From: Lepidodermella squamata
Lineage: Eukaryota; Animalia; Gastrotricha
DNA: 64,000 nucleotides
Direction of reading: 5' to 3'
NCBI GenBank assembly: GCA_047495785.1
Contig: JBLDXI010000021.1
Location: 62,001-126,000, forward strand
In this document: positions 1 to 64,000 of the stretch, piece by piece
Layout of the letters: the number at the start of each line of letters is the position of its first letter
How positions within the stretch are numbered: position 1 is the stretch's first letter
Notes under the pieces: model-generated
What the model saw: the letters and a program-made list of their open reading frames with translations, nothing else
What the model was told of the DNA's origin: nothing
The model's database searches: none
Program-made: the position numbers and the translations under genes

Positions 1-432
1 TTTCGCTCGAAGCCTGGTAGATAAATAAACACGGATAACAAAAAAATAACAAATCCCATCTTTCTACCTTAGGTAATATCATTTCGGCTAAAAATAAGTG
101 TAAAACGTCGGTTAAACATGAAAAATTTGAAGGATGAGTTCGAACATAGACTCGCCTTAATAAGCTAATTAGAACGAAGCGCTATTTTTACTGCATAACT
201 TGAACTAGCCACCTGATAGCAGCATAATTTAATAAAAAAAAATCGATTTGCGACACAGATATTCGGCGGAAAATATTTTCGCTAATTTCTAAAGGAATTT
301 AATGTCAAAGACAACGCCTACATTAAAACCATCCTAGATATTGCCAAATCATTTTTTTATTTTCAAAAATAATATTATTTTGGCAAGATTTGCTCGCGTC
401 AACTGTTTTTTAGTCTTTATTCCCTATAATTA

Positions 433-3271
433 TCAGATGATGACGTAGACAGTTCCAGATTTAGCGGCATCGTTCTCGTCGAACGAGCCGAGCCGCCGCG
501 GGAAATCGTCTTCATCACCAGCGAGATCGATAGGCACATTCGGATCTGTCTTCCTAAGATTACAGCTGTAAGACCGGAAAGCCGGACTTCTCAGCCCGAT
601 CGACGATTCCACTAATGATTCATCAGTTTTCGAGCCAGAATTCCTTATTTGACTCGTATTTGTTGCAGTCGTGGTTGTATTCACGTTAATTGAACTCGCA
701 ACAAGGCTTTCCTCCTCGATTTTAGCTTCGCTGCTTTTATTGACGATGACCTCCTTTTGAGGGCAATCGTGTTCGCCCTTGTCTAGGTAATAAAATTGCG
801 AACATTGCTCGCAAATTGCGACAATATCGCTGTGTCGCATTCGAAGGTGGCGATGAAATGCGTGCAGGCTAAGAAATAGGTCATCACAGCCGCGCACTGA
901 ACATCGATAGTCCGGTTTTAAATTCGCAACATTGCCAGCGAAAATTAGCGACTGCTCAAGCAATGAGACGGTCGCACTCGACGACGCGCGGAAAGAGACC
1001 GTAGTCGGCGCTAGGGATAGCGACTGCATGAGTGATCTCGGCGATGTCGGAGAATTGCTAGAAGCCGAGCAATTCCACATTGATCTAGAACTGTAGGTTT
1101 GTAGAACTTTGGACCGTAAGTACGATTTTTTTGCTGCTTTGAATGGCAACAGTTGATCACCCGCGGTAGGTGTTGTATTAGAAGTACTTGATTTTCTCTG
1201 CTTCTGTGATGCAGAGTGATAGTTGCTTCTTGAAGGCACGTAACTCAGATCAGCAAACCTCCTGTAAATCGGAAAGTGGATTAAAAAATTCATCAAAGCG
1301 AATTATAATCGAATCGATTTTTGGATTACATTTAAGTGTCTTTTGCCAAGTCCTTTTGATTAGAAATATTTTTTTAAATTTTCATGTTAAAATAAAAAAA
1401 AATTTAAAAATTAATGAAAATTCCTCAATTATGATAATTTTTTAATTTTTTTTATTTAAAAAGTAGAAAATAAAATTTTTAGATGATTTTAGAAAATTTT
1501 CTAAAGTTAATAAAATCAATTTAATAAAAACTAAAATCCAAAAAAATACTATTAAAAATAAAAAAAAATCCCCAACTCACTTTTGGCATGTAAGGATGGC
1601 GAGAACCTGAAGACGGACTCGGCGTAATCGTGTTGCATAAATGATAGGATTTATCAGCGGGCTCAGCATGAGAAGACTATTGAAAATTGTGTTAATTAAC
1701 AGGGCCTGATTTGAACTCGTCGCGAACGAATGCCGAGGTTCGCCTTTAAAAGTACTGCTGCTACGCGCCGATGTTCGAAGGTACATGTATAGCTCGAAGA
1801 TAATGAAAGGCATCTAAAATTTTGCAAACATTATTTAAATTTGTTTTATTTATTTTTCAAAATTTTTACCCAGCAAAACGAGAATGTGCCGATAAGGAGC
1901 ATTGTGGTTAGAACAAGGCGAAAAGTTTTCCGTTGCCTCGCCGTTTTCCGACGAGTTACCTTGACGAAAATTCGGCCATTTATGAATAACAGCAGCAAAA
2001 AACACGGGACAGTCAGCGCCATGACAAAAAATTCGACGCCAAATTTGTTCGACGCGTAATAAGTACACCAATCAGCCGTTCCCTTTTCCTAACAATAGGA
2101 AAACAGATAAAAAACTATTAGGATTTTTTATCGAACCAACCTCTTCAATTATTTCAAGGACGTCCTTGATCAAATCGCGCAAGTCTAGCGGCAGTTCCAT
2201 ATCAGACTCCAGATCATTTTTAGGGCCCTCAAAAAGGAATGCCGTGATATTGAAAGTGTCGCTGTAAAAGTACAAATTTGTCCAATAAAAACTGGTACAT
2301 ATCGATTTTTTTATATTATCAAATTACCGTCTCCCACGTATCAAAACGTTATCGATGATTGTGGCATAATGTTGGACTGAAGGCGTGACGATCGACGGCC
2401 ACGGTTGGGTGAAATGAAGAAATAGATTTGTGGGTGTTGATGTTTGGGACGTGGCCGATGTGCTGGGTGGGCTGTTCGAGTTGTAAGCCGCAAAAGCTGC
2501 GATTGTAACCGGTAATTCGATAAAGCCGAGTATTAAAGATAGAATCCAAAGACAAGCTATGGCACGAACAACTCGGCCTCCGCCCATGAGCTAAAAAAAA
2601 TATTGAAAAAATTGAATTAAATTAAAAAAAAAAATTAAAATTCATGAAATTTTTAAAAATGTATAAAAATTTAAAATAAAAATTTAAAAAGTAAGGAAGT
2701 AAAAATCAGTAAACAATTAAGAAAAGAAATTAATTTAAAAAATTATACATACCGAATTGTAGAGTAAGGGACGAAAGATGCCGAGGAAGTTGTCGGCAGT
2801 TAGACCGCCAATGCTAAGAAGGGACGCGAAATAGCCGACGAGGGTGAGTGAACGCAAGAAATTATTGCCGCAAGTTTCCATCAGCTGAAACTCGTATTTA
2901 CCAGCCAGCCTTTCGTGGCAGAACGTGACGACCGTGGTCGAAGCCATGAAAATATCGGCAGCGGCTAAACTGAGCAAAAACCGGCGATAACCAGCCAGGG
3001 CGAACCTAGCCCTAGTAACAGCGATTGCGATTAACACGTTGCTAACCAGGGCTAGGATGGATGAGACGATGTCGGCGTAGGCGAACGGCACCCGCCAGGT
3101 ATCGACGCCTGAAATGCCGTCCGAGGCCTGCATTTCGGCCGCCAGTTGCGAGTAGGGCGAAGGCGAGACATAGTCGTCCTCTGGGATCGGAATCTGGTCG
3201 CTATCGAAGTAAGGCGCCGGCGTCTCATCGGCCGCAGCGTTCAAAGAATGACTGTTTATGAACTCCACCAT
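433..3271 (-). CDS. Class A (rhodopsin-like) orphan GPCR with long ECL2 and a predicted zinc-finger-bearing C-terminal tail; exons 3271-2753, 2590-2328, 2261-2141, 2088-1870, 1813-1581, 1261-433
   Basis: TM1 'LVSNVLI', TM2 'LLSLAAADIF', TM3 'LTADNF' (DRY position), TM4 'CLWILS', TM6 'FSFCW|MPF', TM7 'NPIIYATRLRRVR'. All junctions are canonical GT-AG and in frame. The last exon encodes CSVRGC..H...H and CEQC...HDC. Confidence 0.88.
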
Positions 3272-5272
3272 AAAAAGCCAGTCTAAAAAAAAATGAGTTT
3301 AATTGACAACTGGATGCATCCCAGGGGGCTATTAAAAGACTTGCTTTTGATACCTATAAATATTACAAAAAAACGCGGCGCAATACTACTTGAGGATTTG
3401 AAGTGAACGAAACCATGCCAAAACCTACAGCTCAATTCAGTTCACTTGAAATGAGCTTTTTTTCTTATGAAAAGGAACCACAGATCTGCGGATTCCACTC
3501 GCTTTGATTGAATAATCAGGTATACGTGCTCAAACCAATGAGTAGCTACGCCACGACAAAAATCTAATCTAATTTTGTTTGGAAAAAAGACATAAAACTT
3601 TTGGACTTTGCATTGCACCTTTCTGCTCAAAGAAATTGCGTGACCTAAATTAAATTATCGCCACACATGGGGTTATGACCCCCGCCGTTGAAGAGCGAAT
3701 ATTGGTAAAAAATTGGAATAATATTTTTTATGGCCATTTTTCAGAGTTCGAAACTAGAGGCGGAAGTGGAGTCATTTACCGCGATATGAAGAAAAGAGCC
3801 ATAAAAAAGCTGTTGAAAAGCTATATTTATGCGTTAATCGATAACAGATGCTTACTTATTTCAGCCGATCGTGGTAGCCATGGCTTTGGCGAAAGCGAGT
3901 TTTTTCCTAGATTCGCCGGCTAAACTGGCGGAAGAACCAAGCCTGACGCAACTGCCGTTTTTTGGCCGCGCCTGACTATTACTCACGATTGAGTTACAAT
4001 GTTCGAATAAATCAGAATAAAATCACGCACGAGTGAATATTAAGAGCGGAAATATAGAGGAGTGTAGGTTTAAACACGCGCAAACTTGGTTACTCTTCAG
4101 GGTGTTTATTGATTGGTCATGCCTAAATGCTACTACGCCGTGTCAGAGACAGCATTTTGGCAATATAATGGTAATAAAAAAAATGAAATTGATATCGGAA
4201 ATTCATCACTGCGCATCTCCAAATTATGATCTAATTTCGAAGAATTCAATTCACCAAATTGTCCCCTGGCTCCAGCTAGGCAATTTCAGGTTAGCTATGT
4301 AGTATATCTCATTTCCCGAAGAAAAAAAAACGAATCTCATGCTTTATTAACCGCACAACATAGCCGCAGATATATTCCTAGCTATCAATAAAGATTATTT
4401 GAAACATTGCATTTTTTTTGGCATATCAGTATTTTTCACACCGTGTTGACGATTATAGCAACTTGAGTAGGGAGGAAGTGGCAATTTAATGGGCCGCGCT
4501 TGCAAATCAATTCCACGTATTAGCAGCTATGTCCTACTTCAGTGATTGATGATGACTTAAAAAACGGACGATATTATTATACGCATTATAATTCCCATAA
4601 GTTCGACCTAAATCTGGCGCAAAAATATTGCTAAAATGGCACTCAAAAGTTTTTAATACCGAGGCACGCGAATAAAAGAAAGATAATTATAATATTATAT
4701 CGGCGATAAAAAACAATAGAAAAATATTGAGACGTAGAAGAGGGGTAGTTGAAACAAAAAAAAATATTATGAAATCTGAAGCGAATGTAACATGAATTGA
4801 GGTCCACTGGGAGACACATTGGTCATATGTCATAATTATAGGAACTGTATAGGTGATAACAAGAATTTGATATATAGACATCATGTCCAGTCTTTTACAG
4901 CGGGGCGGAAAATGCTGATTAAAAAAACACGCTCAAAGATGTTGAGAACCCTCGGTTTTTCGCTTCGCATATGCATGCGATTTACTTTATACCTGGCTAT
5001 CTGAACTCACAAAAAGAATATTTTCTGTTTAATATATTGACCAGATCTTGCATTAGCTAAGCGGGTTCGCCGGTAAAAATAACAAAAATTAATTGCATTT
5101 AAACCACCGCACTAAATCTGCACAACTCAGTCCGGTATTGTTGAATGCTCAGTTTTTATTTATATCGCTGACAAAAGTATGGCAAAAGGACAAGGGATAA
5201 AATTTACGAAAAGGATTATTATTTTAAACCACGAGTGCAAAAAAAACTGAAAAAATTGGCAAAAAACTAGCG

Positions 5273-6025
5273 TTAAATTTCAATATGGTCGAAAGGCGCC
5301 GTTTCGAACGGCATTAGGCCGAAGGTTTCCGGCTTGAAATCAGCCAATGTCGGTAGAACTAGGACTTTTTCATCGATCGAAGCCAGTTGACTAGCTGATT
5401 GGTGCGAGTAAGTCGTCGGAATCGTCGGCACCCAGACGCAGTTCATGCCCGCTGCGAGCGCGCCCTGGACACCCATGACGGCGTCCTCAAATACCAAGCA
5501 ATTGCTGTAGCCACGAGGCGCGGTTTCAAATCGATCAGCAGCGGCGAGGTAAATATCAGGCGCTGGTTTGCCGTTAACAACGCTTGGATCGTTGCTCAAT
5601 ACCACGTGGCTGAAGAATTTGTCGAAAAAATCGCGGTGTCTTGTTATTTTACAGCTGTAAGATTGAGAATCCGAGCTCGTCGCGATTGCCATTGGTATTT
5701 TATTCCTATAAAAATGTTCGACCAGCTGCTCAGCTCCTGGCATAAAATCAGCTGTCGGGAGTAGTTGATTCAATTCCTGGCGAGTTTTCGAATTAATTTC
5801 GTCAACGCTGAGGGGTAGTTGGAATTTTTGCTGTAGCAGGGTCAGCGCCTTAATTCGGGGCCGTCCCATCATTTGTTCCTTGGTAGCGTTGTCGAAGTGT
5901 TTGCCGACGGTACTACGGCACAGATTATCGAATACATGAGTGTAGAATGGCTCGGTGTTCAGCAGAAGGCCGTCGAGGTCGAAAATAGCGTGGGTCACCA
6001 CCGATTTTTTATCACCGAGAGACAT
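5273..6025 (-). CDS. PUDP: HAD-superfamily hydrolase, pseudouridine-5'-phosphatase (HDHD1/PUDP/GS1-like), intronless
   Basis: Motif I 'THAIFDLDGLLLNTE', motif II 'AIATSS', 'GKPAPDIYL', 'CLVFEDAVMGV', C-terminal 'FKPETFGL'. Confidence 0.88.
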   Translation of the reverse strand: MSLGDKKSVVTHAIFDLDGLLLNTEPFYTHVFDNLCRSTVGKHFDNATKEQMMGRPRIKALTLLQQKFQLPLSVDEINSKTRQELNQLLPTADFMPGAEQLVEHFYRNKIPMAIATSSDSQSYSCKITRHRDFFDKFFSHVVLSNDPSVVNGKPAPDIYLAAADRFETAPRGYSNCLVFEDAVMGVQGALAAGMNCVWVPTIPTTYSHQSASQLASIDEKVLVLPTLADFKPETFGLMPFETAPFDHIEI

Positions 6026-6418
6026 TCTATAATGACCCGCTCACGAATTGAACATTTTCTATTCAATTATAAAATCCATAATAAAACTATTATGGGCACC
6101 CTAAAATTGGAAAAAAATCTGAACAACAGCAAATACCAAAAAAAGGAAACGCGTCAAAACAGCCATTTTTTTAACTTGCGACATAACAGAAACACGCTGC
6201 ATCTTTTACATGGTAAGTTTTCGCTGTTTTGTCGCGAAATAAAACAGTTGCTGTTTTGTCGCATTCGCCTGCGCAGTTGCTGTTGCTGTTGCTGATATTT
6301 ATGTTTAAACCAAGCAAACATTTTTTGCTAACATTTAAGCTGGAATCATTAAGGGAATACTATTGGCTTATAAATAACGGCAGTGGTGGGGTTCCGAATT
6401 CGCATGAAAACTTTGCCA

Positions 6419-6521
6419 AAACCCTAACCCTAACCCTAACCAAAAGCCATAACCTTGACCCTAACCCCACCCCTAACTCCACCCCTAACCCTGACACCTA
6501 ACCCTAACCCCTAACCTAACC
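6419..6521 (+). repeat. Degenerate interstitial telomere-like (CCCTAA)n / (TTAGGG)n tract
   Basis: aaccctaaccctaaccctaacc...accctaaccccacccctaactccacccctaaccctgacacctaaccctaacccctaacctaacc. Confidence 0.85.
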
Positions 6522-6761
6522 ATACATTTATTATTTTTTGCTGAAAAGCGCAATTTCATGTATGAAAAAATGTATGAAAGGTTAAAATTTATTAACATAA
6601 ATATGGAGGAAAGAACATACTTATGAAAGAACAATTCGAAAAATTAGATTAAAATTAAATTTGAAAGATAACCTGTAATTAAGATGATAGGTGTGGCTTC
6701 TTTGTGACTTAGAAATTTCATCCTCATTCAAGACTGTATTTAGGTTGAAGGCGCGAAACGA

Positions 6762-6843
6762 AGGTCAAAGGCTAAGGAGCAAAGTTCACCGATGTGACCA
6801 TCATCATATTTTGCTCTTATATCTTCACCCATAGGTCAGGTCA
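6762..6843 (+). promoter_or_regulatory. Cluster of nuclear-receptor-type elements (two DR1/HNF4-like sites plus overlapping AGGTCA half-sites) upstream of SLC13
   Basis: AGGTCA-A-AGGCTA (6762-6774), GGAGCA-A-AGTTCA (6776-6788), AGGTCAGGTCA (6833-6843); motif match only. Confidence 0.3.
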
Positions 6844-7309
6844 TACCTAGACCAAGACACAACACTATTACGCATGCGCCTAAAGTAAATAGAGTCAAGA
6901 AAAAACTCACCCACACGACGAATGCGCAAAACATGTGTACCTTTGCGCAATTTTTTTACCTTCATTTTTTTCAAAACAGACACAGATAGATATGCGAAGT
7001 AAAGTGTTTGTTCGCACTGCGTTTCCTGTTAAATGCCGTTGTCTCAAGGATCGAGACGAATGTTTTACGCAGTAAAAGATGTTGTTATACCTGAGCGAAA
7101 AAACGTTCATTCATTATATCTACTCATCTGTGACGCACTTGTACGATGTCACATGATCAGAAACAGAGTAAAAAATGGCTGCAAACAGACCATCGTCAAT
7201 AACAGTCAATAACCATCGTCAAAACACAGTTACCTAATAGGGGTATATTGGCCTAGACTTTGCCAAAATACCTTCTTAGAACGCCTCAATTTCTCATTAA
7301 TTATTGAAA

Positions 7310-9864
7310 ATGGAAGTTCCTTACGCTGTGAAGCAAATTTGGGCGTATCGAGCTTTGCTAACCATTATTTTGACGCCAATCTTCCTGACGCCGTTGTTCA
7401 TGTACGAAGGTACAGAATTCGAAAAACCAGCCCGATGTACTTATGCCTTGATTATTCTCGTCGTTTATTGGACGACTGAATGCATACCGTTGGCCGTAAC
7501 AGCGCTGCTACCTATGGTCTTCTACCCTCTCATGGTAACTAGGCGAAATCATTGGAATAATCTTCGTTAATATTTTTCATTAATTTAGAAAATTTCCACA
7601 GCAATTGAGCTGGCTCCTAAATATATGACGGTAGAGGAGCGACCATAATTTTTCAATTATTTTTAATTTTTTTTTTTTAATTTTTAAGGAGGCTAATATG
7701 GTCTATTTGGGCAGTTATATTGTTATAATAGCCTTCGAAAATGCGAATCTACACAAACGATTCGCTCTTAGAATTCTGATGGTAGTCGGCCCTCAAGCTC
7801 GGTGGCTTTTATTCGGCATCATGATGTCCGCTTGCACTTTGTCGATGGTAAGAAAATTCAATCTTATCTCATATTTTCACGATTTTAATTCTAGTTTACG
7901 AATAATACTATCTGTTGCGCCTTGCATCTTCCTATTGTGAAAGGAATTATTGAAGAGCTGCGGGAGGCTGCGGCGAAGCCTAGAAAGCCGAGCAAGACGC
8001 CAAAAGCAACCGGTCTGAGCCATTTTAAGACCAAACTATCAGTTGCCTTCAAAAAGCGGCGATTGTCCTTTCCCCAACGGCGAGAAAGTCTGATCGACGA
8101 AAATTCGATTGATATAGGACTACCATATAAACACGACATTTCAATAGCTTCAATTGAAGAACATCCTGTGGAAGAAGATGACGATAATGGAAAAAATGAA
8201 GGCTTCACACTTGAGGTGATCGATGGAATCGAGAAAATGCTTCTCGTCGCAGCAGCTTACAGCTCGTCCATCGGTGGAATGTGCACGATGATCGGGACAC
8301 GGTCAAATCTTATTCTGAAAGAAAGAGCTGATGCAGTTTGGGAGCACTATAACTGCACCCAGCCGGTTAATTTCACGTCATGGATGGTAATAGGCGTACC
8401 TCTTGGCCATCTTTTCAATATCACCGCCTGGTTTTGGCTTCAAATTTACTTCATTGGCCCTCGGTAAATTTTGGAATTCTTCATTATTTTACGCAAAGAA
8501 TTTCGATTTGTTTAGGCAATTTGTGAACATTTGGTTCGTCCACCCGGTCGAGTTTTTCCTGCAAAAAATGAAGCATGGAACAGTTCCGCCCAAGCCAATT
8601 CAAGAGCAGCGAGTCACGGCAGTTATCCGAAATCTTTATTCACAGCTGGAACCGATGGGTTTCCAACAATACGCAGTTCTAGTTCACTGTTTTCTATTGA
8701 TTGGTCTCATGTTTACGCGACAAATTTCAACCGGTGAATCGGACGCTTTTCTCGGCTGGGGCATTATCGCGCCAAATCACGCGCGTGAATCAACCGCCGC
8801 GATTTTTGTCGCAACTCTACTATTCATTTTCCCGAGCCGGTTGCCAAGTTTTCGAAGGGGAACAGTCGTCGACCCGCCCGAGCCCCTGCTAAAATGGTCT
8901 GTTGTCGATAAAACGTTTCCATTCGGCGTTCTATTGGTGGTAGGTGGCGGTATAGCTGCGGCTGATGGCGCGCAGGCATCAGGGCTCATCGAAATAATTG
9001 TGCCGTTTTTCCGAAATATGATCTCACAAATTCCGCTACAAGCTGCTATACTCATCATTTGTATCATTGTCAGTATTTTGACGGAATTCACATCCAATGT
9101 TGCATGTGTAGCGCTGCTCTCGCCATTAATGGAGAAACTGGTGAGCAGATTTTCAAAAATTACGAATTATCGATTATTTTTTGATAAAATGTTAACAGAA
9201 GAAACTGAATGCACACAATCGAAGAAAGTAACAGGGAAAAGGGATCAGGAAGTTAAAATCCGAGAATGATCTTCTGGTCCGGGGGTATTTTTTTATGGGG
9301 AAATGGGAACATGTCATAAAGATTGGAAAATTCCGAAGAAATCCAGTTAGAGCAGGTAAAATACCGAAAATTACTGAACGATTCCCTTCGGATTTTCCCT
9401 TCATTTCTTAGGGAAATAGTAGGGAATCCTCTAATCTTACCAAAAAGGACCAACATTGTCTTCAAAAATTTCAAAAATTAATAAGTCGGTTAATTAATGA
9501 CAAACCCTGCATTAAGGAGGATTTTGTAATCCAATCATTGATATTCTCCGTTTTTTCAAGGCTTCGGATATGAATGTGAACCCACTCTTGTTCCTATTTC
9601 CGACCACCCTATCAGCCGCTCTTGCTTTCATGCTGCCGGTCGCAACTCCGCCGAACGCGCTGGTTTTTGCCACGAACAAACTTAAAGTCATAGATATGGT
9701 AAATAGCTCATTTATAATTCATGAAATATTTTATTTCTTGCAATGCTTTCCAGGTGATTTGCGGATCTGTTATGAAGGTGATAGGAATTCTATTCGTGCT
9801 GCTCGCGGTGACAACCTGGGGCAACGCTTTCTTTCATCTGATGAGCCCTCCTTGCACTCATTGA
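7310..9864 (+). CDS. SLC13/DASS family Na+-dicarboxylate/citrate/sulfate cotransporter (INDY-like), ~7 exons including a ~40 bp mini-exon near 7590-7630
   Basis: 'YWTTECIPLAVTALLP', 'NLHKRFAL', 'AYSSSIGGMCTMIGT', 'NFTSW', 'LTEFTSNVA', 'AFMLPVATPPNALVF'; spliced end VICGSVMK...PPCTH* at 9864. Confidence 0.93.
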
Positions 9865-10252
9865 ATGTTACGATAATAAAAGCTAATAAATTATTGTTGG
9901 AAAATCAATTGTTTTTTATTTCGAAAAAAATTACAAGACAAAAACAAAAATTCCTAATAATATAAAGTCTCACAAGTATAACTTTTTTCGTAAAGAAATC
10001 GAAATTTTCATACACAGATATAATAATATTATTATAGTTGTTACATTTTATTCAGGCGATTGATCCAATTTTTTATTCTATAGTTTGGTGTACATAAATT
10101 GATATAATAATAATATTAGTAATATTCAGATTTTATAATAATAATAATAATATTAATAATTTTACTGCAGTTTAAATAATATTTGAAGAGATTAATATTA
10201 TCATCATAATAATATTAGGAATTTTAGGGTAGGAAGCTGCTTTCTGGTTCTC

Positions 10253-13200
10253 TCATTCAACGCCGCTGTTCGACTGCGAGTTCTCAGTCACATCAATGGC
10301 CATAATTTCGAGCGTAGTTGCCGGCATGTCCACCGCCGGGTCGCAAATGATCGCCGCAACGGCCGATTCCGCCTCCTCATCGTCCATCTCATCGTTATTA
10401 TTTTTCGCCGCCTCGCTGTCGACGTCAACCTTGTGCACGTTACGCTTGTGCCGCTTCAGCCGGTACATGTTCGCAAACGTCGACGTACACAAATCGCAGC
10501 CGTATTTGTTCGGCTTCGGAGAGCTGGACCGCGGCCGGGATGACTTTTTAGCCGACGATGATTTTTTCGACGAATTCGGCGGCGCTTTTTCGGCGAGACG
10601 GGTGACGGGCCCGGGCGCTGCCTCGGCGCCCTGCTGTTGGCTCGCAGCTGCAGCAGCTGCGGCGGCGGCAGCAGCGATTGCTCCCGGTTTTCGGTGGCAC
10701 TTTTGGTTGTGTTTTCGGACGCCCGATTTCGAATGAAATGGCCGGTTGCAGACGCCGCATTTGAACGGCAGGTCCTCGCGGCCGTGGCCTGACAGGCGTT
10801 GGTGGTGGAGTAGCGACTCGGGTGTCTGGTAGCCCTTGTTGCAGATCGAACACACGTGATCAAGCGACCCGGCTGAGCTGACTCGCTTCGGACTAGGACT
10901 TTTATTTTTGCTGGATTGAGGAAGTAAAGAAAAGATTGAGATTAGATTTGAGAATAGAACTTCCCGAAAATGGCACCCTCCTCGGGAAATAAGGAAGGAG
11001 ACCCAGGAGCCCCATTAAATTCCCCAAAATTGACATCCAGCACTAACTTAAAACCAAATAAATTTGATCTTTTCGATTTTTCTCAATATCCTCGATCCTC
11101 GATTCATATTATCTAACCTAAATAATCGCTCGATGAGGAGTTACCCCCTCGCCGTTTGCCAAACCAGCAAAAATATTTCAGTAATTTTTCCTAGATAAAT
11201 TCTGAGGATATTTCCAAATAAAATCGGAGGCAGATGAGTTGTATACTCATTCGATAAGAATCCTCCTGTAACCGGAACCTAATTTTCTGCAGCGGAACCA
11301 AATTTCGGAATATTTATTGGGCCTGAAACCACTTTTCAGAACTTTTCAGAGCATCGAAATTCTAAATAAATTATTTTTAAATTCAGCATTAAATTCAATG
11401 AAAGATTCAGCATTAAGACCCAGTTCATTTTATGGATCATAGATAGTCACGAATTCTCAGAATTATCAGAAAATCAACATTTGGAACATTTCGAATTAGG
11501 TTCCGCTCACCTTAAATTTGGTTACTATTTGGCTATTGGTTTTTTGGCAAAAATATATTCTAATTCGGTTAGTGATGGTAGTTTCCGTTTCGTCCGAGTT
11601 TTGTTTTGTTCCATTAAATGCAAATTATAATTCGAAATGTAATTTGCAAATCGAAAGCGATAAGCAGTTTCAAGTACTGAGACCGCTCAACCGAGCACCC
11701 AGAAACTTTGCCAGAAATTGGAGAAATTCAGGGTTCTAGGTTCAGGTGACAAAAAAATCGAAATCCATTATCATTTCAAAAATTCAATGCTGGAATGTCA
11801 ATTTTAAGGCCAAACATTTATTAAGACCCAGTATCCACTTTTGCATTAATTGATTCATCAAGAGAGGTAGAGAAGTAGTGGGGAGAAAAATCTGCCATTT
11901 TTTAAGTTTTCGAGGAGGATGAGGAGGACACCCAATATGAGCACCCGTTCACCGTAACCACTCACCCTTTGAGAGGCCGCTTCGGCGAGGCATTCGGGTG
12001 ATTCTGCTTCAGATGCTGCTCGAGTTCGGCAGCAGAAAGGCACAAAACCATGCAGTGCTCACAGCTGAACACGGCGAAAGAATCAGCAGCAGCAGCTCGG
12101 TCAGGCGACGACGTTTCCGCGCCGACGCCACCATCGCGCGAATCGGCCGCCGAATCAGCGCCACCCGGCCCGATCGTGATTTCATTAGGTTCGCCCAACA
12201 CGTCAGAAATCAACGCCCGCTCCTCCTCCTCGTTCATCTCCATTAGTATGGACGCATTCGGCAGCGCTGGCACGAGCTCGGTCGAAGACAAGGCGCGAGG
12301 CGAGCCGAGATCAAGGCTCGTGTGAATCGACACGGGCAGGTCCTCGTCCTCGTCGAGATCATCGTCATCAGACCGAGTGTCCTCATTATTGTTATTATTA
12401 TTATTACTACTACTCCCCGCCGCGTCCTTGTCCGCCTTCTCAGCATTCGAATGCTCCGCTTTGCGGTGCTTTTTCAAAAAATACTTGTTCTTAAACACCT
12501 GCCCGCATAGCCGGCAGGGCGACTGCGGGTGCACGGTCCGTTTATGCTCGGCCAGGTTCGATTTCTCAATAAAACCCTTGTTACAAGTCCGGCAGACGAA
12601 CCGCCTCAACGGCTGGCCTTCGACTTCTTCATCCCGCTTCTGGTGCTCGGCAATCATAGTCTCAGTTAGCACGCCGAATTTATCCTCATGCTTCGTATCC
12701 AACATGTGAGACGCGAAATGAAACGCTCGAATGAACATGGCGTAGCAAGTGCCGCAGATAAACGCCTTTTGGTCAGCATGCGACTCCTTCACATGCTCGC
12801 AGAGATCTTCGCCGGTCTGGAAATGCAACCGACACCCCTCGATGATGCATACGTGCTTCTTGCGGCCTTTCGAAGCGGACGACGACGATTTTTCAACGAC
12901 GATTTCTTTCGGTTTCCGGCCGCGTTTCGCCTTAACCGGCGCCGGCTGTTGCGCTGCGGGCGGCGGATCAGCAACCACCTGTTGCTGCGGTTTCGCGTAC
13001 TCCGGAATCCAAGCACCGTTATCGATTTGTTCAGATTTCGCCTCTTGCAACTCGACGCCTTCCACCTTAACAATACGCCCTACTCGTTTGTTGTGCCGGT
13101 TAACGAGGGTGGCTGAGACGGGCGAGCGGGATGGCAGGTTGAACTGGTCGTCAGCAGCTAGGCCCCTCGGCGGTATTGCGACCAAATGCGCCAGGGCTGA

Positions 13201-15045
13201 TCTCGATAGCGCGAAACCGCCCTGGTAGCGATTCGCAGCCGATGGCGTGGTCGAGTTATTAACAGCAGTTAGCGAGGAATTGTGGTGATGGCTCGGGTCG
13301 TTGCTAGGCCGGAGGTTTTGCGATAGTTGCGGGCTCTGGTGCTGGTGTGGCAACTGCAGGCCCTGCGCCCGTAGCACCGTCGGGTTGTTCACGTGCGCCA
13401 TGTCCATGTGCCGCAGGTACACCTCCTGCGACGGGAATTCGATGTGGAATGGGCAACTGCGGCAGATGTACCGTTTCACGTCTTCATGTGGCGCCGAGTC
13501 GTTTTTGCTTGCATCGCCGGTTGTTGCTGATGACGATGAGACGGCTTCTTCTTCAACACGACTGCGTTTCGCCGTGGTTTCTACGACAGATACGCTGGGG
13601 TATCGCGGCGCTGGGAGGGCTGCTGTTGAGGAGGAAGTGGACGAGGAGGTAGACGCCGATTGCACTTGAGCAGGCCGGAAGGTGGAAGGAGCCGAGACAC
13701 GTCTGAAAAAATTGAAAAATCCAACTTAAAATAATCGAAGATATAGTTTTGCATTTAGTATATAACCCCCAAATTCAAACCAAATTTTAGACCTGAAATA
13801 TTCTTTCAAACTTTTGCACATATTTTTGCACCCCTCAGCATGCTGATCCGATTCTGTTCCTGAAGGCTCTTCTAGTCCGAGTTCTGCCTCGGCTGCTTAG
13901 CTCAAGTTCCTGTCTGAGTTCTGCCCTCTTGGCTCTTGTACAACTTAGTAACAATTGCCTCAGAGAGTTGCATCAGATCCAGGCGGAGGCGTTGCATTCA
14001 AATTTTCCCAATTTCGAACAGTTTGTCAGCATCTTCTCCCGGATGTCTCGAGTAATGAAGATCCTTATGACAATAGGTCGGTTCTCACTTCATAAGTATT
14101 TCGATGATATTACGGGCTCCTAGGGACTGGCTTCACATACTCAAGCCAGTTGAAGAGACTTCACCAGTCGGAGGTGAAACAGGGATTTCTTATGACGGGG
14201 TATACGATGATGAAGCGATGACCAATTTCTGGGAACGTTGGGCGCGAGGCTTTTATGGCTTGAGAGCATGGCGAGAGCGACTACGACGAAGCAGCCATGA
14301 GGGTTACAATTCCACCTTCGGACCAAATTCTGCATGCGAATTTATCGTCATCTTCGACATCAAATCATTCCGAATTGGAGAATCGACCTGAGGCTAAACG
14401 AGGTGTTTCACAGCCTGTTCCACGAAGAGCCGTGACGGTGAATATTGGACCTATCATCGCGCCATTATCAGACCTAGTCACTGGCTGGGTGAGTTCTAAC
14501 CGATTTAAAGTTGAACGAAAAATCCCAGGATTTTATCACTTAGCCATTCAGACCGAAAACGTACATAAAAACTAATCTGTCTGAAACTACAAAAACCGCG
14601 TCAATTGAAGCGTGCCGCTCTATGCCCTCACCAATGCTTCTTTGTAAAGAGCAAGAATATTATCAAATCAGCTTATTTCTGATGAACTTATTACCCTTTC
14701 CTTGATGTAATGCCCGAAGTCATTCTATTTCTATATTTCAAATTTGAGTTTCTAAACCAAAAGTTACAAAGACGTAATAGACATCTTCCCGTTTTCGCTT
14801 TTACCTAGCTACTTTTTACTATTTTCAAAGTTCAACATTTCTGAAATTTTTATATTGTATCCATATAAATTTCAAAACATCTTCAAGTTTTCGTTTGTGT
14901 TTGTTTTCGTTTTTCTTTTTGTAGAAATTAGGTAAAATAAAAAATAAAAATTAATCATCAGAAAAACATACGTTACGTTAGTGAGAATGCGGACATTGAC
15001 AGGTCGAAGTGGCGGCTGCCCACCGCCACCGGAATTGCCGATCAT
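10253..15045 (-). CDS. ZF1: multi-C2H2 zinc-finger protein (family member); exons 15045-14972, 13702-11966, 10910-10253
   Basis: Signature finger YICRSCPFHIEFPSQEVYLRHMDMAH, further C2H2 fingers, AT-hook-like KRGRKPK, poly-N and poly-A tracts; two in-frame phase-2 introns. Confidence 0.85.
13860..14100 (-). mobile_element. Decayed non-LTR retrotransposon (CR1/L2/L1-type) ORF1 remnant in ZF1 intron 1
   Basis: Minus-strand translation 'SENRPIVIRIFITRDIREKMLTNCSKLGK...WI*...RAKRAELRQEL' resembles the RPI(I/V)VRF...R..IL....KL...I..DL....R..R..L..EL pattern of LINE ORF1; contains an in-frame stop. Confidence 0.5.
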
Positions 15046-15297
15046 GTTCCAGGCAAGGCACAAAAATAAATATAAAATAATTCAAATCTGCATCTAAAAC
15101 AACAAGAAAAATTACTCATACACTTTGAATAAAAAATGCAATATTATTACGACGTAATCATCCTTTTAGCGCATGATTAAATGAACCCCATAGTTAACCA
15201 TCAACAACTATGAAACGGTCTTGAAAAACGCATGGGAAAGCATAATTTTTCTCATCAGTGTGAGACGGAAAGAAATCATTGAAGAAAGAATTTGCGC

Positions 15298-18188
15298 TCA
15301 ATAAAGATAAAGTGGAGGCGGCCCATCGTCCGCATTCTCCACAGGCAGAGGCGCACTTTCGAGCGCCTCCTCGGCTACAGGCTGCTCCGACGCCTCAACG
15401 GCCATCTCACCAGGTGATTCAGTAGTGTCCTCCGGATCCTGTACAGTTCGATCATTGCCATTGTTACTGACATCTTCATTACTTTTAGGCAGATTTTTCG
15501 ATTTAACAACGTCAGGATGCGTAGCGAGCAAATGAGATTTTAAGGCGGCTCGATCGCCGCAAACCTCGCCACAGTGCCAACAATTGTTGCGTAGTTTCGC
15601 ATGGTACAAACCCAAATGTGAATTCAGCGTCCGTTGCTCATGAAAAATATCGCCGCAAAAGCCGCATTTATGCGTCATTTCACCCGGCCGGCACCGGCCA
15701 GCTTTCACATGGGTTCGAAAACCCGTTTGATAGGTAAACGCTTTCAAGCACCTGACGAAAAAAATGCAAAAAATTAACCGAAAAAACAACGGAAAAATAG
15801 GACAAACTTGTTGCATTTGTACCGTTTCCGGCCCGCGTGTCGATCCAAGTGTTCCTTCAATTGTAGCCTTGTGTTCAAAATTCGGTTGCAGATGTGGCAA
15901 GTATAATCGCCACGCGCATTTGTCAGTTCCGCCGGTTCGTCCTTAAACGCCGTCACGACATATCGAGGTTTATTTTCAGAGTCTGGTTTTGATTTTGCTA
16001 CATTTTCATTTTTTCTAGAAATATAAAACATTTAATGCGATTATATAAGGAAGATTTTTCGACAAACTTTTTTCGATCCCCTTCGCCGAGATGAAACGCT
16101 TTAACGTGGGATACTAGACTTTTCGACCTGTCAAACGAGGCATGGCAAAACTGGCATTTAATCGGCAGTTCGCCCTTCTTGCCATGACTCATCGACTTGT
16201 GCTTTATCAGCGAGTTGCTATTCGAGAAGGACATTGAGCACAGGGCGCACTTGAACGGCCGAACTTCAACGTGCGAGAATTCGTGCGCGCGAACTGTTTT
16301 TTGATGCGCGAAAAGCTGCCCGCAAATTCGGCACGCATATTTACGCCCCTCTTCACCGCCCATATTGACAACAAGCGGCGCCCAAGAATTCACGTCGAAA
16401 CTTCCGTCAGATGACGTGCCAGGATTTGACTCGCCCATCTTATCCCGATGGGCGGTTTGTTTATGGTGGAGAAGTGTTAACGTAAAACCGAAAGACAAGT
16501 CGCAAAAATCGCATTTATATTTCGTCAAATTATCAAAATCGATTGGCTCAGCAGTGTTGGCAGTTTGCTTCGCGGCCAAGCTTGAACACGTCTTTTTCTG
16601 GTGTAAATTGAACCCACTCAGCGTTGTGAACATCGTCGCGCAAAGCGGGCAGCAAAACAGGTCGTTATTATGAGCTTTTTCGATATGTTGCTGCAGAATC
16701 GGGATGGATGAGAATCGTATATCATCACATCCGTCGACTATGCAACGTAAATTATGGCTAGAGTCCATGTGGCTCGACAGTTCTGGCTCGCTTGAAAACG
16801 CTGATTTGCAGTATTTACACAGCAGATAGCAGTCGAGGTGTTTCATCAGCGATTGATGCAATTGAAGGCCGCGTTGAGATTGGAAGGTCGCTTTGCATTT
16901 GTCGCAAGTGAATATCGTTGAAGAATCATCAGTCGAAGGCTTATTGTTATTGCTAGCATTCGAAGACCGCGGCGTGGTTTTATTAGGAAGAGCTATGCCT
17001 GATGTTTGTACAACACTCGGATTTAGCAAATGAGCAAGGTCCATGTGGCGTAGATACACGGCTTCATTCGGGAATTCGACGCGGAATGGGCAGCTTTCGC
17101 ATATCCACTTCTTCTCCGGCTTCACGTTGATTTCAGATGGAGTCATGCGTGGATGGTGAGCTTCGAATCGCGATTTTTTCGACGACTCAACATTTTCGCT
17201 TGGATATTTCGGCGTGACTGACTGAGATTTACGCTGGCCGTCAATTCTCATCGCAGCTGCCTCGTCGTTATTTGATTCCTCATTATTACTAGAGAGAATT
17301 AGAGAAAAACAATTATTATTTTACAAATTTCAAGACGGATCTCTAAAAATATAACAAAACTAATGTGAACGGATCAAAAAGGCCAATTTGACGGAAATCT
17401 TAATCGACTATGAATGTTATCAACTAAAATATTAATCCGGAAGAGTTTGATGAAACCAGGAAAAATACCGAAAATTACCCAACCAATTACCATCGGGTTT
17501 TTCTTCATTTTCCCGTGTAATTATAACTTTTTCACACAATTTCAAATTTCAAAAATCTTAAATCTCCTTGAAAGCTTGAGCAACTAAAACATTTCAACAA
17601 ATTTTTTAAGGCGAACTTACCAGCAACAAGAGCAATTAACGTGATCGTGAGCTTCAGCGGGTTCCGCCTTGATAAAGACGGCTTCTGAAGGCTGGGAAAA
17701 TCCAGTTGGGGACCGCATTTGAGGTGGATTTGTTGTGGTCAAGCGCTGAAGCACCGGCATAGTAGCAATATCATCATCGAATGGCGCCTGGATCTGAGTT
17801 TCACGATTTGCAACAGTTTCTTCGCTCGATTTTTCAGATTCTTGTCTATCCTGGCTATCAGAGTCACCCGAACCTTCAGCATTACTGCAAATAAATTAAA
17901 ATTGAAAATTGAAAAATTGAAAAGTTCGAAATTAAAAATATACCGTTCTAGAAAAGCATCGACATCATCGCAAGAAACCAGTGTGTTAGTTCGAATAGAT
18001 CTCGGCAAAATGCCTTGCTCTTGCATTTGCACTCGCTGATTCGTTGAAAGAGCAAAGTAAGTAGTATTGCTGCCGAACATTTCACGCAAACTTTTGTGGC
18101 CATGAGTTTTGAAGGCCTTGATAAGGCACGACTCCGGGTACCATTCGCGCCCGTTAATCGGGACGCGTACGACGCCAACAAGCGGCAT
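15298..18188 (-). CDS. ZF2: winged-helix-like N-terminal domain + multi-C2H2 protein; exons ~18188-17944, 17884-17621, 17288-16068, 16014-15808, 15751-15298
   Basis: Exon 1 is homologous to the exon at 41680-41930; 'FIKAEP'; signature WICESCPFRVEFPNEAVYLRHMDLAH; more than 10 fingers; four phase-2 introns. Confidence 0.85.
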
Positions 18189-18354
18189 CGAATCTCACAA
18201 ATGCATCAAAAAAATTCAAATTTATACAAATTTCTAAACGAAAAAATAATAGGTAATAATCAAAATCGAAGGTCTCAGTTGAGCTTAGAAACATATGATT
18301 TTGTATTAAATTAGAAAATCAACAAAAGTAAAAACCGGATAGAAAATTGAGCAA

Positions 18355-20491
18355 TCAACTTGAGCAGGAAAGGGACGGTTTTTTCGTTCGTTTAGTTTTA
18401 GCTACATTCACCCGAAGTTCTTTCAACGGGACATCATCATCGTCATCACTTTCGAAATGATGTTTCGATTCGACATGGCAAGTCAACGACCGTTCAAACC
18501 AGAAACTTTTACCGCAAAACGAGCATGCATAAGATTTCGTGTCGTGCTTTACAGATAAATGAAGCTCAAGATCTTCGTAATTTTCAAAAATATTCGAGCA
18601 AGTTTTACACGCGTAAGTCATTTGATCAGGTGAAAGACCGTGGATGAGAGTTTTGTGGAGAGTCAAAGCAGCAAACGTTTTGAATTTTCCACCACAGTTT
18701 GAGCAGTCTATCGTAGATTTCCGACAAGTTTTAAAATTGACCAATCCTCCTTCAATAACAATTTCACATTCCGCCAGTTGGCACAGTTTCCCAGTGATAT
18801 CACACTTAGCTATATGACCGTCATATTCTTCAAGGCTCAAAGACATGTCAAAACATTTCGAGCAGACAAAAGCCGAGTTGTTGTGATAGGAGGCAACGTG
18901 ATTTTTCAAATGTGAGCCAGATCTCAAAATAGCACTACAACCTTTGAATAAACACTGTTTCTCGCATTTTCGACGATTTTCAACGTCATGAGCGTCAGAT
19001 AAGTGTTCATTTAAGGCGGTTGGGGTTAGAAAACAGGCATCATTCGGGCACAAATTGCAATGATAAGTCGAATAGACATGGCCAGTTTTGTTACGATGGC
19101 CATCTAACAGTTCAATTTTGTCAAATTTAACCCAACAGATTTGGCAAGTGAGCAAATCAAACGCAGAATTATCGCACGTTTTTCCATCAAGATGCGCCTT
19201 AAGATCGAAGATATTTGCAAACATGGCGGCGCAAAATGAACAGATAAACGCGTCTTTCCCATGCCAATGATCGACGTGACTTCGAAATGCAGCTTTACCG
19301 CGATAGACAGCTCGACATCCATCGACAATACACTCGAAAACTGACCCTTTTGAGCCGGATTTACCCGACATTTTAGGATGGACTTTTTCAATGTGGGAGT
19401 TCAGATTATTTCGGCTCAACGAAATGACGCCGCAATGATGGCAAACGAAGCTAGCATACACATGTTTCTCCTGTAGCTGATGGCTGTGAAGGTCAGCGAA
19501 AGTTTTGAACGTTTTCAAGCAAATTTTACACGTCAAAAAATCGCAGTTGGGAGATTCTGGCCGTTTTTCAACGAGACATTTCTCGCCGTGTTTTGATAAA
19601 TCCGAATACAACTGAAATTGGCAGAAACACTTTCGGCAGATGAAAATTGAGTTCTGATGCCACTCATAGACGTGGCGGACCAATTTTGGCCCTGCCTGGA
19701 AAATCGAATCACAACCCTTCGCCAAACAAATCAATTTAGGGTCATCCGTAATTGCGGCAATTCGATGATCCTTAGCTACATGGCGACTAAGATCTTCATC
19801 TTTCAACGCGAAATATAGGCATTTATCAACTGGGCAGTGGAGCGACGAATAGATATGGCCTTTATCAACACGATGGGCCTGAAAATTCTCGAAATTCTCG
19901 AATCTCTTAATGTACTTATTTGGGAACTTATTGCAGATTCGGCAATAAATGACGGCATTTGTTGAAACACTAGGGGGAGCACTGGAAACCTGACGATGAG
20001 CGATATTTATATGCCTCAAATAGATTTCCTGGCTCGGAAATTCGACTGGAAAGGGACAAGAAGAGCAGGTGAATCGCTGCTCTGTTCTTGTTACTTGCGG
20101 CTCGTCAAAAACCTCAGGGAGTGGCGTTTCACAATCGCAACTGCACTCCTCCTTGATATAGAAATCGACGGATGAGCGGCATCTCAATTCAGTGGAATAA
20201 TCGACAGGTTCAGCTTTTACAAAATTGCAACTGAAAATTCGAAAAGCTTAATTTGTGGGTGAACTTTTAGCGCTAAAACTAACCTGGAATTCGAAAGACT
20301 GCTAGAACTTCGGTCATTCAGGCTCGAAGCTGGGCGACCACCAACGGGGACGAAAACTATCTTTCCTGGTTTAGCTACGTTTGGCTGGTCTCTAAATATG
20401 AATTGTAAAATGATGAATAAATTCAAATAATTCAAATTGTATACCTGACAAGACGAAATTTGTTGGATACACTCAGCACGTTTCGAGCCAT
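18355..20491 (-). CDS. ZF3: family zinc-finger protein with three four-finger blocks
   Basis: ATG 20491; micro-exon 'GKIVFVPVGGRP' then 'VKAEPVD...IKEECSC'; signature FTCSSCPFPVEFPSQEIYLRHINIAH; ORF 18355-20187. Confidence 0.88.
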
Positions 20492-20936
20492 TTTTCCAAA
20501 ATTTCCCACGAAAAATATTCCAGTCAGTTAATAATCCATTACCGATGATATGATCGTTAATAAAATAATTTACGATAAGATCTATAAGGTTTCACAAGTA
20601 GAAGTTAGAGTAACAAAGACTTGAAATATTTCAATTCAGAGTTGGGCATTTTCAAACCCAATAAAATTGAGGAGCGCGTCGGTTAACCCCAAAAATTCGA
20701 TTTTCAGATTTTTTATTGCAATTTTCGTTTGCGCAAATAGCGTAGACCCAAGCAATATTTTGAAAATTTGTGACTTGACCGTGGAATTTAGAGTTCCGGT
20801 TATAAAAATGGCAAAAATTGATATCAAAACTAGTTATCAAATCGAGATAAAATAGCCAAAACAAATTTGAATTTATTAAAAGTGAAAAACTGAGATGTAG
20901 ATAAATCAACCAATATTAACAAGACTTGTTTCTCTC

Positions 20937-23000
20937 CTATGATGGTCTTCTTTGTTTCTTCACTTCCGGTTGAGTCGACGATTCAACAGAGTTTTGACGC
21001 AAAATTGTCGAACGACGCCGTTGCCTATTCGTTTCCAACTTAGACAAGGATGCTAAACAATAGCCAACATCGTCACCGGCCACCTTATCGCAATCAGCGA
21101 GGTGATTTTCGAAATTTTCAAGAGAGAAAAGAAAAGCCAAACACTTGGGACACAAAAATGCCGAATCTTTGTGGTAATTTTCCACGTGACGAATTAAATG
21201 CTTCTTCGAATATAGTACCGCAGAACAACCTGGTACATCGCAATTGAACTGAATGGCCCCAAGGCCGAACCCATGGACCTCCTGGAAATGGCGTGCCAGG
21301 CCGTCAGAAGTCAAGAAATTAACGTCATCGAGGCAGATATCGCAATGATGTGTGGAGTATGCGTGGAGTGTCACTTGACGATGTAGATCCAACTCGGCGA
21401 AATTGGCGCATTCTTCACCACAAATTTGGCAGTTGAGACAATTCAAGTTTTCGCGACTCTTAGAACAAGTCGAGTCGATATGAACGCACAATTCGTCGAT
21501 GTTAAAATACATTTTACAGCAGCTCAAACACGCGAACGCCTCGTTCAAATGCCACTGATCAACATGGGCCAAATACGCGAATTTGTCGCGATAGGTCGAA
21601 AAACAGCCATCGACAGAGCAACGAATATGAGCAGAATGTGCCTCATGAACATCCGAATGGTCCTTTTTAACGTGCTCAAAAAAGTTCGGAGGATATGGGA
21701 AGTTGAGCTCGCAATAACTGCAAACATTGTTGCGGAACCAGTGACGCGAATTTCTCACGTGGGCGCCCAAGTCTTTGAACGTTTTGTACGAAATCTCGCA
21801 GATTTTGCATGCGCGTAAATTTGTCGATACCGGGTCGAAAATTCGATCGTTTTTACAAGAGTTCTTGTGGTTATTCAACGCATTCCTTGTTTTGAATTGT
21901 TCGCAACAGTTTCGGCACGGAAATATGGTGCCTGCATGCCATTTTCGCGCGTGAATAATCAGCGATTGCCGCCTTGAAAACACCGAATCGCAGTTTCTAA
22001 CCGCACATTTGAAACGCTGCATGTCAATAGTAGATATTTCCTTGTGATTTTGCTTGATATGCAGAGTCAAGGCGAAATCAGCCGCTGCGATGAAGTTACA
22101 GCCATACACCGGGCAGTAGTGTGAAGCGTAAAAGTGCTGACTTCTCACGCGATGGCTGCGCAAACTGGGAAAATCCGGGAACTCAGCGTCACAAGTTCGA
22201 CAGAAAAACTCAACTTTTCTAGGTTGGAGCGACGTTTCGGCAGGTTGATTCTGATGAGCAATTTCTTGGTGTCTTGTGTAAGCTAATTGGCTACGAAAAG
22301 CGACGGGAAAAGGGCACGATAAGCAGACGAAATCAGGCAAAATTTCAAAGTTTGATGGAACATCACTCGAATGCGAGTTTACAGTAATAGCCTCCGTTTC
22401 CGAATTTCGTGTAAATAATTCCGGGACTGGAGGAGGTGACGTGGCGCTGGAAAGTGGATGAGCCGTGTCCAAGTGGCGAGTGTAAATTTCGCGGGTGGGG
22501 AAAGACAGCGGGAACGGGCAAGATCGGCAAATAAATTCCTCTGCACCCTGCAAAATTTGCGGGTCGTCGTCAACACGAGGCGGTTCTACCAGGATACAGT
22601 CCCTGTTATTGGAGCATGTGCACTCGGGTTTCACAGACAAATCACGATTCGAGGAGCTACGATGAAAAAATGAAATTTGCAAATAAATACAGATTCAAAG
22701 TATTTTTTCTTACCAATTTTGATCGATTGGAGGAGGGTCGATTATCTCGACTGGCTCAGATTTCGTATTGCTCAGCCTTAACATTGGAATTGGAGTAATT
22801 TCCGGGGAAAAATAATTAAAAACCCACTGGCTCCGAAATTGAGCAGCACTTGGAGCTTGAAGTCCGCTAAGAGGGACAAGACGAATCCTGCTCGTCCCCG
22901 ACTGAAACGAGATGCTGAATTTAAGTTAGATTACAATAAGACAGGAGGAAATAAAGTACCTTGGTCTAATCGAAGGAATACTCGAATGGTTCCTGGCCAT
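20937..23000 (-). CDS. ZF4: family zinc-finger protein with a duplicated signature finger
   Basis: ATG 23000; micro-exons 'RIRLVPLSG', 'TKSEPVEIID', then 'VKPECTC'; two CPF fingers; three four-finger blocks. Confidence 0.85.
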
Positions 23001-23158
23001 TTTTCGCCGTTTCAAGGAAAATAACGCATTTATACCGGTAGGATGAATGGTGGCAGGTCCCTCGATTTAATATTAAACATCTAAATTAAAAAAATAGTTG
23101 TTAAAATGGAAATAAATATAATTTCACTCCCAAATTGATTCAATTTTCACAAAAGAAA

Positions 23159-25121
23159 TTACAAAATTACTATAGGTTTAGGAGGTTTTTTCTTCGCATT
23201 TTTCTTCCCAGATGAATCATGGAGAATAATTACATCGCTCGGATGGCATACTGGATTGCCCATTATTCTATCGAATCGCGCCGGATTACCATGTTTGCTC
23301 TTTTCATGCAGCGCCAGGGTGAACTCGGCTTTAAAATCGAGATCGCACAAATCACAGAGGAAGATATCGGAATTAGCTGCATCCGACAACCTTCTTTTCC
23401 GGCTGTTTCCACCCTCACTATCGACTTCTTCCACAGCTTCGCATTCATCTAAATGATCGTCAAGATCTTTGAGCGATAACTCGATATGCGCGCATTTCGG
23501 ACAAACGAACGCCTCGTTTCTGTGGTACGAATCAACATGAGTGTACAAATGAAACTTTGACCGCAAATTCGCAGTACAACCCTCCACGCCGCACTTATAC
23601 TCAACAATTTTACGACCTGGCATAAGGTGGTCAGAGGCAAAATGGTTCGACAACGCGCCCTGCGTCAGAAAATGAACGTCAACCGGGCAAGAATCGCAAT
23701 GGTAGGTCTCATAATGGTGAAATGCAGCCTTCCGGTGTTGTTTCAACACCTCGAAATCGTCGTATTTTTTCGTGCAAATTTGACAACTTCGTAAATTAAA
23801 CCGGTCTTTGTTGTTATTACACTTCAAATCAATGTGCGCTGATAGATCGAAAATCGACCGAAAATTTTGACAACAATCCACGCAAACAAAAGCGTGTTTG
23901 AAATGCCACCGATCGGCATGTTCTAGAAACGCGGTTTTATCGCGAAAAGCTGAGAGACACCCCTCAACAGAACACTTAAACTGCTGGAAGGCCTCAAGGA
24001 AAGGTTTATCAGGGTGCATTGATAACAAGTGCCGGTCTAAATCGGAATTCGAGGGCGTAATCACGCCGCAGTGACTGCAAACATGGTTGAGATACGTGTG
24101 TTTCGACTCGAGTAGATGAGTTCGAAGGCCGGTGAATGTTTTGTACGATTGATGGCAAACTTGACACGTCTTCAAATCCACCGATGAAATTGCGCAATTT
24201 TTTCGGTCCGAACAATATTGGAGGTGATCGTTGAGGTACTCGGCGGACGATAATTGAAGGTAACACCATTTACATACAAAAACTTGTGTGTTATGCCAAT
24301 CGAATGCGTGAGATACAAGCTTAGTTAGACTGAGGAAGACCGAATCGCAATCCTCCGCTGAACAATTCAGCCGGGGCAGTCCAGCTGTTGAAATTTTTTC
24401 ATGCTTATTTATCAAATGCCGCTTTAGTTCGGCATCAGATAACGCGACATAGAGGCAGTTTGAATCGGGGCAGTAAATTGAGGTATACTTGTGATTAAAT
24501 TGGTGCCGATGTTGCTGGAATGTTTCGAAATTATCGAAGGTAGGGCAACTCTCGCTGCAGGCTGAATGACACATTCTGCAGAACATGTGAACTTTTGCCA
24601 CGCTATCATTTGTGCTATTTCGAGGTTCGAGAGGGTGAGCAATGTCCATGTGGCGGATGTAAATTTCGTAGGAAGGGAAGTTGACCGGGAAAGGGCACGC
24701 CGTGCAGGTGAAACGCTCTTCCACCTTAACGATTCTCGGTTCTTCGATTTCTATTGAATTACACGTGCATTCAGGTTTAACGTCTACATTGGTCGAAATT
24801 GTCCTGAAAATTAAGAAAAAAATTATAAAAAATTTCAAAATGTCATGTTTTTCCCACCGTGGTTGATCAATGATTTCTATAGGTTCAGCTTTTGCTATAT
24901 TTAATCTGTAACCAGAAAGTAATTAAGAATTTTCAAGTAAAATTTGCGAAAAATTACCTTGAGGTGATCGAAATCGGCCGACCGCCAACCGGGACGAAAA
25001 CAATTTTTCCCGGCAATTTTCTGCGAAAATCGAAAATTTGTAGATTCGCCGGGTTCATGGAAACTAAAATAAATTACCTTACCACTGGGTTCGACCAGTT
25101 ATTTGGTGCTTTTTTACTCAT
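23159..25121 (-). CDS. ZF5: family zinc-finger protein
   Basis: ATG 25121; 'GKIVFVPVGGRP', 'AKAEPIEIID', 'VKPECTC'; signature FTCTACPFPVNFPSYEIYIRHMDIAHP. Confidence 0.88.
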
Positions 25122-25256
25122 AACTGCGTTTTTTGAAATGCCATAAATAATTTAAAAATTATCTAAATCGTAAAAGGCGAATTTTAGTGAGCAAAAATCA
25201 GTAAAAACCAGCAGAAATCGCAGAAAAATAGGAAAGTGTCAATTATTCGAATTTTT

Positions 25257-27508
25257 TTAGAAACAAGAATTGCTCATCGTATGAGCTCGATACTTTGACC
25301 AGAGAGCGAATTTAGCTTCGCACGTTCCACATCGAAATGTCTTCCTCAACGCAATGATTGCGTTCAGCTTCTCCTTCAAATTTTCGATGCGAAGTAAAAC
25401 CGAGTGACAAATCGACAAATGATTAGCTAAATTCTTCAAAGACTTGAAACTTTGATAGCACATGAAACAATCGTATTTGAAGGTTCTCTTGCTCTTCGTT
25501 TCGCATCGTTCCTCAAAATGACGCACCAAGTTTTTCCTCAACGCAAAGTTTTTGTCACATTTTCCGCAACAATGCCAATGACTGATAGGCTTTAGATTAT
25601 GTTCCTTTCTCAAGTGCTCCTTCAAAATGTCAACGTTACTGAAAGTTTTCGGGCAAATCTTGCAGCAAAACGCGAATAGGCAACGCTTGGAATGCTGGGC
25701 GAGTTTAGATTTATCCGCAAAGAAACTATCACAATTACTGCATTTTCCAAGGGCTAACACAACAGCGGGCGAATTTTCACGTTGTTCAGTAATTGAGATT
25801 TCATTCGATTGACTCGACAATCCCTGGCAAGCCGTCTTATGCGTTTCAAAATCAACGGAACTATAGGAAATCACGTAACAACACAGACAGACATGAGCAC
25901 CAACCCCGAGACACTGGTTGAGATGGCCCAGCAAATGATCGACAGATCGAAAAACGGAGCAACAACCTTTAACTGGGCAGTAAAACTCGGTTCTGTTCCA
26001 ATCTCCAATTCCATGAGTAGAGATCAGGTGGTTTCTCAACGCATCAGAGGAGACGAAAGGCATGGATTCGCATTTGTCGCAATGATACGCGTAGTAACAA
26101 TGGAAGTTTTCAGTGCGATGGGCGTTTAACAAATCAGTCCTAGGCGAAACGTGGGCACAAATGGCGCATTTAAGGACTGATAGCCGTCCATTATCGCAGA
26201 CCCTTGCGAAGTTGTGAGCCTTCAACTCTGTCTGACTTCGAAACATTTGACAGCAATGCCGGCATATAGCAGCTGTGGTTGGGTGGTACAGAGCAACGTG
26301 GATTTGAACGGCTAGTTTGCTGCGAAAAATTGACCCGCAACCCCGGACAGCGCATTTAAACTGGCCGTAAGGTCGATTAGTGATATAAGGATGGAACTGT
26401 TCAATGTGGCAATTCAACTCTTTGTCGGAAAGAGCAACACAACCGCAATTCTCGAGACCGCATACGAAATTCGAGTAGGTATGGCCCAATCTAGCCTGGT
26501 GCCTCCGAAGACCTTCGAAAGTGTTGAAAGAATCGTAGCAAATCTTGCAGGCTTTACAATTTCTTAAAAATTGAAGATTATCAACCTCGAAATTCGACTG
26601 AAAATGTTCGCTCAGTTTGATGAAGGAGTTGAATTGAATGAAGCATACGCGGCAAGCAAAAATTGACATTGGGTGCCATTTGGTGACATGAGAGACCAAT
26701 TTAGCACCAGTCATGAAGACGGAATCACAGTAGGTAGCTGAGCAGCGAAAGGAGGAGTTTGTGCTAAATAACATTCCTTTATGAGCTAATTCGAGATGAG
26801 TTTTCAAGTCATATTCGGACATTGCGGTGAAAATGCAATGAGAATCCGGGCAATGATAGGTCGTGTAGAAATGGCCGCTTGCAACTCGATGGGCTTGAAA
26901 TTTGCTGAATTCGTTAAAACGCGACTGGCAGAGCTTGCAATACATGTCAGATGATTCATTTCGTAGAGCATCAAGCTGGAGAGTCCAGTGAGCTGTACTC
27001 ATGTGGCGTAAATAAATGTCGCGGGTAGGAAATTCGACTGGAAAATGGCAAAATCTGCACATAAAACGCTGCCCAATTTCAATCAAATCCTGCTCTTCTG
27101 GTTTTGAAGTCGAATTTTCATGATTGCAAGCACACTCGGGCTTGATTGAAGCAAAATTCACCGATAAGCAGCTGGTTAAAGAAATAACAATTTAATGGCA
27201 ATCAAAAATGGTAACTCGAATATACCAGGACTTTTGAGGTGGATTAGCAGCGATTTCGACAGGTTCAGCTTTCGGCGTAATGCAGCTGTTAATAAAAAAC
27301 TTGGAAAAGTTCAAATCAATAGAATACAATACCTCGTAGCGACTCGATCGACTTTTGGGGCAGGGCGTGTGCCAACTGGCACAAGAATTAATTTTTTCGT
27401 ACCAGACGATTGAGACTCTCTTAAAATTATAAAATGGAAAATTAGAAAAAATTCAAATAGAGCGGCGTAAAAATACCTGCAGAAGATTGTTACTGATTTG
27501 CCAGCCAT
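25257..27508 (-). CDS. ZF6: family zinc-finger protein
   Basis: ATG 27508; 'KKLILVPVGTRP', 'PKAEPVEI', 'IKPECAC'; signature FMCRFCHFPVEFPTRDIYLRHMSTAH; ORF 25257-27161. Confidence 0.88.
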
Positions 27509-27623
27509 TGCGAGAATACTTTTTTCATTACAAAAATATCTATACGCAAAGGGACATTTTTAAAATGCAATATTTTTGAAATATTTGCAACAAAATGATA
27601 CAACAGCAGTATCACTTCTTTAT

Positions 27624-30236
27624 TCAAGAGATATCACTGCGTTTTTTCGGGCAACTTCGCAGGAGAACGTGCTTCCGATAGGCCAGCCATCGCTTAAAAC
27701 GCTGGCCACATGCTTCGCAGCGATGAATCTTAAATTGTTCCCTGTACGAGAAAACCTTCGGGCCAAGACTACGGAAGTGAACAGTTGATTTATGCTTGGC
27801 AAGTTGCTTTTCCAGTTTAAAAATATCGCCACATAGCGGGCATTTGAATTCGAAATCCGCTGAATAACACGGTTTTTTACGATGCTTTATCCGGCCATGC
27901 CTTGACCTGAAGCGCTTGCCGCATTTTCCACAACTATACGCATACCGCTTGGGGTTCGTTTTCGTCGAGCGACTGGTGGTCATTTGTACGGAATGCAAGG
28001 AAAACAAGTGATTTATCAAAACAGCTTTACACCGAAAACCATTGCCGCAGACTGGACAACGATGCTTCGAGTCTTCGGGATCACAGGGCCGCTCTTGGTG
28101 ATGCATCAAGTCCGTCTTATTCCAGAAACGCTTCTCACATCGTTCACAGCGATACTGACATTTAGTAATTCTTTTGGCGCAAGTTTTACGATGAGCTTCA
28201 AAATTGCCCCGCACATAAATTTCCCCGCAATAACTACATTTGATCTCGTTCTTAGGAAGCGCATTTTGCAAACGCTTTTCGAAACGTACAATTTCAACGT
28301 GATTCACCGATAAGTGAACTTCTTGTTCTTTTCGAGTAAATGAAATGTACGCGCAGTGAGGACATAGGAAGATCTGAAACTTGTGGCAGTCATTGACATG
28401 GCGAGCCAAGTGATTTCGAGACCTCAACACGGCACAACAACCTTTCACCGGGCAGAAATTTTCGCAATCCTGCCATTCCAACGACTCGTGTACTGCGGTG
28501 TAGTGCTTTTTCAGCAAATCAGGCGACAGAAAATACAAGTCATTCGGGCAAATTTCGCAGTGATAGGTGAAGTAACAGTGAAAATTGACCATACGATGAC
28601 GGCTCCAGCCGACTGGCTGCCTTTTCCTTTCATTGCAAATGATACATGTGTTCGGGCCATGGCGCTCATTGGAGTCGAAAAGGCACCCTCTCCCACTCAA
28701 ATGGAGTGAAACATCATTAGGGTTAGCAAGCACTTGGCCACAATATTTGCATGGGGTACCCTCGTCTTTATGCCACGAAGAAGCATGATTCAAGAGGCCT
28801 GAGATATCGCGAAAGACCGATGAGCAGCCTTTAACGCTACAGCGGAAATGGCCGTAAGGTTGAAGGGGCAGATCGGGATGAACTCTCCTCAAATGCTCAT
28901 CCAAATCGAAATTCGAATGACAGATATAGGTACAATGACTGCAGACAAAATTGAGGTAGAAATGTCTGTCTCTCTTCTTATGATCTTCCAGACTTTCAAA
29001 AGAAGCGCACGAATTGCCGCAAATTTTACATGACGTAAAATCTTTTGAAAATTCGTCAGCGCTTTGGCCGTGCTGGCAACAAATGAAATGATTTTTCAGT
29101 TTATTTATCGACTCGAATCCCAGGAAGCAAAAGCGACAAGTGTAGCCCGAAGTCGGATGCCAGCTATTGATATGAGCAATCAACTTAGCCCCTGTGAAGA
29201 GAACCGAATCGCAACCTTTTGCAACACATCTGAGCTTCGAAAGGTTCTGAATAGAAATTTCCTGATGCTCGGCAACCACATGTTGAATTAGGCCATCTTC
29301 GCTTAAAGCGAGGAATGAGCATTTCAGGGATGGGCAATGATAGGAAGTGTACCAGTGGTTCAGTTTAGCTCGATGGGCTTCAAATCTCGCGAAAATGTTG
29401 AAAGAAAAAGGATTGCTGAGTTCCAACGATGGGAAACAATTCCGGCAGATCATGGGGGTTTCAACCAATTCAACTTTCTGCTGAATACTCGAATCTGGAA
29501 CAAGCGGATGGGCTGTGTCCAAGTGTCGCACCAGCATGTCATGCGTTGGGAATCGGATCAAGCAACGAGTGCATGAAAATTCTTGCTCCACCTTAACCAC
29601 AGTCACATCATCTTCGCTTTCTAACGCTGAATTACTGTTCTGAAGATCGGAAAACTTATAGGGTGGATGATTAGCATTATCAGCCGACCGAATAACAGGA
29701 TTATTTTCAACAGCTGGCCTATTTCCAACATTAACAGGCCGAAAACACCTTGTTTCATGACAAATGATTAAAAAAGAACAATTCGAAAATAGAATATTAC
29801 CTTATAATAGGCCTGATCGGTATGTGTCTCTGCGCAGTGGCCGACTCAATTTGATCGGGTTCGACGATTCGAAGTTCATCCTCATCACGAGACCGCTGAT
29901 TTGAGGGTTTGCTGCAAATGCATTCAGGCTTGACAACAACATTTCCAATGACGCTAAATTAGATTAATTCAGTTTTTACAAGCTTTTTTTAGCATTTTTC
30001 GATAAAATTACCGCTGTTGGATATTTAAATATCCATCAATTTCTACAGGTTCATCCTTGGGAGGCGGTAGCAAGTTGTTGGCAATTTGGTTTGCAGGTCT
30101 TGAAGAAACGAGAATCCCACCAGGAGTAACAATTATAACGCCTTTATCTCGCCTAATCAAATTTCAATTAAGGAAGAAAATGACGGTCAAGTTCCGAACA
30201 ATACCTTATCAAGTTATCGGACACTTGGCTTCGCAT
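27624..30236 (-). CDS. ZF7: family zinc-finger protein (ZF7/8/9 subclade)
   Basis: ATG 30236; 'GVIIVTPGG', 'PKDEPVEID', 'VKPECIC', 'VKVEQEF'; C-terminal KIHRCEACGQRFKRWLAYRKH. Confidence 0.88.
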
Positions 30237-30965
30237 ACTCTCGAATTAGCGCTGTAAATTTCGATCGATTCACATTTTACGACTTATGAGGCATGAGGTA
30301 TCATTGGTATGAAAGACTACGACCATTTCACACAAAATTAAAAGACCTAGAAAAATCAGCAAGAGCATTGAAGAGCATTGCAAAATTGTGAAAATCGGTT
30401 TCTTGCATAGCATTGAAAGGCTAAAAAAGCCACCAAGGGTGCTTTCCGAGTTTGTGGCTTTTTCATTTTCCCAACACCTTTTTTCATCTAACTGCGAACT
30501 CGATTAATGCAATAATTCCGCGAAAAATGACCTTTTGAATCAATTAATTTCATATTTTTCTCTTCGTGTTCTTATCCGCCCAACATTTTCAAAGGTTATT
30601 CGATGATAGCCACTCCTACTAACATGGTCTGGTTCTCTAACATAGCGGAAAATGGTTCAACAAGCCCAAAGTAGGATTCCCAAGCTCAAGCTAATATAGT
30701 CGAAAAAACGAACATGATCATATTTGGATGGTCTGTAAAACCATAAACATGATGAGTTTCCCAACAAGGTTAGATGGAAAAAGATTCGGACGAAAAAAAA
30801 CGGAAAACCGGGTTAAATTTAGCTATTCATCTTACCCCACGTGTTACTATCAATCGACCAGTTCATTCGAAGTCAATTTTAATATATCTATGCGTAAAGA
30901 TTCAATGGTTTCGCAATATATTTCATTCCTATTATAATCAACAAAATTATAAATTTGAAGTCTAA

Positions 30966-33598
30966 TCAGCGATTAATTTGCGTTTCTTTAAGGCACGCCC
31001 GTCGAATAACATGATATCGATAGGCCAGCCATCGCTTGAACCGATAACCACACGTTGCGCACCGGAAGATTTTGAAACATTCTCTGTAGGCTGATCTCCT
31101 CGAACTCGAACGAACGGGATGAACAATAAGCCTGTGCCGGTGAAGCAAATTCTTGTACTTGAAAACATCGTCGCAAATTGAGCAGCGAAACTTGAAATCC
31201 GCTGAATCACAAGGTTTCGAAGCATGACCGCTCAACCGCGACCTTGTTTCGAAGTATTTGCCGCATTTGTCGCAACGAAACCCCCAGCGATTAGCATTTT
31301 GACTATCACACCGTTTACCCTTAGGATGTTTGACTTTCGTTGAAAGCTTCACAGAATGAGACATTATCAAGTGATTTCTCAGGTGACCTTTCTTCATGTA
31401 GGCCTTCCAGCAAATCGGGCAACGATTTTTATAGTCTCCAGGGTCACAAGGCTGCTTTTGATGGGCTAAAAATTTGCCTTTCGTCATCAAGTACTTGCCG
31501 CATTTTTCGCACGTATAACCACCTTTCGCAGATTTCTGACGGCAGATATTACAATTAGAAGGGTATTCCTCCAGTTTCTTCTGAGAATAGCTTAGTTTAC
31601 ATGTCGAACATGTGACTTTGTGAGCTGAGCCTTTGAGAGCAATCGAATCTTTTTCAGTTTTAATTCGCTTGTCGCAGTGTTTGCAATCTTGCGACGAATT
31701 TTCCACGGAACACATTGATGAATGCTCGTCCACTTCTTTCTGATCGAAGCCAAAGAACGAACAGCGCGAGCATAGATAAACCTGATTCTTGTGGTTGTCA
31801 AACACGTGACGCTCCAGGTGATTTCGACATTGCAAAACGGCACAACAGCCCTTCATCGGGCAGAAAAATTCGCGACTTTGCCACTCTTCTTCCTTGTGTT
31901 CAGTCTCGTAATGCTGCTTAAGATAAACAGGCGACAGATGATACAAGTCTTTTGGGCAAATTTCGCAGTGATAGGTGAAGTAGCAGTGAAGATGAGCCAT
32001 ACGATGCGGGCTCACCGTTCTTCCATGTTTCATTTTGACATTACAAACGAAGCATTGACTGAGGTAGTGCCGCTCCAAATCATCAACAAAACGATTTTTC
32101 AAATGATACTCAACGTCTTTAGGGTTGAGGAAAACTTCAGCGCAACAATTGCAGGTGTAAACCTGGTGTTTATGCCACTTTGTAATGTGACGGGAAAGAC
32201 CTGTGATATCGCGGAAAATAGTCGAACAGCCCGGGATGCTACACCGAAATTGGCCGTAGGGTTGATGCGGAAGATCAGGATGAGATTTTCTCAAATGCTC
32301 GTCCAGTTCAAAATTCGAAAGACCGACAAAGCGACAATGGCTACAAGCAAAAATGAGGTAGAAATGGCCGAATTCTCTCTTATGGTCCTTCAGACTGTCG
32401 AACGATTCGCATGAATTACAGCAAATTTTACACCTTAGCAAGTCCTTCGACGACTCATCGGCCGTTTTCCCGAAATCGCAAAATAGAAAATGACCTTCGA
32501 GTTGATACAACGCCATGAATGGTCGAAGGCAGAAACGGCAGGTGTAGCCTGAAATCGGATGCCAGTCACTGATATGGACGGCCAATTTTTCAAGACTCAA
32601 GAAAATCGAATCGCAGCCTTTTGTTACACATCTGAACTTTAGAAAGGGTCCCGCAGGATATTCTTTGTATTTACTAGTCAAATGCATGTTGAGCTCATCC
32701 TCTGTTACTCCAAAAAATTGACATCCTACGGCCGGGCAGTGGTAAGATGTATAGTAGTGGTTCATCTCAGCTCGATGAGCGGCAAATTTTCTGAAATCTT
32801 GGAATGAAGGCACTTTGCGACCACCCGGCAATGATTGGCATATTCGACAAATCATGAAATTATTCGATTCTTCATCCGGCTGATTTTGCTGGCAAAATCC
32901 AGTAGAATCGATAGGATGGGCGGTCTCCACGTGTCGCATGTAAATTTCATGCGTTGGAAAGCGGACTTCAATAGGGCAAGTTTTGCAAATGAATTCCTGT
33001 TCCACCTTAACGATTGGTAGTAAATCATTCTGAATAACGCTTCCGCTGGTTTTATCTGTATGAAGCTGGTTGGAACGTTTAGAATCAGGGCGATTAACAA
33101 CACTGACAGGCCGAAAAGACCTGTTGAAAGAATATTAGAAATAATTAGGAAAATTATCCAAATAATACCTTATCACAGGTTTACATGGTGAAACAGTAGA
33201 AATTGAGTTGTTCGATTCATGCTGATTGACACGAGATTCCTCACACAACGTATCACTCGAAGAGCTGTAGCAAATAAACGTAACAATAAATATTATCTAA
33301 AACGATTAAAGCCTATTTACCTTTTCGCCGCATTGAAATTGCTTTCGACAGGTTCAGATTTCGTAGGAACAACACTATAACAAAAAAAACTCAGCCTATT
33401 CATTTCCTCTCAAAAAAATAATTTACTTTTTAGCAACAACGTTTGATGCTGGTCGAACGCCAACTGGCACGAAAATGATTTTACCTGAAGTCAACGGTTG
33501 GGACTTCCTATTCATAACTTGAAAATTCAAAAAATTAAACTTCGAGAATGAATTAACAATACCTACTTGGCAGAATTCGGCAGAGGCAAGTCCAACAT
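30966..33598 (-). CDS. ZF8: family zinc-finger protein (ZF7/8/9 subclade)
   Basis: ATG ~33598; 'GKIIFVPVGVRP', 'TKSEPVE', 'PIVKVEQEF'; ORF 30966-33005 extends in frame to the acceptor at 33121. Confidence 0.85.
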
Positions 33599-33744
33599 GG
33601 AATGAATCACTCTTTCATTATCCGGGTGAAAAAAAAACAATTTTAACGAGACTAAGTAAAATCAACAATAGTTATTCATTGTTATTTGAATACAGCAACA
33701 ACATGGTAAAAAATTTATTTATCTTTTTTATAAGATGAAAGAGT

Positions 33745-36210
33745 TTAGAGGCAGCTTCGCAAGCGAACGTGTTTTCGATAGGCCAGCCATCGCTTGAAAC
33801 GGCGGCCGCATGCTTCGCAACGATGAATCTTGAATTGCTCTCTGTACATGAACATCCTTGGACCAAAAATGCGGAAGTGAACTGTTGATTTGTGCTTGGC
33901 GAGTTGATTTTCCAGTTTGAAAATATCGCCGCAAAGTGAGCATTTAAATTGAAAATCAGCAGAGCTACACGGCTTTAACCGATGCTTCCTCAAGCTAGAC
34001 CTTGTCATGTAGACCTTGCCGCATGTGCCGCAACGAAAAACACTGCTATTCTGGTTATGGACATCTAATCGCTTCAAATTCAGGTTAGCCAAGCCATTGG
34101 TCATTTGTACGGAATGCAATGAAAGCAAATGATTTCTCAGAACTCCTTTTCTCAGAAAAATGTTGCCGCAGACTGGACAGCGAAATTTCACGTTTTCAGG
34201 ATCGCACGGCCGCTGTTGATGTTTTGCCAATTTCGCTTTTTTCCAGAAATACTTGCCACATTTTTCGCAGCGAAATCGACCTTTAACAGGTTTCCTGTGG
34301 CCAATTATACGTTTTTCCTTATATTTGATGGGCACATGCATTTTTCGGCTATCATTTGCCACAGTTTCCATGTGAACACCCGACAAGTGTGCCTCGTAGT
34401 CCTTCGAAGTGGAGGAAAAGAACGCGCAGTGAGAACATAAGAAGATCCGAGTCTTGTGGCAGTCGCGAACATGGCGACCTAGGTGATTTCGCGACTTTAA
34501 AACGGCACAACAGCCCTCCACTGGGCAAAAAACTTCGCTGTTCTGCCATTCTAACGATTCGTGTGCAGTAGTGTAGTGTTGTTTCAGCAAATCAGACGAC
34601 AGATAATACAAGTCATTCGGGCAAATTTCGCAGTGATAGGTGAAGTAACAGTGAAAATTGATCGTACGATGGCGGCTCCAGCCGAATTTCACCCTGTTGG
34701 TTTTCGTGCAAACGATACATTCATCGTTTGGGCCATTCCTCTCATTGGCGTCGAAAAGGCACCCCCTCCCACTCAAATGGAGTGAAACATCACTAGGATT
34801 ACCAAGTACTTGGCCACAATATTTGCATGGGGAACCCTCGTCTTTATGCCACGAAGATGCATGATTTACGAGGCCTGGGACATCGCGAAAGACCGAGGAA
34901 CATCCTTTAATGCTACAGCGGAATTGGCCGTACGGTTGAGGGGGCAGATCAGGATGAACTTTCCTCAAATGCTCATCCAACTCGAAATTTGAATGACCGA
35001 TAAAGTTACAGTGGCTGCACGCGAAATTGAGGTAGAAATGGCCTAATTGATTTTTATGCTCGTCCAGAATATTAAAACATGTAAAGGAAGTATTGCATAT
35101 TTTACACGAAAGCAAATCTCTCCATGACTTGTCTGCCGCTTTCCCGAATTGGCAAATTAAAAAGTGAGTTTCAAGATGGGCCAGCCCTCTGAATCCCCGA
35201 AAACAGAAACGACAAGCGTAGCCCGAGAGCGGATGTTTTTCTCTTAAATGGGCGAACAATTTAGGTTCATCAAAGAAAATGGAATTGCAACTCCTCGCTA
35301 CACATTCTAGCCTTGGATGCCTTTCGACAGGAATACCGTTGTGTTTAGCATTCACATGTTCGGTTAAATCGTTTTCGACCAAAGCGACAAATCGACATTT
35401 TAGGACTGGGCAATGGTAAGATGTACAAATGTGGTTATTTCCAACACGATTCCCATCTAGTTCGACGAAATCCTCAGGAATTCTCGCTGTTGAATCTGTC
35501 TGAATTATTCGCTCATTCTCCCTAGGACGAACAGGACGATTAGGCTGGATAGGATGAACAGTGTCCAGATGCCGAACGTAAATCTCATGCGATGGGAAAC
35601 TTCGGCGGACAGGGCACAAGGTGCAGAAATATTCGCATGCCACCCCAGTGACAGTCAGATCATCATCATCAGCTGTGTTTCTGCTCTGCTGATTATAATC
35701 TGGACGCTTTTCAACTATATTTGGTCTAAAAGACCTGTTAAAAACAATTAGGAAATAAAAACAAAAAATTTTGAAAGCGAATAATACCTAATAATTGGCT
35801 TATTGATCGGTTCATTTCGAGGGGCTCGAACGATTCGAAATTCTTCCTCATCCCTAGACTCCTCGAGGCTGTTGCAAACGCATTCCGGCTTGATGTCACA
35901 GTTTCCTACATCAATCCTGTACAAAAATTGGAAAATGAATTTTTCCATAATTATTTGCGTTTTTGAGTCATATTACCCTCGACTGGTATGGGCATTGCTG
36001 TCAATTTCAATCGGTTCGACTTTGGGGAGCAGTAGCAATTTATTGCCATTCTGACTGGATGAACTCGATGCGACAAGAACCCTGCCAGGAACAACAATTA
36101 TCACGCCGTTTTTGACAGGTGGCTCGGGTCTACAGAAAAACATCGGATTATAGTGACGACTAGAGCTCTGAAAAGTACCTGGTGGAATTATTAGGCACCC
36201 GGCTCCGCAT
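33745..36210 (-). CDS. ZF9: family zinc-finger protein (ZF7/8/9 subclade), first block finger degenerate
   Basis: ATG 36210; 'GVIIVVPGR', 'PKVEPIEID', 'IKPECVC'; very similar to ZF7 centrally and C-terminally. Confidence 0.88.
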
Positions 36211-36354
36211 TGGCGCTAAAAGTGCCTCTATCCATACATCGAGAGAATATCGACAGGTAAACTTAGAATTAAAAAAATTCTATAAAAAATGAGATGCATT
36301 GATTAGAAAATTATACTGTTAAAAACATCAAAAAATCAACAGCTTAACAACCAG

Positions 36355-38710
36355 TTATTTTGTACATGATTGTGAAAGTTTGGAAAGTTTTGAGCTTGGA
36401 AACGAACATTCCGATAAATGCGCCTCTAGACTTCCGAGTTGGAAAAACACCTCGTCACACATTTTGCAGGAGAAATGCGGTTTTGGAAGCAATTTTTTCG
36501 GCTTCAATCCGTGTTCAGCAGCTTCGTGCATTGAGAGCACAACATCCGTTAGGAATTCCTCATCGCAAATTGCGCAACCGAAAAATTCGGACTGCAAAAT
36601 TTTATCCGTAGTTTTTGCGGCTCGCGGCTTGAGCCGGCGAGTCCTTATGTAACTAGCGCCATGCAAAACGCTTTCTTCTTCGAAAGCGACCTTCTCGCAA
36701 TCAGCGAGATGTTCATCGAAATCTTCCAGAGAAAACGACCACGCGCTACATTTCGGGCAAATAAACGCCCCAGATTCGTGACGAATCTCAATATGACTCA
36801 ATAAATGAGCGTCTGATCGCAGAATGGCGCTACAGCCTTTGAACTGGCATTTCACGGCATCACTCGATATTTTCTTCAACTGATGGTATTTCATTAAATG
36901 GCAGTCCAGTGCTTTCCGAGTGAGAAAATGAACGTCTTTCGGACAAATATCGCAATGAAACGTTGCGAAATTGTGACAGCTGTCCTCTCGATGCGACGCT
37001 AGCTCTTCGAAATCCTCGAATTCCATCTCGCAAATCGGGCAATTGAGTAAATCGATCTCAGATTCGAAATATTGTGCATCCACGCTTTTATCACCGTTAC
37101 ATTCGAAATCAATGTGGTCAGATAGACCAGCGATGTCTACAAACATTTCCGGGCACTTTGTGCAGATGAAAGCGGCCTTGCAATGCCATTGTTCTACATG
37201 GCATTCGAACGATCTTCTGGTACGACAAATCGACTCGCAGCCAGGTACAACGCAAATAAATTGCTGATCCGAACTTGAAGCGATGTGATTAGGATGAGCC
37301 GCTTTCATATGATCATCAAGTAGTGAATTCGAAGTCTTCGAGATGCCGCATAAACTGCAGATATAATTGTTGTAATCGTGACGTGTCCTCGTTTTATGCG
37401 CGCCAAGAGCTGGGAAAGTTGTGCGACGCACGAAGCACACTTTGCATACAAATAAATCTTTGATTGATCGCTCAACTTTAGATGGAGCGTTGCAAACATG
37501 GAGCGGTCCGTGAACGCCCAACGACTGTTCAAAACAATGTTTACAGACGAAAAGCGATCCTGGGTGCCACTCATTAGCATGAGAAACTAATTTCAAGCCA
37601 TGCGCGAAAATCGATTGACAGCCTTCAATGCGGCACACGATTTGAGGTAGACCTTTAACTGAAATATTTGAATGCTTCGAAATCACGTGTTCCATTAAGT
37701 CCTCTTCTTTCAACGCTACAAAAAGGCAGTCGTTTGAAGGACAGTGGTAAGATTTGTACTGATGACCCCACGCAACTCGATGAGCCTGGAACGATTTGAA
37801 ATTGTCGAAATTTTGAAGAGTATCCGTGAAAGACGAGTGGCAGATTTTGCAAAACATGTGAGGTTTGACTGGGGCGGTGATTGTACATGAGCTGCCAATA
37901 GCCCTAGGGTGGGCAACACACAAATGCCGCATGTAGATGTCGTGGGTTGGAAATTCAACCGGAAATGGGCATAAATGGCAGACAGGCTTCGTTTCCACTC
38001 GGATGAGCGGCTCTTCGCTTTCCAGTTTCGGCTCAACTGCGTAGCAATCATCATCACAGCTGCACGTGCACTCCTCCTTAATTTTAATATCTGTAGCCGG
38101 GTAACATCTGTGTGAGAAAAAAACAGTTTTAGGACCCTGACGAATTACGAATATTAATCTAGGATTCTAGCCCTTTATTAGAAGCTCCAGCACTAAATTT
38201 CCCCAAAATATGGTTTTTCAATATCGTACCGATTATGCCTATTTTGCGCTCAGTTCTCAAGCCTACTGAGTCGATATCGATTTTATAAATCAGTGATTTT
38301 TCCGATATTGCAAGTCTTGAAAGCGAACATAGAATAATTGTCTACGTACTAGGTGGCCTAAATAAAAGACCCTTGGAAGATGGGCAGTATCATTATCAAA
38401 AATAGCAGAAATCGAAAAATCGAAAAATTAGCGGTGAAAATATTTAGAACTTGAAAATCACCTGTTAGTTCTTGCCTCGGGCTCCACCACCACCGGCTCA
38501 GTTTTCCAAACAACAGAAGGGGTTTTTCTAAAAAAGCGGCAAAATACATACAGGCATTAATTGACTCAATTGAAAATTTACCGAGCTATTGGCACGAAAA
38601 CGAACGGCACGAACGACTGTGATGAGCCCGGAATGTTACTGAAATTAAAATTTACGTTTGCATTGAAATAAAATTGCGATAATTTACCTGCTCTTTCTCT
38701 TTGCTGCCAT
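36355..38710 (-). CDS. ZF10: family zinc-finger protein
   Basis: ATG 38710; 'PFVFVPIAR', 'WKTEPVVVE', 'IKIKEECTC'; signature VCHLCPFPVEFPTHDIYMRHLCVAHP. Confidence 0.86.
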
Positions 38711-38867
38711 TATTCCATGCCTAGGAAGTTAGCATTACAGACATCAACAATTAAAGATCTAAGAACAAAACGCTCGAATTATTGAAAATATTCAGATTTT
38801 TATTGAAAAAAACGTGATTAATAGACGTTGGTTAAAATGAAATAAAGAGAAGTCGAAGCACGGTCAA

Positions 38868-41800
38868 TCAAGCCGAGTCCCAAACCAGCAAGTTCTCAAT
38901 GTGAATCGGTTCTTCCTCGCCCGGCGCGCTGAGAGCCGCGAATGGGTCAGTTTCGACCGGGCAGTTATCCGGCCGATGGTACGCGGCGACGTGCGCGTCA
39001 AATTCGAGCCGGTTGTCGAAAACACTGGCGCAGGAATGGCACGGAAATTTGTAGATTCGCGTCGTCGGTCGCGGGACAGATTTGCCAATCGGGCGGTTTT
39101 TCGCACACGATTTTCGCGCCACGTGAGCTCGATAGGCCTGCCACCATTTGAAGCGCATTCCACAGGTATCGCACCTGAAAATTTTACAAAGCGCCCGGGT
39201 GCCGCGTTTCCGGCTATCCTGAGACCCAGGCAACTGGACGGAGTGGAAGTTCAACAGGTGTTTGCTCAGAATCTCTTTTTTCTTGAAAATGTTGCTGCAA
39301 ATCAAGCACCGATATTTGAAATCAGTCGGGTCGCACGGCTTCTTCTCGTGGTCTAGCAATTCGCTCTTCTTCCAGTAGTACTTGCCACAACGCGAACAAC
39401 GATATGAGCCTTTCGCGACCTTTGCACCATGAGCAGTTGTCGAGTGTTGTTTCAATAAATGCTTATTCGCAAAAACTTTCGAGCAAATTTCACAGCCATA
39501 GTCAAAGCCACAGCTTTTCTTGCAGTGATTCACCAAATGGGTGTTATTCGAGTAGCAACGGCCACATTTCGAACATTCAAACTCGGATTTCGCGTCTGAC
39601 GGTATCGGTTGACCCGGATGAGCGTCTCTCATGTGCTGCGACAGCTTATTCCGAATTTTGAAGACTTGCGAGCAAATTGAACAGTGAAATTTGTAATCAT
39701 CAGGATTGCACGGCTTCTCGCAATGGCGCAGTAATTGCGTTTCATACGAGAAAATTTTGCCGCAGATATTACACGGAAATCGAGCGCCTGTTTCGACCAT
39801 CGAATGGCGCTTATCCATATGCATGACAAGGGCAGTGTTGCTCTTGAAAACGTTTGAGCAAACCTTGCAAGTGAAATTGTAGTCAGATCTCGAGCAAGGG
39901 AATCGTCGATGTAAATTGAGCTGTTTCCGCTGGCCGAACGATTTCCCGCAATTTCTCGGGCATTCGTAACGCTGAACGCCGGAATGTTTGTCCAAATGTT
40001 CGTTATACGTTGTATAAGTGCTGAAAACTTTGCCGCAAAGTGGGCAAGTCTTGAGGCGCTTTGGAGCCGCAATTGGCTTAATGCCAATATGTGACAACTC
40101 GTGATTTCGCATCGAAAATCGACTCGCTAAAGAGTGATTGCAAATCCGACAGACACAAACTGGTGCACCATCCAATTTCGCGATAAACGGTTTCCATTTG
40201 TTCTCCTGTAAAAACGATTCGGTCACCTCAGCGATATCATAATTCTCCGGGTGGGAAATGTAGCGATGATGCAGAAACAAGACCGGATCAGTAAATTCGT
40301 TAGCATCCGTGCAGAATTCGCAAAGGAATTTGTTTATTACAATAGGCTTCTCCGTCGCTAGTTTCCGCGGCTTTCGCAAATCTTCTGCACGATTGGATCT
40401 CGAAGGGCCAGGGCACGACGATTTCATGTGAACAGCTAGACCTTTCTTCAATCGAAACATCGAGTAGCAAATATTACATGCAAAGGCTGATTTTTTGTGC
40501 CACTTCGCCACGTGCAGGCAAAGCGCTTTCCCATTTCGGAAAACCGCTCTACATCCGTCAACAATGCATATGTGCTGAACTTTAGAAGGTACAGGTTTTG
40601 TGTCAGCATGGTAAGTTGCCATGTGTCGATCCAACTCAGCCTCGGAGAGTGCCATGTCCCAACAAACTTCACAAAATTGGCATGCATAGTTATGCTTCCG
40701 CTCAATTTGATGAGCATGCAACGCTTCGAAAGAGTTAAAAAGATGCCCGCATATTTTACATTCCAACATATTTATGTTCACAACCCGTTGCCGGCGATAT
40801 TGCTGTGGCGCGGTTGACGACATTTGCATAGCAGGTCGCTCCACAACAATTCCATGGCCTCCGTGCCACTTTTTCGCGTGAGCAACTAGCTGATCATTCC
40901 GACGGAAAACAAATCCGCAGCCCTCAAAGGCACAAGGAAACCTATCCGGGCTCGATACTTGCTCATGCGAAGTGGCAATGTGGTAATCAAGGTCAGGGTC
41001 ATGAATGGCGATGAATGAGCAAAATTCGCATTGAAACGACGAATACAAGTGTTTAGCTTGAACACGATGAGATTGAAATGCTTCGAATGAGCTACGTGAA
41101 ACGAGGCACATTTTACACACGAGCCAGTGGGCAGTCGATGAAATTTCATTGCTGGGCAGTTGCCTTGATGGGATGGAGACGGTATTTGGGGCTAGCCCAG
41201 ATCGATCAATCACCACTACACCTTGCGCTCTGTAAGGCTGTGGATTGAACGGATGTGCCGTATCCATATGTCTAGCATAACTGTCTTCGTCGGGAAATTC
41301 AATGAGAAAAGGACAGCTTTCGCAAACATAGCAACCGGTAACATTTGATTGCTTCGATGAGGATGGCTGATTTTCACTTGAAAAATATCACCACAGATGA
41401 ATGCCAGTCAATTTATAATAAACAACCTACCTCGAGCTGGAAATCATCCCGTTTTGAAGCGCATTCGACTTGCGTTTGCCATCTGAGTCCGGGCTGTCAC
41501 AGATATACTTGCAATTGAATTTCGCAAATCACCAACACCTTACCCTGCAGACTGCACCAAGTGAGCATTGCCCCCAACAACGATTACAGAACTACCAGTA
41601 TCGACTGCTTCTTGCTGGAGTTTACTGAGATAGTAAATGACTCGGGTGAATATAACCAGTAGCATTAGCAATTTCTTACGCTTCGTTCAGGACAGCATCA
41701 ACGTCTTCACACAACACTAAAACCGTCAACCATTTAGTGTAAGACGGCGGCAGATTTGCACTTCGGACGATCCGCTCCCTTTGATGTTCAGATAAAGCAA

Positions 41801-41930
41801 AATAACGGAAATGTAGATATTTGGCTTTGAAGTCCTTCTGAGAAGTGCAGTTGAGCAGCTGGCAAGCTTCCTTTACACTGTAATACTCCTTTCCATCGTC
41901 CTCCAACAGAATTCTTCTAATAGGTGGCAT
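38868..41930 (-). CDS. ZF11: winged-helix-like N-terminal domain + ~20-finger zinc-finger protein; 5'-most family member
   Basis: Exon 1 41930-41680 'LLEDDGKEYYSVKE...CEDVDAVL'; three phase-2 introns; signature YVCESCPFLIEFPDEDSYARHMDTAHP; ORF 38868-41267. Confidence 0.88.
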
Positions 41931-42781
41931 CAACCAAGTGATAAATATCTATATGAAACCTAAGATTTTAATTCAAGTCGATGAAAATCAAGAGGTACTA
42001 AATGTACGATATGATACGATAAGAATGCTATGCTAGAAAATGAAAAGCATAAACGACGTACACCGTATAACATTTATCTTTGGAAATCCAGTAAAAAAAA
42101 GACTAATGCAAATTTTTAAAATGGGAAAATTCTGATCACGTGTTAACCTAGCATGAACAAAAAGTGTAATTAAAATCTAAAATTGCCTTAGCTGACCACG
42201 AACTCAAAATATTTGACATGAGCAGAACGATCGGCGACTGTAGGTTAGAAAGAACAGACACACCTTTACGCCCTTCGACCAAACATAGACGTCAGAAAGA
42301 GGCCATTAGCGAACCGGTGTCGCGAGTCACATCTAAGATTTACTACCGCAGGATTTGAGGCCGGAGGCAGCCAGCCAAAAACCGCACCTGTCAACAAAAA
42401 ATTGTACCGCGGAAACCAATGAAAAGCCCGTTCAAAAAAATTCGCTCGGGCGCGAGATTTTGCCAGATATTGCATATTTATACTAAAAATAATATCTTTG
42501 CAAAGAAAATATATATTCATGGAAATATTGTGATATTTTGTAAGCAACTGTACTAGTTTGCCGCATGAGAAAAATTTGAATAATTTTCCTCTTTTTTTCT
42601 CGAGTTTTGGGTTTCAGGGTTTCAGGCATCACGAGAAACGGTCAAAGCGCTCAGCGTGACTTGGATCATGGTCATTATTCTAGCATTTTGACTCAGTGGA
42701 TATCCACAATCCACGAATTACCATAATCATCGAATTAAAGACCACGATGATGCCGATGTGCCGATGCCGATGATGCCCGTG

Positions 42782-42860
42782 CGTCCCATGGCATGTGGTC
42801 TCAAGGTGTTTGAGCTTTCATCAAGTCAACGGGCTTGCCTGGTTCAAACCGCAAAGAGTC
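42782..42860 (+). other. tRNA-like sequence (Pol III A/B boxes), possible SINE head or tRNA pseudogene
   Basis: A-box-like TGGCATGTGG followed by TCTCAAGG, stem TTGA...TCAA, B-box GGTTCAAACC; no intact acceptor stem. Confidence 0.35.
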
Positions 42861-42907
42861 GAAGATTTATTAAGCCTCATTAGCCCCTTTTCTCGATCAT
42901 CCAAAAA

Positions 42908-43650
42908 ATGGATCGAGCTGCTATTTCACCGAAAATCACCGACCTTGCTCTTTTAAAACGGCTGCTTGACTGCGAGATGGCATACTAATTGAAGACTGGC
43001 TTGCTAGAAGCGCTGAACGAGGTAGTGCCATTCCTTGTCAATAAACCGGACACAAAGAATAGCAATCGCCGTATGAAAATTGACCAAAGTCTGTTTAGAC
43101 ACCAGCGCCTGAGACTACGTCGGAAAGAACGAAGTGACAAATGATATCCAAAGCGAATATCTGGTGCTGGAAGTGATCTGCGGAAAATCTGGCGTCTTAT
43201 CGGAGTTTTCGGGCTCTCGCCTTAAAATGGCGGTCAGCATTTTGTGATGTTGGAAAGGAAGAGACTGCTGAAAATGCTTTTTCATGAGATGCTGAAGCTA
43301 ATCTCAACTTTATCACACGCTCGACATTAGAAAAACCCACCGCCTTTGATGGCATTCCGTAAAATATCGTAGGCTAGCGCCCGCTGCACTGGGGCCCGAC
43401 GGACAATGGCCTTCCTGCAACATACGTTTACTACCCGAGCGCGGTCAAAAGTAGACAAGAATTCGCATCAGGAAACCGATGATAAACATTATACCAAGCA
43501 ATTTCTTGCGTGGACATCTTTCATTCGAGAATCGGTTAGGAAACGTACGTATATTGTGAAGGCCCAAGTCCGTCGGCACGAGTGAGGCGAGCGCTAGCGC
43601 TTAACAAAGCACTGGTTCCCATTGTTCTCCGTCGTCCTGGGGCCAACCCC
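42908..43650 (+). mobile_element. Decayed LINE (CR1/L2-like) ORF2 remnant, linker to start of reverse transcriptase
   Basis: 'EMAY*LKTGLLEALNEVVP...K*YPKRISGAGSDLRKIWRLI' (pre-RT linker pattern) and 'ALGPDG' at ~43386-43403 (the K(A/S)PGPDG RT-N motif); multiple stops/frameshifts. Confidence 0.5.
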
Positions 43651-44358
43651 TCGCAGGCCAACACCTGTTCGGTCAAATTTATAGTAAGCGTTGCATGTTG
43701 GGCACGTTTTAGAGCAGTCCGAGCGCATTTACAACTTCACTACAACTCATTTACAGTAAAATTATCATTGATTGATCATTGCACTTGTCCTATGCCTATA
43801 TAACCTGCCCTCTTTCCAATTTTAAATTGTCGAGCCGCCCTGTCCCTGTTAGCGAGCAGCGAGCACACTAGAGAGACTTCCATTGTAGGGTTTTTCTATT
43901 TTCGAATCACATCGATGATTTGACTGCAACAAAACGGACGGTTAACCTTATCAACGCAACTAGTAAAACACAGTTGATCAAAAAAGTCGAAAGGATCATT
44001 TATTTTGAATTACAGCATCAGGCGATAAATCATCAAAGGCTTCCAATTTATAGCCAAAAGCGATTTACACATCACTACCGTGGTAAGAAAACGTAGCGAA
44101 TTAGAAGGATGCCTTCATCTTTTCAGAAAAATTCAATTGCAAGGCCGAAGAGGATAAAGTGTAAATAACTTTTACATAGAGAAACGTTTCAAACTCAACA
44201 GCGTTACCCATCAGTAGATAACAAGCTTCGAACAAGCAGAATTATCAGCAACAGCATGACGCTTTACGTAGAACATGGAATGTTAAAAAAGTGCGAAAAC
44301 AAGCGCAGAGCAATAAAATAGAGGTTGGAAATCAGCGGCTGACGGAATGAAGGCGAGG

Positions 44359-47049
44359 TCAAGACACTTTTTCGACGAAGCGAAGCTCGGTGACAGCATT
44401 TTCATCCTCCGGGCACATGACTACTTGCTCGGACATGGCAGAGATCGTCTGGGAACCATCATTTGCATCCGCCTTATCAGCAGTTTCAGCGTCCGACGCC
44501 GTGTTTTCGCCCTCGTCGATTTGCAGCGGAACATCGTCGTCATCACTGTCGAATTCCTCGTCCAAACGACTGCGCTCCACGTCCGAATTTTCCTCTGCTT
44601 CGTTATTATGATCTTCATCCTCTTCATTATCAGCAGCCGTTTCCGTCGATTTCCCACTCTGCCACTTCATATTTCGCACCATATTTTTGTCATGCTCCGG
44701 ATGACCCCTTTGAATGTGCATGCGAAGCGCCTGCTCGTTCTTCAAGGCCTTATTGCAGTAGTCGCAGATCAGTTCTTCCTGATTGACATCCATAACTTCG
44801 GCCTCGTCCGGGTGCTTCGCCACTTTATGTCTGTTTAGCGTTTGCCTCGTTTTAAACATCTCGAAACAGATGTCACACGCGAATTGCAACGCGGTCGGCT
44901 CGGTATCGTGGCTTTTTCGATGCGCAAACAATGCCGATCTGAATGTATAATTCTGCAACAAAAAAGCCAATTAAATTCTGAAAAAATCCATGAAAAATAG
45001 CCCACCTTATCACACATGTCACATTGATGCCGCCGAATGCCATTATGCATGTCTTCATGGTCGTGCAGCTCAGTCGAGTGCCGGCAAACTTTCCCGCAGT
45101 ATTTGCACACGTACGACTGCGGCTGGTCCGACCGTTTTCGACCCCGTTTCTGCGAGGCAGGAGCCGCTGCCGAATTGTCATCGTCATGATTCTCCCGGGC
45201 TGAAGACGACGATGGGGTAGGATGCTCGGCGTTGTTACTATTATTCATAGATTTAACCGGACTGGACGTTCGATTTTGGCTGACATTTTGCTGTAGCGGC
45301 GATTTCGCCATCGATTCGTTCAAATCAGATGAATTATTAAGGTGGTCGTCAACTTCATCACCGCTTTGGTTCGACCTCTCGACCTCTTCATCCTTCGACG
45401 CGGCAACCACCTGCTTTTTCGGTTTTCGACCCGGAGGCTTTGAGCCCTCACCAGGGGCTCTCCGTTTTCGATGTTTCGCCACCTTGTGTTGCTGCAGGAA
45501 GCGTTTCAGGGTGAACGTAGCCGAGCACTCGTCGCAATTGAACTGCGTCGTGTGGGTTCGGGTGACATGAGCCTGCAAAAATCGCGGATCGTAGAAGCAA
45601 GCGCCGCAAATTTCACACATGTGCGACTTCGCGGCCGGGTCCGACGAGCCGCAAAACTGCTGGTGCCGAAGAAGGGTGCGCTTCAGCGGGAACCTCGCCG
45701 AACAACTCGAGCACTGAAACGGTTTCTTTGCCATTTCAGCTTCTTCTCTCGCTTCCTGTTCCGCTGATGCCGAGCCAGATTTTGCACAATGCACCAATTG
45801 AAGATGAGATTGGAAGCGGTCTTTTGAAACTCGCCGGTTACACAGCGGGCAAACTTCGATATTCGACCCGTAGTCGTGCTCAGACCCGGCACTTGGGCTG
45901 GTTTTATCGCATTCTGGCGCCACAGTTTCGTCGGCTTCCGGCGATGATTTCGGTGCGATTTTGACTGGCGTGTATTTGGGCTTTGCTACCAATTTCAGCG
46001 ACTGGTCTTGCACATCCTTGGCGTTGGAGCTAGAGCCGTGATTCATCGCAACGTGAATAGCCAGTCGGTGAGATTCTACGATTTTCTTGCAAGCTGAGCA
46101 AATAGTATAGTCGACAGTTTTTGCTTGTTTTACTGGCGGTTCTTTCGGAGCGCCGACAAATTTGTGCAGCGACGAATTTAGTTGCAATTTCGTCGCTTCA
46201 GTGTTCAAATTTGTAGGAGCCTAAAATAGGATAAAAAAATATTATTTAAAAAATGATTAACAAGTTGTTTCAGTCGTTTCGAGAAAAACCAGCAAGCATC
46301 GTACAATACAAAACTATTCCCTACTGGGGTCAATTTCCGAAAAGTGATTGCTCATTCATTTGGAGAGATCGACACATTTTTTAATTTTTTGTTTAATTTT
46401 TAGTATTTTTATAAGCTCGTTAATGTTATCTCTAAAAATTTGAGTAATTTTATGCGAAAATTAACCGCCGCAGCGGTAATTTCCATTTTAAGGAGGAATT
46501 TAAAAAATCCGTAAAAAATGAGCGATTTAAATAATATCTATGTGAAATAATTCCTTACCGGTGAGCTTTTTTGAGGCGTTAACCTCATTATCTTCGGCGA
46601 TGAAGCCATCGATTTTTGAGCAGTCATTTCGATTTTTTCACTCTTCACACCAGACACAGCGACCGGACTCAGGGTCAGACTGGTCGAGTTCGGAAAGACG
46701 ATTATCGGCGCAACGTGGCCCATAGCACCCGAGGAAACCTGGGCCGCCGATACAACAACAGGGGCTGGGGCCGAAGCCGGGCCTGAGGGGTCTTTTATCG
46801 GAATCTGATTGACGAGGCTAGGCCGTTTGATTATTTTCAGAGTCGCCACAGGAGGCGATTGTTTTGGGTCAAATGGTTTCGCTTGAACTCGAACTGCAAT
46901 CGTTGGAATTCCTGATCCGTTTCGATGCGAGCCGGCGACAGGCGACCATTTCATTCCTTGCAGCGTTCTACAAAATAAAATAGAATAAAATTTCGAAAAA
47001 TAATAAAATTATTAATCCAACATTTTTGCCGTCCCGATAGTTGTGCCAT
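44359..47049 (-). CDS. ZF12: multi-C2H2 zinc-finger protein (distinct from the ZF1-11 family); start at 47049 (via weak GC-AG intron) or 46954
   Basis: ORFs 46538-46954, 44835-46208 and 44359-44970 join through phase-0 GT-AG introns; about 9 fingers; 'VKSE', 'PGRKPK', 'KRGRKR'. Confidence 0.8.
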
Positions 47050-47295
47050 TATTCGGTAAATAGCTAGGATTCAAACGGGTATCATTTGCTTTCTGTTTCG
47101 TTTGCGCTTCTTCCACCTCGCGGAGAGAAGGGTCCAAATCGCCCATGAAAGATTTTTATCGAATCATCAAAAATTAATTCTATCTATCTAAAATCAAATA
47201 AATGAAAATTAGAAATTACCCAGTAAAATTGTATAAATTGTATAATCATATTCAGCCATTCAGATCAATATTTCAGTATAAAAATGTAAATAGCA

Positions 47296-48382
47296 TCAAT
47301 GTTGTGAATTGTGCGATCCCACGTGCATCCAAAAGTTGAATACAGAACAAAACGAAGATCCGCAAATGCGACACATCTTCGAAAATAATGGCTTCTTCCG
47401 ATGGAAAAAAGATCTATGATCGTATAAAGATAGATACGTTGAAAAATGTTTGTTTCTTCTGCATTTCAGGCAACGCAATTTTTCATTGGAAGTTCTTTTA
47501 ATGAGGTAATTTGAATGCTTTCTAGATCCATTGGATTCGACCTTCTGATTCTGCAAAAAAATTATAAAATTATTTCATTTAAAAAATAAAGTCAATATCA
47601 AACCTTCAATTCATTGGCGACTTTCGCTGACAAGTTGAGAGCCTCGGTACTGGAATGTTCTTCATAGCTGGACTTGCCTTGGCATTGAGCCAAATGCCTC
47701 TGAAGCCGGTCTTTCTGCCACAAAATTTTCCCGCAAAACTCGCAGACACAACGACCCGGCTTGGGCCCTAGGACTCGACAATGATGCATCCGGTGCCACT
47801 TCATATTTTGCCGCCTCTAAACGAAAAAAATTGAAGAAAATCGAATAAAATACAAAAAAATCAAACATTGAAAACTTTTCCACAGTCGGGACATTCAATT
47901 TCTTTCAAATTTTGAGATTTTGAGCAACCTTTGTAGCTGAAAGAATTAGGCATCTGTGGCGGATAAGAAGCTGAACTGGACTGATGAACAAGCGCCAGGT
48001 GTTTTTCAAGGCGAGGCTTTTGCCATAATGTTTTGCCACACAATTGGCAGACGTATAAACCGCACTTGTTGCTTGATTTGGGACAGTGATGCGCTCGATG
48101 ACTCACCAAGCTGTGCCGTCTTTTGAATTGTTTCTGGCAATCAGGGCAGCAATAACTTTCAGCTGGCCGAGTTTCCACCTCATGTTCACTCGTGAGCTGG
48201 AAGAAATGAGAATGTCTAGTTTATGATAGCCAAAGTTTTAGCTGAAAGTGACTCACCAAATAAGCTGGATCATAACTTTGCTCAGAAGCGAAGAAATTGG
48301 ATGCATTTGGTGCGAGGATAACATTCTTGAAAGATTCGGAGTAGGCAGATTGGAATGTTCGACTGTAAAAGTTATTTTCCAT
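47296..48382 (-). CDS. ZF13: small C2H2/C2HC zinc-finger protein, 4 exons
   Basis: ATG 48382; duplicated CPDC..F...H..HHC + CxxCGKxLWQKxRLxxHL units; phase-0 introns; CtBP-like 'ALNLS'. Confidence 0.78.
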
Positions 48383-48511
48383 GATAAAAACCTAGTGAAC
48401 ACAAAAATGACAAAGTTATATATGAAACAGCAACAACAAGTGAAGAATTTATTGCAAAAATGCATCAGGTAAAAAGTATACTCTTCTGATAAAATACATT
48501 AAAAACAATGA

Positions 48512-49917
48512 TCAGCCAGCGTTAGAAGAACCATGTTTCGAGGATTCATGTTTTCTTAATGCAGCTTCTTTCTTGAATATCGAGCCGCAAACTTTACATG
48601 CCAAGAGAGGAGCTGAATCACTACCGGAAGACGCTTCTTGGAGCCAATGTTCCTTCTTGTGGTAGTATAATGTCGAAGCTGATAAAAACGTTTTAGCGCA
48701 GACTGAGCACGAAAATGGACTTCGGCCGGTGTGCGTAGCTTCATGGTGCTTCAAATGATCAAGCCGCTTGAACTGCTTGCCACACACAGAGCAAGCTCGA
48801 TTAGTAGTGGGTTTCATTCTTGTTGGATGAGATGATTGAAATGGCGGTTGAGTACCTTGAATATGCGACTTGGCCAACGAATTATCGTTCTTCCGTAAAG
48901 AATTCTGGGCCGGGGCAGAAATTGTTTGGGTAGTCGAGTGGTGTTTCAAGTTGAGCGGTTGTATTGATGAATTTTTCATCTCCTTTGACTGACGATTAGA
49001 CGACTTCCGCCTGCTGCAATGATGTGTTTCTTTGTGAAAATGCCACAAAGCTTCGTAGCGAAATATCTTTCGACATGAGCTGCAAGGATAACGCCCCGGT
49101 CGACCTAAATCGACATCTTGATGGCTCTCCATACCATTATTATTTCCAATCTCCTTGGCTTCAGCTTCGAATTCGTCAGAATGCTTGATTGATTTATGCC
49201 ACTTCAAGTTATCTTTCTTCTTGAAAGCCTTCCCGCAATAGTTACAAGCAAACATAGGGCGATTGTTTGAATGAATGGTTAACACATGACGTTGAAGGTA
49301 GAATCTTTTCTTGAAGCCTAAATGAAAAGTAGATTGTAAGCGAAGAACGCATAAGATGAACAATCGAATAACCTTTCCCGCATTCAGAACATTGATGTTG
49401 AAATGTGTTAATTCGTGATACAGCTTTTCTACGGCGAAGAATTTCAGATGGATGAGTATTCACCGAATCTCTATCATTCTCTTTTTGAACGGAGGACACA
49501 GCAGCCGTGCCAGAACTTGATTGCATACTGAGGTTGGCATTACTCGTGGATGCAACAGTCAAATGAAATGCTTGTGAGTGCCAAACAAGTGCTTCCTTTG
49601 AGTGACACAGGGTAAAGCAAAGTTCGCAAACGAATTCGCCGGTTCCAGGCGATGAATTTCGCCGTAACCCTGCCTCATAAACATAGGGTTGGAAGACCGC
49701 TTGAGCATGAAACTGAGACATAGCTCCAGAAGCTATCGAACTAGAAAAGACACAATTGATAACATACACTATCAGCAAGATTTCTGATAATTCAAGAAAT
49801 ATACCTATCTGGTGCAACGTTAAACTGGGCAATCTTTGCAGTATCATTTGTCTGCCTGCAGTTGCTCACTGAGTTTGCTTGATGTCCGACCAAAGGCACG
49901 TACGAATTCGAATGCAT
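48512..49917 (-). CDS. ZF14: C2H2 zinc-finger transcription factor, 3 exons
   Basis: ATG 49917; CSECGK|GFKKRFYLQRH, CNYCGKAFKKKDNLKWH, canonical-type linker HTGRSPFSC. Confidence 0.82.
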
Positions 49918-50597
49918 AATGCATTAGTAAAGTTCTATCAGAAGGAAAGTTCAGTTAGCATTCTTGATTGTATCGAGGGTAAGCAGTTATGGTAGGGACA
50001 GCAGCTCAGGCCCAAGTACTTACATACACCAAGTGATTGGAGTAAACGCCTTTACATTCTAACTATGCTTAGCGGATATAGCTATATAATGACTTGAGTT
50101 TAGCCGAGTCAGCGGCCATGAGCCACGAGCCTGGTATGCTGGCTGAATCTTCCAACGACGGTAAGTAAGTAAGATGGAAGGTAGTTTAGAATTTAGAAGA
50201 TAGCGGTGGAATCTTTGATTTCTTTATTTCAATGAAGGAGATGTTCACCTCATTTAAAATCCCCATTAATAAAAAATTTTGCCGAAATATTATTAATTAA
50301 AATTATAAGAATTATTTTTGCAGCGTGCATTTTTATTTAAATCGAGAGGCTTCACCCACGTGACTTCGCAATAATATTCTCTCATTAGCTGATTTCTCGT
50401 TGCTGGTATTTTGTAGTATTTCACCCGGCCCGGACATAGCTTTCCCTTCACGCTCAATCGCAGTAGCGCGATCATCCAACATAACGTTTCATTGGGTGAT
50501 CAAAAACAAGGAGGTATGAGTGTTAAACAACATTTATTGATAAGAAAATATTGATCGATAACAAAATTCAAATTGGCACAAGCTGAGAAATATGTTT

Positions 50598-51789
50598 CTA
50601 TTGCTGCTGAGAGAGGGCGCCTTCGAACGCCAAACGATCATTCTCATTTGTAGTTACACCATGATTTTTCTTTAGATGTCGCGACCATCCAACATACGTT
50701 CCAAAATGAGGCCCATCCGCGCCGCAATATGAACAAGCTACAAGGAATTCCTCGACAACGGAGAGATTGATACGTTCTATTTTAACTGGTTGATCAGGTT
50801 CCATTTTCACACCATCTAATTGAAAAAACGCAATTGTTTGCTTTTTAAAACTCAAATAACAAATTCTCACCCGGTGAGGATGCAAATAATGATTCCATAG
50901 AAACGGCAGCAGAAACTTCCATCGGCGAATTGTTCAAATCATCCATTGAGAGCACGAGGTTGAAATTGTCACCCCCAAAAAATGCTTCATCGCCAACCTC
51001 TTGAGCCAGCGATAAAGTGGGTGATTCAATTCTTTCATCCTGCGACTGTGAAGTTTCAGTGGATTTCACCTGATGTCTGCAAATGACTTTGTGACTCAAC
51101 ATATATCTCTGAAACTTGAACGTAACATGGCATGCAGGACATTTGAAGGGCTTCCGCAGTCCCTCACCATGATATTCAATCATATGTAACTTGAGCGCTT
51201 CATCGGTGAAAGCGGGTTTTGCGCAGTGAGGGCATATAAAAAAGTTGCAGTTGAGACTTGAGCAAAACAGGTCGTTGGAAAAATTGGCCGAATTCAACTG
51301 TAACGCCTCAACGCTTTCGATAGATCTCTCAGTGATTTCCACATTAGCAGGTTCAGAAGTTTCCTTTCGGATTTCTGGCGAGGCGACGACTGGATGTTCT
51401 GTTTTGTCAAATGCAGCGACCGGGTTTTCATAATCAGTCACTTGGACTGGCTGCGGATTTTCCAATCTGAGCTTCGATTTATTCGATAAATTCGTTTTTC
51501 CGACCTTCACTGATGAAACGGATGTAACTTTATAACGACTACGTCTTGATTTAGGTGATTCGGAGATGTAGTCGAAATCTTTACTCAGGCCCACGAATAG
51601 CCGTGCATAATAACCCTTGCTAATACAATACGTATGATCTTCGATAACCGGAGTAATGTTTTCTGCGTCATTCTTCACGGGAAACTGAGTTAAATTTTCT
51701 GAAGTTTCATTCTCAGGGTCCGATGTTGTTACTTCGGGAGAGGGCGGTCGCGTTACAAATGAAACCACGGCAAGCGAGTTACCACTCAT
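50598..51789 (-). CDS. ZF15: low-finger-number C2H2 protein, 2+ exons
   Basis: CPHCAKPAFTDEALKLHMIEYH, CPACHVTFKFQRYMLSHKVIC, final exon 'VKMEP...VKIE...CSYC...RHLKKNH'. Confidence 0.75.
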
Positions 51790-52017
51790 TGCAACAACTT
51801 CCGATTAAAACATGAAAAATGTAAAAAAATTGAACCTAAACACATGAACATGTCTATAAAACGGCTTTACTAATTTAGATCATACGTGTTTCGATTTATC
51901 ATGATAGTTTGAGATTGAGTTTGTTTTCACATTTTGAACAGAATAACAAGGATAAAACAAATTTGAAATGTCAATAAAATGAGCTAGAATGTTGTTATAT
52001 CGACGTGAGTACTTTCG

Positions 52018-54073
52018 CTACTTCTTCCTTGCGAATGCGTAATCGACGAGAGCAGCAGTAACGTCGGTATCGTTCGATTCGACAGTTAGGCGAACCGTCG
52101 GTGGGCATGACTCATAGTCAGTAACATCAACAGCGACGACGTTGTCCGTAACGAGGCGCTTGAATTCGTCGATCGAAGCTTGAGGCCACGTTTCAGATCT
52201 ACCCGGAGGCGCAACACCCGCCAATTGAGCAATAGCACCCTGAACCGGCCAATTTGCGAGCTTGGCATCGAAGGCCCGCATGTTTTCGGGAATCGGATTT
52301 TGAACGGTGATCACATTGCCGTAGTCGATGAGCAAAACCTCGGGATTTTTACCAGGATAGGCGACAGCAGCTCTGTACCAGGATCCATCTAACAACAGAT
52401 GCAGAGATTAAAAATACCGAAAAAATTTAAAATTGGTTTATCTAGGGACAATTTGTTGATTAAAATTTACCTGTAAATCGCACCACACAAAGCTCGCCTT
52501 CAACCAGCTTCGTAGCATCGAAAATGCGTTTCGATTTCTTGTCGGTGACGTACCGCTGAATCGCATCCATCAGGTCTTGAGATTCGTGGATCACAACGTA
52601 GAATTCATCCGGTGTAACAACGTGAACGACCTGACCCCGCAAATTCGGCTCGTGAAAATCCGCAGACGCAATCGAATTGATGGTAATGACTTCGCCGGAA
52701 CTGCTCGACGCCGAAGACGTTGGCGAGGGTGTGATTTCACCGGTATGATACGGCGAATTTGTCACGGCCGCGATTTCAGCATCCACCTTAAACGTAACGC
52801 TCTTCGGGTTATTGCCATTGCTGTTGTTCGAATTGAATGAGTCATCGACGATTTCCGTAGCTTTCAAAATCGAAGAAGGCGGGCGCGGTTCAGGCTTTGT
52901 GATTTGAATTTTCGGAGGCGAAGCGGCCCGCACAGGCGCAGTAGGTTCCGGCTGTTGGCTCATGAATGAATCATCGACGAAGCCCTTCAACTTTTTAGGA
53001 GGAACAGACAGTGTGTTCGGGATCGGCCTGTTGCTGTTGTTGTTGTTGATGAGATTGCCCGAAGTGACGCGGATCGGTTGGAAATTAGCCGGCTGCCGGT
53101 TAGCGCTGTCATTCGAGTCGAACGAGCCGAGATCTTCATTCGGCGAGGATGAGCGCGGGAAACCAGTGTCTTTCATCAGACCCAAACTATCACGAGCCTG
53201 GTAGCCTAGATTCGACCCGAAACCGCCTCGACCGCTGCCCCGAGCCGGGGCGCCTCGAAAACCGGAACCTCGGAAATTCCCACGACCAGCTGGTCTGCGA
53301 TTCTCAACCCCGGAATTCCACCGATTCTCCTGACCCTGGTTGTGGCGAGTTTGAGGGGCGGCCGGGTGTGGTAGAAGGCCCGATCGCTGTTGATTCGCAG
53401 TTTGCTTCCCGCCGAACTGGAACAACGACGGGTCATTCAACCGAGCTCGAATCGAAGAACTACTCGAAGATTCGAACGGATTTTTGATCGAACGCTGCGA
53501 CTCGTTGTAGCTGAAATCGCGATCGTTATCCCCCCACCGGTCCATAGCCGACTGAGGCCGGAAATTTTGATTTTCAGACGGGCCCCAATAGTCATCGCGG
53601 CGCCGTTCAGCTCGGTAATCTTCGGTCGGTTCTTCGTAAATCCGCTCGCTATGCACGAAAGCAGCAGCTGAGCAGGGTCGCATCATTTCAGCTTGTTCCT
53701 GCTCGGCGCGGTAATTTCTAACATAGGCAGGCGGGACAGCCGGGTAACCGGGCGGGGCGACAGACGGCGGCGAGTTGTAGTAGACCTGGCCGGGCGGGTA
53801 GGCTGGGTAGGGTGGGTAATAGGCGACACTCGGATGAGGCACTTGGACCGGGGTGCCGGCAACACTTCCGACCCGGGCGGCGGTTGAGACTTCGCTAAGT
53901 TTAGCTCGCAAAAATTCAATTTCCGATTGCTGTTTTTCGACGATTTTCTCGAGGCGGTCCAGTTTGTTATCAGACGGAACGGGCGCGTGTTCGTAAGGCA
54001 TAACGCCGACTGAGTACCTTTGATGAGCGCGGTATGGACCCTCGACAGACGTCTTCATAGGTGAGTAAGGCAT
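52018..54073 (-). CDS. Extended-Tudor (SN-Tudor) domain protein with Pro/Tyr-rich and RG-rich disordered N-terminus
   Basis: 'VVHVVTPDEFYV', 'GELCVVRFT|DGSWYRA...IDYGN', 'LAGVAP...W...F..LV'; RG repeat GRGNFRGSGFRGAPARGSGRGG; one phase-1 intron ~52389-52470. Confidence 0.88.
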
Positions 54074-54545
54074 TTTGAATCAAATGAAAAAAACAACGCT
54101 AAAATAAAAAACTCCAGCTTAAAATTATGTTCGCCAATCGTTTTTTTTTATCATCGAAAATTGAAAAGGCCTAAAACCACGATTCACATAGAAGATCGAA
54201 AAGAGCGATGAGGTCAAAACACAAACAGCATATTTACAAACGAAACAACCAGTGTTAAAAGAGTTCATCAACAGAATTCATCCAGTCCAACGTGCGAGAG
54301 TATACGCCGTGATTGAGCTGAATTTTCGTTACCGGCCAGGGATAAAATTGCGATTCTTTGCGCGAGACGATACGGCGAGCATTTGTTAGCGTGTTTCAGC
54401 CTGACGTGTTGAGCAAGTACCGAAATCGAGTCACAAATCGCTGAGCAACAATCACATTGAAAAGTAGTCGCAATTCGCTTTGCATAGGAACGTGGCGGTT
54501 TTTTGAAGTAAAACTAGAAAAAAAATAAAAATTTAACGTAAAATT

Positions 54546-55595
54546 TTATTGAAAAAATACACTCACTCCGCCCATTAAAACCTCGCCACGAGAATTTTTG
54601 ATTGATCGAGGCAGCCGGCTGATCAGACTTTCCTGATTCGCCTTAATACTTTGATAGGCCTCGCGACATCGATCAGCCATACCGATGTGAATTTTCAACG
54701 ACTGATCGTTCGCAAAGCTTTTACCGCAAAAATTACACTGGGCATGCATGAGCTCAGGGTGCTTCTCCCGCTCGTGGCCGCGCAAATTCGATTTCATGGT
54801 AAACTGCTTCGGGCAGTACGAGCATTTGAAACCACCTGTTGATTTCGCACATTCCATCAGGCTTGCATTTTCTTCCGCAGGATGTTCAAAAGATTTATGC
54901 CGACTCAGCGAATCTTCGGTTCTGAAAACCGACGGGCAGATATTGCAGCGGAATTTTCGAACAGCAACAACTGGAACGCTTTTCCGATGGCTGAAAAAAT
55001 TACCAGTCCGCCGGCCCAATTTCGCAATATTTTGCCTGAATTTATGCGATTTTTCAGAGGTCAAATCACACACGTGAGATTTCAACTCGGATTCTAAATC
55101 GAATTTTCGTGAACAATTACTGCATTCAAAAATGCCGGCATTTTCGTTGGCAGATTCCATCTCAGAATCAGATTCGTGATTTTCACCCGCTGCTGTTAAA
55201 TTACTATCGCTTCCAGACTCGTTTACCATGGCGATTAATTCGTCATATTTCCGACGCAAGTCGCCTTGATAGGAATTATCGCGTTTCGAGTGTTCGTCTT
55301 TCCGATGAGCACTCAATGTATTGAAATTTTTACACGTTCTACCGCAAATATCGCACGATAATTCGCCGCTGTGGGCCAAAATGTGGTACAAAATCGACGA
55401 TTTATGGCTGAACTGGCGCTGGCAAAACTGGCACGTGAAGATGCTAGCTGCGCCGGTCGGTAATTCCACAGCATTCGAAATGCCATGCACCCTTAATCGG
55501 TGCTGGCTGAAACCGGTCCGAGATAGGCAAACTTTACCGCAATCTTTACACGTTAAATCACCATCCGGTTCAGCATTCGCCTCGAAAACTGACAT
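54546..55595 (-). CDS. ZF16: intronless multi-C2H2 protein (~7 fingers)
   Basis: CKDCGKVC...H..VH, CQFCQRQF...H..AH, CDICGRTC, CSYCPKQF etc.; first ATG at 55595. Confidence 0.85.
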   Translation of the reverse strand: MSVFEANAEPDGDLTCKDCGKVCLSRTGFSQHRLRVHGISNAVELPTGAASIFTCQFCQRQFSHKSSILYHILAHSGELSCDICGRTCKNFNTLSAHRKDEHSKRDNSYQGDLRRKYDELIAMVNESGSDSNLTAAGENHESDSEMESANENAGIFECSNCSRKFDLESELKSHVCDLTSEKSHKFRQNIAKLGRRTGNFFSHRKSVPVVAVRKFRCNICPSVFRTEDSLSRHKSFEHPAEENASLMECAKSTGGFKCSYCPKQFTMKSNLRGHEREKHPELMHAQCNFCGKSFANDQSLKIHIGMADRCREAYQSIKANQESLISRLPRSIKNSRGEVLMGGVSVFFQ

Positions 55596-55763
55596 AATTC
55601 GGTAAAGTAGTCTATAAATCAAATCAAAAATTTATTGCAGGCAGCGATTCGTACCAGTCAACAACAACAACAAAACAAGCAGTTTTGAAATTCGAAAAAA
55701 ATGATTAGATTTGAAGTTTAGAAGAAGTAAAAAAACGCAAATAAATGGCTGATAAAACACGTT

Positions 55764-56378
55764 CTACCAGGAAAACACGCCGCAGTGCTTGCTCAGAGTG
55801 AAATCGTTAGTAGCATCAAGGCGTTTGCTCAGCTCGATGAGATCGGGATGAGCCTCGTAGTTCTCAGTAGTTTCATCGATGAAAGAAGGCTCCGAATCAA
55901 TGAACGATGACTCAGCGGCGTCGGAATCATCGTTCCCATCCGCGCCCACCTCAATTTTGACAAATGCCTGGGGCCATTTCACAGCTGACTTGTGGGAGAG
56001 GCGCATGTGGCGGTTGGCGTTGTGGCGATATTTGATAATTCGCTGGCAAATTTTACAACGCCATGCAACATTCGGGTTGTTCAGCGATTCGTTGAGAGTT
56101 TCAACAGGTGTTTCCTCCGCCTCGCTCAGCTGCGGCTGCTGCTGCGGTTCACGTTTCGCGTGTTTTAGCCCGACGTGGATTTTCATGTTGACCTGGCGCG
56201 GAAAAACGGCGCCGCAAAACGGGCACGGGAACGACGACGCGCCAGAAACGGCGAGTTTCGCAGCACCTTTCACGATTTTCGTCGCCAGCTTCTTACTTCT
56301 ATGAGAACGCATGTGCCCGCCGAGGGCTTTCCCGTTCTTCACCTGCTCTCCGCAAATTTTACAGCTTACTGGTAGCAT
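55764..56378 (-). CDS. ZF17: three-finger C2H2 protein
   Basis: CKICGEQVKNGKALGGHMRSH, CPFCGAVFPRQVNMKIHVGLKH, CKICQRIIKYRHNANRHMRLSH. Confidence 0.82.
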   Translation of the reverse strand: MLPVSCKICGEQVKNGKALGGHMRSHRSKKLATKIVKGAAKLAVSGASSFPCPFCGAVFPRQVNMKIHVGLKHAKREPQQQPQLSEAEETPVETLNESLNNPNVAWRCKICQRIIKYRHNANRHMRLSHKSAVKWPQAFVKIEVGADGNDDSDAAESSFIDSEPSFIDETTENYEAHPDLIELSKRLDATNDFTLSKHCGVFSW

Positions 56379-57311
56379 TTTTTAACGTAACACCGAGCTA
56401 AATAAAAATTGAAATTTTTCTCTCTTTATTTACACCGATATTCATCTCATTTTTTTCGATAGTCTTTTCGTTGAATATATATATTTTTCGGGTTATATTG
56501 ACACAAATATTTTTTACGGCAAGCGTAACAGACATAAGCACAACGGTTTGATTAAGCAGTAAATAATCAGGTGTTATATATCTATCTAAATCGCTGATTA
56601 GCAGCAGTGTAAAAAATTAGCACTTTGCTGGGTAAGAAAAAAACAAACAAATTTCCGCGTGATATTTATCTATATTTTTTATGCACAGGTATAATTTCGT
56701 AATATCAATATTTTTTACCTCATTTCAGCGCGTTGAAGAGATAAGATAATGTGACACTTTTTTCAGTGAATTTATACCGTTCTGATTAGTATGCATGCTT
56801 CGTGAAAATATTACGAACAATAAATTTATTATATACAAGGGAGGCATCTTTTTTTATCATCAGCGCGCGTTCCTCACAGGGAATGAGTATCTCATATTGC
56901 ATAGCTATACATATTATCATATCTCGCTATAGATATAGTGCCTCTAATATATATATTATACTGTACCGGCCAAGTGTGCGCCAAGACAAAATTGTAGCTA
57001 AATAGTTTGAAAAATTGATTTTTGATATTTTAGGATATATATGTATACTTTTTTCACTCCACCGAAATTCAATGAAGGTCCATGTTGAGCTTACCTGAGC
57101 AATTAATTCATTCACGCACAACTCCGACTTTAGCCGTGTGAAAACACCACGTAGAAATAATAATATTATACCAGTGTTATCGGGTGAAATCAAGTAAATA
57201 TGCAAGAACGACGTTAACAACGAGGAGATGCATAGATTTTTTTGTATATAAGGTGATAGTTTTCGTTAGGTATGAAGTTCGTTGAAATAGAAAAACTGTC
57301 CGTAACCAAAT

Positions 57312-58089
57312 TTACGACAAATCGTCAAATCCACGGGTAACGCGTTTTGTGGAATGTGTTTCGCTGTTCAGTCGTCGCGTCGTCGCGATGTTGGACTCTG
57401 GCGAGGTTGACAAAGAACGCGAAATTCTCGAAGAATTCTGCTGATGGCGACGTTTATGCGCGTAAAAACTCGAAGCATACAAGAAACTCTTCTGACAAAT
57501 GGCGCAAATGAACGATCGAACGCGGGTGTGAAACGGCTCGTGCTGTTTCAACTCGCCCTAAAAGAATTCATTTTTGGACACTATAAAGTAGAAGTAAATC
57601 AAAACAAACTGTAGTTTTAAACAATTTCCCGCAAGTCGGACAGGAAACACGACCAGATGTGACTGCAATTTGACTCGTTGATCCTGCCCCACGTGTTACC
57701 AAGGCTGTTTTACGGTGCTCCTGTAATACTTGCTTCTTTTTCCCAACAATTTTCTCTTCATTATCACTGAAAACTGGGATTTGCTCGTCCTAAATTCAGT
57801 TAAAAATATAGCTATGCAATATTAAGGTGGAATTGTTAACCTCGCCATATTCAGACCGCGGCACCTCAATTTCATCATCCTCATCATCTTCGTTGTTTTC
57901 AGTCACCGAGTTTGAAACAATTTGAGCTGATAATGCGCCATCACTCGCGTTTTCTTGATGGCAAATAGTCCAAGAATCTTTTTCACAAGAATTGCCGACG
58001 AATTGAAAGCGGTTTCTGAAAGCTGTGTTTCGTTCGATGTCAACTTTTTTCGAATAATTATCAAGTAGGTCCCACAGTGCCACGTTCAT
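57312..58089 (-). CDS. ZF18: two-finger C2H2 protein with acidic N-terminus, 3 exons
   Basis: Spliced CPTCGKLFKTT|GELKQHEPFH and CAICQKSFLYASSFYAHKRRH; phase-0 introns. Confidence 0.75.
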
Positions 58090-59564
58090 CGTTTTTTGTT
58101 CGGCTGCTTATGGCTCTACAAAGCAAAGCAAGTTAACAACAGGTAAACAAGCAAAAAACAACATAGATACCTGCACAATACGACATGAAAACAAATCAGA
58201 AATCAGGAACTAGCCACATCAACAACACCAAAAATAAGAAAAATAATTCTACAGGAAGGCACAATATTTAGATATATTTTTTGAATGACCTGATCTAAAA
58301 TTTATTCATTTTTTGACTGCCATATTCTATAATTCCATGATCACCAAGTTCCAGTTGAAATAATATATAATAATTGTAACTCCAATTATCAAAAAGGCAG
58401 CAATTTTTTGTAAAAAAAAATTCCATCATCATTATCATCGCTTTGTATTTTCGTGATTATTTTTCATCCTCAACATCATTCTCATTTCCTGTCGATTTAG
58501 CATAATATATATATAATATTTTTGTATACATATTCATCATATTAATATATAGATGTTGAACACCATTCATAGACACCTGGAGAGAGTTCTAGAGAAAAAT
58601 TAGTACAATTATACATTTTTACGCAAAAAATTGACGTTATTTACATTTCAATTAAGTAACATAACACAACGCATCAAAATTGTAGATATCGCATGCTCAT
58701 ACAACACACGAACAGAGAGCGAGATAGAGAGAAAGTAACGAAAGAAAGCCAAAAAATCAAACTCTCCACCGACCACGAAAAAAAAATCAATCCATCTTAG
58801 GCAAATACCGAACATCAATAAAATTAGTCACTTTCTCGATTAATTAAGGAGGACGAATTTATCATGCGTGGCAATCATTCGACAAGAAAAATCGGAGAGT
58901 TGAATATTTTTAGGTGGGTAAAAGACAACGGGATCACACGTGATTGGAGCCCGCATTAATACACTGTTTTTATGACTCAATCGTCACCACGAGATTTGTA
59001 GCAGGAAGGTACAATAATAACGGGCAATAAGCTTGTAACAACAAATATTGGTCAATTTAGTCAAATCGCGAAAAGAATGTGGGTTATGGACGAGAAGAAA
59101 TTCTGTTGACTGCAATGATATGCGCGACCTGCTTAGCTGGCTATAATAGCTAGTGCTAAAAGCGCTAGAATTTCACATTTTATGTGCGTTCCTTTAGAAA
59201 ACAATAAGACTGGGTCACTATTGTCATATTTTGCAATGAAACTATTTATATAACATGAACCAAGTTTTTCTAGTTGTGGCAGCGATACAAAGCTAACACT
59301 TTTTTAGTAATTGCACGATAGTTTAAGTATCTTAGAAAGCAAGCGTGATGTTTTGTTAGTCATCAAGAGAGCGGTGGATAATTTTTGATCAAAAGAGAAA
59401 TCATTTTCATAGCAAAATTCACGGAATAATTTACGCGACTACTATTCTCGGATAGATTATCGTAAGCCTGGCTGTAGAACTGGAACGACGGAACACAGCG
59501 ATGAAAACAATTGAAATGGTAAATTTGTTTAGTAATGATAATATGCCGACGTCGTGTAAATAGG

Positions 59565-60354
<790 letters not shown>

Positions 60355-60499
60355 CTATTTACAAACTTTCTTTATAAACTAGTAAATTCTATAAAAACAC
60401 CGAAAATTGTAATGAAGCCGAAATATTACAAAAATGTTAGAAATCATGTAGAAAATGTAGATGCGAGATAAGCAACCGGGAAAGATATTCTGAATGAAG

Positions 60500-61535
60500 T
60501 CAATCAAGCTGTTCTTTTTTCATCACCTTCGATGGAACAGGGGATTCCGACGAAATTTCATCTGACAATCGCTTAGCTGAGGGCTTCTTTATCAGCCAAG
60601 TGTCCATAAAACCCTTCGGTTTCTTCTCATCCTTATCGTTGTAAGGCTTGCAAACCGCGACGCTGTGATCTCGATTAACAACACTGCTAACGGCTTTGCT
60701 GACGCGATGGAAAGTTAGATCTGCACACGGACGTAAAAGTTGAGCAGCGATGTCAACGGGTGTAGACGGATCAAGCCATTTCAGAGCGTCCTCGGCATTT
60801 AGAAACACTGCCGGCATTCTTTCGTGGATGGTACCTGCGGGCGTGGAGGTCGAATCAACTGTGACGATGGCAACGCTGGCAAATGGATTCGGACGAGTAA
60901 CGTTATCGTTTATATCAAATACGCCAGCCATAAACAATGGATTATGCTCTTCTTCGACCTGATTTTCGTTGTCCCACCAGTTAAATTTCTGGGGGCGGTA
61001 AATGTAGAAGGGCGCTTTACCTCCTGATGATTGCGCTTGCCATTCATAATAGCCGTCACACACAACAATGCAACGATATCCTTTACGAAGAGGATTCAAA
61101 AACATTGGTTTTTCTAGAATGGACTCGGCTCGGCAGTTGTTAGTTGTAAGCTTGAAATTCTTAAGATCATCATGAAAATAGCGGGGAACCAGTGACCAAT
61201 ACATTGGGACAGCAACCAAATTTAAACTCGAGCATTCGCGCTTCTCCATGGCTTCCGATTCTATTTGAATGCCAGCTTTGCGAAGCAACTGAACATCGCA
61301 GATAACAGGCAAATGACTTGTTGGCGTCATGTTACAATTAGGGTAAGAAGAATCGCTACCACGAACACCTTTATTAATGACTGCCCAGCCAGCAGGGTTA
61401 ATTAAACCCCCGGTTGCTCGCGGCGTGGAACGGCAACAGAGCGTTTTGGGATCAAGAGCGCTGGAATAACAAAATTCGAATTAAGAAATGCTTTCAATAC
61501 AGCTTTTCGACGAACCATGCTACTCTACCACACAT
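60500..61535 (-). CDS. HMCES: Abasic-site processing protein HMCES (SRAP domain), 2 exons
   Basis: N-terminal MCGRVA|C (catalytic Cys2), 'NCRAES', 'RCIVVCDGYYEW', 'IHERMPAV', C-terminal PIP-like 'MDTWL'. Confidence 0.93.
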
Positions 61536-62297
61536 CGGATATCTGATGGCGCAGAAAATACGAAGTCAGTGACAAAGTAAAACCCTATTACATTAAGAAT
61601 ATGACGCCAGATAATTACACACTGATCTTGAAGTTTTGGAGTGATTAGTAGCCACTGAATACGAAATACGTCAGAAAGGTTTTTCGATACTCTGAAATCA
61701 CGAGAACAACACACGACAAAATGTATACTTTCAAGGCGGAATATGGAACAGGATATGACAGAAGGATCAGAAACCAGGATTGTAACTTGGAACATCAATC
61801 AAGACATCAGACGTTGGATCGAGTCATCAGATCAGATGGCCGCGGTCCATTTATTTGAATTAATAATCGACGTGAAAAGCAAATTTATAATAAAATATAT
61901 CTAAAATTAATGGCTAAAACATAAGTTTTAACATTAATCGAAAATAAATAAAAAGACAGTTTTTAAATTTAGTTGCATGTTTTTGATTGGTTTCCAGCGC
62001 GTTTGCGCTTGCTCCTCACTCTTGGGCTTCACAGTGGGGCTTGTGGCTTAGGCGCTTAGGCGAAAAAAGGCATGTCTAGGCTTGCATATATCAGCGTCTA
62101 TGGAATAGCCTATGCCTACGCAGGGTAGCATCACACATTTAAAACGCCTTCACTATTTAACCCATCTTGGAAACCGCTCAAGAAATGAGCCCAATCAATG
62201 TTATGCGGTTCAAGGCAGCTGCCTCCTGAATGCAAATGTCACTCCGGAAAGATTTTTGTTGAAAATGATCGTCGATCTATTTATTTAAATCATTATG

Positions 62298-64000
62298 TCA
62301 GAAGCAGTCGACAGTAGTCTTGCAAAGATCGGGTTTAGACATGGGAATGATAACAAACATGACAAGAGGCGTGAAAGCTACGCAAGAAAGATAAACGAGG
62401 AAAACTATCCGCTTTGACACATTGGCAATATACATCCACTGGTGGCGGAGGCTTTGAAGATAGCTAGATTCACGCATTTTTATCAGTATATCATCCACAA
62501 TAATAGCCATTCTTCTATGATTCTGACTGGGAACAACTGAGTCCACTGTTAGCTGAATTGATTCGACGGCCAATTCCGTGACTGAATCAGGTAAATTGCC
62601 GTTGCTCTCATGATTCGGCATCTCACGATTATTACCATGATCAGGCGATTGGTAATCATTTTGAGCTGTTGCAGTGTTACCATTTGATCTCACATTTTTC
62701 TTCACAGGGTTTTCGTGAGTTAACTCCGAAATCTTTAGGAATTCCTTGTCAGGAGGAAGAAGGAGAACGAAGCCAACGATGCGCGCGGTCCGTGCCAGCC
62801 AACCAGGAACCGGCTTTAAATAGAAATAGGTCATTTCAGATCATTTTCCACTCATTTTCATCAACAATTATCAGTACCTTTCGTTTCTGAGCATTGTCAA
62901 TCAATAGGTATATAATACCCTCGCCCATCAAAGCCAAACCGATATAGGCCTTGAAAAATGAAGCTCAAGGTAATTTTATCCGTGAGCTTGATAACTCACC
63001 ATTTGTAAGACGATATAAACGCTCAAAGCTGGCGTCTTGGTTCCAGACCGCGGAACATCATCGACGATCATAAGCTAGACGATACGCAAAAAACTTGTCA
63101 TTTTTACTAATTATATTATACCAAAAGCTTACTTGGAATACCGTATACGCCAGTAGAGCAGTGAAGCTGATAACCATTTTCAACACCTCAGCTGTCTAAT
63201 GAACATCAAAATAAATGAATAAATGGGGGAAGAAGGAATCGAACACTTGCCGGCAATGTAAACGTCACCAGCTCAACTGCACTGATGATCGTGCTTGGAA
63301 TGATGACATTCGTGTTGTAATACTAATTCAAGTGAGTTCAATAATATGTCGATCTTGTTAAAGGAAACAAACTTACCGCGGCCTTTCGTTTGAGGTAAAA
63401 CATGAATTCAATCTGGAAGCCACCGTAAAATGTGTGCATTTATAGGACCGCAAACGTTAATAAGTATAATACCCGATCGTACTCAGTCGAATCGATTTCG
63501 TACGTAACAGAATATTTGAGAGTACCAGTTCCAACAAGATCCCACATTTCGTTTTCTGTCCAATGAATTAGATAGATGGAGGGCTGGGTTAAATTGAATC
63601 TTTGCATTTTAGAAGTTGAAAGCCAGCTAAGCAAAGAATGCAATTATTGAAAGAATATATTTGGTGTTTAAAAATCCAACCTTTCGACGTTTATGCTGCA
63701 TAGTTGATCATCAAAGGGAAACTGACATGAACAAATATAAATGCATATACAGATTACTTATAGAATACTCACGTAAGTTAGATCGAAGTTGCAAAACACA
63801 CTGAAAGTCGTTTCAGGGTAGAAAATACACTGTCCGTTGCTGTTAACCTCTACTTTGTGACCGGGACTCCGCAAAATTTCGTATATATCTCCGCTGTTTG
63901 TGATCGCTACATCAGGCATCCAGACGTCTACAGGGCGAATTTTTATGAGAAGAGCTATCGGCTATAATTATCTTAAAATAACCTTCCGCAGGAAGATGAA
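62298..64000 (-). CDS. Divergent Cys-loop ligand-gated ion channel subunit (nAChR-like, non-alpha), 5' end outside the window
   Basis: 'VWMPDVAITNS', Cys-loop 'CNFDLT|YFPFDDQLC', M1 'YYNTNVIIP', M2 'LKMVISFTALLAYTVFQ', 'DDVPRSGTKTP', MA/M4 'QWMYIANVSKRIVF'; many short introns including one GC-AG at ~63250. Confidence 0.88.

Follow-up and report, generated by a model that had tools for sequence, protein, structure and literature searches.

A putative rhodopsin-class receptor of Lepidodermella squamata with a zinc-finger pair in its tail, probably encoded by a single gene

Results

The Receptor and the Zinc-Finger Tail Are Probably Parts of One Gene

Positions 3271-433 on the minus strand of the window, by which we mean the whole stretch of 64,000 nucleotides of Lepidodermella squamata DNA analyzed here, probably constitute one gene. 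As predicted from the sequence, this gene would encode an orphan rhodopsin-class receptor of 727 amino acids, the cytoplasmic tail of which is contributed by a separate last exon and carries a pair of zinc fingers. A previous sequence-only reading of the same DNA had proposed a fusion of this kind between a GPCR and a zinc-finger module; its central proposal is sustained as the most likely interpretation because an ortholog found on the metagenome scaffold L001 keeps the same order of parts, a phase-2 intron situated within one codon of that in the window, and the finger pair. The model comprises six exons and 2184 nt (table 1), with all introns bounded by GT..AG and a GC content of 0.44-0.55 in the exons versus 0.10-0.27 in the introns.

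Table 1. Features of the putative receptor gene and of its zinc-finger tail, in window coordinates
Feature	Position	Strand	Basis
GPCR exon 1: N-terminus, TM1-TM3, DNF replacing DRY	2753..3271	-	Pfam 7tm_1 and identity with L001
GPCR exon 2: TM4 and start of the long second extracellular loop	2328..2590	-	GT..AG borders; collinear with L001 exon 2
GPCR exon 3: central portion of the second extracellular loop	2141..2261	-	Model; both flanking introns missing from L001
GPCR exon 4: loop cysteine followed by TM5, third intracellular loop (short) and TM6 as far as FCW	1870..2088	-	Model
GPCR exon 5: remaining TM6, TM7 (NPIIY), helix 8, end ...ILTCQ + AA	1581..1813	-	Model
GTGAGT donor, containing TGA 1577-1579	1575..1580	-	Direct reading of the letters
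Intron 5, phase 2, 319 nt	1262..1580	-	Model; L001 counterpart of 53 nt
In-frame ATG, 32 nt 5' of the acceptor; possible start if there are two genes	1291..1293	-	ORF list
Tail exon: 276 codons and stop (TGA 433-435), 829 nt	433..1261	-	Model; homolog P0001
Proximal tail, Ser/Thr/Lys-rich, poorly conserved, ~106-115 residues	943..1260	-	Window/L001 alignment
Conserved block FAG...KPDYRC...HDC holding both fingers	763..942	-	31/60 positions identical to L001
Finger 1: C2H2, Cx4C, x12, Hx4H	832..909	-	Motif YRCSVRGCDDLFLSLHAFHRHLRMRH; ligand alignment
Finger 2: short C2HC knuckle, Cx2C-x10-H-x-C	763..813	-	Motif CEQCSQFYYLDKGEHDC; ligands conserved in L001
VPIDLAGDEDD acidic motif; no counterpart in the ortholog	505..537	-	Direct reading and alignment
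AATAAA, 12 nt past the tail stop; likely poly(A) signal	416..421	-	Sequence reading

The splice geometry that joins the two parts can be read directly. Exon 5 ends in ...ACA TGC CAA AA, its last base lying at 1581, and if left unspliced it would read ...ILTCQK up to the TGA inside the donor. The acceptor TCCGATTTACAG followed by G (TTTACAG/G) sets the start of the tail exon at 1261; the junction codon AA+G specifies Lys and the frame then continues as RFADLSY... to the TGA at 435-433. All the elements previously claimed for this junction, namely a GTGAGT donor at 1580 overlapping a TGA and a phase-2, in-frame join to 1261, were verified on the minus strand, and the predicted addition of about 275 residues agrees with the length of the tail exon. 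Intron 5 is the longest of the gene, and the GC content of its core (0.10-0.12) resembles that of the other introns and differs from that of its flanks (0.30-0.40).

An Ortholog with the Same Order in a Distant Animal

Among 1.8 billion representative proteins, the tail has a single real homolog, P0001 of L001 (E 1.5e-16), which lies directly downstream of ORFs of the 7tm_1 family, on the same strand. The source of L001, which also encodes an integrin alpha, is an animal distantly related to the window species, and its ortholog shows 56% identity in exon 1 (ORF P0008) and 35% in the tail. The exons of the L001 model span 552-1028, 1334-1951, 2016-2236 and 2290-3019, with an AATAAA ~80 nt past the tail stop. 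Three introns are common to the two genes: one after TM3 (phase 0), one following the CW of TM6 at the end of exon 4 (phase 0) and one after helix 8, which is in phase 2 in both species with its position offset by one codon. In L001 this last intron measures only 53 nt, and thus there is no room in it for a separate gene.

Two further scaffolds, L002 and L003, are copies nearly identical to L001 and do not represent independent lineages, yet L002 is informative for the segment between receptor and tail. The 53-nt segment differs between L001 and L002 by two substitutions and a 1-nt indel, a divergence that is intron-like. Between the same two copies, divergence is 0.9-1.2% in the tail and 17-27%, with large gaps, in the true flanks. 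Unspliced readthrough past the donor would add 10 codons in L001 and 8 in L002, and the resulting peptide varies even between these two copies. The search for related receptors with such a tail, which had been suggested as a check, retrieved the L001 lineage with the same order of parts and nothing beyond it, whether by word-indexed searches with the tail and exon 1, by a tail-profile search or by two scans of metagenome contigs. The queries were drawn from 433-1600, from 2753-3271 or from shorter parts of the gene. In all the libraries searched, the gene is present in two lineages only.

The Receptor Part Belongs to Class A

Exon 1 alone matches the Pfam 7tm_1 profile with E 1.2e-5 and 25.3 bits, which is the score of a fragment compared with a cut-off of 30.5 for the whole protein; the ORFs of the L001 ortholog are flagged as PF00001, and a paralog on L001 scores 73.6 bits across profile positions 2-260. 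The microswitches D2.50 (LAAAD), CWxP (FCWMPF) and NPxxY (NPIIY) are present in the model and kept in L001. With class A orphan receptors the predicted protein shares the seven helices, the landmark residues N1.50, D2.50, W4.50 and P5.50 together with CWxP and NPxxY, a helix 8 with cysteine and a Ser/Thr-rich tail; among solved structures, melanocortin and aminergic receptors come closest, the L001 paralog matching MC4R in the PDB with E 5e-9.

The window receptor nevertheless departs from class A receptors in its DNF/DNY in place of DRY, without Arg3.50, in a second extracellular loop of ~125 residues and in the 276-residue tail with a predicted folded zinc-finger pair. At this site the window reads ADNF, the L001 ortholog ADNY and the L001 paralog IDNF; the E/DRY motif is frequent in class A GPCRs but not obligatory for membership. 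The tails of rhodopsin-class receptors are almost always unstructured, acting through phosphorylation and short motifs, and we know of no characterized class A receptor that bears a folded zinc-finger pair in its tail. Literature searches found no described receptor combining 7tm_1 with C2H2, and the ESM Atlas returned nothing beyond generic zinc-finger and generic class A neighbors.

Conservation in the Tail Centers on the Finger Pair

The C2H2 and C2HC pair claimed for the tail is indeed present (table 1). It is 52% identical between the window and L001, compared with ~15% for the remaining tail, and all eight metal ligands are kept. Finger 1 follows the pattern Y-x-C-x4-C-x3-F-x5-F-x2-H-x4-H, also found in L001, and conforms to the classical C2H2 consensus, with Cx4C-x12-H-x4-H spacing and the F and L core positions in place. 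A 6-residue linker joins it to finger 2, which in L001 has the form Cx2C-x9-H-x-C with 4/4 ligands retained. The proximal tail may serve as a disordered linker and phosphorylation region, and the distal end is acidic and poorly conserved. The motif VPIDLAGDEDD, for which a SIM/CtBP-like role had been suggested, does exist in this distal part; the alignment has a gap at that place in the ortholog, and we have therefore dropped the functional reading.

Searched against Pfam, the whole tail gave no match, with weak finger scores only and no catalytic domain. The finger reaches 13.0 bits with zf-C2H2_4, under the cut-off of 27, which is common when a divergent finger stands alone. The profile of the single Cx4C finger of FOXP type (Pfam FOXP-CC) gives 15.2 bits, far under its cut-off of 28.9; FOXP proteins likewise have a lone Cx4C finger beside an interaction region, whereas the window protein has neither their leucine zipper nor their forkhead domain. 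AF2 predictions depended on the alignment supplied: with orthologs only, the pLDDT was 50 and the elements were E-E-H, and with an alignment made mostly of units from the zinc-finger (ZF) family of the window the pLDDT was 85, with a beta-beta-alpha fold plus a hairpin-helix. The best 50 Foldseek matches listed in the PDB were all C2H2 arrays, with E of at least 0.096 and TM ~0.46.

RNA Evidence

The RNA-labelled run X1 contains 0.67 of the words of 433-1600, where a tail exon present without the intron would be expected to give 0.70. Of the words of 400-3400 it contains 0.50, so that the GPCR exons are represented in part as well; these shares measure presence, not connectivity between exons. 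The X1 share fits a tail exon that occurs in RNA without intron 5. The codon-usage log-odds of 1260-1081 amounts to +2.1 bits, an uninformative value in a model trained on ZF exons, for which even true TM exons lie near zero.

Alternative Interpretations

The main alternative, which we regard as unlikely, is that there are two genes, the GPCR ending with CQK and the ORF at 433-1296 encoding an independent small zinc-finger protein. The latter would start at the ATG at 1293 or at the Met of MWNCS (1080), and its expression would be driven by a promoter of its own within the 300-nt spacer or, in a trans-spliced operon, it would be made as the downstream cistron by way of the acceptor at 1261. 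The overlap of the stop with the donor would suit such an arrangement, as would the in-frame ATG lying just 5' of the acceptor in both species (at 1293 in the window and at 2279 in L001, the latter 11 nt before the acceptor) and the fact that the first ATG after the acceptor is in frame in the window; an AATAAA-like sequence also occurs in the spacer, but at 10% GC such a sequence would turn up by chance. In L001, however, the tail ORF has its first in-frame ATG just 12 nt from the readthrough stop, a gap that does not fit a separate transcription unit or a trans-splice site with upstream polyadenylation; it holds no poly(A) signal and its only AG is that of the stop codon itself. Moreover, the ATG that comes first past the L001 acceptor lies out of frame and opens a 4-codon uORF, and the alignment of the window with L001 shows no conserved Met in the tail, either at an internal position or as a start. 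The conservation of donor position and phase within one codon, the divergence of the readthrough peptide between L001 and L002 and the composition of the spacer, intron-like rather than intergenic-like, also favor a single gene. A different possibility is that the gene is single but its fused mRNA a minor form, the usual product being a short receptor ending with CQK through retention of intron 5 and the form with the tail a regulated alternative isoform. This we consider highly improbable. The position of the stop exactly on the donor and the length of intron 5 would be in keeping with it, and the unspliced reading does end with CQK as the sequence-only reading had stated; yet the stop on the donor is peculiar to the window genome, the reading in L001 continuing for 10 further codons and that in L002 for 8, the word share in X1 fits an intron absent from the RNA contigs, and the tail is presumably translated because its module is conserved.

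It had also been proposed that the finger pair was captured recently, by exon shuffling through phase-2 introns, from the ZF gene cluster nearby, and that the receptor releases a nuclear fragment; we find this very unlikely. The ZF family of the window consists of large single-exon genes at 18-41 kb, with 11-19 fingers in which a pair of Cx4C-C2H2 plus C2HC is repeated. In the window, the best unit of this family matches the tail fingers by tblastn with E 5e-5, and in the alignment all eight ligands are invariant (C7 C12 H25 H30 C37 C40 H51 C53), as is the H-x6-C linker. In some units, too, a GC dipeptide precedes the second Cys and a D follows it, as in the tail, and FLSL is likewise shared. 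On a profile of the family pair the tails of the window and L001 score 29.5 and 35.8 bits, respectively, above the unrelated Cx4C controls (25 bits or less) but below every true unit of the family (42-73 bits, leave-one-out), and the second finger of the tail is shorter (x9-10/x1 versus x12/x3-4 in the family). The claimed match to the family thus holds for the type of pair and the order of its ligands, and the comparison of the pair with the cluster, which was scored on this profile, indicates a resemblance that is weak, though more than expected by chance. A crude scan indicated that the acceptors before the large ZF exons are mostly in phase 2, in line with the capture; however, the family fingers sit inside single exons of 1.8-2.5 kb while the tail module, a single pair on a membrane receptor, lies in the middle of its exon with no bordering introns, so that the unit is not delimited by introns. 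Between the GPCR gene and the closest ZF gene lie 7 kb with two unrelated genes, one for a HAD hydrolase, the other for an SLC13 transporter, and the ZF genes neighboring the L001 ortholog carry plain Cx2C fingers only. Because the module is shared with a species whose ortholog is 35-56% identical, any capture must be ancient, and the proposal is unsupported as a recent local event. As to the nuclear fragment, neither a basic (NLS-like) cluster nor a cleavage motif is conserved in the alignment of the window and L001 tails. The tail pair seems to be of the same general type as the pair of the ZF family, old and diverged. A local similarity between 14 residues of the tail, AFRSYSCNLRKTDP, and the start of a large ZF exon at 20206-20247 (E 0.58) is attributed to chance; its order with respect to the fingers is wrong, and it is unconserved in L001.

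Discussion

We infer that the tail of the receptor, read as part of a single gene, functions as a cytoplasmic docking module stabilized by zinc. Each finger would bind one zinc ion in the cytosol, and the pair would then form a small folded unit, tethered to the receptor, that may bring in a protein (or RNA) partner once the receptor has been activated or internalized. Since Asn replaces the Arg of the DRY motif, it is a reasonable guess that signaling proceeds via the tail instead of by classical G-protein coupling. A bolder proposal, which we consider improbable, is that the receptor, which may not couple to G proteins because it is devoid of Arg3.50, acts as a direct switch from the membrane to the genome or to RNA. 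Along one route, the tail would be cleaved within its Ser/Thr-rich linker after ligand binding and internalization, releasing the finger pair for entry into the nucleus; along the other, the pair would keep members of the expanded Cx4C/C2HC zinc-finger family at the membrane by contacts between fingers. On both routes G proteins would be bypassed. That the tail is cleaved and released to the nucleus is pure speculation.

Receptors joined to other domains are known in different forms. The GPCR-bigrams of oomycetes and other protists combine an N-terminal 7TM receptor with a C-terminal accessory domain in one polypeptide, the accessory domain being catalytic, for instance PIPK, cyclase, phosphodiesterase or kinase (PMC6033456, PMC5784254). 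The window protein similarly joins a 7TM receptor to a C-terminal accessory domain, but its host is an animal and its finger pair is non-catalytic, which places it outside the bigrams as defined by an accessory domain that is catalytic and C-terminal (PMC6033456). The nuclear import of Frizzled, in which a C-terminal fragment of Drosophila Fz2 is involved, exemplifies a 7TM tail that carries information to the nucleus (PMC7944400), and PLZF, by binding the tail of the AT2 receptor, provides a direct link between a receptor and a zinc-finger protein (PMC3466278). In these systems either the receptor tail is devoid of zinc fingers or the finger protein comes from a gene of its own; the window receptor shows no conserved cleavage site or nuclear signal.

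If our interpretation is true, a conserved and folded zinc-finger tail would represent a new wiring of a 7TM receptor to intracellular partners, with a finger pair that would have been maintained under selection in two distant lineages. The gene would then offer a compact and testable case of domain accretion onto an animal GPCR, similar in spirit to the bigrams of protists. There is also a practical warning for annotation, for in every assembly examined gene callers break the locus up into separate ORFs.

Structure of the receptor gene

On the minus strand of the window, six exons separated by GT..AG introns form a receptor gene model of 2184 nt and 727 aa (see table), with a GC content of 0.44-0.55 in the exons versus 0.10-0.27 in the introns. 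The product of exons 1-5 is a rhodopsin-class receptor: exon 1 is matched by Pfam 7tm_1, and the model displays the class A landmarks N in TM1, LAAAD, W in TM4, P in TM5, FCWMPF and NPIIY. Helix 8 terminates with ...LAILTCQ, after which the last bases of exon 5 (AA) are followed by a GTGAGT donor, the TGA of which is a stop (CQK-stop) if the RNA remains unspliced. At the TTTACAG acceptor (1261), a G completes the Lys codon and a frame of about 275 codons begins, extending to the TGA at 433-435, with AATAAA lying 12 nt past this stop codon. Reread on the minus strand, the coordinates and motifs of the sequence-only reading were all correct, including phase 2 of the junction.

Exons and neighbouring genes in the window and in the metagenome scaffold L001
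Feature	Location	Coordinates	Strand	Model
GPCR exon 1	window	3271-2753	minus	six-exon model
GPCR exon 2	window	2590-2328	minus	six-exon model
GPCR exon 3	window	2261-2141	minus	six-exon model
GPCR exon 4	window	2088-1870	minus	six-exon model
GPCR exon 5	window	1813-1581	minus	six-exon model
Tail exon 6	window	1261-433	minus	six-exon model
HAD-family hydrolase, single-exon	window	5276-6025	minus	
SLC13/Na-sulfate-symporter-type transporter, multi-exon	window	7304-9965	plus	
SRAP-domain protein	window	60506-61480	minus	
L001 receptor exons	L001	552-1028, 1334-1951, 2016-2236, 2290-3019		gene model, 681 aa

The core of the 319-nt interval between exon 5 and the tail exon has a GC content of 0.10-0.12, like introns 1 and 4 of the gene, versus 0.30-0.40 in its flanks. 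In sequencing run X1, which is labelled RNA, 0.67 of the 31-mers sampled from 433-1600 are present. The expected share is 0.70 for the whole tail exon with the intron absent and about 0.55 for transcripts that start close to the internal Met; DNA or unspliced RNA would give about 1.0. The same run contains 0.50 of the words of 400-3400, so part of the receptor exons is present too. These shares indicate that both parts are expressed and fit removal of the intron, without proving that the parts are joined.

An ortholog with the same layout

In a full HMMER pass over 1.8 billion representative proteins, the tail has a single real homolog, P0001 (E 1.5e-16), the other matches being generic Cx4C finger proteins only. 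P0001 is the tail ORF of L001, a 13.9-kb metagenome scaffold, where it lies directly downstream of 7tm_1-bearing ORFs on the same strand. The receptor begins MVEFISSHS in L001 versus MVEFINSHS in the window; identity is 56% over exon 1 of the window, and the two models align end to end, 300 of the 659 aligned columns being identical. Both genes have introns after TM3 (phase 0), after the CW of TM6 (phase 0) and after helix 8 (phase 2), the last splitting a Lys codon after CQ in the window versus an Arg codon after CC in L001, where it lies one residue closer to NPIIY. Introns 2 and 3 of the window gene, situated in the second extracellular loop, are missing from L001 and must therefore have been gained or lost. 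This loop (window 2088-2500, minus) has about 125 residues over three exons and contains a conserved amphipathic stretch, L-x-[DE]-L-I-x-D-V-L, and the motif DWCT[YF]YASNKFG immediately before TM5.

The last L001 intron is 53 nt long, and its TTATAG acceptor lies some 25 nt from a branch site resembling TACTAA. If this intron is not spliced, the receptor frame runs through ten extra, unconserved codons before a TAG, only 12 nt ahead of the first in-frame ATG in the tail ORF; a poly(A) signal, promoter or separate trans-splice acceptor would not fit in between. Across L001 and its near-identical copies from other samples (L002 and L003, which add no independent lineage), the 53-nt segment carries two substitutions and a 1-nt indel, while the tail diverges by about 1% and the true flanks by 17-27% with large gaps; compared with tail and flanks, the segment thus behaves as an intron and not as intergenic spacer or coding sequence.

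Splice sites, frame and the layout of L001 all agree with the proposed fusion, and we consider it probable that the GPCR and its zinc-finger tail are one fused gene, a reading drawn from sequence comparison and word shares. It is improbable that receptor and tail are separate genes, but the tail exon may yield a stand-alone zinc-finger protein, instead of or alongside the fusion. An in-frame ATG lies just 5' of the acceptor in both species (window 1293-1291, 32 nt; L001 2279-2281, 11 nt), and transcription beginning inside the intron could thus give rise to a soluble finger protein. This ATG may be either a coincidence or the start of an alternative product, and the likeness of the peptides that would begin there, ...IYRR (window) and MLYRK (L001), does not need selection at the protein level, since a YAG acceptor reads so in this phase. 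The geometry of L001 argues against a separate gene, as do the conserved donor, the lack of any start Met conserved between the two tails and the out-of-frame position of the first ATG after the L001 acceptor. The stop overlapping the donor is not conserved, and consequently a regulated short isoform ending in CQK finds no support.

Directly 3' of the zinc-finger-tailed receptor, L001 carries an intronless tandem receptor paralog (3180-4502), the tail of which has only about 29 residues and no fingers; the counterpart of this position falls beyond coordinate 1 of the window.

The zinc-finger module

The conserved block of the tail spans 60 residues (763-942), from FAG to HDC, with 31 of 60 positions identical between window and L001, versus about 15% in the remaining tail. 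Finger 1 is a textbook C2H2 (Y-x-C-x4-C-x3-F-x5-F-x2-H-x4-H), followed after a six-residue linker by a short C2HC finger 2, Cx2C-x10-H-x-C in the window and x9 in L001; all eight putative metal ligands are conserved between the two. Pfam matches to the fingers stay below threshold (zf-C2H2_4, 13 bits; FOXP-CC, 15 bits), as is frequent for lone divergent fingers. AlphaFold with orthologs only gives a low-confidence model, yet one with beta-beta-alpha elements, and pLDDT reaches 85 when ZF-family units of the window are added to the alignment. The 50 PDB matches in the Foldseek list are all tandem C2H2 fingers, including WT1, ZNF410, Zif268, KLF4 and CTCF, with weak E values of at least 0.096. 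Since the alignment biases the confident model, a C2H2-type fold is probable rather than proven.

Relation to the neighbouring zinc-finger genes

Some twenty ZF genes lie on one strand (minus) at 10250-57500. Nine ZF genes (18358-41387) are single exons of 1.8-2.5 kb encoding 11-19 fingers in a repeated four-finger block, and the recurring pair of the family consists of a Cx4C C2H2 finger, a six-residue linker and Cx2C-x12-H-x3/4-C. The tail does match this pair type, as first noticed, and its eight ligands and linker length align. Against a profile built from 15 family pairs, the tail scores 29.5 bits in the window and 35.8 bits in L001, compared with 42-73 bits for true family units in leave-one-out scoring; in three unrelated Cx4C proteins, which were the tail's best non-orthologous matches when all proteins were searched, no unit exceeds 25 bits. 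The tail module is thus nearer to this pair type than to generic fingers, yet well outside the family.

A recent local capture from the cluster is made unlikely by several features. The module was already present when two lineages with 35-56% identity diverged, and its finger 2 has lost 2-3 residues at each of two places. The finger unit has no intron at its borders, since it sits mid-way in an 829-nt exon and the fingers of the family are embedded in very large exons. Moreover, the hydrolase and the transporter lie between the receptor and the nearest ZF gene, and the ZF genes beside the L001 receptor carry plain Cx2C fingers only. In a crude scan, candidate acceptors before large ZF exons are mostly phase 2, whereby an ancient fusion of the receptor to a big ZF exon, then decay to one pair, is possible, although required by nothing tested. 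Capture from the ZF family is therefore weakly supported as the origin of the module and, if true, was ancient. A 14-residue match with 8 identities links the distal tail (559-600, AFRSYSCNLRKTDP) to the start of a large ZF exon (20206-20247, minus, AFRIFSCNFVKAEP); with E 0.58 and no conservation in L001, it is probably due to chance.

Possible role of the tail

With the fusion probably real, the receptor is one gene with a cytoplasmic tail, since seven helices would put the C-terminus inside the cell, and with a selectively maintained eight-ligand module. This module would bind two zinc ions and fold into a small domain, separated from helix 8 by a presumably disordered, phosphorylatable linker of about 115 residues; a protein or RNA partner may dock on this domain. 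A single canonical C2H2 finger is normally insufficient for sequence-specific DNA binding, which favours an interaction role over that of a transcription factor. The idea of nuclear release is weakened, no basic cluster being conserved in the tail, and the VPIDLAGDEDD motif (505-537), previously likened to a SIM or CtBP motif, is aligned to a gap in the ortholog and so lacks comparative support for such a role.

To our knowledge, no characterised class A receptor has a zinc finger in its tail, and our literature searches did not find one. The GPCR-bigrams of protists have catalytic accessory domains (PMC6033456), in contrast to the non-catalytic finger pair here; in Frizzled nuclear import the cleaved receptor tail has no finger (PMC7944400), whereas the present tail does; and PLZF, which binds the AT2 receptor tail (PMC3466278), is a finger protein encoded by a separate gene rather than a part of the tail. 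The present receptor is probably a class A GPCR whose tail holds an unusual folded domain; to date it has been met with in just two lineages of one animal group.

In class A receptors, Arg3.50 of the DRY motif is the residue most tied to G-protein activation. The DRY position at the end of TM3 reads DNF in the window (2771-2779, minus), DNY in the L001 ortholog (983-991) and DNF in the L001 paralog (3243-4502), so that Arg3.50 is missing from the whole small receptor family; CWxP and NPxxY are kept in all three. This absence makes tail-based signalling more attractive, though it proves nothing. Both tails have hydrophobic C-terminal ends, ...YVII in the window (433-444) and ...EEQV in L001 (3005-3019), which, judged by their residues, could be PDZ-type ligands of a class not conserved between the two.

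What the first reader, a model, noticed from the sequence alone, without database searches (positions are those of the whole stretch)
10253..41930. Tandem array of 11 lineage-specific ZF genes sharing one invariant signature finger
Seen: every gene ZF1-ZF11 has, ahead of its variable finger array, one isolated finger of the form F/Y-x-C-x2-C-P-F-x-V-x-F-P-(S/T)-x-(E/D)-(I/V)-Y-x-R-H-(M/L)-x-x-A-H-P (twice in ZF4, shortened in ZF7). It stays conserved while the downstream fingers diverge. Inference: it is an effector or dimerisation module analogous in role to KRAB, ZAD or SCAN, defining a possibly undescribed expanded ZF class such as TE-targeting repressors.
Basis: partly seen in the sequence, partly recalled or inferred. 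Interest (0 to 1): 0.78.

Follow-up and report, generated by a model that had tools for sequence, protein, structure and literature searches.

The report
Private zinc-finger family with signature finger
Eleven neighbouring zinc-finger genes of a small invertebrate (probably the gastrotrich Lepidodermella squamata) all begin with the same unusual finger, found nowhere else in the genome or in public protein data. It is an internal copy of one of the family's own fingers, and nothing ties the family to transposon control.

Summary
Eleven minus-strand C2H2 genes (10.2-41.9 kb) carry 12 copies of one finger, C-x2-C-x14-H-x4-H; the ZF7 copy has x12.

A profile of the 12 copies finds only these 12 in the 121-Mb genome (66-83 bits). 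In 1.84 billion protein representatives it finds no hit near that level; the best is 59.6 bits, summed over four ordinary fingers.

- **Fold.** The finger is a classical beta-beta-alpha C2H2 finger with a two-residue hairpin insertion.
- **Origin.** By profile comparison it is a copy of the family's own "F2" finger type, not a foreign KRAB/ZAD/SCAN-like domain.
- **Downstream fingers.** They are not a variable array. ZF3-ZF10 share a positionally conserved triplicated four-finger module.
- **Conservation.** The signature finger is the best-conserved finger, but modestly so (identity 0.55 against 0.32-0.53).
- **Distinctive feature.** Helix positions -1, 2, 3 and 6 are fixed (S/T, E/D, I/V, R). 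Those positions vary freely in the other fingers.
- **Age and selection.** Synonymous sites are saturated, so the family is old. Omega is 0.16-0.33 in the youngest trio.
- **Transposons.** Nothing points to transposon targeting.

My best reading is a shared docking surface for one common partner, set in a larger conserved N-terminal region of short motifs. Relatives of this species are barely sampled, so how old the family is remains open. The contig is not human.

The parts
11962..13665 (-). ZF1 main exon: signature finger at 13393-13470, long low-complexity linkers, few further fingers. ORF 10253-10855 may be its 3' exon or a separate gene.
15998..17251 (-). ZF2 main exon: signature finger at 17030-17107 and one F1-F4 module. 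Further 3' exons probably lie in 15298-16031.
17949..18188 (-). ZF2 first exon, starting with ATG: an ~80-aa helix-rich domain shared only with ZF11.
18355..20187 (-). ZF3 main exon: signature finger at 19996-20073. Upstream motifs: A 20331-20366, B 20200-20217, C 20137-20157.
20937..22682 (-). ZF4 main exon with two signature fingers, 22458-22535 and the more degenerate 22254-22331. Motifs: A-like 22851-22889, B 22746-22763, C 22614-22634.
23159..24838 (-). ZF5 main exon: signature finger at 24635-24712. Modules: M1 24203-24589, M2 23813-24178, M3 23432-23794. Motifs: A 24975-25010, B 24875-24892, C 24761-24781.
25257..27161 (-). ZF6 main exon: signature finger at 26988-27065 (CHF in place of CPF). 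Motifs: A 27362-27397, B 27255-27272, C 27126-27146.
27624..29606 (-). ZF7 main exon: shortened signature finger at 29508-29579 with canonical x12 spacing. Motifs: A 30107-30142, B 30041-30058, C 29914-29934.
30966..33005 (-). ZF8 main exon: signature finger at 32916-32993. Motifs: A 33450-33485, B 33344-33361.
33745..35643 (-). ZF9 main exon: signature finger at 35554-35631; the first module finger has lost its cysteines. Motifs: A 36072-36107, B 36006-36023, C 35874-35894.
36355..37998 (-). ZF10 main exon: signature finger at 37909-37986. Motifs: A-like 38581-38613, B 38488-38505, C 38062-38082.
38868..41381 (-). ZF11 main exon: signature finger at 41253-41330, upstream of the ATG that the ORF list used. 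Two modules plus a long tail of more ordinary fingers. Motif A-like at 41558-41593 lies in a small upstream exon.
41682..41930 (-). ZF11 first exon, starting with ATG: an ~80-aa helix-rich domain, 30% identical to the ZF2 first exon.

Best explanation
This is an old tandem array of 11 C2H2 zinc-finger genes at a single locus. As far as present data reach, it is private to this gastrotrich lineage.

All members share one body plan:
- small 5' exons encoding short conserved motifs;
- one isolated signature finger;
- one to three copies of a four-finger module (F1-F4);
- a variable tail of more ordinary fingers.

The signature finger is a classical beta-beta-alpha finger with two extra residues in its hairpin (C-x2-C-x14-H-x4-H). 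It descends from the same ancestral finger as the module's own F2 fingers. Selection acts on the protein, because synonymous sites are saturated. What is held constant is the helix face that fingers use to touch a ligand: positions -1, 2, 3, 6 = S/T, E/D, I/V, R.

Inference: every paralogue presents the same surface to one common ligand, most likely a shared protein partner or another family member. The remaining fingers, whose contact positions differ between paralogues, would set each protein's own target. The finger probably works together with the conserved N-terminal motifs rather than alone.
For: **Shown**
- 12 copies, and only these, in the genome.
- No member-level relative in 1.84e9 representatives, in Pfam, in the word searches or in metagenome contigs.
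- PDB profile search aligns it to ordinary fingers with a two-residue gap. The AlphaFold model is beta-beta-alpha with core pLDDT above 90. Foldseek returns only ordinary C2H2 fingers.
- hhalign scores against F2-type fingers are 27-34, against 9.5-18 for other finger types. Module repeats score E 2e-13 and 3e-18.
- Identity is 0.55 against 0.32-0.53 for the other fingers, and higher than the core in 27 of 28 pairs.
- Over 55 pairs pN is 0.30 and pS 0.80, so this is not gene conversion.
- Contact-face identity is 0.67 against 0.24 for the other helix positions. The 12 core fingers give 0.22 against 0.24.

**Favouring a protein partner over DNA (inference)**
- The finger is isolated by linkers of about 15-40 residues in most genes (more in ZF4, about 190 in ZF1) and has no canonical linker.
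- Its net charge is about 0, and the flanks before it are acidic.
- The hairpin is rigid and rich in proline and aromatic residues.
- Conserved linear motifs lie around it. K-x-E-P-[VI]-E occurs in 9 genes and [IV]-K-[PE]-E-C-x-C in 7, against 1 and 0 matches on the control strand.
Against: - No experiment or co-folding was done, so the ligand is unknown.
- R at position 6 with D/E at position 2 also fits base contacts, and single fingers can bind nucleic acid with help from their flanks.
- The margin of conservation over the best core fingers is small (0.55 against 0.53 and 0.48).
- In the youngest trio the finger is no more constrained than the rest, and the hairpin is decaying there (ZF7, ZF8, ZF9).
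- Exon structure upstream of the finger is inferred from sequence only; no transcript was seen.
- 'Private to the lineage' is weak. A conserved control gene of this window finds nothing closer than 48% identity, so close relatives of this animal are not sampled.
Confidence: 0.5

Rival explanations
1. Common nucleic-acid anchor. The signature finger binds the same short DNA or RNA element in all paralogues, and the other fingers add specificity.
For: Conservation sits exactly on the canonical base-contact positions, with an invariant Arg at position 6. The fold is a normal DNA-binding-type finger.
Against: It is a single isolated finger behind variable, long, non-basic linkers. Net charge is about 0 and the flanks are acidic. 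One finger alone reads only about three bases.
Confidence: 0.25
2. No separate role. It is simply the slowest-evolving finger of an old family, kept for folding or stability, and its position at the head of the protein is a historical accident of a partial module duplication.
For: It is an F2-type finger of the family's own module. Conservation forms a continuum, with M3F3 at 0.53 and M3F2 at 0.48. There is no extra constraint in the ZF7-ZF9 trio.
Against: Solvent-exposed helix positions are fixed while neighbouring ones vary. It is retained in all 11 genes, including ZF1, which has lost most modules. The two-residue hairpin insertion is kept in 11 of 12 copies.
Confidence: 0.12
3. This is a newly expanded class of transposon-targeting repressors, in which the finger plays the part of KRAB, ZAD or SCAN.
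For: The genes form a tandem array in one orientation with a family-specific N-terminal region. Many uncharacterised zinc-finger families with their own N-terminal sequences exist in animals, such as FiNZ (PMC10547256).
Against: There are only 11 genes at one locus. Synonymous sites are saturated, and omega is 0.16-0.33 in the youngest members. Contact residues are no more variable than other helix residues. The fingers are widely spaced, almost without canonical linkers, and many are acidic. The finger is not a foreign domain.
Confidence: 0.1
4. The motif belongs to a known, broadly conserved orthologous family that was simply not recognised.
For: Weak sub-threshold Pfam matches to generic or ZNF451-type fingers.
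Against: An exhaustive HMMER search of 1.84e9 representatives gave no hit near member level. The top hits are ordinary x12 fingers in metagenomic fragments.
Confidence: 0.03

Closest known systems
Lineage-specific tandem zinc-finger families with a family-specific N-terminal module (KRAB-ZNF in tetrapods, ZAD-ZNF in insects, FiNZ-ZNF in cyprinid fish)
   Same: Paralogues lie in a head-to-tail genomic array. A conserved N-terminal region precedes a finger body that differs between paralogues. The family is restricted to one lineage.
   Different: - The conserved element here is itself a C2H2 finger derived from the family's own fingers, not a separate fold.
- There are 11 genes rather than hundreds.
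- Divergence is old, with purifying selection.
- The fingers are non-canonical, widely spaced and positionally conserved.
- There are no KRAB, ZAD, SCAN or BTB hits.
C2H2 fingers used for protein-protein contacts (Ikaros-family C-terminal dimerisation fingers, FOG fingers that bind GATA factors); from my own knowledge of the literature
   Same: An isolated classical finger, separate from the main finger body, with a conserved helix surface and no canonical linker.
   Different: There is no sequence relationship. Here the finger is N-terminal with a two-residue longer hairpin. Any interaction is inferred, not shown.
ZNF451-type paired fingers (Pfam PF23107/PF23108)
   Same: The fingers are widely spaced and non-canonical, with an F1-type finger resembling U1/matrin-like fingers. 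There are weak Pfam matches (27.6 and 28.8 bits). N-terminal hydrophobic and K-x-E motifs recall SUMO-related motifs.
   Different: All matches fall below the curated cut-off of 30 bits. The signature finger itself matches in only one of 12 copies, at E 0.08. There is no evidence of SUMO-ligase function.

Membership tests
Classical C2H2 zinc finger (beta-beta-alpha) | Two Cys and two His ligands with conserved hydrophobic core residues | tested here: met
   C-x2-C-x14-H-x4-H with core F and Y in 11 copies; x12 in ZF7. The spacing is two residues longer than canonical.
Classical C2H2 zinc finger (beta-beta-alpha) | Beta-hairpin plus helix fold | tested here: met
   AlphaFold model: strands 7-9 and 16-18, helix 21-31, core pLDDT above 90. 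The nearest structures are all C2H2 fingers, though at weak E-values.
Classical C2H2 zinc finger (beta-beta-alpha) | Reaches the Pfam zf-C2H2 curated cut-off | tested here: not met
   Only 2 of 12 copies match at all, best E 0.002. The PDB profile alignment needs a two-residue gap.
KRAB / ZAD / SCAN / BTB zinc-finger families | Presence of the named N-terminal domain | tested here: not met
   No such Pfam family appears in any main exon or first exon.
Transposon-targeting, fast-evolving ZNF families (KZNF/FiNZ-like) | Large, recently expanded copy number | tested here: not met
   11 genes and 12 fingers genome-wide. pS is 0.6-0.9 for most pairs.
Transposon-targeting, fast-evolving ZNF families (KZNF/FiNZ-like) | Diversifying selection or hypervariability at DNA-contact residues | tested here: inconclusive
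   Contact and other helix positions are equally variable (0.22 against 0.24). Omega is 0.16-0.33 in the youngest trio. Older pairs are saturated.
Transposon-targeting, fast-evolving ZNF families (KZNF/FiNZ-like) | Binding to and silencing of transposons | not testable with these tools
   Needs DAP-seq or ChIP and knock-down.
ZNF451-type paired fingers (PF23107) | Reaches the Pfam curated cut-off (30 bits) | tested here: not met
   Best scores are 27.6 bits (ZF3), 20.8 (ZF6) and 28.8 (ORF 10253-10855).
SMARCB1/PHF10-type winged helix (proposed in another note for the ZF11 first exon) | Sequence or fold match to the solved domain | tested here: inconclusive
   There is no Pfam hit at E<=1 other than HTH_17 at E 0.023 and no PDB sequence hit. 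The AlphaFold model has pLDDT 56 and is unusable. Language-model neighbours are small excisionase-like helix-turn-helix proteins at 0.91.

The most novel reading that the evidence does not exclude
The conserved N-terminal region is a previously undescribed partner-docking or self-association module of animal zinc-finger proteins. It consists of a hydrophobic strand motif, K-x-E motifs and the signature finger with its fixed helix face. It would be built by recycling one of the family's own fingers, and would be functionally parallel to ZAD or KRAB but of independent origin.
Probability: 0.3. Interest if true: 0.6.

Novelty: new variant of a known kind. Interest (0 to 1): 0.36.

Why it matters
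Lineage-specific zinc-finger families with their own N-terminal modules are a recurring theme in animal gene regulation, but only a few (KRAB, ZAD, SCAN, FiNZ) are understood. This case comes from a barely studied phylum. It would show a different route to such a module: an ordinary finger from the family's own repeat unit, frozen on its recognition face and placed ahead of the array. If the finger docks a common partner, it offers a small, tractable system of 11 genes at one locus. That system could show how zinc-finger families split the 'what to bind' and 'what to do' functions. If it does not, this is just a well-characterised private gene family.

Tried and rejected
- **Word search**, ZF1 finger region and whole ZF10: nothing.
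- **Metagenome scan.** Run with three rows, it gave two chance matches.
- **Nematode origin.** The SL1 leader is absent.
- **Extra family member.** The only other genome hit (contig 74, 23.6 bits) is an ordinary finger in an unrelated gene.
- **Top hits of the big search.** They are metagenomic fragments with canonical-spacing fingers and carry no informative names.
- **Gene conversion as the cause of conservation.** Rejected, because pS is 0.80 and only 46% of identical residues share a codon.
Uninformative for most pairs because of saturation.
- **First automated mapping of helix positions.** It mis-indexed several fingers and was redone.
- **Fold search of the ZF2/ZF11 first-exon domain.** Not attempted, because the model was too poor.
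- **Protein Atlas on ZF5.** It gave only generic C2H2 neighbours.
- **Neighbouring zinc-finger genes (42-56 kb, 0.4-1.3 kb).** They share only generic finger similarity.
- **Spliced protein models.** All searches were run exon by exon by reference, so the full-length proteins were never searched or folded.
Full report
**What is there**

The window is contig 21, 62001-126000, of a 121-Mb assembly in 151 contigs. It carries 11 long minus-strand open frames packed with C2H2 fingers between 10.2 and 41.9 kb.

Each gene holds, near the start of its large exon, one finger of the form aromatic-x-C-x2-C-P-F-x-V-x-F-P-S/T-x-E/D-I/V-Y-x-R-H-x4-H. ZF4 holds two. ZF7 has a version two residues shorter.

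A profile of the 12 copies, searched in six frames over the whole genome, returns these 12 at 66-83 bits. The only other hit is an ordinary finger at 23.6 bits in an unrelated gene on another contig. The motif is confined to this array.

**Which animal**

The contig is not human. It has introns of 50-60 bases and no KRAB-type genes.

Earlier notes of this scan call the genome the gastrotrich Lepidodermella squamata. I could test that only indirectly. The published assembly is 122 Mb in 157 contigs with 43% G+C (PMC11660948). That agrees with 121.2 Mb, 151 contigs and about 42% G+C here. The nematode SL1 leader is absent. That paper does not mention zinc fingers.

**Is it a known family?**

- Pfam finds only generic finger families in the main exons.
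- Scanned alone, none of the 12 fingers reaches any curated cut-off, and only two touch zf-C2H2 weakly.
- An exhaustive HMMER search of 1.84 billion cluster representatives gave 28 hits at E<=0.001. The best is 59.6 bits summed over four fingers.
- The top proteins are metagenomic fragments. Their fingers have canonical spacing and only a loose C-P-x-x-F resemblance.
- Word searches and a metagenome scan found nothing.

A control tempers this result. A conserved SRAP/HMCES-like exon of the same window finds nothing closer than 48% identity. Close relatives of this animal are therefore not in the databases. The family is absent from sampled phyla, but its depth within gastrotrichs cannot be told.

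**What kind of finger**

- A profile search of PDB sequences aligns the signature to ordinary fingers (PRDM9, ADR1 and others), with a two-residue gap right after the second cysteine.
- AlphaFold gives a hairpin plus helix with core pLDDT above 90.
- Foldseek returns only ordinary C2H2 fingers, at weak E-values as expected for 44 residues.

It is thus a classical finger with a two-residue longer hairpin and H-x4-H. ZF7 has lost exactly those two residues.

**Family architecture**

ZF3-ZF10 align along about 450 residues. That core is three tandem copies of a four-finger module (F1-F4). Within ZF5, module 1 against module 2 gives 29% identity at E 2e-13. Module 2 against module 3 gives 33% at E 3e-18.

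Profile-profile scores group fingers by type:

| Comparison | hhalign score |
|---|---|
| F1 with F1 | 32-41 |
| F3 with F3 | 38-57 |
| Signature with F2-type fingers | 27-34 |
| Signature with all other types | 9.5-18 |

The third module's F2 has the same x14 spacing and the same C-P-x-x-V-x-F pattern as the signature finger. The signature finger is therefore a copy of the family's own F2 finger, not an imported effector domain.

ZF11 has two modules plus a long tail. ZF2 has one module. ZF1 has only parts of one.

**How conserved**

Among ZF3-ZF10 the mean pairwise identity of the signature finger is 0.55. The 12 core fingers range from 0.32 to 0.53. The signature exceeds the core in 27 of 28 pairs, although these pairs are not independent.

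Against ZF1, the finger is 43-64% identical while the rest is 22-28%.

This is not gene conversion. Over 55 pairs pS is 0.80 and pN is 0.30, and only 46% of identical residues share a codon.

In the youngest trio (ZF7-ZF9) omega is 0.16-0.33 in every region. There the finger is not specially constrained.

The most telling result concerns the helix. Positions -1, 2, 3 and 6 are S/T, E/D, I/V and R, with identity 0.67. Other exposed helix positions vary, at 0.24. In the 12 core fingers the two classes are equally variable, at 0.22 and 0.24. The ligand-contact face of this one finger is frozen across paralogues.

**More than a finger**

No main exon has an in-frame ATG before the finger. Short upstream exons supply the start and carry conserved motifs:
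- a hydrophobic strand, G-K-I-V-F-V-P-V-G-G-R-P and variants;
- K-x-E-P-[VI]-E, in nine genes;
- [IV]-K-[PE]-E-C-x-C, in seven genes.

On the plus-strand control these two patterns match once and not at all.

These motifs resemble SUMO-acceptor and SUMO-binding motifs. That is pattern-level inference only.

ZF2 and ZF11 also start with an ~80-residue helix-rich exon, 30% identical to each other. I could not confirm it as a SMARCB1-type winged helix.

All searches were made exon by exon by reference.

**Reading**

The finger stands alone behind variable linkers. It has net charge near zero and acidic flanks before it. It has a proline- and aromatic-rich hairpin and a fixed helix face.

I read it as a shared docking surface for one common partner. 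A protein, or another family member, is more likely than DNA or RNA. It probably acts together with the N-terminal motifs, while the other fingers differ between paralogues.

The descriptive part is well supported. The ligand is inferred.

The transposon-repressor idea has no support. The family has 11 old genes under purifying selection, with non-canonical and often acidic fingers and no hypervariable contact residues.

Noticed in passing
window 17949-18188 and 41682-41930; L017:1378-1743: The shared first-exon domain of ZF2 and ZF11 has three identical weak matches (E 0.08) elsewhere in the genome. In the one copy I read (L017), the match is a 121-aa ORF that lies beside an ORF resembling (from memory, untested) the N-terminal region of Helitron transposases. 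The domain may be related to a transposon-borne helix-turn-helix.
   Followed up: partly
window 28392-28922 (ZF7) and 34465-34998 (ZF9): ZF7 and ZF9 share a tract with dS 0.37, against 0.77 for the whole core and saturation at the signature finger. Amino-acid identity there is 70-90% in most windows. This looks like gene conversion or a partial secondary duplication between non-adjacent paralogues.
   Followed up: partly
window 23432-24589 (ZF5 as example): The core of ZF3-ZF10 is a triplicated four-finger module. Charge alternates between finger types: F1 and F3 are positive, F2 and F4 negative.
   Followed up: yes
window 27624-28300, 30966-31700, 33745-34400, 38868-39900 (approximate): The C-terminal tails of ZF7-ZF9 and ZF11 (and, more loosely, ZF6) repeat a two-finger unit. 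A C2HC-like finger ending in P-C-D-P-x-D is followed a few residues later by a C2H2 finger. The last finger is the most conserved of all (0.59) among the four genes that have it.
   Followed up: no
window 35340-35450 (approximate): ZF9 has lost the cysteines of its first module finger, so individual fingers decay within otherwise intact genes.
   Followed up: no
window 44359-56378: Six or so further minus-strand C2H2 genes lack the signature finger and have only generic similarity to the family. A Tudor-domain gene (52460-54073), a Rab14-like GTPase exon (59845-60345) and an SRAP/HMCES-like exon (60500-61330) follow.
   Followed up: partly
window 25110-25125 (ZF5 first exon): A splice-acceptor-like CAG lies two bases before the ZF5 start codon. 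This fits the leader trans-splicing that other notes report for this genome. The ZF3 start lacks an adjacent AG.
   Followed up: no
P0001, P0002 (metagenomic proteins): These uncharacterised environmental eukaryote proteins carry four isolated C-x2-C-P-x-x-F fingers, separated by long serine-, threonine- and lysine-rich linkers. They are the nearest things to the shortened ZF7 form but are not members.
   Followed up: partly

Follow-up and report, generated by a model that had tools for sequence, protein, structure and literature searches.

What kind of domain opens ZF11, a C2H2 zinc-finger gene of the gastrotrich Lepidodermella squamata whose first exon is small and free of fingers, and does it belong with the winged helices of SWI/SNF subunits, as a reading of the bare sequence had suggested? 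We addressed this in a 64,000-nt stretch of contig JBLDXI010000021.1 (hereafter the window). The open reading frame at 41676-41933 (minus strand) translates to (L)MPPIRRILLEDDGKEYYSVKEACQLLNCTSQKDFKAKYLHFRYFALSEHQRERIVRSANLPPSYTKWLTVLVLCEDVDAVLNEA*, 85 codons, and the protein string quoted in that sequence-only reading is identical to residues 3-81 of this translation. The start codon of ZF11 is the ATG at 41930-41928, with an in-frame TAG 21 nt upstream; 41680 is the last base of the exon, at the donor GC/GTAAGA.

To establish the structure of the gene, we used two public read runs mapped on 38400-42700, X1 (RNA) and X2 (DNA). Run X1 was taken as RNA because it has no coverage upstream of 42000, where the depth of the DNA run X2 stays at ~112. 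A single X1 contig (depth 28.4) covers 41680-41917 of exon 1, joined onward, and carries the three splice joints listed in Table 1, all of them CT..AC in forward orientation and hence GT..AG when read on the minus strand; over the stretch that is spliced in X1, X2 is collinear. Joining exons 1 to 4 yields a 2904-nt coding sequence of 967 amino acids that ends in its single stop and contains 20 C2H2-like motifs (regular expression search). In exon 4, tandem CX2-4CX12HX3-5H fingers were recognised by Pfam (zf-C2H2_4, E 2e-31, 14 stretches; zf-C2H2, E 3e-26, 12 stretches), placing ZF11 among the C2H2 poly-zinc-finger proteins. RNA depth falls over 38688-38831, around the AATAAA of the gene. From the open reading frame, the RNA joints and the in-frame spliced coding sequence it follows that exon 1 is a genuine, expressed exon that opens its gene and stands at the head of about 20 fingers. 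This agrees with the architecture proposed earlier, with the addition of two micro-exons, which the proposal had not described, between exon 1 and the array. What follows the N-terminal domain is a linker and 20 C2H2 fingers, with neither SNF5 repeats nor tandem PHD fingers. Neither Rfam nor a tRNA scan gave a hit in the window. A HAD phosphatase gene lies near ZF11, and its best named matches are from tardigrades (46-49%).

Table 1. Coordinates (window positions) of the parts of ZF11 and of the related first exon of ZF2.
Feature	Position	Strand	Description	Basis
Exon 1 coding part, ZF11	41680..41930	-	ATG at 41930; 83 codons + 2 nt; aa 1-82 form the predicted INI1/PHF10-type winged-helix-like domain	ORF, RNA contig, AF2, fold matches
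Intron 1	41625..41679	-	55 nt, GTAAGA..CAG, phase 2	RNA joint 41624/41680
Exon 2	41544..41624	-	81-nt micro-exon KLQQEAVDTGSSVIVVGGNAHLVQSAG, hydrophobic VIVV stretch	RNA joints both sides, spliced translation
Intron 2	41494..41543	-	50 nt, GTAAGG..CAG	RNA joint 41493/41544
Exon 3	41431..41493	-	63-nt micro-exon PDSDGKRKSNALQNGMISSS, basic KRK patch	RNA joints
Intron 3	41377..41430	-	54 nt, GTAGGT..AAG	RNA joint 41376/41431
Exon 4, zinc-finger array	38868..41376	-	20 C2H2-like motifs; stop TGA 38870-38868	Pfam, regular expression, RNA coverage
AATAAA, likely poly(A) signal of ZF11	38799..38804	-	64 nt past the stop, ~90 nt before the ATG of the next gene	Read from sequence
Paralogous winged-helix-like first exon, ZF2	17944..18188	-	30% identity to the ZF11 exon	tblastn E 1e-5; alignment; HMM 154 bits

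ZF11 is one of ten zinc-finger genes arranged head to tail on the minus strand from ~16000 to 41930. All ten share a first finger near CxSCPFxVEFPxxxIYxRHxDxAHP, and that of ZF11 (CESCPFLIEFP..YARHMDTAH) is typical of the family. ZF3 to ZF10 are mutually close (204-760 bits), ZF11 stands farther away (134-225 bits), and ZF2 is the most distant member, its best partner being ZF11 (100 bits). It is these two genes that carry the winged-helix-like exon; the other eight begin with short micro-exons, among them ZF10, directly downstream of ZF11, which starts with MAAKRKS and two micro-exons and whose introns of 49 and 54 nt are present in RNA. Searching the window with tblastn and with an HMM of the two copies yielded no third copy of the exon. 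The ZF2 and ZF11 exons have 24 invariant positions, mostly in the blocks YFALSxxQR and LVxCxDVDAxL, and the ZF2 donor is in phase 2 like that of ZF11, one codon off the aligned ZF11 donor position. For ZF2, the splice chain predicted from sequence (18188-17944 / 17884-17621 / 17288-) runs in frame into the finger exon, through a 59-nt intron and then a 264-nt linker exon that precedes the fingers. The winged-helix exon may have been ancestral to the family and lost once, or may have been gained once in an ancestor of ZF2 and ZF11.

To search for relatives of the domain, we scanned both exons with Pfam, in which neither PF21459 (INI1_DNA-bd) nor PF08624 (CRC_subunit) matched either paralogue at E <= 10; the latter family describes fungal SMARCG subunits, and the host here is an animal. 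The sub-threshold Pfam matches HTH_17 (E 0.019), NES_C_h and SdpA were not counted as evidence, nor was the only PHROGs match, the 'HTH DNA binding protein' family phrog_668 (sub-threshold, E 0.026). Against all PDB sequences, phmmer and hmmsearch listed no SMARCB1 chain at E <= 10. The ZF11 exon alone retrieved ribosomal L29/L35 and PTP1B by phmmer at E ~1, which is noise, and the match of the ZF2 exon to designer PPR proteins is an artefact, because a similarity to a 19-residue repeat is added up over the many repeats of these proteins. With the two-sequence profile we obtained a winged-helix SarA homologue, 1p4x (E 0.0044, per-domain E 0.8), matched on the block that corresponds to ZF11 FRYFALSEHQRERI, and read this as a generic wing-plus-helix resemblance. 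Run with HMMER against 1.84 billion representative proteins, the two-copy profile had a sole match, P0001, which is spurious: this protein is the translation of a tandem repeat, and the profile matched it nine times. The finger exon of ZF11 had no close relative among 5.8 billion proteins, a collection without this genome or near relatives; its matches were all generic zinc-finger proteins, with 31% identity at most. As judged by these searches, the exon 1 domain is an orphan by sequence.

We then relied on predicted structure. Given the ZF11 sequence alone, AF2 returned a model of pLDDT 56 with the element order β-β-α-α-(β)-α-α-(β)-α, and given a two-paralogue alignment its best model reached pLDDT 87 and pTM 0.71. 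The elements of the latter (E6-9, E14-18, H19-25, H31-37, E43-45, H48-57, H64-67, E70-73, H74-81) agree, as far as a predicted model can, with the published topology of the INI1 winged helix; the final helix α5 is absent because the exon ends there. An extra helix in the wing loop sets the INI1 domain apart from ordinary winged helices, and the INI1 fold is also that of PHF10/BAF45a (Allen et al., 2015). In a Foldseek search of the PDB, the solved INI1 winged helix 5AJ1 ranked first (TM 0.76, rmsd 2.5 Å), followed by SMARCB1 chains of BAF/PBAF cryo-EM entries, BCOR PUFD and SKI/SnoN, so that the predicted model superposes on INI1 clearly above other folds. Among Swiss-Prot AlphaFold models, the top eight were RSC7, PHF10 of five vertebrates, and Snf59 and Rsc7 of S. 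pombe, after which came SMARCB1 orthologues (TM 0.75-0.78) and then Drosophila SAYP. The AFDB fold clusters and the ESM Atlas returned PF08624, PF21459 with SNF5, and PF21459 with PHD (TM 0.72-0.81). The Foldseek comparison that the sequence-only reading had recommended thus came out in its favour for both INI1 and PHF10, and on the predicted model the fold of exon 1 is very likely the variant winged helix of the INI1/SAY/CRC type.

The 33-residue INI1 segment on which the original likeness had been drawn is exactly residues 16-48 of SMARCB1 in the PDB (6LTH chain M). A BLASTP comparison of the ZF11 exon with this segment, which provided the sole sequence signal, gave 16.9 bits, an E-value of 0.005 for a single comparison, and 8/21 identities over the ZF11 stretch RILLEDDGKEYYSVKEACQLL. 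It places R6 of ZF11 on K16 of SMARCB1, an offset of 10, which is also the offset of the structural alignments (ZF11 1-82 on INI1 11-101); this register is backed by BLASTP for ZF11 residues 6-26 and extrapolated past residue 26. Since the ZF2 exon has no BLASTP similarity to the INI1 segment and does not contain its LEDDG motif, the domain is not constrained to keep this motif.

At offset 10, both paralogues keep G23, an aromatic residue at Y26 and a basic one at K45. Over the invariant or DNA-contacting set of INI1 (P14, S30, E31, R37, R40, K45, R46, P48, R52, R53, T56, E59), ZF11 keeps E31, K45 and R52, ZF2 keeps S30 and basic residues at R37 and K45, and the rest differ. Most of the INI1-invariant residues P14, S30, R37, R40, P48, R53, T56 and E59 are thus lost in this register, in which a shift by one residue would put S47 of ZF11 on T56. 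The basic cluster that touches nucleosomal DNA in PBAF consists of R37, R40, K45, R46, R52 and R53 (PMC9741621), of which ZF11 keeps two of six (K45, R52); ZF2 is basic at R37 (K27) and at K45 (R). On the putative recognition helix of ZF11 and ZF2, K32 is invariant and position 35 is always basic. The proposal of a SMARCB1/PHF10-like winged helix therefore holds for the predicted fold and the BLASTP match, and does not hold for the Pfam/HMMER profiles or the invariant residues.

Three other explanations were weighed against these data. In the first, the domain is a module of the DHD/PUFD type, which forms a sister group within this variant winged-helix fold, recruiting a corepressor or a PRC1.1-like partner with no specific link to SWI/SNF. 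The dachshund-homology domain of SKI/SnoN/DACH and the PUFD of BCOR/BCORL1 do share the variant winged-helix superfold, including the helix in the wing, and both are protein-docking modules in chromatin or corepressor complexes. However, SMARCB1 scores 2-3 Z units higher than they do, with an rmsd of 2.2-2.6 Å as opposed to 3.4-4.0 Å; the best AFDB/Atlas matches are all SWI/SNF or RSC subunits (TM 0.69-0.81, compared with 0.55-0.61 for SKI and BCOR), and the local sequence match goes to INI1, all of which makes this explanation quite improbable.

We attach a similarly low probability to a modelling artefact, in which AF2, provided with two sequences, would have forced a small, generic alpha/beta sequence into a PDB fold that it had memorised. 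On this view the exon would encode a lineage-specific orphan domain unrelated to any SWI/SNF subunit. The PDB entries used to train AF2 include 5AJ1. The alignment has a depth of 2, with the five models spread over pLDDT 87, 86, 71, 64 and 42 and a poor single-sequence model, no homologue turned up among the 1.84 billion representatives, and the Foldseek E-values across the PDB, AFDB and Atlas are only 0.003-0.2; yet the single-sequence run had already given the same order of secondary structures, and its local 3Di string put PUFD and SMARCB1 within the PDB top 12. The independent, sequence-only alignment moreover yields the same register, and the paralogues conserve the core blocks YFALS (β3) and LVxCxDVDAxL (β4-α4).

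Capture of a viral or mobile-element module (KilA-N/Bro-N/ORF6N, or an excisionase/MerR-type HTH) whose likeness to SMARCB1 is the shared winged-helix superfold and nothing else is highly improbable. When the ESM Atlas was searched by features, the clusters that came up were small ones of excisionases, Cox and DUF3173 from phages and bacteria, which offer a lead on no more than the HTH core. Neither KilA-N, Bro-N nor ORF6N gave a better structural or profile match than INI1, with ORF6N (TM 0.67) and Bro-N (TM 0.54-0.61) below the SWI/SNF-subunit families in AFDB/Atlas, so that the outcome named beforehand as fatal to the INI1 likeness, in which KilA-N or BRO would match better or nothing would match, was not observed.

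The explanation we favour, and regard as probable, is that the exon 1 domain is a strongly diverged SWI/SNF-subunit winged helix that now forms the first exon of ZF11 and ZF2 within a local ten-gene family; common descent with the SWI/SNF-subunit domain, taken by itself, is likewise probable. Three groups of such subunits can be compared with it. The N-terminal winged helix of SMARCB1/INI1/BAF47 (PF21459; 5AJ1, 6LTH chain M) lies at the extreme N-terminus, as in ZF11, whereas the domain is internal in PHF10 and Rsc7. The ZF11 domain differs from that of SMARCB1 in going unrecognised by its Pfam model, in a shorter flexible α3-β4 loop (82 model residues span INI1 11-101), in ending before the last helix α5, and in being followed by C2H2 fingers where SMARCB1 has SNF5 repeats.

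The 'SAY' winged helix of PHF10/BAF45a/SAYP belongs to the same fold family (Allen et al., 2015). It aligns with the ZF11 domain at TM 0.69-0.72 over 78-79 residues (rat, mouse, human, frog and fish models; Atlas PHF10 cluster) and 17-18% identity, scoring slightly below SMARCB1 and Rsc7. In PHF10, unlike in ZF11, a Req helix and two PHD fingers come after the domain (residues ~76-150). The best Foldseek E-values and TM-scores in AlphaFold DB and ESM Atlas are those of the CRC domain (PF08624) of fungal Rsc7/Npl6, Swp82 and Snf59 (TM 0.75-0.81 overall; RSC7, E 5e-3, TM 0.77; Snf59 cluster, TM 0.81). CRC proteins are fungal, carry the domain internally, and are body subunits of SWI/SNF or RSC without zinc-finger arrays, and the ZF11 exon has no Pfam match.

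On the favoured reading of a diverged SWI/SNF-subunit winged helix, ZF11 would be a 967-aa transcription-factor-like protein made of a winged-helix-like domain, a linker of ~65 residues encoded mainly by the two micro-exons, and 20 C2H2 fingers. Binding to specific DNA sequences would be the task of the finger array; the winged helix would serve as an N-terminal effector or adaptor, as KRAB, ZAD, SCAN and BTB do elsewhere. These four are small N-terminal non-finger modules that head the C2H2 arrays of expanded families. Their layout resembles that of ZF11, with a small N-terminal non-finger exon in a tandemly expanded family that presumably serves for effector action or oligomerisation; their folds are unrelated, and the ZF11-type domain differs in being present in only two of the ten family members.

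The winged helix would dock a protein partner in the chromatin machinery. By analogy, such protein docking is most likely its role, in preference to high-affinity DNA contact, because most of the basic positions through which SMARCB1 contacts DNA are lost. The SMARCB1 winged helix itself docks on ARM5 of ARID1A in BAF and contacts DNA in PBAF, and its role is debated; a further precedent for docking is BCOR PUFD on PCGF1, PUFD-PCGF1 complexes being among the structural matches. An accessory contact of low specificity with DNA or the nucleosome through the putative recognition helix is possible, given the invariant K32 and the basic position 35. We consider it doubtful that the ZF11 and ZF2 winged helices keep docking of the SMARCB1 type on ARID1A ARM5 and so connect to the SWI/SNF scaffold or compete for it. 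If they did, a sequence-specific array of fingers would come with a remodeller-subunit domain of its own, and would bring BAF/PBAF-like complexes to the sites that it targets or block them there. The recruitment or mimicry of BAF/PBAF suggested by the sequence-only reading agrees with the data but is likewise doubtful.

In the literature, PSI-BLAST recovered only INI1 homologues and BAF45a (Allen et al., 2015), and SAY and CRC domains are reported only in SMARCG subunits (Hernandez-Garcia et al., 2022; PMC9170682). The Pfam/InterPro identifiers of the domain retrieved no papers from full-text literature, and none of the AFDB and Atlas matches is named a zinc-finger protein. The sequence-only reading had known of no family that pairs a SWI/SNF-subunit domain with a C2H2 array, and we likewise found no description of one in these two papers or among the structural matches. 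As the literature has the domain only in SWI/SNF-family subunits and no structural match bears a zinc-finger name, the combination of this winged helix with a C2H2 array appears, as far as these sources go, to be a new context for a known fold and a new architecture, with two genes of a single, poorly sampled animal genome as its examples.

Zinc-finger families commonly capture domains as they expand. Profile-based surveys of domain architecture would miss cases such as this one, since neither Pfam nor HMMER detects the domain, which came to light through structure prediction alone. With an INI1/SAY/CRC copy on a finger array, the short list of N-terminal modules at the head of such families (KRAB, ZAD, SCAN and BTB) would gain a further type, and the copy would be a natural experiment on this domain acting by itself.

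The first finger, CxSCPFxVEFPxxxIYxRHxDxAHP, is almost invariant across the ten head-to-tail C2H2 zinc-finger genes ZF2 to ZF11, and its conservation lies far above that of their remaining fingers. Within this family, a subgroup of recent origin comprises ZF7, ZF8 and ZF9 (606-760 bits). The predicted linker exon of ZF2 encodes the SUMO-consensus-like motif VFIKAEP together with VNCSCC, both resembling motifs of ZF3 to ZF10, whereas the linker exons of ZF11, the gene headed by the winged-helix-like exon, lack motifs of this type and carry SSVIVVG and DGKRKS instead.

With the profile built from the winged-helix-like exons of ZF11 and ZF2, the database protein P0001 was rejected as a match: it is 733 aa long, comprises about 10 copies of a unit of about 64 residues and is evidently a translated tandem repeat, and its E-value of 1e-10 arose solely from summing nine weak repeats. 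Whole-sequence E-values thus mislead when the target consists of repeats.

Features located in the window
Feature	Position	Strand	Basis
Pseudouridine-5'-phosphatase (HAD) gene, single exon	5276-6025	-	
Long ORF, 587 codons	11965-13725	-	
Tandem zinc-finger genes (n=10)	16001-41387	-	first-finger comparison
ZF2 linker exon (predicted)	17621-17884	-	predicted
ZF10 5' region: start and micro-exons	38528-38710	-	sequence and RNA joints
ZF11/ZF10 intergenic stretch	38710-38870	-	sequence
Long ORF, 539 codons	52463-54079	-	

The closest named relatives of the phosphatase are from tardigrades (Paramacrobiotus, 49%; Ramazzottius, 46%), followed by assorted animals. Both long ORFs lie in blocks of raised GC content (0.53-0.54 versus about 0.41), the only such blocks in the window, and the 587-codon ORF contains 5 finger motifs and Ser-rich low-complexity stretches.

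ZF10, directly downstream of ZF11, starts at an ATG at 38710, its protein beginning with MAAKRKS and continuing through two micro-exons that encode a hydrophobic stretch (SFVPFVFVPIA) and WKTEP, a SUMO-consensus-like psi-KxE motif, before a finger exon opening with IKEECTC. Its introns at 38687-38639 (49 nt) and 38581-38528 (54 nt) are both backed by RNA joints. A 3-codon uORF (ATGGAATAA, 38718-38710, minus strand) shares one base with the start codon. Only 157 nt separate this ATG from the ZF11 stop (38868), with an AATAAA at 38804-38799 (minus strand) inside the gap, and every intron seen measures 49-55 nt. The ZF11-ZF10 arrangement is a very compact, operon-like same-strand packing.
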